From: an uncultured delta proteobacterium
Lineage (GTDB): Bacteria; Desulfobacterota; Syntrophia; Syntrophales; UBA2185
Direction of reading: 5' to 3'
Assembly: GCA_963729715.1 (NCBI GenBank)
Contig: CAVSPA010000002.1
Span: 1 to 40,819, forward strand
DNA: 40,819 nucleotides
The translations under genes were made by a program, and so were the position numbers. Below are positions 1 to 40,819 of the stretch, one piece after another. The stretch's first letter is position 1, and every line of letters begins with the position of its first letter. The notes beneath the pieces were generated by a model, which was given only the letters and a program-made list of their open reading frames with translations, was not told where the DNA came from and made no database searches.

Positions 1-197
1 AAGGACCCGTTCCTCACAACCATGCGCCGACCACCATTATCTCTCGCATCCTTGAAACTCTCAATGTACTCACTTATCTCATTCTCTATGGCCGCCTGCA
101 ACATCCGACAGGCGCCTTCCCGGATAATTAACTCCAATGCGCTTTTTGATTCTTCTTTAACTTGCTTTTCCAGATAATCTCGTTCATTATTCTCCAT
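1..197 (-). CDS. IS256-family transposase, N-terminal part (runs off window)
   Basis: Manual translation from ATG at 197: MENNERDYLEKQVKEESKSALELIIREGACRMLQAAIENEISEYIESFKDARDNGGRRMVVRNGS, resembling the IS256 N-terminus (IREGARRMLQAAIE...VVRNG). Confidence 0.85.
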   Translation of the reverse strand, partial: MENNERDYLEKQVKEESKSALELIIREGACRMLQAAIENEISEYIESFKDARDNGGRRMVVRNGS

Positions 198-304
198 GGG
201 CGTATCCTTCTTTCTCCCCTCTCGCCAAGGGGGCTTTAAGTTAAACTACACTTATTTAGGATACGCCTTCTTTTTATCCTGTCCACAACTTTGGGTTATA
301 TCTC
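1..304 (-). mobile_element. Left end of an IS256-family element
   Basis: Minus strand from 304 reads GAGATATAACCCAAAGTTGTGGAC, like an IS256 terminal IR. Inverted repeat GGCGTATCCT/AGGATACGCC lies upstream of the start codon. The other end is outside the window. Confidence 0.7.
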
Positions 305-358
305 GGGTGCCATTGCCTGATTACTGAAACCCCGTTTCACAGAGGAGAGCGGGGTTTT
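305..358 (+). promoter_or_regulatory. Repeated leader/terminator unit, copy 1 (5' part cut off by IS256)
   Basis: GGT-N9-TGATTA-N2-GAAACCCCGTT...GCGGGGTTTT, same spacing as copies at 5128-5290 and 10828-10990. Confidence 0.65.
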
Positions 359-464
359 GTATTTTAAGGGGTAACAAGTTTCTTGTGGTATCGCTTTTTA
401 CTTTTTTAAACTTGTTTGGATGAATAAGTCAGCAGTCTCAATCGTGTAATCACAAGGAGGGAAC

Positions 465-1265
465 ATGCCTATTACACAAGTCGGTTCGTATACTGTGTAC
501 TATGATGAGTTCGGTAGTGGTCATCCGCTGATCCTGGTTAGTGGCTTGTCCCGTTCGCGCCTGATCTGGTGGAAACAGCTCGAGCCTTTCGCCAGGAAAT
601 TCCGCGTTATCAACATGGACAATCGCGATGCGGGCGATAGTTCGCCCGGCACAGGCTCTTACACGATTGCCGATATGGCAGGTGATGTTGCAGGCGTAAT
701 CAATAATCTAAACCTAGGTCGCACGCACATCGTTGGCATTTCGATGGGTGGTATGATCGCGCAAGAGTTGGCGATTCGTTATCCTGAACTCGTAGATAGG
801 TTAGTTCTTATTGCAACCACTGCTGGTGGATCATCCGCTGTTGGAGCCAATCCGGAAACTATCGCACTGCTGATGAGTAAAGTAGGTGAGGATATCGAGA
901 CGAGTGTGCGGCGCATTTTACCAGTGATCACAGGTGAAGGTTATATGGACAAGCATCCAGAAGATCTAAATCAAATCGTCAAAGACTCTCTCGCTAAGCC
1001 GATGTCACTCGAATCGTATCAGCGGCAATTAGGCGCGTGCATGATGCATGTTAGCCAGGGCGTGGCCGATCAGCTCCTGAGGATCACTGCACCAACATTG
1101 GTTATTCACGGAGATTACGATCCGCTCATTCCTTATCCGAACGGCGAATACTTGGCATCGCACATCAAAGGTGCACGACTCTCGACCTATCCTAGTGTCG
1201 GACATGTGGTGATGGTTGAATCACCCGATCGATTTAATCGAGAGGTAATTGAATTTCTGGAATAA
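465..1265 (+). CDS. Alpha/beta fold hydrolase
   Basis: GISMGG nucleophile elbow, HGDYD and GH catalytic motifs; AGGAGG RBS. Confidence 0.92.
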   Translation: MPITQVGSYTVYYDEFGSGHPLILVSGLSRSRLIWWKQLEPFARKFRVINMDNRDAGDSSPGTGSYTIADMAGDVAGVINNLNLGRTHIVGISMGGMIAQELAIRYPELVDRLVLIATTAGGSSAVGANPETIALLMSKVGEDIETSVRRILPVITGEGYMDKHPEDLNQIVKDSLAKPMSLESYQRQLGACMMHVSQGVADQLLRITAPTLVIHGDYDPLIPYPNGEYLASHIKGARLSTYPSVGHVVMVESPDRFNREVIEFLE

Positions 1266-1816
1266 GACTTTGATAAGAAGAGAAGATTGTCTTCTTCCTT
1301 GTTGTTTTTCTGATTCTGTTCGTCCATACTACATTTCAATCGGAGATGAATGAAAGCCTTAACTGATAAGGATCTTCGGTGATGCATGCTGTGAATCCTT
1401 GCAGAGCCTGCCTTGGCCGCATCATCGCTCTGAAAGCGGCGCTAACGCTCTACTGACAGAAGCGTAACGTGGCTTTTCTCTGCAGGCGGTGATTACAGGC
1501 GAGGCCATTGCTGGAAACAAGCAATGACGCACCTTCGGAGAGCGCCCGTAACAGGGATGAACATACTTGTTGATAAGATTGTTGATGACCATGTTGATGA
1601 ATCACAAAAACCATCAATTATCGATTATTTTACCCTCTTTGCGTGAATCTTAGGCAAGGGAATTAATGAATAATTAAAACGGGCTGTTGTGTCGGAGCAG
1701 GTGTTTTCAGCCAAGCACTTCTTCCTGTAACAAAGCATCCAGTGATTTTGACAGACATGCACCTTTCAAACGGTTATCAGTGAATTTGTCTTTTAGTGCC
1801 ACTCCACGCCGGAATC

Positions 1817-3199
1817 TTATATGTTAGATATATTGGACCAACTTTTGCCTGCCGGCATGAGGAAAACGAGAGGGAGAGCACAAAGGAGTCCAAACCCGAA
1901 AGAGGAAAAAGTAATCCTGAAGCCAAGCTGATAACTTCCGCTTACGTGAAGGATAAAAGTAGTGAGAGAGACTCCCAAGGCGCCACCGACGGTGCGAAAC
2001 ATACCCCGAAGGCCCACGATGCTGGCCACCTTCTCAGGCATCAGTTCGATACATGCATTATTGGCAGCAGGCAGCGCGATTCCCACACCGATCCCCATAA
2101 TGAGTATCAGCAGAGAGAGTGTTTCTGGAACCCCCAGCTGAAAACCAATCATCCTCCAGATGGGGAGGTCTTGTCCCAGAAGGATAATTGATAAAGAAGC
2201 AATAATGAAACCAATGAACATTGGCTTCCGGTATCCCCATCGCCTAAGCAGAAAGGCGGTGACGGCCGAAGCGGGAATCATTCCGAGGGATCGTGGAGTC
2301 AGAATCATCCCGCTTATCAACGTTGATAGCTTATAAACCGAGGTGGCATAAAGAGGGATGAAAGCAAAAGTGCCGAAGATTATCGCGCCCATTAAGAGAT
2401 TCAATAAATTTGCCGCCAAAAAAGGAGTTGATTTCAAGAGAGCGATATCGAGGATGGGGTTTGTTTCTCTCTTTTCCTGTTGAAAGAATAAGGCAAGTAG
2501 AAGTAAGCTGAAGCCGGTGAAGAGCGCAGCTACAACAAAATAGAGAGGAGAAAAGCTTTCTGCGATGATGTTCATGCCTAGCATCAGAAATAGTATGGCT
2601 CCGCTCATGAAAAAGGCCCCCTTGAAGTCTATGTGGGGCGGGGAATGAACCTTAGAGTCCTTGAGGAGAGTCATGATCAGGACAATCAAAATGACACCGA
2701 TTGGAAGATTGATATAGAAGATGTAACGCCAGGAATAGTTGGCCACAATCCATCCCCCCAGGTTCGGTCCCACAATCCCGCCTATGGGGAAGATGCTTGT
2801 AAAAAGGCCTATCATCCTTTCCCGGTTCTCGGGGAAATAGTCACTCACGATTCCTGATGCACTGGGAAGAAAGCTGGCTCCTCCAATCCCTTGGAGGGCT
2901 CTGAAGGCAACAAGGGTATAGATATTGCCTGCAAGGCCGCAGGCAAGGGAACTGGCAGTGAAGAGTATAAGTGAAATGAGAAAAACCTTTTTCCTGCCGA
3001 ATATATCGCTTAGATTTCCTGCCAGCGGCATTGCCGTTGTGATTCCGATAAAGTAGATGGAGATAGTCCACGAAGCCCAAATAACATTTACACCCAGCTC
3101 TTTCATAAAGCTGGGAAAGGCCACGGCCACAATGGTACTATCTATGGAGTACATGAGGAGACCAAACGAAGCAATGGCGAAAATGAGGTAGCGCCGCAT
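1817..3199 (-). CDS. MFS drug:H+ antiporter (DHA2/EmrB-QacA-like)
   Basis: About 14 hydrophobic segments; GNLSDIFGRKK motif A, RALQGIGG, GPNLGG, WRYIFYINLPIG. Confidence 0.92.
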   Translation of the reverse strand: MRRYLIFAIASFGLLMYSIDSTIVAVAFPSFMKELGVNVIWASWTISIYFIGITTAMPLAGNLSDIFGRKKVFLISLILFTASSLACGLAGNIYTLVAFRALQGIGGASFLPSASGIVSDYFPENRERMIGLFTSIFPIGGIVGPNLGGWIVANYSWRYIFYINLPIGVILIVLIMTLLKDSKVHSPPHIDFKGAFFMSGAILFLMLGMNIIAESFSPLYFVVAALFTGFSLLLLALFFQQEKRETNPILDIALLKSTPFLAANLLNLLMGAIIFGTFAFIPLYATSVYKLSTLISGMILTPRSLGMIPASAVTAFLLRRWGYRKPMFIGFIIASLSIILLGQDLPIWRMIGFQLGVPETLSLLILIMGIGVGIALPAANNACIELMPEKVASIVGLRGMFRTVGGALGVSLTTFILHVSGSYQLGFRITFSSFGFGLLCALPLVFLMPAGKSWSNISNI

Positions 3200-3237
3200 C
3201 TGAAGAAACGTCCGTAAAGTTAAGAATGATGGATTTC

Positions 3238-3266
3238 ATGATAGCTACACTATATGAAAGGGTCAA
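3238..3266 (-). promoter_or_regulatory. Putative sigma70 promoter of the MFS gene
   Basis: Minus strand TTGACC-N17-TATCAT about 40 bp upstream of the start. Confidence 0.55.
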
Positions 3267-3482
3267 TAACAATTTCTATAAACTGTAAACGAGAGATTAA
3301 CGGTGTGAAACGTAGGTCGTCTATTTGATGATAACGAGCAGAAAACACGGGGATGACATTTCAACTGGTATGAAGTGGAGTTCCGGGAAGATGCCTATAT
3401 GAACATTCAATGGAATTATTTGTCCTTTTGGAGGTTCTCATGATTTTGTCTATTATATACTGTCAGAAAGGGGGAAAAGATC

Positions 3483-4151
3483 ATGGCTGCAAAAAAGATG
3501 AACATTACCATTTGGGGACTCATAGGTATTTTATTAATTTTATTGTCGCTCATCGGGCTAACCTGCTTCGGCACTCCGGCTTGGACGGCCGACGCTAAGC
3601 AAAAGATATCGAAGTCAGGCATCCCCTATCGTCCGGGTAACGCCCAGGCGGGGCCCGAAGATCTGGTCAACGCTATCCGCGCCCGCCGTCCCGGCGGCAA
3701 GCTGCTGAACTTAGACCGTATGCTACTGCAGAGCCCAGCCTTTGCGCGGGGTTGGAACACGATGTTCGCGGCGATCCGGGGCAAGCTGGCGCTGTCCCCG
3801 AAGCTGCGGGAACTGTCAATCATGGCAACCGGCGTCATTAACAAAGCCAACTACGAGTGGGTGCAGCATGCGCCGGAATTTCGAGCTGCGGGCGGCACCA
3901 AGGCCCAGATGGAAGCGCTGAAGGATATGTCCGCCGCCATCAACAATACCAAGCTATTCGATGAGTCTGAGCGCGCCACGCTGGCGCTGACCTACGAGAT
4001 GACGCGCAACATCACCGTCGCGGACACAACTATGGCGCGAGTGCGCGCCATCTTGCCGGACCAACAGGTAGTGGAGCTGGTGGGAACCATTGCAGGCTAT
4101 AACATGGTGTCGCGCTTCTTGGTGGCCACAGGAATCGAAGTGGAAGAATGA
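3483..4151 (+). CDS. Carboxymuconolactone decarboxylase/AhpD-like protein with signal peptide
   Basis: LRELSIM...YEWVQH, ERATLALTYEMT and IAGYNMVSRF motifs; hydrophobic N-terminus. Confidence 0.85.
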   Translation: MAAKKMNITIWGLIGILLILLSLIGLTCFGTPAWTADAKQKISKSGIPYRPGNAQAGPEDLVNAIRARRPGGKLLNLDRMLLQSPAFARGWNTMFAAIRGKLALSPKLRELSIMATGVINKANYEWVQHAPEFRAAGGTKAQMEALKDMSAAINNTKLFDESERATLALTYEMTRNITVADTTMARVRAILPDQQVVELVGTIAGYNMVSRFLVATGIEVEE

Positions 4152-4155
4152 GGGG

Positions 4156-4224
4156 ATTGTCTCGAAGGCAATTCTCAGACATCATGATCTGAAGACGAGC
4201 CAGGCTTATTTGGGTAAGGTGAGT
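4156..4224 (+). pseudogene. C-terminal fragment of a tyrosine recombinase
   Basis: Translates IVSKAILRHHDLKTSQAYLGKVS, matching the box II pattern L-R/G-H-x-x-L-x-T-T-Q-x-Y; no N-terminal part. Confidence 0.65.
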
Positions 4225-4231
4225 ATCAAGA

Positions 4232-4270
4232 CTAATGCAGCCGACGTAAAAAGCCGAGCGGCTGCATTAG
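4232..4270. repeat. Hairpin resembling an attC core remnant
   Basis: Perfect 12-bp stem CTAATGCAGCCG/CGGCTGCATTAG with an ACGTAAAAAGCCGAG loop; outer R boxes are missing. Confidence 0.4.
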
Positions 4271-4543
4271 CGGCTTTATCCAATCTTTCAACCCGCAATC
4301 ATCAACTCACGGATCAGGCTGCTATTGCAGATAAGTGAATACCGTTCTTGTAAAGCAACAATTGGATATCTTGTTTTGTTCTTCCTGTTGTTTTTTGATT
4401 TAAGCCGTCTCTACAACATTTCAATCAGTAATATTTAAAAAAAATACAGAACTCGAGCTTCAAATGTGGTACATGTATCTATAGAAGATCAACCCGTAAT
4501 TACATATTGGGAAAAGTGAATTAATGAATTCAGGAGAATTGTC

Positions 4544-5074
4544 ATGAAACCAATCGGGCCTATGATGTGGGAACACAGGTTAATTGAAAAAATGTTGAGG
4601 CTGTTTGATGGTGAAATTCAAAAGGTCAATGAAAGAAAGAAGGTAGATACCGTTTTTATCGATACAACTGTTGATTTTATCAAAACCTATGCGGACAGGA
4701 CTCATCATGGCAAAGAAGAGGATATACTTTTTCGGGAACTTGCAAAAAAGCAACTTTCAACAGAACACGCCAGAATTATGAACGAACTCGTCGAAGAGCA
4801 TAAATATGCAAGAAAGACTGTAGGCAAACTTGTGGCAGCCAAGGAGAGATATTTGACCGGTGAAAACACCTCTCAAGAGGTAATTGGTTGCCTGAAGGAA
4901 TTAGCCCGGTTCTATCCTCAACACATTGAAAAAGAAGATAAGCATTTCTTTTATCCCTGTATGAATTATTTTACGAAACAAGAACAGGATGCAATGCTTT
5001 TTGAATTCTATGAGTTCGACAGAAGGATGATTCACGAAAAATATAAAAAAGTGGTGGAAAGTTTAAGAGCATAA
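4544..5074 (+). CDS. Hemerythrin/HHE cation-binding domain protein
   Basis: EHRLI, HHGKEEDILF, EEH and HIEKED motifs; AGGAG RBS. Confidence 0.92.
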   Translation: MKPIGPMMWEHRLIEKMLRLFDGEIQKVNERKKVDTVFIDTTVDFIKTYADRTHHGKEEDILFRELAKKQLSTEHARIMNELVEEHKYARKTVGKLVAAKERYLTGENTSQEVIGCLKELARFYPQHIEKEDKHFFYPCMNYFTKQEQDAMLFEFYEFDRRMIHEKYKKVVESLRA

Positions 5075-5127
5075 ATAAAATGTAAAGTTGTGACAGAAAT
5101 AATCATCTTGTTGTTTTCTTCCTCGTT

Positions 5128-5290
5128 AAACTGCAATCTTCAATTCTCGTTGTAGATTTCAAATGGGATTCGTGATAATCACACAATCCATATGTAACGT
5201 CAAAGATTAAGATTCATAAACCCTTTAACATTGCGTGAGGGTACTATGGACTGATTAACGAAACCCCGTTATTCATTTAAGAGAACGCGG
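5128..5290 (+). promoter_or_regulatory. Repeated promoter-leader-terminator unit, copy 2 (terminator degenerate)
   Basis: TTGTAG-N18-GATAAT, then TGATTAACGAAACCCCGTT; colinear with 10828-10990. Confidence 0.6.
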
Positions 5291-5355
5291 CAAACACATT
5301 GGAGTCATCATTAATATGGCTTCATTTAACCACATGAGATCGGAGGTAATTTGAA

Positions 5356-6093
5356 ATGAGGTATTTTATTTGTGCATGCATCTTTTTGTTTTTCCCTTTC
5401 GTGACACTGAATGCTTGTTCCAATATTTCTTATTCCACCGTCAACGATGCAAAAGATCCTCGCGTAGATCATCAAGTAGCGGAAGTCGCTAAAGTCATTG
5501 AACATTTCCACTTCGTTTCTATTGGTAAACCTGGACCCGGTAACGCACCTGACTCTTTAAAGTATGGTCTTTATCGAGGAGCAGTTCCAATCATTGGACA
5601 AATCGGAAACCCGGCACAGTGGACATATGATCTACAGGAGAAATTGGATAAAGGCGTAAAAATTCTTCATGATGAGCTCCATATCAAAACTATTCTCGAC
5701 CTGGAGACAAACAATAGACTAATAGAAACTGAACGTAAAGCCGCTGATAAAAACGGGGTTACATTCATATCCATAAAACTTCCGGATTCAATCTTTAAAC
5801 CCTCGGATGAGCACATGAATCAAATCATAGCGATTCTCAAAGACCCGGGTTACTACCCCCTTTATGTCCACGATCGGCACAGCGAGGATCGTACTGGTTT
5901 GGTGATAGGCTTATACAGGCATCTCGTAGAAGGTATGCCCGCCGAGGAGGCATACCAGGAGATGAAACAGCTCGGATTCCATTCAATGGACGAGACGAAT
6001 TCTCAACTTGGACTCGACTGCTATTTCAGATCCGCTGTCGGAATGTCTGCACCAAGTAAATGTCAAACCGTGCCGACATATGACCCGTATTAA
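5356..6093 (+). CDS. Lipoprotein of the tyrosine/dual-specificity phosphatase fold, catalytic Cys replaced by Asp
   Basis: Lipobox LNAC; LYRGA, IKTILDL, YPLYVHDRHSEDRTG (canonical HCxxGxDRTG), AYQEMKQLGF. Confidence 0.8.
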   Translation: MRYFICACIFLFFPFVTLNACSNISYSTVNDAKDPRVDHQVAEVAKVIEHFHFVSIGKPGPGNAPDSLKYGLYRGAVPIIGQIGNPAQWTYDLQEKLDKGVKILHDELHIKTILDLETNNRLIETERKAADKNGVTFISIKLPDSIFKPSDEHMNQIIAILKDPGYYPLYVHDRHSEDRTGLVIGLYRHLVEGMPAEEAYQEMKQLGFHSMDETNSQLGLDCYFRSAVGMSAPSKCQTVPTYDPY

Positions 6094-6190
6094 ACTCATC
6101 TACAGAGCAGTCAACAGAAGTCGCTGAAAATGAAAATCGGTAGCATTTCGATGCAACTGGTTAGTTATTCGTTATTCCTGACAAAGGCGC

Positions 6191-6334
6191 CCGACCCCGC
6201 CAGCGGGTCACGAGGCCAACTGGGTGCAGACGGTTCCCGGCAAAGGCTGGAACGTTCTGATTGGCATTTACGGCCCTCTCCAACCGTGGTTCAACAAGAC
6301 TTGGCGACCGGGAGCGTTCGAACTCCAACCGTAA
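6191..6334 (+). pseudogene. C-terminal fragment of a DUF1214/DUF1254-family gene
   Basis: Manual translation PTPPAGHEANWVQTVPGKGWNVLIGIYGPLQPWFNKTWRPGAFELQP*; no start codon. Confidence 0.75.
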
Positions 6335-6362
6335 CTCACCGGCACCGCTTATAGGTGGAAGC

Positions 6363-6419
6363 GTTGAACAAGCGGCGCTACACTTGCCGTTTGTGTGCCG
6401 GTTAGCGCGAGCGTTATAC
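6363..6419 (+). other. Degenerate attC site
   Basis: TGAAC...CGCTA...TAGCG...GTTATAC: AAC/GTT ends with internal complementary boxes, just after a gene 3' end. Confidence 0.5.
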
Positions 6420-6507
6420 CCGATTTCAATCGGAAATATTCAGACCATATAGAGGACTTATCTTCTCTCTTTGCAGGTAGACGCAATGACTTTGGCAAAT
6501 TCGGTAT

Positions 6508-6535
6508 TTTTAAGAATATTACCATTCTCTTAAAG
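6508..6535 (-). repeat. dif-like 11-6-11 site, copy 1
   Basis: Reverse complement CTTTAAGAGAA TGGTAA TATTCTTAAAA; both flanks are homologous to those of copy 2. Confidence 0.7.
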
Positions 6536-6589
6536 ATAACCAGATATTTCGTGATATTTCCTTAGACATCTGTTACTAAATCAGAATAG

Positions 6590-6835
6590 ATGAATCTGGC
6601 TATCATATTAGTGATTATTTGTTTGCTCAACCTCCCCTTCGGATACTGGCGGGGTCACGTGAGGACGTTTTCATTTCCGTGGATTCTCGCAGTTCATCTG
6701 CCGGTTCCTCTCGTAATTATTGTGCGTATACTTGGCGGGGTTGGCTGGCATATTCAAACGTTTCCCTTATTGGCTGGGGCTTATTTTGTGGGACAGTACT
6801 TGGGAGGCAACCTTTATACTCAGTTGAAGAAGTGA
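6590..6835 (+). CDS. Small hypothetical membrane protein
   Basis: Three hydrophobic segments; NLPFGYWR and AVHLPVP motifs. Confidence 0.75.
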   Translation: MNLAIILVIICLLNLPFGYWRGHVRTFSFPWILAVHLPVPLVIIVRILGGVGWHIQTFPLLAGAYFVGQYLGGNLYTQLKK

Positions 6836-7393
6836 AATTGACAAAATACATTCCTGCCAGCTCCTTCCCATAATCATCAGGTATCAACCCACCCCCAGTA
6901 AAGATTACGGATTGAGATCTTCAACTCGACTACTGGATTACACCAGCTTGTATCAACAGAATGTTCTTATACGGTGCTTCTATATTTACTAAAAACCGCA
7001 GTCTCCTGCGTATTTCATACTAAACAGATTCCCGGAACATCGAATTTACGTTTTTAACCATAACAAATTATTCCGGGATTGTGGCTGATTTTACGGATTC
7101 AATGTAAATACAATGATGCTGGAGGGATACTGATAACTGGTTGTAATCTTTATAGGAACAATTTCAGTTACGATAGATGGGGTGGGTGAGTAGAACTTGC
7201 TGTTATCACTAAGAATATGATTTCTGGAAATATACAAGCATTCAATCGTTAATCAATAATCGCTTCTTGACTGAAACACATATCAGTTTTTGCCAATCTC
7301 AATTACATTTCTAACGGATATAATTCAAAAACATAGAATTCTAAGTTAACTTGTTGTACAGAATAAGAGACAGCTTAGGTGGAAGGTTCGTGT

Positions 7394-7960
7394 ATGCGAG
7401 TAAACATCTTTGGCAGAGGCATAGACAGGATGCCTGATCTGGCATTCAGGATAATGGCCTTGATGTTTAAGATAAGAGATACATTTATCCAAAAGGACAA
7501 GCTTCTGGATGAATTTGGCATCCACCAAGGTCAGAGCGTTGTTGATTATGGATGTGGGCCGGGATCATATATCAGAAAAGCATCTGAACTGGTGGGCAGT
7601 GGGGGTAAGGTCTATGCAATTGATATTCATGAACTGGCAATTGAATCTATCAAGAAACGCATCTCAAAAGAAAATCTGCACAATGTAACCGCGCTGGTAG
7701 CCTCGAAGGAAAGATGCCCATTGAACGATAACAGCATCAACATTATCTATGCTCTGGATATGTTCCATATGGTTGCAAATCCGATAATATTCTTAAAAGA
7801 GCTTAACCGGATATGCAAGCCTGACGGGGTCTTGTTTATAGATAACGGTCATCAGAAACGGGATACGGCTAAGACAAAGATCAGTGCCTCGGAAGCCTGG
7901 GAAATTATGGAAGAGAAGCGGCGATATATGAAATGCAGGCCCATTAAATTAAATAGATGA
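7394..7960 (+). CDS. Class I SAM-dependent methyltransferase
   Basis: VVDYGCGPG motif I, VYAIDI, KPDGVLFI; ATG 7394 follows a GGAAGG RBS. Confidence 0.9.
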   Translation: MRVNIFGRGIDRMPDLAFRIMALMFKIRDTFIQKDKLLDEFGIHQGQSVVDYGCGPGSYIRKASELVGSGGKVYAIDIHELAIESIKKRISKENLHNVTALVASKERCPLNDNSINIIYALDMFHMVANPIIFLKELNRICKPDGVLFIDNGHQKRDTAKTKISASEAWEIMEEKRRYMKCRPIKLNR

Positions 7961-8475
7961 GAATACTTTTTGCAAAAGTTATCATTTTCATCGTATTAGT
8001 CCCGGGGACTGTCGTCGCGATTGTGCCGTATATCATATTGCGCCGATCTGGTGTGATACATTGGCCGGGTATATCGGTAATAGGGAGCCTCGCAGGCTTT
8101 TGGGGAATTGTTTGTGCAGGCCTTTCTCTCTATTGTGCATGGGAATTTGCGGTTCACGGGCATGGAACACCCGCGCCAATCGATCCGCCGCAGGTTCTTG
8201 TAACCCAGGGACTCTATAAGTTCAACAGGAATCCGATGTACGTTGGCATCGTTGGCGTAATTCTGTCGGAAGCGCTGTTTTTCGGGAGTTTGTCATTGCT
8301 CATATTCGCCATTGTTTTGTGGTTTGGGTTCCATCTCTTCATCATCTTCTACGAAGAACCGCATCTTCGGCGTAAATTCGGTACATCATATCAGGAATAC
8401 TGTCGAAGAGTGCCCCGGTGGGGAATAGCTCTCCGGTCATTCCGAATCTTCTTCACCAGTATTTTTATCTATTAG
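7957..8475 (+). CDS. Isoprenylcysteine carboxyl/phospholipid methyltransferase family membrane protein
   Basis: GTPAPIDPP, GLYKFNRNPMYVG, EEPHLRRKFG..Y..Y...VPRW; ATGA overlap with the upstream gene. Confidence 0.9.
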   Translation: MRILFAKVIIFIVLVPGTVVAIVPYIILRRSGVIHWPGISVIGSLAGFWGIVCAGLSLYCAWEFAVHGHGTPAPIDPPQVLVTQGLYKFNRNPMYVGIVGVILSEALFFGSLSLLIFAIVLWFGFHLFIIFYEEPHLRRKFGTSYQEYCRRVPRWGIALRSFRIFFTSIFIY

Positions 8476-8548
8476 TTCCATCCGTAATCCTGATGAAAGC
8501 CCAGCACCAAACAGTTGGTAGCAACTGTGTTTCACGTCAAGTAGTATT

Positions 8549-9700
<1,152 letters not shown>

Positions 9701-9986
9701 AATGATTTTGATTATACAAGGTGGACACGAGAGCCGGTGCATTTCCTATTTTCATTGATCGAGCTTACGCAGTTCCGGTCGTAACATGCAGACCTGAAGC
9801 TCCCATTTCTTTACTGACGACAAAAAATAAATACCTTCCTATAATGTCGTTTTTCTAATTGAGACAGCGGATACTATATTTCAAATGGGAACAAACGAAG
9901 AAGCCGCAACCTTTATTAGCTTGCGGTGCGATATCCGGACTTGCAAACTAAAGAGGACTTTCTTTGATTACTCAAATAAATTTAGG

Positions 9987-10029
9987 ACAGCACCCGGTTC
10001 CTACTTTTCTTGTCAAAAACGGGTGCTGT
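9987..10029. terminator. Stem-loop, possible terminator
   Basis: 10-bp stem ACAGCACCCG/CGGGTGCTGT downstream of the minus-strand gene ending at 10109; loop is long. Confidence 0.35.
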
Positions 10030-10108
10030 TCTTGTGATGGCTTCAGCTAAGGATGCGTAACGGAAGCGCATCTCCATCCTTTGCTATTTAAAGCTTGGTT
10101 GCTGAGCT

Positions 10109-10429
10109 CTATCTGCTTCCACCAGAAGTCGGTCCATGAGTATTCGATCCACCAGTAGTCGGTCCATGCTCCCAGTAATCTGATGAAAAGATCTTGCCAT
10201 CCTTAACAACTACCTTGTCGCCAACCTTCCATGGAGTTTGCCCATTGACGGTAATGGTTTGTACTTTGCCTTTCTCGTCCTTCACAGTCACAGTGACTTT
10301 ATTGCCGCTGCTCTTGGTCTCACCGGTAACCGTCCCGAAAACAATGAAGCTGTCGGTTGCCGCCAAACAGAAACCCACTACGCTCAGAACAAAAACTGCT
10401 GCAACAACCAAAACAAAAAACTTCTTCAT
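10109..10429 (-). CDS. Small secreted beta-rich protein with C-terminal HGPT(T/S)GGS repeat
   Basis: MKK plus hydrophobic signal peptide; GAGG RBS; duplicated motif at 30-bp spacing. Confidence 0.8.
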   Translation of the reverse strand: MKKFFVLVVAAVFVLSVVGFCLAATDSFIVFGTVTGETKSSGNKVTVTVKDEKGKVQTITVNGQTPWKVGDKVVVKDGKIFSSDYWEHGPTTGGSNTHGPTSGGSR

Positions 10430-10827
10430 ATGATTTTACCTCCTCTCCCGTAATTTAGGTCTGTTTTTAGATCTGTGTCACTGTACGTTAACTAGGGATA
10501 GGCCAACTTAACTGTTGAATTGATGGAAACCTGACTATGATTGTGAGGAACATAGTTGAAAGCCTCACCGTATGCTTAAGGGTACGTTAACTCGTTGTCA
10601 AGTCATTTTGGGGATATTTAGAGTATGCCATGGGAGGAAGAGGCGTATTCAAGCTTATAATTGGTAATATTCATTTTCCCCTATGCATTAATGGTCAAAC
10701 TTTTGGCAGTGATAACCAGCACAGTCCATATTTATTCTGTCTCACCTATTCAGTTCGGGTTGTAACGTGCAAATATTCAAGCGTGTATTTTCGTGATGAA
10801 GACGTTATCCGCTCCTTCCTTGTCCAC

Positions 10828-10990
10828 AAACTGCCATCTTTGATTTTCATTGTAGATTTCACATGGGAATCGTGATATCAAAACTCTCACATCAATGACA
10901 TTGTGTAAAAGTTTCGGAACCGTTTAGCTTCGTCTGGAGGTAATATCAGATGATTATTGAAACCCCGTTTCTCAAAAGAGGCGGGGTTTT
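10828..10990 (+). promoter_or_regulatory. Repeated promoter-leader-terminator unit, copy 3
   Basis: TTGTAG-N18-GATATC ... TGATTATTG then AAACCCCGTTTCTC-AAAA-GAGGCGGGGTTTT hairpin plus T-run, 30 bp before the next start. Confidence 0.65.
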
Positions 10991-11019
10991 GTGTTTCATG
11001 TAAAGGAGGAGGTTATGCC

Positions 11020-11832
11020 ATGATTCGCAAAAGCATTATTTTTGTTTTAATCTTCATAGGCGTCACCGTAGGATCAGCATCTGCCGTTTGCCCCGTGCCG
11101 CAGATCACCATAGCTAGCAAACATATTTATTTTACCGGGGACCAGATCTATCTTCAGGTTAGTCATGCGCAAGGGGTCATGATCGACTTCAAATTTGATT
11201 ACAAGAACATCAATACCGATTTGTTCAGTCCCGATAAACCTTACCAGACGGACTACGCCACGAAGGTGGCTAATCTTTCCGTGGCGGACACGACGACGCA
11301 AGGTACGGTAACCGAAAACCAGTCCGGGCATTGGAAGGGATACGCCCGGGCCAGGTGTACGCTTGGGCAGCCCAACAAGATGACACCGCCGCCGACCGCT
11401 ACGAGCGACTGGAGCTCACCTGTTGAGTTTACCGTCCTTGACAAGGGCAGCAACGGTATTTTCGCGACGGTAAGAACAGACACTCCGAGTTATTCCGGGT
11501 CCTGTCCGAAGACCGTTGTAGCCTATGCCAAGATACAGGCCTTTCTCCCGGGCACGACGGTGAACTATTCGTGGCTTCTGTCTGACGGTCAGACCGCCCC
11601 GGGGGGCAAGCTGACATTTAGTACCCCGGTCATCCAGGACACCGGTGCGATCGGTTTTGTGGTGGGTGGGCAGAGCGCCGGTCAATACAAAGATCCACCG
11701 CATTCGGGCCCGATATACCTTGTTATTAATGGTCAAAAGGCGGCCTTTACCATGCCGGCGGCATCGTATCAGGTAAACTGCACCCTGAGCCCCGTAATAA
11801 AGGCACCGATTACAAATAAGAAATTTCCCTAG
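11020..11832 (+). CDS. Secreted hypothetical protein, beta-rich with Cys pairs
   Basis: GGAGGAGG RBS, ATG at 11020, signal peptide ending ASA; YSGSCP...VNC segment. Confidence 0.8.
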   Translation: MIRKSIIFVLIFIGVTVGSASAVCPVPQITIASKHIYFTGDQIYLQVSHAQGVMIDFKFDYKNINTDLFSPDKPYQTDYATKVANLSVADTTTQGTVTENQSGHWKGYARARCTLGQPNKMTPPPTATSDWSSPVEFTVLDKGSNGIFATVRTDTPSYSGSCPKTVVAYAKIQAFLPGTTVNYSWLLSDGQTAPGGKLTFSTPVIQDTGAIGFVVGGQSAGQYKDPPHSGPIYLVINGQKAAFTMPAASYQVNCTLSPVIKAPITNKKFP

Positions 11833-11975
11833 GTGCTACAGTTTTTAAAGGTTTTGCCATGAGGTATCGTGAGAAACCGGTCTATTTGACATATGGTACA
11901 AGTTCCAGAATCGGTTCGATATGGATAGTACAGTCCGTGACCATTGAAGATAAAATATGAAAGAGAGGTGCCATC

Positions 11976-13346
11976 ATGACAGAAAGAGGAAAAGACATTA
12001 GGCATGCGTTTATGCCAGTGCTTGTGGTTTGCCTCCTCTTACTGACATGCACGGCGTATGCAGCCCCGGCTGCTGCCCAGAAGAGTACCCCGCAGGTGCA
12101 AGCCGCACCAAGTGCGGCATCAAGCCTGTTAAATCCCAACGCTCCGCCCAAGGGCACAATAACCATAAGCGCCTCCAGCAAAGCCAATGTCAACGCATCA
12201 ACTTGGTATACCGGCAGCTACCAGTATATACAATGGACGTGCAACGGCACCCGCTCCAATCTCGTGGACGTTACACTCTGGCAGAACAACAGCAAAGCTG
12301 TCGTTATTGGCACTGCAATAGCCACAGGGCAAACCGCCTATACCGTTCCTTGGGACACGCGTGCCGGGCAGTATGAGCTTCGAGTGACCAGCGAAGACGA
12401 TTCCCGCATAGAAGCTAGGCAGGCTGTTAATATTGTTCCCACAACCTTAACCGTAACAACGCCAAAGAAAGACGACTCTTGGTATGCAGGCGGGACATAC
12501 CAGATTGCATGGCAGATTCAGGGCACCCAGACAAGCGTCAACCTTTCCTTATGGCAGTTGTCTGCCGACAAGACTATTAACATCGGTACAGGGATTACGG
12601 GCGGAAACATGCAGTATACGGTGCCCCTGACCCTCCCCCCGGATCAATACTTTCTGTACGTCAACGGCAAGGATGCGCCCGGCCTGATGGGCGCGCAACA
12701 TCTGTTTATTACTGCAGCCACCGTGACCATTATTCAGCCACAGGCTAACTCATCGTGGGCACCAGGACAGACATACCCGATTGCGTGGCAGTTTATGGGC
12801 AATCCAGGGCCGCTGAAAATTGAATTCTTTAACGCATCCGGTTCGTTTATTATTGCAGACAACGTTCCGCCGGGTACAGGTGGCGCCGGATTTTACAACT
12901 GGAAAGTTATCAGTTTGCAAAATGGTTCATACCAAGTAAGAATAACAGGCCAGTCATCAGGTGCCCCGTCAAGCACAAGCCCGCCTGTAAGTATCATTAA
13001 CCCATACATCAAGTATACTTGGGCAATGAACTCGGCTGCACCCTATGCGTATTATGGAACGCCTTTCACTATTCACTGGGAGTCCTTCGCTTGCGGAGAC
13101 AAGGTTAATATTACTATTACTGATAGCACGCCTGATCATAGTAATTTTGCTTATGACACGACTGAGGCTGTGCGAAATAAGGTGTATCTCCAAGCGACGC
13201 AATATTCATTAAGCGGAGGCAGCGGCCAATACGTGTGGATACCGCCAGCACCTCCCGACCCGAATACCGGGAATAGATGGTATAACATTCAACTGTATTC
13301 TTCCGGTGGGTGTCAAGGCAGCACCGAGGTTTTTGAATACAAATAG
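11976..13346 (+). CDS. Secreted protein with 3-4 tandem Ig-like (Ser/Thr-rich, Kre9-like) repeats
   Basis: Signal peptide; repeated W-x-x-G-x-x-Y-x-I-x-W...G-x-Y-x-L/V-R-V/I units. Confidence 0.8.
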   Translation: MTERGKDIRHAFMPVLVVCLLLLTCTAYAAPAAAQKSTPQVQAAPSAASSLLNPNAPPKGTITISASSKANVNASTWYTGSYQYIQWTCNGTRSNLVDVTLWQNNSKAVVIGTAIATGQTAYTVPWDTRAGQYELRVTSEDDSRIEARQAVNIVPTTLTVTTPKKDDSWYAGGTYQIAWQIQGTQTSVNLSLWQLSADKTINIGTGITGGNMQYTVPLTLPPDQYFLYVNGKDAPGLMGAQHLFITAATVTIIQPQANSSWAPGQTYPIAWQFMGNPGPLKIEFFNASGSFIIADNVPPGTGGAGFYNWKVISLQNGSYQVRITGQSSGAPSSTSPPVSIINPYIKYTWAMNSAAPYAYYGTPFTIHWESFACGDKVNITITDSTPDHSNFAYDTTEAVRNKVYLQATQYSLSGGSGQYVWIPPAPPDPNTGNRWYNIQLYSSGGCQGSTEVFEYK

Positions 13347-13551
13347 GCGCGAGAGCCGGGAATCGTCAAGAAACTGTCTTCATTTTCTGGTGAGCTTATT
13401 TCTTGACTCATCATGCTGAATTTCTATCAGTAATCCACACCTTTATTGCTGAACATCAACACTCTCTTTGTAGGTGAACGAAACAGGCGATTGACTGCCA
13501 CGAATAATTCCTCTAAAAGGCGAGAAATCACTGTCAAGAAGGGGGGGCGGT

Positions 13552-14352
13552 ATGAGATGCATCACCGCATTATTTATAATCGTGCTCGTTATTGTCGTTT
13601 CCTCAATGCCGATGGCGGCGGAAAAGGAATTTACTAACTCAATCGGTATGAAATTTGTCCTCATCCCGGCCGGGACGTTTAACATGGGTTCGCCTTCCAA
13701 TGAGCTGGGACGGTGGAGTGATGAGACGTCGCACCAGGTGACAATCAGCAGGCCTTTTCACATGCAGACAACAGTGGTGACCCAGGGACAGTGGAAGGCT
13801 GTCATGGGGAGCAATCCGTCGCATTTCACCAATTGCGGCGACGACTGCCCCGTGGAGCAGGTTTCCTGGTACGATGTCCAGGAATTTATCCGGAAACTCA
13901 ACCGGCAGGAAGGGACGGACAAGTACAGGCTTCCCACGGAGGCGGAGTGGGAATATGCGGCGCGGGCGGGGACGACAACACCCTTTAATACAGGAAACTG
14001 CCTTTCAACGGAACAAGCGAACTATAATGGGAATTATCCTTTATCAGGATGTCCCAAAGGAGAGAATAGACGAAAGACCGTTCGAGTCGGGAGCTTTTCT
14101 CCCAATGCCTGGGGTCTCTATGACATGCACGGCAACGTCTGGCAATGGTGTCAGGACTGGTCCGGGGATTACCCTTCCGGCAGCATGACTGATCCCACGG
14201 GGCCATCATCAGGCCGTTACCGGGTTTATCGCGGCGGCGGCTGGGACAGCGGCGGCGCGAAAGGCTGCCGCTCAGCGCGTCGCGGCTTCTTCCGCGTCAC
14301 CCCAGACCGCGGGTGCCCCGCCGTGGGATTCCGCCTCGCGAGTACGGGTTGA
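13552..14352 (+). CDS. Formylglycine-generating enzyme (CLec-fold) domain protein, probable DGR target type
   Basis: FNMGS, PVEQVSW, RLPTEAEWEYAARAG, NAWGLYDMHGNVWQWCQD, RGGGW...GFRLA. Confidence 0.92.
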   Translation: MRCITALFIIVLVIVVSSMPMAAEKEFTNSIGMKFVLIPAGTFNMGSPSNELGRWSDETSHQVTISRPFHMQTTVVTQGQWKAVMGSNPSHFTNCGDDCPVEQVSWYDVQEFIRKLNRQEGTDKYRLPTEAEWEYAARAGTTTPFNTGNCLSTEQANYNGNYPLSGCPKGENRRKTVRVGSFSPNAWGLYDMHGNVWQWCQDWSGDYPSGSMTDPTGPSSGRYRVYRGGGWDSGGAKGCRSARRGFFRVTPDRGCPAVGFRLASTG

Positions 14353-14560
14353 AGGCAGATCATGCCGCGTTTACGGATACGGCAACCGTCCTTCCATACT
14401 GTCCAGACGCATGTCCTACTCCGGCGATGAGCCGGACGAATAGAGCCATAACCACATCAAAGAATTCTTTCCGTAATCATTAAAAAAGAAAGATGCCTCA
14501 GAGCAAGAACTCGTAGGTGTTAACAAGTGTTACAAGAATTCTTTCACGAATACCGATTAT

Positions 14561-14588
14561 ATTTAAGATAATGGTAATACTCTTAAAA
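14561..14588 (+). repeat. dif-like 11-6-11 site, copy 2
   Basis: ATTTAAGATAA TGGTAA TACTCTTAAAA; 14509-14572 is nearly identical to 28478-28541. Confidence 0.75.
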
Positions 14589-14618
14589 ATACCACTTTTT
14601 TGCCATAGTCATTGATAA

Positions 14619-14939
14619 TCCGATTATGTATTCCTCAATCAGTATGGAATACCTGTTGACCCCTCACCAACTAACTATTACGTGTGGAAACCGGCTCTAA
14701 AAAAATCTGGATTGAAACCACGATCAATGTATCAGACGCGTCATACCTTCGCGACTCTGATGTTAGACGCAGGGGAACATCCAGGATGGGTGCAAAAGAT
14801 GATGGGTCATGAGACCATGCAAATGATCTACGAGCGCTATTACAGTTACATTCGCAACTATGAGAGGGATGAAGGTACGGCGTTCATGGAGAAGGTCTAT
14901 AATCCATCGGGTAATATCATTCAGGAAAGTGTAGTCTAA
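14619..14939 (+). pseudogene. 5'-truncated phage/island tyrosine integrase
   Basis: Frame extends upstream of the listed ORF (SDYVFLNQYGIPVD...WKPAL); RHTFAT, MMGH and catalytic-Tyr region present; N-terminal part absent. Confidence 0.88.
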
Positions 14940-15047
14940 AAAGTGGTCACTGGAAAAATTTTACACTACTTTTACACCAAATAAGAAATGGGGATTTAGA
15001 CCTGATCTCTAACTCCCCATTATCACTGAGAAAATTGACTTTGATTT

Positions 15048-15070
15048 TGGTGCCGAGGCCGGGACTTGAA
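15048..15070 (-). other. att site: displaced tRNA 3' end (Leu- or Phe-like)
   Basis: Minus strand TTCAAGTCCCGGCCTCGGCACCA (T-loop to CCA) with no 5' tRNA half. Tandem arm-like repeats TTTTACAC (14959, 14970) and GTACCCCA (15202, 15213) on either side. Confidence 0.85.
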
Positions 15071-15414
15071 GCAAAAAAGCACACTTTTTAAATAATGTAG
15101 ATATATTAGCTTTTCCCTTTAGTATCAACACATTACAATACATTCTCAAGACGTTCGATACGTAAAATATAGTCAATATTTGCACCAAATACCAAAAAAA
15201 AGTACCCCAATTGTACCCCAGTTTATCGACAGGGTAAAATAGATGAAATCCTGCCAGAGTGGAAGAAATGCACCTATCGGCAAGTTTGTCCAGCGAAGGC
15301 TAGGATTAGCTCATTATGCCTTCGGCACTGAGCAGATGAATGTCGTAGTGGTTCCCTGATGCCGTCTGTCAAAAGTGACGCAGATTTCTATACTGCTCGT
15401 TCTCGTAACGACTG

Positions 15415-16383
15415 TTAACGATTGCCTTTGTATGCCCTCACATTTAAGACCTTCCATTCGAGAAGCGGATGAAGCCTGATGCGATCCTGCAAATCCTTGT
15501 CAGCCGTCAACAACTCTGGAGCTATTTCTCCCTTATCCAGGATGAGATTGAGAAATTCCATCTCAAGTGACGTGAATGGGAGTAAATTTCTTAACCCATT
15601 ACGACAGTCGTCGACGAGATCGTTGACAAAAAGGGACAGCTGCGTTGCTTCTATCTCTGTTGACCGCAATGTGGGAAGCAGCTTTTGTTCGAAGTCTTTT
15701 ACGTCTAGAGCCACTTCCTCAATGGTAACGGTCCTCCAGTCCCTGCGGTTCATGGCGCCATATACCACAAAGGCCATCCGCAATTTTTCCCGATCAAGAC
15801 CGCCGAAGCGGAATATCCGGGAGCAATCGAACAGATCCCTCGCCTGACGTCGCGACAGAAGGGCGGCAAGCTTACCAGCAGCCAATTCGTGAAGATCCGC
15901 TACTTGAATACCGTTTACTTGCCAAACTCCGACCGGTCGTGAATCCATGGTCTTTGCAGGCCATAAAAGAATTCGGAACATGAAGTTGACATCAACCTCC
16001 AGGTTTCCACCCTGGCCACTCGCACTCGAATAACGAAGTCGCCACTTGCCGCCAGCATGTTCAGTCGGTATGCCTTTAGCCGTAAATCCCTCTCGGGCAA
16101 AGACAGCCTGCAACGCCCGTTCAATTCCGGGTCTCTCTGCGATCATGGCTTCCCGTTTTACCGCACCTACGTAATTTAAGTCGATGTCGATTGAGAGGCG
16201 GGGAATATCGAAGATAAAAAGATTCAAGGCTGTCCCGCCTTTAAGAACCAGTTTTCCCTTCAGGAAGGGATGGCTGCGAATGGCGTCCAACAGTTGTAGA
16301 AGGAGTCCCACCTTTTCGAGCATATCTGGTCGGAAACCGGTGGCTTCCGACTGAGCAGCGAGCGTTTCGCGAGATATTTTCAT
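15415..16383 (-). CDS. abiEii: AbiEii/AbiGii nucleotidyltransferase toxin (type IV TA)
   Basis: LKGGTALN, RLSIDID, GKLAALLSR..ARDLFD; ATGA overlap with the antitoxin. Confidence 0.92.
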   Translation of the reverse strand: MKISRETLAAQSEATGFRPDMLEKVGLLLQLLDAIRSHPFLKGKLVLKGGTALNLFIFDIPRLSIDIDLNYVGAVKREAMIAERPGIERALQAVFAREGFTAKGIPTEHAGGKWRLRYSSASGQGGNLEVDVNFMFRILLWPAKTMDSRPVGVWQVNGIQVADLHELAAGKLAALLSRRQARDLFDCSRIFRFGGLDREKLRMAFVVYGAMNRRDWRTVTIEEVALDVKDFEQKLLPTLRSTEIEATQLSLFVNDLVDDCRNGLRNLLPFTSLEMEFLNLILDKGEIAPELLTADKDLQDRIRLHPLLEWKVLNVRAYKGNR

Positions 16384-17186
16384 ATTTCTTCCCCCCACGA
16401 CCTGCTAAAGATTTCTTCAGGAACGACAAGATTCCACGTCGCCACAAAGCGCCCCGGCTTCCGTCTGCTGCGTTCGAGGTAATGCGGACGAAGGGGGCGA
16501 AGATCGCGGAGGGCCTTCATGTGTGCATCCTCAACCATCAAGGTTTCCCGATGCTGCTCCAGGTAGAATCCGACCTTTGCGGCCGTGGTGGCGTTTCCGA
16601 GGAGAGAAACGTATCCGACTACTTTATCGAGATCGAAAAATTCCACGGTCTCAAGGGAACGCCATATTTCCTCCCAGCTTCCCGTCAAATCCGGACGATG
16701 AAGGACATCTACGAAGGTCCTCTCCAGACCGGTGGCACGGACTCCAAGACCAGCGCGGTCGATCATGATCACATTGAATGCTTCCTCACCTTTTCGACTT
16801 AGGTTCTTCGGAAAGCCCACGCCTTTGAATCCACAGGAGCGAAAAGTCACGGGGCGCGAGGAGTGACCTGTAAGATATGTGAAGCGCTCATACACAGAAT
16901 AGGCCTTGCCATGAACCTCCAAGGCCGTATGGTAAGCCAGAATTGCGTCTTTTGTCATTCTGGAAGCGAGAAGATAAGGATCAAAGGCAAAGTTATCTGG
17001 TGACGCGCCATGCGGGACAACGGCATAGAGCCCTCGATGTACCCTTACTATGCGGCCAGACTTCACGTAATAGGCAAGGAGGGATTCCTGCGCCCTGGGA
17101 CTGCGTGGGCTTTCGGAGGCAAGGAAGTCGTTTAGTTCCTTTCCCGTAAAAACCGGATGCACTTGAAAGAAATTCGCAAGCTTCAT
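16380..17186 (-). CDS. abiEi: AbiEi-type antitoxin/transcriptional regulator
   Basis: N-terminal wHTH (RVHRGLY), AYHTALEVHG, LERTFVDVL; directly upstream of abiEii. Confidence 0.9.
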   Translation of the reverse strand: MKLANFFQVHPVFTGKELNDFLASESPRSPRAQESLLAYYVKSGRIVRVHRGLYAVVPHGASPDNFAFDPYLLASRMTKDAILAYHTALEVHGKAYSVYERFTYLTGHSSRPVTFRSCGFKGVGFPKNLSRKGEEAFNVIMIDRAGLGVRATGLERTFVDVLHRPDLTGSWEEIWRSLETVEFFDLDKVVGYVSLLGNATTAAKVGFYLEQHRETLMVEDAHMKALRDLRPLRPHYLERSRRKPGRFVATWNLVVPEEIFSRSWGEEI

Positions 17187-17210
17187 AATGTTGTTTTTGA
17201 CGTTGTTCTA

Positions 17211-17239
17211 CATAACCCATAATTATTTTATGTGTTATG
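17211..17239. promoter_or_regulatory. Inverted-repeat operator upstream of abiEi
   Basis: CATAACCCATAA-TTATT-TTATGTGTTATG 25 bp before the start; AbiEi proteins are known to autorepress at promoter IRs. Confidence 0.55.
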
Positions 17240-17373
17240 ATATTGTTTGTCAAGTTATAGTAAGTTTTATAGTAAGTTTTAGTAAGGGTCTTTTTGACAA
17301 CTCATGGCAAAATACATTATTTTTGTATGTATTATGGTCAATTACATCAAGTGCACACCCATCGGGAATAAGT

Positions 17374-17519
17374 GCAAGTCCCGAATGCCCATCTCGCACC
17401 GAGTTCAGCATGTGTGAAATTCCGGCCAGCAACCAGCCGAGCATTAAGTCTTTCTCGATAATGTTGGGAGCAAGACCAAACTCTCGCGTGAGATCCATTA
17501 TTTCCTGACGGTTTATCAA
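17374..17519 (-). pseudogene. Frameshifted, truncated AbiEii toxin
   Basis: MINRQEI...IIEKDLMLGWLLAGIS, then in a shifted frame HAELGARWAFGTC (KG of KGGT missing); remainder absent. Confidence 0.8.
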
Positions 17520-18326
17520 TCACTTCTCCTTGGCCCAGCTCTCCGGCACCCAGAGCCTCCAGCGAGTAATCAGCTTATCAGTCTGCAGTGCGGGGTCAAG
17601 CTTAACATTTCCTTTGGTGAGTCGAGTTTTGCATTCATTAAGAGCCGCTTCCTGCTCAGGTGTATAGCGTTCCAACAGAAACCCAAGACGTTTAAAAATA
17701 GCGCCATTGCCCAAGCGTTTCGCATAATCGATCAGAAGCTGAATATTCTTGTTCTCGGATTTCAGGTAATTCAAGAGCACGTCTACCGTCGGACGTATAC
17801 CGCCACCGAGCTTTGGATCTGTCAGCATATCTATGATAGTCTTGGAAGGATCAGACACAGAGACTTTTACCTGACTTCTCCACACCGGCTTCATCCCGAA
17901 AAAAGCTTTTTCAGATATAGTACGGAGCATGAAGCTCGTTCCTCTTATGACAGGTGCGCGCTTTCTGGGTTTCTGAGTTGTGAGAACAACGACGGTGCGG
18001 AAGACTTGCTCAGTAAGGTCCCAATATTCCGCAGCGCTCCATCCGCCAATATAACAGGGCGAGTATAGCCGATCGGCAATAATCCATGGGTCTTCCAGCG
18101 GAATATCAAGCGTGCGCGATTCCAGAGGCACCCGCACATATAGCCCCCGGCGGACACGAGCAAGCCATCCATTCTTTGCCCAGCGGGAAAGCATCTTCGC
18201 TGTATTGGTGGAAGAAACTTTCAAAATGTCGGCTGCGTCGTCTACGGAGATGGTGCCTTTCGTTTCTCGGAAAAGCGCCGAAAGTCGCTCTCTATCTGCC
18301 TTTCCTATGCCTGCTAAAGTTTCCAT
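17520..18326 (-). CDS. Second AbiEi-type antitoxin
   Basis: RVRRGLY, YIGGWSAAEYWDLTEQ, SDPSKTIIDML, KRLGFLLE. Confidence 0.9.
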   Translation of the reverse strand: METLAGIGKADRERLSALFRETKGTISVDDAADILKVSSTNTAKMLSRWAKNGWLARVRRGLYVRVPLESRTLDIPLEDPWIIADRLYSPCYIGGWSAAEYWDLTEQVFRTVVVLTTQKPRKRAPVIRGTSFMLRTISEKAFFGMKPVWRSQVKVSVSDPSKTIIDMLTDPKLGGGIRPTVDVLLNYLKSENKNIQLLIDYAKRLGNGAIFKRLGFLLERYTPEQEAALNECKTRLTKGNVKLDPALQTDKLITRWRLWVPESWAKEK

Positions 18327-18628
18327 AATATAATAGAAGCGTTGTTATTCATTTATTAGATGAAATATAGCATACTTATTATACTAGTTAAAGCATAGTT
18401 TAAACGCAGAAGTTCAATTAATATGCGAATTATTGCTCATAAAATGTACTTTTTCAGAATTTGTCTATTCCATCAGCATAAATCGGATTAATTTACACTC
18501 AGTCATGTGCGTCGATCTGACAACAGTTCTCAATTTAGACGTCTAAATGTCAAGTATAAGTACATTAACAAAAGACATAGAACATGTTTAAGCCTGGCGT
18601 TCATAAGGCGGATGAGCACTTTTCCTGA

Positions 18629-19099
18629 TCAATCTTCCTCGCGATGGGCTGAAAGGCGTATGTAGAATATCTTTCCCCTCCGCCGCTTGAGCTTTGTTCC
18701 AAATACTGAAACGTAATTTATTTTTCCCGAGGCAACAGATATCGCGACGTGTCCAAATGACCGGGAAGGAATCCAGCAATTCATTATCAGGGTATCGTCA
18801 CTTCTGGGAATCTCCATCCATCCAACAGCCAATGGAGGATTATCAGGATCCTCGTGTTTCCAGTGGTCATCCAATTCTGGCTTTTCCGTTATGTTGATTT
18901 TTACCCGTGTAGCTTTTTCCAATGCAGGTGAAACAATCTTGCCCAGGAGAATCAGTTCCGAAATTTCCCAATAGTCTCCCTGAATAATGTCCTTGTTAAC
19001 GTCATTTATTCCAAAACGATAATATACCTCCCAATCCTCCACGGCGATTTCATAACGTTCATTTTCGATCTGTTTGCTTTTCTTCGGGGTAGACGACAT
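18629..19099 (-). CDS. Hypothetical protein
   Basis: 156-aa ORF of ordinary globular composition; no family recognised. Confidence 0.65.
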   Translation of the reverse strand: MSSTPKKSKQIENERYEIAVEDWEVYYRFGINDVNKDIIQGDYWEISELILLGKIVSPALEKATRVKINITEKPELDDHWKHEDPDNPPLAVGWMEIPRSDDTLIMNCWIPSRSFGHVAISVASGKINYVSVFGTKLKRRRGKIFYIRLSAHREED

Positions 19100-19425
19100 G
19101 ACCTGATCGATTTATCAAATCATAACTATCGCATAGCATCCAGGACATTTAGGATCGGTATCATATAACGGCTATGCCCTGAAAGCAACAGGCTTCAGGA
19201 GCGCAATTTTAGCACATTCCGTTTGCCTAAATGGAATAGTGCGGAAATCTATCATGGTTCCCAGAGGCACGGAATGCAAAACACATATTCATTAATGACG
19301 TAATATTTTAAGCGCAAAATGTGTCCTCCGGGGACGCGATATGCGCCCAAAATATAATTCATAACGATCATTCACTTCGATGAGATCTTGATGGCCGCTA
19401 CGCCTAGTATGGCAGCAAATGAAAT

Positions 19426-19453
19426 TTTTAAGATAATACTGATAATCTTAAAA
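19426..19453 (+). repeat. dif-like 11-6-11 site, copy 3
   Basis: TTTTAAGATAA TACTGA TAATCTTAAAA; downstream GTGTTTCGTTCAATG...AACTTCC block shared with copy 4. Confidence 0.75.
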
Positions 19454-19671
19454 ATATTTTCTTAAAAAGATGACTTTTGACAGTGTTTCGTTCAATGTCT
19501 TCCTTAAGCATAACTTCCTCTCTAAGAAATAATAGACATATTAAAAGGATTTATGTAGATTTCATATCGAAATGAACACGGCAAAAGAACACGCAATTAA
19601 TATGGGAAGTGTCCCTCAATTCTCCAAATTATATCCCGTTAGCCACCTCCAAGGGAGAAGTCTGTTGAGCC

Positions 19672-22600
19672 ATGAGCCTTGAACTCAACCTCCGCTTTCC
19701 GGACAACGATCATGTTATTGTCAACTTCGATGGCGAAGACTCCGGCGTGCTGCCCTTCACGAATCCACTCACGGCCAAGGATCGGCAGGACATCCAGTGG
19801 TACATCGAAGTTTATGGCGCCCATTCGCTCGGTGACCCGGACGATAGCGAAGCCACCCGCATTGCCTTTCAACTGCCTGCCTGGGGCAAGGCGCTCTTCG
19901 AGTCTGTCTTCCGAGAGCGCGCCGCTGCGCGGCTGTTTAATCAGTTCCAGGACAGCAAAGGCAAGGCCCGCCTCCTCACCATTAGCTCTGGCCATCCGGC
20001 TGTTCTTGGGTTGCCGTGGGAACTGCTCCACGACCCCGCGCAAGGAGGCGTGTTCCTATTCAACGAGACCCCGCGCATTAGCATACGCCGCTGTGTCGCA
20101 GGTGCTACTGGTGGCCGGCCCGCCTTCAAGCCTAAACCACGGGAACAACTGCACCTGCTGTTCGTCGTTAGCCGCCCGTTGAGCAGTGGCTTTCTCGATC
20201 CGCGTGCCGATGCTCGCGCAGTGCTCGATGCAGTAGAGCAACACGCCCCCGGTCGCTTTACCTGGGAATTTCTCCGGCCCGCTACCATTGATGCCCTAGT
20301 CTGGCGCCTCGAAGACAACACCCGCCCCCCTGTGGACATCCTTCACTTCGACGGCCACGGCGTCTTCGACCGGCACGGCGGTCTGCCGGAAGCCGTCGTG
20401 AAAGGGAAGCAACCCATTCGGTTCCCGCTAGAACAAGAGGCTTTCAAAGAGAAGGTGGCCAAGCCTACCATCTATTCGCCACCCAACACTGGCTATCTGC
20501 TTTTCGAAAAAACCGACGCCCAACCTGACCTTATCTCCGCACAACGTCTTGCTGAGAACCTCCACCGCCAAAAGGTTGCTCTCATCATTCTCTCTGCCTG
20601 CCAGACCGCCGCCCTCGGCGATAACGACGAACCGATGGGCAGCGTGGCTGCCTGTCTCACTGCGGCAGGTATTCCCGCCGTACTGGCCATGACGCACTCA
20701 GTGCTCATCCAGACCACGCGGGCTCTCTTTGGTGCGTTCTATAAGGATATTGCCCGCGGCCATGGAATCGGCGAGGCGCTGGACAACGCCCGGCGCTACC
20801 TCGTTAACCACCCGGAGAAATATGAAGTCCAGCGTGGGTCGAACCACGTGGTGCTGAAACTTTACGACTGGTTCCTCCCCGCCCTTTACCAAAGTGGCGC
20901 GGACCTGCCCTTGCTGAAGAAGTCAGAAGCAGTAAGTCAGAAGCCAGAAGTTGCTCCGCCGCGCACCAATCTCCCTGCCCGCCCCGGATCCGGTTTCTTT
21001 GGCCGTCGGCGCGAGTTGTGGGACATCGAGTGCTTGTTTGCAGACAAGACCCGACGCATCACGCTGATCGGCTTTGGCGGCCAGGGCAAAACCGCGCTCG
21101 CCCAGGAAGCCGGCCGATGGCTCGTGCGCACTGGGATGTTCCAGGCCGCCGTGGTTTTGCGCTACAACCAGATACCGAGTACCGATGCCTTGGGTGTGGC
21201 AATCAGCAACCTTGGCTCTGTATTGGGCGAGAACATCATCGATGCTAAAGCTGCTGAAGAAGCACTCAAAAAAACGTCCACGCTGTTGATCCTGGACAAT
21301 CTTGAGGCCCTGACCCAGGACTCACTCCGTGAGTTGCTCGACGCTGCTGTAGACTGGTCTGAGGCGGGCGGCTCACGTGTGCTTTGCACTACTCGCAGCC
21401 CAGATTTCGGCCATACCTGCTATCCCGCGGCAGGCACCTTCGTCCACCGGCGCATCCTCCTGGGCGGCCTGGGCCACCGTGCCATGCCCGACGACGCGTT
21501 GGAATGGTTCGGCGAGCTGATGAAACTCCCGCCCCTACCCGCCATTTCATCACCTCCTCGCGAGGCCCTCGTTGAGTTGTTTGACCGGGTGAAGTTCCAT
21601 CCGCTCTCTCTGCTTGTGCTGGCGGGACAATTGAAAACCCGTGCTCCGGACGACCTAGTTCTGCGGTTGAACGAATTGCTGGTGGTACTGCCTCTAGGCA
21701 GCCCGGCTGAGGAACCCGCTGAAGTTGGAACTATGAACATCATGCCCGAACTCGTCGCCTCCCTCCAACTCTCTCTCGATCAGTTGGACGAAGCCGCTCG
21801 CGAGGTGCTCCCGCGTCTGGGCGTGTTCCAAAGTGGCGCTATGGAGGAGAACCTGCTGGCTATTACGAAAATCAGCAAACAGGTCTGGCCTACACTGCGT
21901 CGACAGTTGGAGGCCGCCGCGCTGATCGAGGTGGAGACATTACGCGGCTTGACTGTGCCCTTTCTCCGATTTCACCCCACATTGGCCCCGATGCTTTGGA
22001 GTCAACTGGGTGCGGAGAAAAAGGCTCACCAGGGCGCCGCCCACCGCCAGCGGTATTACGTTTTCGCAGACTTCCTCCGCCAGTTAGACATCAAAAGTCC
22101 CCTCCAAGCACGGGCTATCGCGTTACGGGAGACCCCCAACCTGCTTCATGCAGTCCAAGCCGCCCTGGATGCGGGTGATCCGAAGGTAGGCGAATTCGCT
22201 GACTACGTGAATCATTTCCTTGATCGTTTGGGTTTTCTTAAAGAATCCGATGCACTTGTCGCCAAGACTCTGGCGGCGGCAGGCGAGACCGGATCGAAGG
22301 CGTGGGTGCTGGCGCAGTCGAATCGCGGTGAGCAATTACTCGTTGCCGGACGGGTGGCTGACGCGGTCGATGTTTTCCGCGCCGTGCTGGAGAAGCTAGG
22401 CGATGCTCCCAGTTACGAGCGGGCCGTCGCGTTGGGCCGCATCGGCAGGTGTTTCTCTGACAGCGGACGGCCTGATCTGGCCGCTCTGCACGCCCGCGAT
22501 TCTATCACCATCTTCGAGCAGCTTGAGCAGACGCACCAAGTGAAACGGCAGCGCGCTGTCTCTCTGGCTGATCTCGCCGACTCACTTCAGCAACAAGGCC

Positions 22601-23598
22601 AGTATGCCGAGGCGAGAAAGGCATACAAAGAGGGGCTGGAGCTTGCGAAGGAACTGAACTATCCTCGACAACAAGGTGTCATCCTCAGCATGCTCAGCAC
22701 GCTGGCGATTCGTGAGCGCAAGCTGAGCGAAGCGATGGATCTTGCCCGCGCTGCTCTGGCGATATGGCGGCAACTTGGGGAGCCGGCTATGGAAGCAGGG
22801 GCGTGGCATAATCTCGGCGTAGTCTTTCAGCAAGCAGAGCAGTGGGACGAGGCCGAGCATCACTACCGGGAGGCAGCGCGAATCAAGGAACAACAAGGTA
22901 ACTTGGCGGAGGCTGCAAAAACATGGAACAATCTGGCGTTGGTGATCTGGAGCGCCGGCAGGCCGGAATTGGCGGAGATGTGGCTTCGAAAGTCGATTGA
23001 GGTTGATCGGAAGCTCAGAAACCCCATAGAACTGGCGCCCGATCTGAGCAATCTTGCCAGCATATTGCTGGAACTCCCCGGGCGGTTAGTCGAGGCGCGG
23101 CAACTGGCGGAGGAGGCACTGGCCATTTACACGACGCTCGGCCCCGGCGCAACCCAAGTTTGGAGGATATACATCCTTCTCGCCGAGATCGCGGAGAAGG
23201 AGGCCGAAACTATTTCCGACCACCGCCTCAAGGCGGGATGTCAAACGCAAGCGCGCGAATACCGCCGCCTCGCCCGCGACGCTGAATACAACTTCACCGG
23301 AACGCGCCATGAACTTCGGCAGTTTGCTCCGCAGATCCTTGCCGTCGTTGACGCTTGTGCCGGAAAACCCGAAGCGTGCCAAGCCGTGGCCAACTTTCAG
23401 CAACAGCTTGTGCAAGCCGGAGTGGAAGGCCAGGCCCTGTCACACGCCCTTGACCGCGTACTTGTCGGAGAGCGCAATGAGAATGTGCTGTGCGAGGGAC
23501 TGAGCCAGAAAGCCGCGATGATTCTCAAAACCATCCTTCAAGCACTTTCCAACCCATCTACGCTCAAAGACCTGCTCTCGGACCAAAAGCAGGAATAA
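19672..23598 (+). CDS. CHAT (caspase-like) protease - STAND/NB-ARC ATPase - TPR protein
   Basis: LPWELL, LHFDGHG and LSACQT (His/Cys dyad); Walker A GFGGQGKT, Walker B LILDNLE, HPLSL; C-terminal TPRs (WHNLG, WNNLA). Confidence 0.92.
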   Translation: MSLELNLRFPDNDHVIVNFDGEDSGVLPFTNPLTAKDRQDIQWYIEVYGAHSLGDPDDSEATRIAFQLPAWGKALFESVFRERAAARLFNQFQDSKGKARLLTISSGHPAVLGLPWELLHDPAQGGVFLFNETPRISIRRCVAGATGGRPAFKPKPREQLHLLFVVSRPLSSGFLDPRADARAVLDAVEQHAPGRFTWEFLRPATIDALVWRLEDNTRPPVDILHFDGHGVFDRHGGLPEAVVKGKQPIRFPLEQEAFKEKVAKPTIYSPPNTGYLLFEKTDAQPDLISAQRLAENLHRQKVALIILSACQTAALGDNDEPMGSVAACLTAAGIPAVLAMTHSVLIQTTRALFGAFYKDIARGHGIGEALDNARRYLVNHPEKYEVQRGSNHVVLKLYDWFLPALYQSGADLPLLKKSEAVSQKPEVAPPRTNLPARPGSGFFGRRRELWDIECLFADKTRRITLIGFGGQGKTALAQEAGRWLVRTGMFQAAVVLRYNQIPSTDALGVAISNLGSVLGENIIDAKAAEEALKKTSTLLILDNLEALTQDSLRELLDAAVDWSEAGGSRVLCTTRSPDFGHTCYPAAGTFVHRRILLGGLGHRAMPDDALEWFGELMKLPPLPAISSPPREALVELFDRVKFHPLSLLVLAGQLKTRAPDDLVLRLNELLVVLPLGSPAEEPAEVGTMNIMPELVASLQLSLDQLDEAAREVLPRLGVFQSGAMEENLLAITKISKQVWPTLRRQLEAAALIEVETLRGLTVPFLRFHPTLAPMLWSQLGAEKKAHQGAAHRQRYYVFADFLRQLDIKSPLQARAIALRETPNLLHAVQAALDAGDPKVGEFADYVNHFLDRLGFLKESDALVAKTLAAAGETGSKAWVLAQSNRGEQLLVAGRVADAVDVFRAVLEKLGDAPSYERAVALGRIGRCFSDSGRPDLAALHARDSITIFEQLEQTHQVKRQRAVSLADLADSLQQQGQYAEARKAYKEGLELAKELNYPRQQGVILSMLSTLAIRERKLSEAMDLARAALAIWRQLGEPAMEAGAWHNLGVVFQQAEQWDEAEHHYREAARIKEQQGNLAEAAKTWNNLALVIWSAGRPELAEMWLRKSIEVDRKLRNPIELAPDLSNLASILLELPGRLVEARQLAEEALAIYTTLGPGATQVWRIYILLAEIAEKEAETISDHRLKAGCQTQAREYRRLARDAEYNFTGTRHELRQFAPQILAVVDACAGKPEACQAVANFQQQLVQAGVEGQALSHALDRVLVGERNENVLCEGLSQKAAMILKTILQALSNPSTLKDLLSDQKQE

Positions 23599-24035
23599 GC
23601 CCAGATTCTGGAGACGACCTTTCAGAGTGAAGCAGAATGTATCATGACGACAAGTATATTCACGGCCTTGGAGAGGAAGAGGGGCTTGTGAATAGTATCA
23701 CCCCTCAGTTTTTGTGCAGAGCATCTTCGGGACCAACAAACCCTTGGAGGCGACGATTGACATCGCGTTTGCAGAGTGCTTTCATCTGTTAAAGCCGTAA
23801 TCATTATTCCTCATCTCGTACAGATGGTAACGCTTTGCAGGAAACAGTGATTCCGATGGATGGATGATCTTGAAAAATCTTAATACAGCTTTTTTGATTG
23901 AAGCCTTCCTGTAACAAAGCCTCCGGAGATTTTTCCGGTATACATCCTTTCAGACTATAATTATTATTGACTGTACTAAATAATTTGAAAATTCTGTATG
24001 AAGGTGTATAGCATGACTTTAGCATGATGAGATAT

Positions 24036-24082
24036 CCGGATGTGTTAAAAAAAGCCGCGCACCGATGAGCTTTTTGTTAGGG
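24036..24082 (+). other. 3' half of an attC site
   Basis: AAAAGCCGCGCACCGATGAGC...GTTAGGG, 49 bp before a gene start. Confidence 0.5.
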
Positions 24083-24130
24083 CAATATTGATGAAGAAAA
24101 GCACCCCCGAAATACGTCTAGCAGGAGTCC

Positions 24131-24700
24131 ATGATGGATATACTTTGCCTTATTAATTTCTCAGCAAGACTCGGTCGTTTTTTGGCATCTTGGGCAACAG
24201 TGGTTGGAGTTGTCATGATATTCATTGGCTTGAAAACGATTAGAAGCAACAATTCAGTAAAAAGAATGGAATTGATCAGCAAAATATACAATCGATTCTT
24301 GAATGATGAATTATATGGATTCTATATCAGAATTCGTAACAATGAATTCATCAATTGGCAAAATGATAAAAATGATGAGCTTCTGTTAAATCAGTCTTTA
24401 ACTCTTTTTGATGAAGTGAATTATTTAAGGACCCAAAAATTATTAGATATAAAGGCATGGGAATACATAGCTAGTGAAATTCAGCATTTTGCACTTAATG
24501 ACAGTGTCTGGGATTATATGATCCAGAGGATTCGAGAATGTGGGGACAGAGGGTTCCCAGCAGAGATTATGCCTTTCACTGGATTCCCTGAACTACTTAA
24601 TGAGGTGCCGAAAAAATTTAGGGCAAATCCTTTTCCAATTGTTCCCCATAGGTATAATGCCCTTTTCAATGCGTCAGCCTCTTCCCAATCATCGTCTTAA
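24131..24700 (+). CDS. Hypothetical cassette protein with N-terminal TM helix
   Basis: AGGAG RBS; AT-rich; one hydrophobic segment followed by a soluble domain. Confidence 0.75.
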   Translation: MMDILCLINFSARLGRFLASWATVVGVVMIFIGLKTIRSNNSVKRMELISKIYNRFLNDELYGFYIRIRNNEFINWQNDKNDELLLNQSLTLFDEVNYLRTQKLLDIKAWEYIASEIQHFALNDSVWDYMIQRIRECGDRGFPAEIMPFTGFPELLNEVPKKFRANPFPIVPHRYNALFNASASSQSSS

Positions 24701-24845
24701 CGGTGCGCTTCGTCCAATGCTTGGCGCATAACTGATCTTTATACTCTGTACTATCTTTCACATGATCATCCTTGATCGGTGCTGATATTGAAAAGTGAAT
24801 GTTAGGAGGTGCTATGTACGAATGTAATATTCAAGAATTGGATTT

Positions 24846-24873
24846 TTTTAAGATAATGGTAACTTTCTTAAAA
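24846..24873 (+). repeat. dif-like 11-6-11 site, copy 4
   Basis: TTTTAAGATAA TGGTAA CTTTCTTAAAA. Confidence 0.75.
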
Positions 24874-25040
24874 ATTTGCCCTTTAAAGGTGTTTCGTTCA
24901 ATGTTTTCTTGAACACAACTTCCCAACCCACATTTGACATATCCTACAATCGAGTGTAGATTCCATTCTGTAATTCTCAACACATTAGAGTCTTTTAGAG
25001 ATCCTCCGAAATCATATAATACATAGTTCGATGCGATGAA

Positions 25041-25979
25041 ATGGTCAGTATGATTTCTCCCAAACGCCATCATTATTTGCCTCAATTTTATCTCGGAAGA
25101 TTTTGTCGAGAGGATAAATTATGGGTTTTCGATAGAGAAAAAAAAGAATTTCGACAGCAAACCCCTAATAATACGGCGGTCAAAACACATTATTACTCAG
25201 TTGAAGAGAAGGATGGGGGAAGGAGGGCAGAGATAGAGGCTATGCTGTCCCAGATTGAAAGCTACGCTAAACAAGTCATCGATAAGCTACTTGCGCGAGA
25301 AGCTTTAACAGACGACGAAAAGCAAACACTCTCCATCTTTATGGCATTTATGATGAATCGTGTTCCTGATTTCGAGAAATCAGTTAATGCAATAGAAAAA
25401 CATATGATACAGCGTGTGGCTGATATGATGTTCTCTGACGAAAAGCGTGTTCAATCAATGATGGATGAGCGAGAGAGGAAAACTGGAGAGAAGTCGGATA
25501 CATCTGCTGAAGAGTTGGTTGATTTCCATAAGAGGGGGCAATATGAAATTATCATTAACAGGAACGAGAGTTTGCGTTTAATGCTTACCACGAGCATGGA
25601 GCTATCAAAATATTTCGCATTAATGGATTGGGTCGTCTTCCACTCTTCACCAAGAACATCTTTCATCACGACAGATAATCCCCTAATTCTTGTTCCGCCA
25701 GTAGACTACAAACCTGGATTCTTTGGCGTAGGTATAATCACAGAAGGGGCACGAAAGGTTTTCCCCTTGTCTCAGGCTGCCTGTCTGATAATGTTTGATC
25801 ATGGAAATCTTCTTGAGCATCGTGACGCTGATATGACTTTGGTCCGTAAAATAAACTTAAGTCTAACAAGCCGTGCGGATAGGTTCGTAATTGGTCGTGA
25901 TGAGGCACTGGTAAGAAATTTGATTCGAACTACAAGGTTAACAGAATGGGAGCGTAAAGGGCGGATTAGCATAGGTTAA
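25041..25979 (+). CDS. DUF4238 domain protein
   Basis: KRHHYLPQFYL N-terminus, IE..LSQIE, FITTDNP and FPLS motifs. Confidence 0.85.
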   Translation: MVSMISPKRHHYLPQFYLGRFCREDKLWVFDREKKEFRQQTPNNTAVKTHYYSVEEKDGGRRAEIEAMLSQIESYAKQVIDKLLAREALTDDEKQTLSIFMAFMMNRVPDFEKSVNAIEKHMIQRVADMMFSDEKRVQSMMDERERKTGEKSDTSAEELVDFHKRGQYEIIINRNESLRLMLTTSMELSKYFALMDWVVFHSSPRTSFITTDNPLILVPPVDYKPGFFGVGIITEGARKVFPLSQAACLIMFDHGNLLEHRDADMTLVRKINLSLTSRADRFVIGRDEALVRNLIRTTRLTEWERKGRISIG

Positions 25980-26057
25980 GCAGTTGCTTCTTCCTTCACT
26001 CAACAACTTACTGGTCTTGCCGAAAGGTGTGTATTTCATCTCGTAATCATGATATAA

Positions 26058-26522
26058 ATGACACCCATGGACATGGAGGGTGACTGCAACGCCGTGGATG
26101 ATCCCAATCTTAAAATAGCTCGTGAGCACTTGGCGAAATTCGAAAGGTGCAAAGGAGAGCACATTGGTTTAAAAGAACTCGATTACGGTTTGGCGCTTCT
26201 TTACGATCTTTCAAGAGAAACCAATGATGAAGACACCGCGACTACGTGTGGAAGTTATGTTCGGACATATCAAACCATGATAGAGAAAGAGGCTACGCGT
26301 CTCCTAAAGAACAAAGATTCGATTGGAGCGGAAGAACTGTTCCATTGGTACAAGATAATGGAAGTATTTGAGGAATCTGGATTCCCGTTTTCAGATGGTT
26401 TCCATTCACTTTGGCAGGAGCTTCAACGCGAGGAAAGAGTCTTTGAAAGAGTTTTTGAAAAGCTTTTTAAAGAGGCTAGCCCTTCTATACAGCAAGACAT
26501 TCGGAAGCTGCTGAACTTGTAA
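26058..26522 (+). CDS. Hypothetical helical protein
   Basis: 154-aa ORF co-oriented with its neighbours; start uncertain. Confidence 0.6.
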   Translation: MTPMDMEGDCNAVDDPNLKIAREHLAKFERCKGEHIGLKELDYGLALLYDLSRETNDEDTATTCGSYVRTYQTMIEKEATRLLKNKDSIGAEELFHWYKIMEVFEESGFPFSDGFHSLWQELQREERVFERVFEKLFKEASPSIQQDIRKLLNL

Positions 26523-26680
26523 TTGAAAGAGCGAGCCAACCTATGGGTACAGAAAGTACGCAAGAACCGGATGAACCTTTTTACTTCCTTCCGCCTTTAT
26601 CAGGCCATCTATAACACAAAACATGGGTAAAACATGTGGACACTATAAACATATTAATTTGACACACAGAACTAGCTCTC

Positions 26681-27253
26681 ATGGCGGATCCATCTCTTTT
26701 CGGTATCGGCAAAGCCCAATGGGAATTAATCAATTCCTTTGCTAATTGGTTTGCGGCTATTGGATCGATTGCTGCGGCTGCTACCGCATTATACATTGCA
26801 AATCGCTCGGCAAGACCCACTGCTCGCGTATCTGTTGGTCACCGAATTTTGCTCGGTTCTGGAATCAAAAAACCATATCCTGAATTTGCAGTATTTCGAA
26901 TCGTCAATACGGGAGATCGCCCCATTCGAGTGAGCCAGATCGGATGGAGAACAGGACTCTTCCGCAAACGCTTTGCCATTCAGATGTATGAGCCAACTCA
27001 AAGCAGTCCATTACCGGTGGAGCTTTCCCACGGACAGGAAGCGTCATGGATGGTTCCACTTAGAGACCGAGAAGTACATTGGATAGATCGCTTCGCCAAG
27101 GACATGTTATCCCCGCATCATCGAGTATCGCTTTGGACACTTAGGGCACAGTTTTTTTCATCGGTTGGATACATATTCGAAGCCAAGCCGGAGGAAAGCT
27201 TGATGAAGCCTCTCAGAGAAGCCTGTGAAAGACTACGGAGATCTGAGAGCTAA
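26681..27253 (+). CDS. Hypothetical cassette protein (N-terminal TM plus beta domain)
   Basis: WFAAIGSIAAAATALYIA TM; stop codon inside R'' AGCTAAC; degenerate partner ACTAGCT at 26671. Confidence 0.8.
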   Translation: MADPSLFGIGKAQWELINSFANWFAAIGSIAAAATALYIANRSARPTARVSVGHRILLGSGIKKPYPEFAVFRIVNTGDRPIRVSQIGWRTGLFRKRFAIQMYEPTQSSPLPVELSHGQEASWMVPLRDREVHWIDRFAKDMLSPHHRVSLWTLRAQFFSSVGYIFEAKPEESLMKPLREACERLRRSES

Positions 27254-27292
27254 CCCGCGCATGCACACGGCCTGTGATTCTCATCGTTATAC
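27248..27292 (+). other. Internally deleted attC site
   Basis: AGCTAAC CCGCGC ATGCAC...GTGAT...GTTATAC. Confidence 0.65.
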
Positions 27293-27385
27293 TCTTTCTA
27301 TCCGAAATGACCGGGAACTGATGCAGAATGTTGCCTCGGAAATTCAATCAATATGCTTTGCAGGAGGAATGTTAGGTGACTGAAT

Positions 27386-27769
27386 ATGAACATAGGAAAA
27401 GGTTGGCTAATAATCGAGGAATCTGTCCATAAGGGCACAAAATCCCTCGTTTCCATAATTAGCCCAAAACGCACAGGCAGTTACGTCCAAAAGTACATGG
27501 AGCAAATGTATGTTGATAGGTTCGCTTCAATTGAAGAGAAAATTGCATATAAGAAAAAGCCGGAGTCGTGGCCTTATAGAGCTAATACGCAAGAACACTA
27601 CTCTGGAATTATAGATTGTGGTCATGATCCAATAATGATGGCTTACTATTGCCACAAGCTCAATCTTAAAAACGGAGTTTTAAAGTACACCTTCAAAACA
27701 CTAAAAGGTCAAACTAATGACCTTCGGCCCATATTTGAAGAAGTTGCACGTAGCATTAATGTCACCTAA
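27386..27769 (+). CDS. Hypothetical integron-cassette protein
   Basis: Preceded by GTTAGGT (27371), the exact complement of its own R'' ACCTAAC (27764). Confidence 0.85.
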   Translation: MNIGKGWLIIEESVHKGTKSLVSIISPKRTGSYVQKYMEQMYVDRFASIEEKIAYKKKPESWPYRANTQEHYSGIIDCGHDPIMMAYYCHKLNLKNGVLKYTFKTLKGQTNDLRPIFEEVARSINVT

Positions 27770-27850
27770 CAATCGGGTCCCTTGACCCGGAATACGCTCG
27801 CGGTTTTTATTTGGGCATTCCGGCCCGGCAAGTGACCCTTAGCGTTAGTC
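27764..27850 (+). other. attC site
   Basis: ACCTAAC...GGGTC...CCGGAAT...ATTCCGG...GACCC...GTTAGTC, an 87-bp imperfect palindrome. Confidence 0.85.
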
Positions 27851-27873
27851 CCACTCACAGAGGACGATCGCGT

Positions 27874-28371
27874 ATGAGCTTGCGGCAAATACCCAATCCT
27901 GGCGTTCTCGGAATCGCGGACTCCTTTCGTGAAGCGGCTCAAGCCCTGAATGAGTTCTCAGACTCACGGATGTCAGTCCCAGCCGTTGTAAATGCCGCGT
28001 TTGCCCTTGAGCTGTTCCTTAAGTCGCTAAACATTGAGTTCCGTTTTGAGGACCCGACCGAGATCATGCCAGGCGTTACCGCTTTTGGCCGCGTTCGAGA
28101 GGTGCCGCTGAAGACCGGCCATCTACCTTCAGAGCTTTTTCGCGCCCTGGACCCGACTATTCAAAGTAAACTGGAGAACCACTTCGCCCAAGCGGCCTAT
28201 CGGAACAAACCAACCACATTGATCGCGGCGTTGCAACCGTATGATGGCGTCTTTCAGGCATGGAGGTACATCTTTGAGGCGCAGGCGGGGACCATTGATA
28301 TTCAGGCTCTGCTTGAGTTGTTGCGGTTTCTGTCCGAGACGATCCACGGCTTTCCTTCCAGGTGGGCCTAA
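27874..28371 (+). CDS. HEPN-like domain cassette protein
   Basis: NAAFALELFLKS...GH...WRY pattern; ATG at 27874 with AGAGGA RBS right after attC. Confidence 0.7.
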   Translation: MSLRQIPNPGVLGIADSFREAAQALNEFSDSRMSVPAVVNAAFALELFLKSLNIEFRFEDPTEIMPGVTAFGRVREVPLKTGHLPSELFRALDPTIQSKLENHFAQAAYRNKPTTLIAALQPYDGVFQAWRYIFEAQAGTIDIQALLELLRFLSETIHGFPSRWA

Positions 28372-28431
28372 GCCTGCAATCACCAGAGCTGCGCGAAAAA
28401 CCGTGCAGGCTGGTTATTTTCAGCGTCGTGC
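28366..28431 (+). other. Degenerate attC site
   Basis: GCCTAAG...ACCAG..CTGCGCG AAAAAC CGTGCAG..CTGGT...GTCGTGC; both conserved triplets are mutated. Confidence 0.55.
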
Positions 28432-28529
28432 TTTTCAGTTCATAATCCTTACCATTTAATAAATCGTAATTGTGCGGACTCATAGGTATTAACACGTGTT
28501 GCAAGAATTCTTTCACGAATACCGATTAT

Positions 28530-28554
28530 TTTTAAGATAATTGATTTCTTAAAA
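28530..28554 (+). repeat. dif-like site, copy 5 (3-bp deletion in the centre)
   Basis: TTTTAAGATAA TTG ATTTCTTAAAA; lies between convergent genes. Confidence 0.7.
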
Positions 28555-28644
28555 ATATTTGTTTTCACGTATTGATTGTGATTGTTTAACTACAAATCAA
28601 ATATACTGTACTAAATAAAATGTTGTTAATTACCGACTGAAAGG

Positions 28645-28707
28645 GACTAACGTTCGGCTCAGGCGCACGCCGTTCGTGGCGCGTCGTCCTGAAAGCCGTT
28701 GTTCGGT
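28645..28707 (-). other. attC site (minus strand)
   Basis: ACCGAAC AACGGC TTTCAGG...CCTGAGCCGAAC GTTAGTC. R'' ACCGAAC is complementary to GTTCGGT at 31048-31042, upstream of the ATPase gene. Confidence 0.8.
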
Positions 28708-28806
28708 TGCACGCGCACTTGAACTGAACTGCCAGGAGAGACTGCAACTGGTCAAAAGTGCGGATAGTCACGGGAACGACTCATAGCATTGGTTTAACTG
28801 TAAGCC

Positions 28807-30975
28807 TCATTTCAGGGCCAGTACGTCTCTGTAGAGAGTCCTCAAATGCTCGTCGGACATATCCAAGATCGGTTCATACATAAAAGAATTCAGGTGTATG
28901 TTCTCCGGTGTCATGAGAACCACCCGTTGAATGGTTTCAACGGTGTCAACATCGCCCGTGAATAGCTCCTTGAATTTTGCCAGTAGCTTGGTTGTTTGAT
29001 TTGACTCGATACTGTCAACGAACTTGGCGTCATTAATTTTCCCCACCATGAATTTTTCAGCTGCGATTCGTATGGCAATAGACAGGACAATCTTGTTCTC
29101 GAAGTTGATGCCAGCGCAAGCGTTGAGGCATTCTCCCGCCTCGCGCTGGATTACATCAATCACAAGACTGGTGCCATTGGGACCTGCTCCAGTTGTACAA
29201 AATACCGAGTTGAAAATCGCATCCAGCTCTTTTTCGGTAATGTTAGTAGAGTCGCTCTTCCAGTGCAGTAGTGACGTGAGCTTAGTAAAATCAGGATCTT
29301 TATCGCCCTTTGTGAATTCAATGATGTTACGAATAAAAGGAATTGATGCGATCTTCTTTTTAGGATTGGTGAAGAAATTTGGCTTCCAGTCATTCACGAA
29401 AACGTTTCGGATGCCGGTTGCCTGCTCCAGTGAAATACCATCACTGCTCTTCAATGCCATAAGGCAATGCGAATAGTCGACGAACCTGCTATTTATGGTG
29501 CGGAAGAAATCAAAATTGTGCGTCAGAACGATCTGGCTGAAGTGCGGTTCTTCGGCAATATCTTTCAGGTATTGAATGATGGCGTACTTGTTCTTGTAGT
29601 CGAATGAGTCAGCGATGTCATCGATAATAAATATGGTTTCCTGCTTTGCCTTTTTTCGAACTCCAACCTCAAATATAATATTAAGTATGTAGAATGCCCT
29701 CTTTTCTCCCGTGCTTAATGTCTGCATCAATGCATCTTTCTCTACAGGTGCAGCGTCCACTCCGTCCTCAAAGGTGAAGGCGAGGCTAAGCATCGGTTCT
29801 TGACCCAAGATGACTGGGATCCTGTTCTTAGCTGTCAGCTTGAAAGGGACAAAAAAACGCCTATTGAAAATCTCAATAACCGACTCCCACTGCGTCCGCT
29901 GCTTACTTGCTTCCTCTTCGATTTCCCTCTTCCTCTTCTCAGCGGCCTGATATTTCTCAACCAAATCTTTGTAGAGTTCAAATCGCGCCTTAAAGTACGA
30001 CTTCCAAATTTTCTCCTTAAAGCTCTCAATATTTGTCAGCTCTGGAAGAAGCTCCTCATGTTCTCCTAAGTACGCCTCAAAACCCCGGACAGTCACGTTT
30101 TTTTGGATCAGCTTTTCAATGTCCAAAAACGTCTTCCTCAGTTCCTTATCGTTCGAGATGCCATCCTTCTCCTTCTTTATCAGCTCCTCGAGCTGCGTCT
30201 GGCTTGTAATCTCCAGCTTCTCGCCGGCATTTAAATTCACTGTATGCTTAGCATCGAAGAACCCATTGTCAGCGAGGCTCTTCGCAATGGTAGCGGCGTT
30301 GTAGTAGTTAAATATGCCCTTCTTGAAATATGTAGAAGCAGCTAACAGGTCGTTGTATTTTTTTATGTAGCTCTCAATCGCCGTCTTCACATCTTTGGTT
30401 GCAAGAAAGCCCAGAACCTTTTCGTCAAAAATAGTATCATAGTTAACGTCGGCGAATGGAGCATCTTTTTGTGCAAACACTTCATCCCTGACACGGATGA
30501 GTGCAAGGTAGAACTCCTCAGCACTCTTGGTAAAGGTGGAGGAAATCACTTTCTCCAAGTCCTTTTTTGACCCAGATTGCTCCTTTAAAGCCTTCAAGAA
30601 TACTCCTTTGGACTTATCGATATCTAGGTGAAGGTCCTCGTATTCTTTTCGCAGTTTACTATCCACGAGCAGGGTTGATGTCTTCTCCGTGTGCCCGATA
30701 ATTCCATCGTCATAGGGCCGAATGACAACAACGTTTTCCTTAGGCAAATCAACACCATTCTCGTCGGTGATTTTTCTATTGGACACTCGACCTGGAAATA
30801 TCCGATCCCTGGAAGGAACCGCCTCAGCTATATCCTTGAAAGTCTGTGCGAGCGATGTCTTCATCGCACCATTTGCGGCATAGATGGCATAAGCTTTGTG
30901 CTGCGAAAAATCTAACTCCGTCTTTAGCTTCTTAATGCCGTAGCAATTTTCTATGTCAATATTCAACTTGTTCAT
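28807..30975 (-). CDS. PrrC/RloC-like ABC-type ATPase with coiled coil and uncharacterised C-terminal domain
   Basis: ENCYGI, variant Walker A AANGAMKTS, signature LSTGE, Walker B/D-loop IIDDIADSFD, LTHN; no CxxC zinc hook seen. Confidence 0.8.
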   Translation of the reverse strand: MNKLNIDIENCYGIKKLKTELDFSQHKAYAIYAANGAMKTSLAQTFKDIAEAVPSRDRIFPGRVSNRKITDENGVDLPKENVVVIRPYDDGIIGHTEKTSTLLVDSKLRKEYEDLHLDIDKSKGVFLKALKEQSGSKKDLEKVISSTFTKSAEEFYLALIRVRDEVFAQKDAPFADVNYDTIFDEKVLGFLATKDVKTAIESYIKKYNDLLAASTYFKKGIFNYYNAATIAKSLADNGFFDAKHTVNLNAGEKLEITSQTQLEELIKKEKDGISNDKELRKTFLDIEKLIQKNVTVRGFEAYLGEHEELLPELTNIESFKEKIWKSYFKARFELYKDLVEKYQAAEKRKREIEEEASKQRTQWESVIEIFNRRFFVPFKLTAKNRIPVILGQEPMLSLAFTFEDGVDAAPVEKDALMQTLSTGEKRAFYILNIIFEVGVRKKAKQETIFIIDDIADSFDYKNKYAIIQYLKDIAEEPHFSQIVLTHNFDFFRTINSRFVDYSHCLMALKSSDGISLEQATGIRNVFVNDWKPNFFTNPKKKIASIPFIRNIIEFTKGDKDPDFTKLTSLLHWKSDSTNITEKELDAIFNSVFCTTGAGPNGTSLVIDVIQREAGECLNACAGINFENKIVLSIAIRIAAEKFMVGKINDAKFVDSIESNQTTKLLAKFKELFTGDVDTVETIQRVVLMTPENIHLNSFMYEPILDMSDEHLRTLYRDVLALK

Positions 30976-31110
30976 TCCAACTCCGATCTTTTTGTTATGT
31001 AGACCTCAGTCTATCTACACTGAGGGTTCGGATAGTGTACCACCGAACCATGTTAATTTGGGTCCATATAAAAACTCAAACACCGCAATATTTGTCGCAT
31101 TACTGAAAAT

Positions 31111-31138
31111 ATTTAAGAAATTATGCATTATCTTAAAA
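31111..31138 (-). repeat. dif-like 11-6-11 site, copy 6
   Basis: Plus strand ATTTAAGAAAT TATGCA TTATCTTAAAA; orientation opposite to copy 5. Confidence 0.75.
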
Positions 31139-31398
31139 ATACCAGATTTCATTGAAAATTGTTACTATTCTGATTTTTTTCACGATAACACACTTGGTGT
31201 ATTGAACGCAATATTTAGGACTTTTCCACGCCCCTGCATCTGCCGAGGGGTCACTGATTACTTTATTAAAGCGTGATTTGGGGGGAAACCGTTTGTGTAG
31301 CAGCTTTCCTTTGGAAATGTGCAAAAGTGATCAAAGAAAAAAAGGAATGTTGGTTATTGACGGCATAGAATAGGTTGAAAACACTGAGGCCCATATGG

Positions 31399-32127
31399 TC
31401 AGTATTTCCATGTCTCATGTCCCAGAGGACCTTGATTCAGCGTTTCACGCAAAAGTCTCCACTGCGGCATGAATTTGTCCAAATAGGCGGTGAAGCGTTC
31501 ATTGTGGTGGCGTTCCAGCAGATGCACCAGCTCATGAACCATGATGTACTCCAGGCATTGAACGGGCTTTTTAGCCAGTTCCAGATTGATCCAGATCCGT
31601 CGCGCTTCGACGCTGCAGCCTCCCCATTTGGTTTTCATCTTCTTGATGCCCCAGTCAGCAACCTGCATACCCAAAGCCTGCTGCCATTTCTCCAGCAGTG
31701 GCGGGACCAAAGTTTTCAATTGCTCGCGGTACCATCGCTGCAAGACCTTCTCGCGCTGTTCATCATCGGATCCCGGCCGCACGTAGAGGTCTATGATTGC
31801 CTTGTTCCGCAGCGCTACTTTCCCAGCATTATGGTGTTCAATCACATTCAGCAGGTAACGCTGGCCAAGAAAATAGTGACTCTCGCCGCGGATCATCTCT
31901 CGCCGGGACTGACGCGGCTGGTCTTCAAACTTCACCTGCTGTCGTTTGATCCAGCCAAGCCTTGAGATTACCGCAAGACGGACCGCTTCGTCGTTTACTG
32001 CCAACGGTGCCGCCACCCGCACACGGCCATGGGGAGGATACACGCCCAGGTGCAGGTTCTTGATGGCCTTGCGCACCACATCGACGGTTATGCCGCCGAC
32101 TATGATTCGATGGGTTTCAATATTCAT
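31399..32127 (-). CDS. YgjP/DUF45-like zinc metallopeptidase-fold protein
   Basis: MKTKWGGC, HELVH (HExxH), HNERF; overlaps the hsdR stop. Common neighbour of type I R-M. Confidence 0.9.
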   Translation of the reverse strand: MNIETHRIIVGGITVDVVRKAIKNLHLGVYPPHGRVRVAAPLAVNDEAVRLAVISRLGWIKRQQVKFEDQPRQSRREMIRGESHYFLGQRYLLNVIEHHNAGKVALRNKAIIDLYVRPGSDDEQREKVLQRWYREQLKTLVPPLLEKWQQALGMQVADWGIKKMKTKWGGCSVEARRIWINLELAKKPVQCLEYIMVHELVHLLERHHNERFTAYLDKFMPQWRLLRETLNQGPLGHETWKY

Positions 32128-35100
32128 ACTGATTTTTCGCCAATTCCAGAATTTGTTCGGTGCGCACTTCATCGCCCTGAAGTACAGACTTGATGGCCAG
32201 TTTCACCTTCTTGACCTTGACGGTATTGCCGCGCCAATCGTCCATCCGATTCTCATTTATCGCATGATCCACAGCAAGGGCCAGTGACTCGTTCTTGTCG
32301 AGATTGTCGAACAGAGCCCGCTTGGCGCCGGTGTCCATTGCAGTGGGATAGACATAACCCGTTGCGGGATTCTTTGCCTTTCTGGTCAGCTCGACAATCC
32401 TGGCCAGGTATACCTGGTAATCCAGCACCTCCTTTTTGCGTTGCTCGATCAACGCATCCAGCAGTTCCGACATCTTTTCATAGTACTTCGGATTGATCGG
32501 CTGTTCGTCGATGATCAGCTTGCGAACATTGTTCTCGATCGTCTCTGCCACCGCCTCCCTGTTTTCCCTGATACCTTCGGGCAGTTCATTTACCGCATCT
32601 GCGCCGCGTTCCACGATCAGCTCGACCAGCGAAAGGTCGTCAAAGGCCGATATCTTCTCGCTTTCCTCAGCGCGAATATAGGTGTCGATCAGGTGGCGCA
32701 TGGCCGGCTCGTACATTTTGAGGTCGATGTAGTCGCCACTGGCCAGCTTCACCTCGTTTCGTACCTTGTCGAAGTGGTCCACCTCTTCCTTAATGGTTGC
32801 AATCTCTGCCGCGGTGTAGCCGGCTTCTTCCATCTCGTCGGCAATGCTGGCATAGGCGCGCAGGAGGGATGCCGTGAGCGTGTACAGTGTCAGCCGCTTA
32901 GGTTCGTTTTCCTTGAGCTGTTCGGCGTTGCCGGAATCCCTGGCGCAGAAATAGCGCATATACGCAGCCGTATCCTTGGGCGTCTCCACGGGGTCGCAGA
33001 GCGCCTTGATGGCCTCGCCCGCCTCTTCCAGATGCTCACGGGCCTTGGTCAGGCGGTCCTTCAGCAATCCGGCCACGTCTTCCTTGTCGTAGCCGTCCAG
33101 CGCCCCGGAGGTGTAATCCTTGACCGCCCCCTCCAGACTCATGAACAGGTCCTTGTAGTCGATGATATAGCCGTATTCCTTATCGTCACCGTCGAGCCGG
33201 TTCACCCGGCAGATGGCCTGGAACAGGCCGTGGTCGTGCATCTGTTTGTCGATGTAGAGGTAGGTTGCCGGGGGCGCGTCAAAGCCTGTCAATAGCTTGT
33301 CCACCACGATCAGGAGCTTCATCTGCCCCGGTTCCTCGATGAACTTCTTCTTGACGGCTTTCTCAAACTCATCCGCCTTATTAACCGCCTTTTCCGGGGC
33401 TTCGTTGAACCAGTCGGCCAGCATCTTCTGGTAAATCTCATACTGGCGGAGCCTTTCCGTCAGCCCTTCACCACTCTCTTCACCCTTCAGGTCTGCCACG
33501 GATGGCCTGTAGGATGTGACAATGGCGCACTTGCCGGCAAGGTCGGTCCTAGCGAACAGTTCGTAGAACTTGCATGCCTGGTAGATGCTGCCGGAGATCA
33601 ACATGGCGTTGCCGCGACCGTCCATCAGTCTCGGCCTTTTTGCCATGTCCATCAGGACGTCCGCCACAATCATTTCAAGACGGGATTTTGAACTGAGGAC
33701 TTTCTGCAGGGTGCCCCAGCGCTTCTTGAGTTGCGCTTTGGCGAGGTCGTTGAGTCCCTTGGTCTTGATGTCGAACCATTCGTCGATCTTCTTCTGCGAG
33801 GTGATGTTCTGGTCAACGTCCCGCGCTTCATAGCGCAGATCGAGCACTACCTTGTCCTTCACCGCCTCGTCGAACTTGTAGGTATGGATGTAGCGGCCGA
33901 ACACCTCGATGCTTTTCTGCTTGTCAACCTTCAAGAGCGGCGTGCCTGTAAAGCCGATGAAGACAGCGCTGGGCAGGATGGCCTTCATTGCTTTGTGCAG
34001 TTCGCCGGACTGGGTGCGGTGGCACTCGTCCACGAAGATGAAAAGGTTGCCCTTTGCCCAAAATCCAGGCGGCAGCGCCTTCTTCAGTTCCTCGATATAC
34101 CCGGGTATGTCGCCGATCTCCTCGCCGTCTTCCTTGCCGCCGAACTTGTGGATGAGTGAGCACACGAGCCAGGGCGTGGTGGCGTTGAGTGTAGCGATCA
34201 GGTCTGCGCCGCTTTTTGTACGGTAGATGTCTTCGTTGACGCCCTTGTAAACCCTCTCAATCTGCTCATCCAGCTCCGTGCGATCAGTGATGAGAAGCAC
34301 CCGGGCATCCTGCACATGTTCGCGGAGCCACTTGGTCAACCACACCATGACCAGGCTCTTGCCCGAGCCCTGCGTGTGCCAGATGATGCCACCCTCTTGC
34401 CGCTTCACATATTCCTGCGCGGCCCGTACACCGAAATACTGGTGATGGCGGCACAGCTTCTTGATTCCGGCGTCGAACACGATAAAGTCGTGGATGAGCT
34501 CCAGGAAGCGGGTTTTGTTACACATCTGTGCCAGCGCCCGGTCGAGCGGGTTTTCGATAGCGCTCTGTTCCTTCCAGTTGAGATAATACTTCTCCGGCGT
34601 CTGGATCGTCCCATAGCGCAGCCCCTCTGTGTCGTTGCCGGCCATGATCCACTGCATCGTGGAGAAGAAATGCTCAATGAAGACCTTCTTCTGATTATCA
34701 AGGTTCTGGCGGATGCCCTCGGCCACCGAGACGGTGGAGCGCTTAAGTTCCAGCACGCCCAGCGCGATTCCGTTGACGTAGATCACGACGTCCGGCCGTT
34801 TGCCGTATGCTTTGTGGTCGGCTGACGCGACCGTGACCTCCTCAGCGATTGCGAATTTGTTTTCTTCTGGTTTTTTCCAGTTGATCAGCCAGACGGTCTG
34901 CGTATTCTCGCCTACGTCGGGCTTCACCTTCACGCCGTAGCGAAGCAGATCATAGACGCCGTGGTTGCGGTCGTAGAGGCTTTTGCTGGTGTCGCTGGCC
35001 GTCTTTTCGAGAATATGCAGCGCACGCGTGACGAGCGCATCCTCCACACCCTGCTTTTTCAGCCATGCGCATAGCAGATCCGGCTCGATATTAGCGTTGC

Positions 35101-35206
35101 CTTCCCGGTCGGTCCAGTCGCCGAGATAGTCGTAGTTCAGGCTCTCACGAAAGAACTTTACCACACGCGCTTGGGTTATCTTTTCTTTCTGGCCGACAGT
35201 GCTCAT
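32117..35206 (-). CDS. hsdR: Type I restriction subunit R
   Basis: RPDVVIYVNG..ELK nuclease motif, HTQGSGKS, DECHR, FTGTP, LLTGFD, QAICRVNR. Confidence 0.97.
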   Translation of the reverse strand: MSTVGQKEKITQARVVKFFRESLNYDYLGDWTDREGNANIEPDLLCAWLKKQGVEDALVTRALHILEKTASDTSKSLYDRNHGVYDLLRYGVKVKPDVGENTQTVWLINWKKPEENKFAIAEEVTVASADHKAYGKRPDVVIYVNGIALGVLELKRSTVSVAEGIRQNLDNQKKVFIEHFFSTMQWIMAGNDTEGLRYGTIQTPEKYYLNWKEQSAIENPLDRALAQMCNKTRFLELIHDFIVFDAGIKKLCRHHQYFGVRAAQEYVKRQEGGIIWHTQGSGKSLVMVWLTKWLREHVQDARVLLITDRTELDEQIERVYKGVNEDIYRTKSGADLIATLNATTPWLVCSLIHKFGGKEDGEEIGDIPGYIEELKKALPPGFWAKGNLFIFVDECHRTQSGELHKAMKAILPSAVFIGFTGTPLLKVDKQKSIEVFGRYIHTYKFDEAVKDKVVLDLRYEARDVDQNITSQKKIDEWFDIKTKGLNDLAKAQLKKRWGTLQKVLSSKSRLEMIVADVLMDMAKRPRLMDGRGNAMLISGSIYQACKFYELFARTDLAGKCAIVTSYRPSVADLKGEESGEGLTERLRQYEIYQKMLADWFNEAPEKAVNKADEFEKAVKKKFIEEPGQMKLLIVVDKLLTGFDAPPATYLYIDKQMHDHGLFQAICRVNRLDGDDKEYGYIIDYKDLFMSLEGAVKDYTSGALDGYDKEDVAGLLKDRLTKAREHLEEAGEAIKALCDPVETPKDTAAYMRYFCARDSGNAEQLKENEPKRLTLYTLTASLLRAYASIADEMEEAGYTAAEIATIKEEVDHFDKVRNEVKLASGDYIDLKMYEPAMRHLIDTYIRAEESEKISAFDDLSLVELIVERGADAVNELPEGIRENREAVAETIENNVRKLIIDEQPINPKYYEKMSELLDALIEQRKKEVLDYQVYLARIVELTRKAKNPATGYVYPTAMDTGAKRALFDNLDKNESLALAVDHAINENRMDDWRGNTVKVKKVKLAIKSVLQGDEVRTEQILELAKNQYEY

Positions 35207-35207
35207 A

Positions 35208-36143
35208 TCATGCCTTCACCAATTTAAAACTGATCTGGTAGCGATAGAAGTCGATGGTCGGTACCATCGCCAAAGCCCTTCGTATTCTCTGGTCGTCCTC
35301 CAGCGCGATGATCACACCTTTGACAACTTGCCCATTCTCGGCCAGTTCTTCCTGCACATAGCCCATGTATCGAAGCACCTGCCCGACAACGACATCACTC
35401 GCCCGGCCTTTCTTGATCTCCACCACCAATAGTTTCTTTTTGTCCTTGCTGATTGCGAGAATATCGATTGGGCCGGTATCGGTTGAGTATTGCTGTCCGA
35501 CCCTTTCTCCTTCCTCCTCGAAGATGTCGTATTCCTTGCCCAGATCGGTCTGAGTCCAGTTCTGCACCAAAAAGTCCTCAAGGTGCTTTTCCATGACAAA
35601 GGCGGCCGGGTCCTCTACTTCGGGGTCCGTCGATATGATTCTAGGTGCGGAGCTTCCACCGATCAGCTTTTCGATTTCATCGTGATAGCTTGAGATATTG
35701 CTGACTGTGCCGATGGAGCCGGCAGAGTTCTTGAGGTTATCGCTCATATTGATGCGCTCGATACTTTGGTTCAACCATTTGACGGTGCGGCGATGCGGGA
35801 GGACCTGGCAAGGAGCGTAGAGGTAGTCGCTGATCACCTCCCCAACGTGGTAGCTACCTGCGCCGTCCGGACAAAGCACCATATCACCCATCTTGATGCC
35901 TTTGGCTACAGTCCACAACGCCCCACAGGCAAGACCTGCGCCGATTTTGGTCTTATCAGGGTGCACTTCCAGAAAGACCGGGATGAATGCCTTGTTGAAC
36001 TCACGCCACTCCTCGGGCAATTTATTGGTCAAGTCTTGGTCGATGCCGAAATCGACACCGATGAAGTTTCCGGCGAAGCCCTCCGCCGCATGGGCGCTTT
36101 TCCTACCCAACATGACTCGGTAATAGTTTTTCATCAGTTTCAC
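35208..36143 (-). CDS. NucS/DUF91-like PD-(D/E)xK endonuclease with N-terminal putative DNA-recognition domain
   Basis: EKHLEDFL, IDILA...VVEIKKG...GQVLRY; N-terminal IKMGDMVLCPD...HRRTVKW domain. Confidence 0.85.
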   Translation of the reverse strand: MKLMKNYYRVMLGRKSAHAAEGFAGNFIGVDFGIDQDLTNKLPEEWREFNKAFIPVFLEVHPDKTKIGAGLACGALWTVAKGIKMGDMVLCPDGAGSYHVGEVISDYLYAPCQVLPHRRTVKWLNQSIERINMSDNLKNSAGSIGTVSNISSYHDEIEKLIGGSSAPRIISTDPEVEDPAAFVMEKHLEDFLVQNWTQTDLGKEYDIFEEEGERVGQQYSTDTGPIDILAISKDKKKLLVVEIKKGRASDVVVGQVLRYMGYVQEELAENGQVVKGVIIALEDDQRIRRALAMVPTIDFYRYQISFKLVKA

Positions 36144-36150
36144 CTATTCT

Positions 36151-36891
36151 CTATTGTTGAGCGCCGAAGACATCCCGAGGTATCCAAATCCAACCTTCGC
36201 GGCGCGGCACATTGTCCCCGGGTGGTGCGAGTGCTGAATGATCTTTGACGAAGATGTACGCAACGAGCGCACAAATGCGAGCGTCTTCGAGGTCATCAGT
36301 ATTGAGCGTTTTCTGATCCTTTAGCATGGCCTTCAACGTCTGGCTGCCGGTGCACGCTGCTGGATAGGTTTCGATTGCGTAAAAACCCTTTCCGTTGGTC
36401 CACACGCCGCAGCTTTCAGTGTAGGGTGCGAACTTGGCGAGGACATGCATGCCCTTGGTTGCTTGACTGCCGATCATATCCTTAATGGCAGACAATGGGA
36501 ACAGCCCTTGCTCAAAAAGGTGACGTTCAGTGCTCCGGAACAGATAGCTGTTCGTGTCGGAACTTCCCACAGGCTCAGCGTAGTTCAAGTCGGCCACCAG
36601 TCGCACAAACTCCTCAGAAAATCCCAGAGGGGTGTCGATGGCCATGGTGATCTGCACTGATTCACCAGGTGGAACGGCGGCGCAAAGAGTGAACAGATTC
36701 CGAATCCATTCGCCAGTCGTTTTGGCTTCGTTGATGTGTGTCCGCAAATTCCCCCGCCATGGCTTGCCGAAGATTGCCAACTTGGAGTCGAGGATTACGA
36801 TAGCATCACGGCTGCGAGGATTTCTTTCGCAGTTCCAACCACCGACATCCCAGCCGATGTAAACCGATTCCATCTGTGCCTTTTGGCTCAT
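36151..36891 (-). CDS. DUF429 (RNase H-fold) protein
   Basis: IGWDVGGW, AIDTPLG, IETYPAA, DLEDARICALVA, EGWIWIP. Confidence 0.85.
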   Translation of the reverse strand: MSQKAQMESVYIGWDVGGWNCERNPRSRDAIVILDSKLAIFGKPWRGNLRTHINEAKTTGEWIRNLFTLCAAVPPGESVQITMAIDTPLGFSEEFVRLVADLNYAEPVGSSDTNSYLFRSTERHLFEQGLFPLSAIKDMIGSQATKGMHVLAKFAPYTESCGVWTNGKGFYAIETYPAACTGSQTLKAMLKDQKTLNTDDLEDARICALVAYIFVKDHSALAPPGDNVPRREGWIWIPRDVFGAQQ

Positions 36892-38147
36892 ACCAGGCGT
36901 ATCCTCCCGGTCAGCAGTTCCTGCATCATCCCCTGCTTGAGGGCGCGAGTCTTGTCGCGGCGGGCTTCCAGTGCGGCGATCTCGTCGTCCATGTCCGAAA
37001 GGACGGTAGCGATGGCGGTTTGTTCAAGCAGTTCGGGTAGTTCAACTTCACAGTTGTTTACCAGATCAGTATTCAGATTAGCTTGTGACCCAGTTTGTCC
37101 CATTGCCTTGAAGTCGTTCTCCGATTGTTTGAGCTTGTAGAAAAGGAAGCGCTTGTCAATAAAACGAAGATTGGAAAATCCAACGAAGCCATCGTGGATA
37201 CAGGTGTCGAACCCTGTGATGACGGGACGGCCTACAGTTGCGCAGATACTCATGATCAAGCTACCTGCGGGAAGGAAGCGACTGGCGGCGATCCCTTTTT
37301 GCGAAAGGTAGTCACGCGTTTTCAGCAACGTTCGTCCGTCAGATTCGGCGATGTCTGAAATACGGACCCATCCCACAGTGCTCCGCGAATCATACCAAAC
37401 TGAGGAATCAATAGGGCGTGGAGAAGCTCCACGTTGAATGTCCGCGATTGCCCCGAATCGTTTCACTTCCCACTTCCCACTAAATCCCGGCATACGTTTT
37501 TTACCTGTGAGGAGTTGCTGCATGGCGGCCTGCTTGATATCGCGCTTCTTTGCGATGAGTCGGTCCAGCACACCGATCAGCGCATCTACATCCGACAGTA
37601 CCCCTGCGATTGCGCGTTGTTCAGGGATAGGGGGCAAATAGGCTCTGTAGTCACCGACCGCGTTTTGGGTGAGTCCGAAAAATGTTGAGCCAGATTTTTT
37701 TAGCTCCACATATTCCCCAAAAGCCCTCGATGCCAATTGATAGAAAAGGAATTTCGGAACGTACTTACCAGCCAACGGCCTGAATACGAGAAGGTGACTA
37801 TTCAGGGAGGCTTTCCCTGGATGCGGAATTGAATTTATGTAAAGGAGTTTGCCGATCGTTCCATCCTTAGTCATCAACACATCATCCGCCCGCAATTGAA
37901 TACTTATGGCTTCCTCATATCTCTTCGACGGTATGTGATAGACATCCTCCCAACTGATTTTGCCATCCGTAAAGTTCATGCCTGTAATCAAGAATGGATG
38001 ATCAGGATTATTGGTGAACTCCTCTTCCTTTAACCCTTGCCAACCAATCCTCCCACTCATAGAGCTAATCATTTTCAGTGGTTTGACATCCCACTCCTCC
38101 GGTATCACCCCAACCTCGGTTTGCTTGTAGCCGGGTTTCAGCTCCAT
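36888..38147 (-). CDS. hsdS: Type I R-M specificity subunit
   Basis: GYKQTEVGVIPEEW; two TRDs each followed by EQxAIAxVLSD...KQ..MQ.LLTG conserved regions. Confidence 0.96.
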   Translation of the reverse strand: MELKPGYKQTEVGVIPEEWDVKPLKMISSMSGRIGWQGLKEEEFTNNPDHPFLITGMNFTDGKISWEDVYHIPSKRYEEAISIQLRADDVLMTKDGTIGKLLYINSIPHPGKASLNSHLLVFRPLAGKYVPKFLFYQLASRAFGEYVELKKSGSTFFGLTQNAVGDYRAYLPPIPEQRAIAGVLSDVDALIGVLDRLIAKKRDIKQAAMQQLLTGKKRMPGFSGKWEVKRFGAIADIQRGASPRPIDSSVWYDSRSTVGWVRISDIAESDGRTLLKTRDYLSQKGIAASRFLPAGSLIMSICATVGRPVITGFDTCIHDGFVGFSNLRFIDKRFLFYKLKQSENDFKAMGQTGSQANLNTDLVNNCEVELPELLEQTAIATVLSDMDDEIAALEARRDKTRALKQGMMQELLTGRIRLV

Positions 38148-40600
38148 ACCGCCCCCATTTTCTGCAGATGTTCGTCTACGCGGGCCGCGATGGTCTCTAC
38201 TTCCTTAGTGAGCAGTGGTAGCGGGGTGGCGTACCGGTCGGCCAGTTGGCGGATGCGACCGGTGAGCACCTGCGACACGCGGTTTAATTCGCTCTGCACG
38301 GCAGCAGCCAGCATAGTCAGCCATTTGTCATCCACGACGAGGGTCTTGATCTCGGCCTCGGTGATCTGGCCGTATTTCGCGGCGACCTTGGCCTCCAATT
38401 GCATCTGCCAGTCTTTTACCCGGCTGTTGGCGTCGGCTTCCTTCTCGATGAGGGTGAGGTATTCCTTCAGCGCGTTCAGTTCATCCGCAAATTCACCGTC
38501 GTCCTTGATTTTCCTGATCCTTGCGATGATAGCGGCCTTGGTAATTTTTCCTTTATCATTCTTCACCTCGGCCAGCAGCCCTTCATCCCCTCCGTGTTCC
38601 TCGGCCATTTCTTCCATGCTCTGCACAATGGCGGCAGCCTCGGATTCCAGATTATCAATAGCGGCCTGCTCGGTGGCGAAGTAACGGACGACGAGAACCG
38701 GAACCTGAATCAGGTCTACCTTGAACTTCTGCTTTCCCACCGTGAAGTCCGGCTTTTCCTTGATCTTCTTGTCCTTGTCCTCGATGATCAGTCGCGGCTT
38801 TGCAGCTTCTTTCCAGCCATCGCTGACGATCATATACACATCGTCCTGCATGATTTCGGCCCAGTAATCCATCAGGTGCTGATAGACATCGTAAGGGCCG
38901 AGCAGGGGAGCCTTCCGAAAAGCTCCCAGCAAGTCCTCCGAAAGGGTTTCGATGAGGGCCTTGGGGTGGTCGCCCTTGGCAATGCCCGCGAGTCGCGGGG
39001 CATTCACGGCTTTCCACTGCGAGAACATTGTGGTGACGGAAGCGTTGAATGCGGTAAACTCCGCATGGCCGAAGATGGCGTTTTTGAGCTCAGTCATGGG
39101 TAACTTCAGGCTGCTGTAACCGGGACGTCCCGCCGACTCGAACAGAAGCGGGCGCAGGCTGGGAAATATCCGCCAGTACCTGTCGAGGTCGTCTATATCG
39201 CGGTCGGGGATGCCGCCGCGCAGGTGACCGTCAATGTCCTGCAGGTCCTCGGGCTCGGTGCTGTCGATGTAGCGTGGCAGATTAAGGTTGAAGTCGTTTT
39301 TCGGGTCGCTGATTTCCGAAAGCGGCACCATTCGCGAGTACTTGGGAATCTCCACCTGCCGGGTGAAGGTGTCCACGATCCTGTGGAGATCCCGGGCACG
39401 CAGGCGGTTCTTGTTGCCGTCTTTGATGAAACCCTTGGAAGCGTCGATCATGAAAATGCCCTTGCGGGCATGGGCGTTCTCCTTGTCGAGCACAAGAATG
39501 CAGGCGGGAATGCCGGTGCCATAAAAGAGGTTGGCTGGTAGTCCGATGATACCCTTGATGAAGCCGCGCTTAACAATCTCTCTGCGGATGGCAGCCTCGG
39601 CGCCGCCGCGAAACAGCACGCCGTGGGGATGGATGACCGCGCCCTTTCCCGTGCTCTTAAGACAGGCGAGAATGTGCAGGAGGAACGCGAAATCGCCGTT
39701 CTTCTTCGGCGGAATCCCATAGATAAATCGGCCGTAAAGGTCATTGGCTGGATCAAAGCCGGTGCTCCAGGCTTTGGAGGAGAACGGGAAATTGGCAACG
39801 ACGAAGTCGAAAGTCTTAAGACGGCCATCGTTGCCTTTGAAATGCGGCATTGAGAGAGTGTTGTCCTTCCAGATTTCCGCCGTCTCACAGTCGTGGAGGA
39901 TCATGTTCATCCGCGCCAGCGCGGCAGTGGCATTGTCCATCTCCTGTCCATAAAGGGCCAGATCAAGGCCGGTTTGGCTTTTCGCTTCGTCATGGGCCTT
40001 CAGGAGGAGGGACGCCGAACCACAGGTAGGATCGTGGACGGACTGGTCGGTGTTCTTGGCGTTGCCGATGCCAATGACTTTTGCCATGATTCTGGAGACC
40101 TCCGCCGGTGTGTAGAACTGTCCCTTGCTCTTGCCCGATTCGGTTGCAAAGTGACGCATAAGGTATTCGTAGGCGTCGCCTAGGAGGTCATCGCCGTCTG
40201 CGCGGTTGTTGCGGAAGTCGAGGGCTGGCGTGTTAAAGATGGCCACCAGGTTGGAAAGGCGGTCCACCATCTCCTTTCCTCTGCCAAGCTTTCCCTCGTC
40301 GTTGAAGTCGGCCACATCGATGACACCCCGCAGACCATTGGCCTCGGCCAACTTGCTGACGATCTTGTTGATTTTGTCACCGATTTCCTTATCGCCTTTG
40401 AGCTCCACCATATCGGCGAAGCTGCCTCCCTTGGGCACGTCGAGCAAGTAGCCCTTCTGGCTCGCCGCCTTGTCGGAGACGTACTTCATGAACAACAGGA
40501 CTAGGACGTAGTCCTTATACTGCGAGGCGTCCATGCCGCCGCGTAATTCATCACAGCTTTTCCAGAGGGATGAGTAGAGTTCGGATTTCTTGATGGCCAT
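38138..40600 (-). CDS. hsdM: Type I R-M methyltransferase subunit
   Basis: LWKSCDELRG, GQFYTP, DPTCGSA, YGQE, ANFPF (variant of NPPF), LPANLFYGTGI. Confidence 0.96.
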   Translation of the reverse strand: MAIKKSELYSSLWKSCDELRGGMDASQYKDYVLVLLFMKYVSDKAASQKGYLLDVPKGGSFADMVELKGDKEIGDKINKIVSKLAEANGLRGVIDVADFNDEGKLGRGKEMVDRLSNLVAIFNTPALDFRNNRADGDDLLGDAYEYLMRHFATESGKSKGQFYTPAEVSRIMAKVIGIGNAKNTDQSVHDPTCGSASLLLKAHDEAKSQTGLDLALYGQEMDNATAALARMNMILHDCETAEIWKDNTLSMPHFKGNDGRLKTFDFVVANFPFSSKAWSTGFDPANDLYGRFIYGIPPKKNGDFAFLLHILACLKSTGKGAVIHPHGVLFRGGAEAAIRREIVKRGFIKGIIGLPANLFYGTGIPACILVLDKENAHARKGIFMIDASKGFIKDGNKNRLRARDLHRIVDTFTRQVEIPKYSRMVPLSEISDPKNDFNLNLPRYIDSTEPEDLQDIDGHLRGGIPDRDIDDLDRYWRIFPSLRPLLFESAGRPGYSSLKLPMTELKNAIFGHAEFTAFNASVTTMFSQWKAVNAPRLAGIAKGDHPKALIETLSEDLLGAFRKAPLLGPYDVYQHLMDYWAEIMQDDVYMIVSDGWKEAAKPRLIIEDKDKKIKEKPDFTVGKQKFKVDLIQVPVLVVRYFATEQAAIDNLESEAAAIVQSMEEMAEEHGGDEGLLAEVKNDKGKITKAAIIARIRKIKDDGEFADELNALKEYLTLIEKEADANSRVKDWQMQLEAKVAAKYGQITEAEIKTLVVDDKWLTMLAAAVQSELNRVSQVLTGRIRQLADRYATPLPLLTKEVETIAARVDEHLQKMGAVWS

Positions 40601-40819
40601 AGCGCCCCTTTTCCCAAATGACCGAATGGTTGTGGAAAGATTGCAAACTCATGACCGCTTTGAAGAGTTATGATGTGACTTCTATAATTTTTTTTGGATT
40701 GTGTCAAATCCGGAAGTTCAAGAAGCAAGTAAATTCAACATCAAGAGAAATGAGCGGTCAAGCGGTACACATTTCAAACCATATTCAATGCACTCGCCCG
40801 AATGGTTATGGTGTAGACT

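Follow-up and report, generated by a model that had tools for sequence, protein, structure and literature searches.

A family of 28-bp palindromic sites with ordered spacer types in defence islands of Syntrophales: probable crossover sites of a small tyrosine recombinase

Recombinase-mediated cassette exchange (RMCE) with heterospecific lox or FRT sites is a laboratory method, in which spacer-coded sites that do not cross-recombine permit the swapping of DNA segments. In single-recombinase Xer systems, including XerS/difSL and XerA, the site adjoins the recombinase gene. The pdif sites of Acinetobacter Rep_3 plasmids separate gene modules; crossover there takes place within the site and needs equal or near-equal spacers, and replacement of a single module by two crossovers has been proposed (PMC13141974). 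Insertion sequences homing beside pdif sites have also been described (PMC10132070).

The window analysed here is a 40,819-nucleotide stretch of contig CAVSPA010000002.1 from an uncultured member of the Syntrophales (source genome G000). An initial annotation had placed six dif-like sites between the genes of this window. All six are present at the positions given, and none falls inside a Pfam-annotated gene, with site 6 overlapping only a 107-amino acid ORF without a family on the opposite strand. The window is free of tRNA genes and Rfam families, and its sites, shared flanks and gene blocks are as follows.

6508..6535, minus strand: site 1, TGGTAA type, in the opposite orientation to site 2 and not part of the ordered run
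6536..14560, no strand: block bounded by sites 1 and 2, an inverted TGGTAA pair, with methyltransferases, an IS110-family element (8515-9728) and Ig-like and FGE-sulfatase-like genes
14514..14560, plus strand: shared left flank of class c1, which also precedes site 5 (28478-28529) and occurs at 11 sites of the 94-site set
14561..14588, plus strand: site 2, TGGTAA type
14614..15070, plus strand: C-terminal remnant of the integrase of a tRNA-Leu island, followed at 15048-15070 by 23 bp that repeat the 3' end of tRNA-Leu; the end of an integrated island
15415..19099, minus strand: AbiEii/AbiEi pair, second AbiEi and a 156-aa gene
19426..19453, plus strand: site 3, TACTGA type, the first type in the order; in G120:C90 and G156:C132 this type adjoins the recombinase gene
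19454..19519, plus strand: shared right flank of class c0, which includes a third arm and terminates in CTTCCT; a shorter version is found after site 4, at 24874-24923
19672..24700, plus strand: slot TACTGA>TGGTAA, with a 1308-aa CHAT-ATPase-TPR gene and a 189-aa gene without a family
24846..24873, plus strand: site 4, TGGTAA type, a direct repeat of site 2, 10,285 bp apart
25041..28371, plus strand: slot TGGTAA>TTGACG, with a DUF4238 gene and four genes without a family
28530..28554, plus strand: site 5, TTGACG type lacking 3 bp
28807..30975, minus strand: slot TTGACG>TATGCA, with a 722-aa ATPase matching the candidate defence model PDC-S46
31111..31138, plus strand: site 6, TATGCA type, which reads TGCATA on the minus strand
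31399..40600, minus strand: Type I restriction-modification operon with PDC-S02, PDC-S44 and YgjP-like genes

The proposed 11-6-11 geometry holds for five copies, but not for copy 5 (28530), where the spacer is 3 bp, while the TGGTAA spacer is common to three copies, as first annotated. A pattern search recovers the five copies with 6-bp spacers and has 0 matches in 100 dinucleotide-shuffled sequences. The basis for the 6-bp value is a matrix scan of the whole genome with spacers of 0-12, which yielded 13 matches scoring >30 at spacer 6, spread over four contigs of the source genome, a single spacer-3 match, namely copy 5, and none at the remaining spacers in this range; three block shuffles gave 0 matches at a score of >=23. 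A conserved AT prolongs the arm on either side, and the third arm (19457-19467) belongs to site 3. The 47-bp left flank of copy 5 is identical in three intact TTGACG sites of relatives, and this copy therefore reads as a TTGACG-type site minus 3 bp and is likely inactive. As had been pointed out, a single base separates the left arm of copy 2 from the XerD arm published for pdif sites, but the position concerned is C in 99% of the arms studied here and G in XerD arms.

The motif occurs in 27/301 genomes of the order, compared to 2/386 elsewhere in the phylum, with arm positions 2-3 being variable and positions 4-10 fixed. The 31 motif matches in viral contigs, mostly AT-rich and with unrelated spacers, were treated as chance, with one contig (L070/L088) retained. 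Sites were further analysed as a set of 94, left after dropping 29 viral loci, the own-genome loci and L128-L148 and after removing duplicates on the basis of sequence context. The possibility of a conserved primary site on the chromosome was considered and rejected: neither the complete genome G007 nor G208 contains a match with one mismatch allowed, and the array of locus L255 lies inside an insertion whose ends differ from these sites.

The spacer types follow the order TACTGA>TGGTAA>TGCGTA>TTGACG>TATGCA>CATACA, in the same orientation, in 28 of 31 adjacent different-type pairs, the test being confined to these six types with five one-base variants folded in. Under null models with re-optimised order and strands the fraction did not exceed 0.65 and 0.77 (300 runs each), and equal types are adjacent in 2/33 cases against 6.1 expected (P 0.04). 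Window sites 3-6 obey the order, while sites 2>3 form one of the three pairs that break it. Among new metagenome loci, with five loci identical to earlier ones excluded, L252, L255 and L265 fit the order (four pairs, in one of which a spacer deviates by one base) and L247 departs from it. This fixed order was overlooked in the initial annotation, as was the candidate enzyme described below, which is not encoded in the window.

The genes between equal type pairs vary among genomes, and a comparison of 38 slots, 29 bp to 16.8 kb in length and mixed in gene orientation, revealed common content in just one pair. This shared cargo of about 8.2-8.5 kb occupies the same slot in G000 and G120 at 98.3% identity, compared to 80-92% (mostly 85-87%) for the remaining DNA shared by these genomes. 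Both of its outer flanks change at the arms, and its bounding sites are of two different types.

Across the 94 sites the flanking DNA changes at the site, so that module boundaries in relatives map to the sites, as the initial annotation had anticipated, at a resolution no finer than the ~32-bp site. The left flank of site 3 is common to G168:C89, G107:C6 and G198:C7, with identity stopping 6, 66 and 2 bp beyond the right arm, respectively; positions 18533-19458 share 94-95% identity with G168 and G107. Furthermore, positions 31255-36134 are common to G107:C38 at 91% identity, where a TGCA-type site is also found 118 bp before the shared stretch. Two left and four right flank classes occur at TGGTAA sites in seven of the eight combinations, at a class threshold reached by 0/3000 shuffled pairs. 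Ends of the same flank class carry equal oriented spacers in 97/220 pairs, compared to 5.6% at random. In the remaining 123/220 pairs the spacers differ, and therefore spacer identity would appear not to be strict, or another process may be at work. Many shared flanks extend just 45-65 bp and stop at a second breakpoint motif (CTTCCT/CACCT), which is present at 42/186 ends against 15 in the null. A 69-kb contig of sequencing run X4 contains 17383-19519 and 31255-31342 but not the intervening 11.7 kb. The block 6536..14560 is predicted to be invertible from the inverted TGGTAA sites at its ends. Contigs of four sequencing runs contained neither an inversion nor a circle junction joining sites 2 and 4, a negative that carries no weight; shares were <0.2 in all runs, and site 1 lay outside the stretch compared.

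The candidate enzyme is a ~205-aa (206 aa in L044:3843-4463) tyrosine recombinase comprising the catalytic domain alone. Its catalytic residues R55, K82, H154, R157, H180 and Y189 show no variation in 27 sequences, conforming to the R-K-H-R-H/W-Y set of tyrosine recombinases, and its structure model has the fold of a lone catalytic domain, best matching XerA (5hxy; TM-score 0.74), then XerH. Seven of the 17 genes in the enzyme clade have a site 100-153 bp upstream, several of these sites abutting promoter-like sequence, and in another seven a site, weak in two cases, lies 1.9-7.5 kb upstream; the available DNA surrounding the other three contains none. A symmetry-only scan upstream of the enzyme genes scores spacers of 4, 6, 8 and 10 alike. 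Motif-positive genomes make up 4/5 of the enzyme-positive genomes of the order and 22/295 of the others (Fisher P 2e-4, with kin not independent). The enzyme-positive G037 has no motif match with one mismatch allowed. No member of the enzyme clade was found in G000 (23/23 candidates scored) or in the genomes with the richest arrays (G107, G168, G198, G162 and G142; all candidates scored), and 22/26 motif-positive genomes yielded no enzyme match among the best 10 candidates per genome.

The arm sequence tracks the predicted recognition helix of the enzyme across clades. A [YF]T[TE]TAL helix pairs with TTAAGA arms, CAAITLM/SPPITLM helices with TATAGA arms (G687 and G688 each have 5-6 copies), and an XerD-like LTRQ helix with XerD-like TT(A/G/T)ACA arms. 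Variation at arm positions 2-3 next to fixed positions 4-10 fits the loss in this enzyme of the domain by which XerH contacts the inner bases (PMC5241119). The earlier proposal of one recombinase acting on near-symmetric arms thus gains support from site-enzyme adjacency and helix-arm covariation. Other candidates were discarded, namely three 299-aa recombinase copies and a duplicated two-gene pair of G000, whose ends are unrelated to the sites, and further catalytic-only families of site-rich relatives (200, 230, 211 and 197 aa), which have no matching site upstream.

The six palindromes are members of an 11-6-11 site family at which flanking DNA has changed hands among related genomes, and on this sequence evidence we consider it probable that they serve as crossover sites of the ~205-aa, catalytic-domain-only recombinase in double-crossover exchange between heterospecific sites. 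The enzyme, not found in this assembly, would travel on mobile islands. A single enzyme would bind both arms, reading chiefly the outer bases via its catalytic-domain helix, and because crossover would favour equal spacers, neighbouring sites of different types would seldom delete the intervening DNA. Two islands with a common type order could then trade one slot by two crossovers, amounting to natural cassette exchange, and the array in the window would be an orphan, remodelled when an enzyme-bearing element is present. The chances appear evenly balanced for a broader reading as a natural cassette-exchange platform, in which the heterospecific row of sites would number the slots of a defence island, a half-size tyrosine recombinase would move multi-gene contents back and forth between species, enzyme clades would be reprogrammed to new arms via one helix, and an IS110 guide would hunt the arms. 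A literature search found no published account of this kind of exchange system.

It is unlikely that the sites are instead the ends of transposon-like units (site-enzyme-cargo-site) and island resolution sites of the same enzyme, with arrays arising from stacked insertions, cointegrates and resolutions and their order reflecting history. Such units of 2.6-11.5 kb do occur in G687 and G688, the enzyme gene being deleted in some, and this gene is frequently found beside mobile-element genes. Arrays are also nested in larger integrated islands, and G198:C7 holds a tandem TACTGA>TGGTAA>TACTGA>TGGTAA. Stacked insertions do not, however, readily account for one six-type order across families of the order when slot contents are unrelated save for one pair among 38, or for a 98.3% cassette with both flanks switched at two different site types.

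More doubtful still is the involvement of host XerC and XerD, as on Acinetobacter pdif, the lead given in the initial annotation. The 28-bp 11-6-11 geometry and dif-like spacers are consistent with it, as are the concentration of the motif in one order and the presence of XerC and XerD in G000 and all five genomes checked, including those free of the small enzyme. The host dif, however, is a separate site at the skew maximum and point of KOPS convergence (C4:260907-260934), where none of the 13 strong copies lies, and of the 11 bases per arm, 3-6 in its D arm and 5-8 in its C arm disagree with the window arms; its arms score -21 and -6 against +8 to +18 for those in the window. This position and these 3-8 mismatches per arm rule out that the sites are the host dif. 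The arms here are symmetric, without a C/D distinction, and XerD-like arms are instead those of enzymes with an XerD-like helix. The earlier view of recombination sites that shuffle defence and accessory modules thus stands with respect to swappable module bounds, but not with respect to a host Xer or pdif system.

That the palindrome is the operator of a DNA-binding regulator, possibly the small recombinase-fold protein itself, with module edges coinciding since promoters sit there, is highly improbable. Repressors with a recombinase fold do exist, FliZ among them (PMC3367168), and promoter-like sequence abuts several sites upstream of the enzyme gene, but, in agreement with the earlier argument against a plain repressor site, 21/90 sites lie between convergent genes and the next start is 13-1095 bp away, the spacer types show conservation and a set order, homology stops at the site and the catalytic residues are invariant. 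The broken gene following copy 2, cited in the same argument, carries little weight, as the integrase remnant starts ~26 bp past the right arm and not in the spacer.

If true, the double-crossover exchange proposed here would explain how defence islands keep their layout despite gene turnover, in a manner unlike that of integrons or of dif modules served by host Xer. It offers testable substrates in the form of six spacer types found in nature, an enzyme of just 205 aa and clades that differ in their arms. Should the lone catalytic domain recombine efficiently, the view that tyrosine recombinases require a two-domain clamp would need revision, and small orthogonal recombinases, for which heterospecific sites already exist, would become available.

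Among known systems, XerH/difH uses one enzyme for both arms (PMC5241119), as proposed here. Single-recombinase Xer systems, however, combine an N-terminal DNA-binding domain with one chromosomal dimer-resolution site, while the candidate enzyme lacks the core-binding domain and the sites are many, with none of the strong copies at the skew maximum. The arrays resemble integrons in the recombinase gene beside the first site, pointing away from the module row, and in orphan arrays without an enzyme. They differ in having 28-bp palindromes rather than attC-type hairpins (Rfam: 0 matches), multi-gene modules of 2-17 kb in either orientation rather than mostly single-gene co-oriented cassettes, and differing neighbouring spacers; there is no IntI-family integrase in the window, and the candidate enzyme scores 85.5 bits against a cut-off of 265. 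With pdif they share 28-bp sites, in which 11-bp arms lie on either side of a 6-bp spacer, that separate gene modules, with boundaries at sites whose spacers match, although not strictly (97/220). The pdif sites, however, have distinct XerC and XerD arms, alternate in C/D-D/C orientation and rely on host enzymes on plasmids, while here symmetric arms unlike the host dif carry co-oriented, ordered spacer types on chromosomal islands, with a putative mobile, half-size recombinase. RMCE is engineered, and the arrays described here may, by analogy, represent its natural counterpart.

The initial annotation placed six dif-like sites in the window, and all of them are present, the types being named by the 6-bp spacer:

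6508, minus strand, site 1, TGGTAA type
14561, plus strand, site 2, TGGTAA type
19426, plus strand, site 3, TACTGA type
24846, plus strand, site 4, TGGTAA type
28530, plus strand, site 5, TTGACG type
31111, plus strand, site 6, TATGCA type (TGCATA on the minus strand)

The proposed 11-6-11 geometry holds for five of the six, and fails for site 5, which retains flank class c1 and the left arm as in TTGACG sites but has lost 3 bp. The site pattern had no match in 100 shuffles of the sequence. The matrix scan of the whole assembly (G000) that had been called for returned 13 strong copies with a 6-bp spacer, on contigs C2 (the window), C3, C4 and C5, and three block-shuffled controls returned none at this score level. 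Genes for restriction-modification, toxin-antitoxin systems, transposases and integrases neighbour these copies. Elsewhere in the genome, a long low-complexity run with 50-bp self-similarity (C7:315897-316423), lying between two copies of a site plus hairpin, may be an assembly artefact. Non-coding repeats at 5128-5270, 7078-7206, 9719-9843 and 10822-10996 of the window recur with 70-90% identity in 5-10 places across the genome.

Homology breaks at the sites, as had been anticipated. One flank, over 120-900 bp, is common to the members of 14 pairs of distinct sites, whose spacers are mostly identical or one base apart; in 13 of these pairs identity drops to background past the arm on the other side. 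The left flank of site 3 is common to three relatives, in which identity stops 6, 66 and 2 bp beyond the right arm. Among TGGTAA sites seven of the eight combinations of left flank classes (c1, c5) with right classes (c0, c3, c6, c7) were seen. The oriented spacer is common to 97 of 220 same-class end pairs (random 5.6%) and differs in the other 123. The broken gene following site 2, to which the initial annotation had also appealed, is an integrase remnant that begins ~26 bp beyond the arm, and therefore cannot serve as evidence for cleavage within the spacer. A 69-kb contig from sequencing run X4 (contigs only) matches the window at 15044-15250, 31255-31342 and 17383-19519 (the last with 32 differences and 2 gaps), and also carries a 43-bp piece resembling site 3; the window's slots, the DNA between neighbouring sites, are replaced by other DNA.

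A second class of junction was also observed, in which shared flanks often stop at CTTCCT or CACCT, 30-70 bp off the arm. This motif occurs at 42 of 186 flank ends (null 15), and in the window at:

1721-1749, CTTCCT/CACCT junction
14509-14516, CTTCCT/CACCT junction
19513-19519, CTTCCT/CACCT junction
23905-23933, CTTCCT/CACCT junction
24918-24923, CTTCCT/CACCT junction

The exact site pattern occurs in 27 of 301 Syntrophales genomes, in nine of 21 other genomes of the same family, and in 2/386 genomes from other orders of the phylum, and a backwards control pattern in none of the order. Allowing one mismatch added G029 and G131; G007, G208 and G037 lacked the motif even so. The commonest spacers among 94 unique sites are TGCATA (22), TGGTAA (17), TACTGA (14), TTGACG (7) and TGCGTA (6).

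Site types follow one order, TACTGA>TGGTAA>TGCGTA>TTGACG>TATGCA>CATACA, in one orientation, which fits 28 of 31 adjacent different-type pairs in 22 arrays that include related genomes and are not independent. Because the order was derived from the very arrays tested, the nulls re-optimised both order and strands; their maxima were 0.65 and 0.77, against 0.90 observed. Sites 3-6 of the window obey the order, which is broken in G120:C68, in G198:C7 and between window sites 2 and 3, these being separated by an island end at 15048-15070. A second site was present in 9/23 metagenome loci, four of which duplicate known loci or each other and obey the order; the new loci L252, L255 and L265 obey it, and L247 does not. 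Contents are common to only one pair among 38 slots, the TACTGA>TGGTAA slots in which G000 and G120 carry 8.2 kb at 98.3% identity; the long shared core stretches of these two genomes are 85-87% identical, and the outer flanks of this cargo change at the arms on both sides. In two further slot pairs the overlap is limited to 1.5 kb of IS110 and a 606-bp piece. Restriction-modification operons recur after TATGCA-type sites (L050, L053, L055, L059, L046 and window 31111), in four cases with the same 155-bp flank. One window slot is occupied by a gene (19672-23598; 59-60% GC) for a 1308-aa CHAT protease-ATPase-TPR protein, a possible defence protein with no match in 21 family genomes.

Tyrosine recombinases bind as subunits on both arms, cleave at the spacer edges and exchange strands. 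An enzyme acting on the present sites would likewise occupy both arms and cut where each meets the 6-bp spacer, and strand exchange would favour a partner of equal spacer. Unlike neighbouring types would then guard a slot against loss, while islands with the same type order could trade it through two crossovers. Supplying the enzyme would be expected to invert 8 kb between window sites 1 and 2 and to excise 10,285 bp between sites 2 and 4. Recombination at equal spacers, with one mismatch tolerated, has been shown for pdif sites (PMC13141974).

The candidate enzyme, encoded outside the window, is a ~205-aa tyrosine recombinase whose gene adjoins sites in relatives. Of 901 candidates close to it in length, 580 are related to it at E 1e-30 or better; it reaches no NCBIfam cut-off and keeps all catalytic residues. 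The predicted fold is a lone catalytic domain (pLDDT 85.5), and the model best matches XerA (TM-score 0.74). The clade associated with TTAAGA arms comprises 17 genes, 11 assigned by tree (support 95/88) and six by identity, five of these also by helix; a site lies 100-153 bp upstream of seven (one with a 7-bp spacer) and 1.9-7.5 kb upstream of seven, and three have none within the available flanking DNA. Within the order, the motif is present in 4/5 enzyme-positive genomes vs 22/295 others, and G336, outside it, has three enzyme genes, each with a site. The gene was not found in the draft assemblies G000, G107, G168, G198, G162 and G142. A sister clade has TATAGA arms, of which G687 and G688 each carry 5-6 copies, with site-enzyme-cargo-site units, and a third has an XerD-like LTRQ helix, XerD-like arms and one or two sites per genome. 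In XerH, the inner 5 bp are read by the N-terminal domain and a catalytic-domain helix lies in the outer major groove (PMC5241119); the present arms are fixed at positions 4-10 and variable at 2-3. From the three clades we infer that the recognition helix may set the arm sequence. A related catalytic-only recombinase with XerD-like helix and arms was also seen in loci labelled Bipolaricaulota and Thermotogota (L128-L134, L138, L139, L141, L142, L145, L146), with one palindrome 115-151 bp upstream and one or two per genome, possibly a compact Xer/dif.

Nine places in several genomes have, 2 bp past an arm, an insertion of a 414-aa IS110 element or of its ~78-bp derivative:

G000 C4:660855-662355, IS110 element or derivative
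G000 C5:103284-104801, IS110 element or derivative
G000 C7:314278-315794, IS110 element or derivative
G000 C3:39342-39420, IS110 element or derivative
L230, L255, L264, L265 and L055, IS110 element or derivative

The left end of the C4 copy carries TTAAAAAT, a guide-like segment identical to the arm end; at the guide-like position of the C5 and C7 copies stands GTAGTAAT, equal to the right end of the derivative, and a second segment changes in step with each copy's own right end. The genome further holds two 99.9% identical copies of a 2.2-kb element that encodes two tyrosine recombinases (C3:43460-45637, C6:110104-112281), and three copies of a 1.0-1.1-kb single-recombinase element (C4:698810, C10:113165, C13:24516).

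Identity of the window sites with the host dif is contradicted. The GC skew maximum lies at C4:260093, where KOPS motifs converge, and a chromosomal dif candidate lies at this maximum (C4:260907-260934). Scored with the site matrix, the two arms of this candidate give -21 and -6, and compared with the twelve window arms they show 3-6 and 5-8 mismatches. Intact XerC and XerD genes are located on C4, away from the candidate.

A literature search, mostly of open-access texts without supplements, found no publication on such a site-array system. Simple recombinases are described as core-binding plus catalytic domains, and no catalytic-only group is named in the part consulted (PMC8138268). Insertion sequences homing beside pdif sites are described in another article (PMC10132070), and the arm-adjacent IS110 insertion parallels the IS1202 elements that hunt pdif sites. 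The closest known system is the dif module, from which the window sites differ in lacking two of its defining features, namely distinct XerC and XerD arms like those of the host dif, and alternating site orientation.
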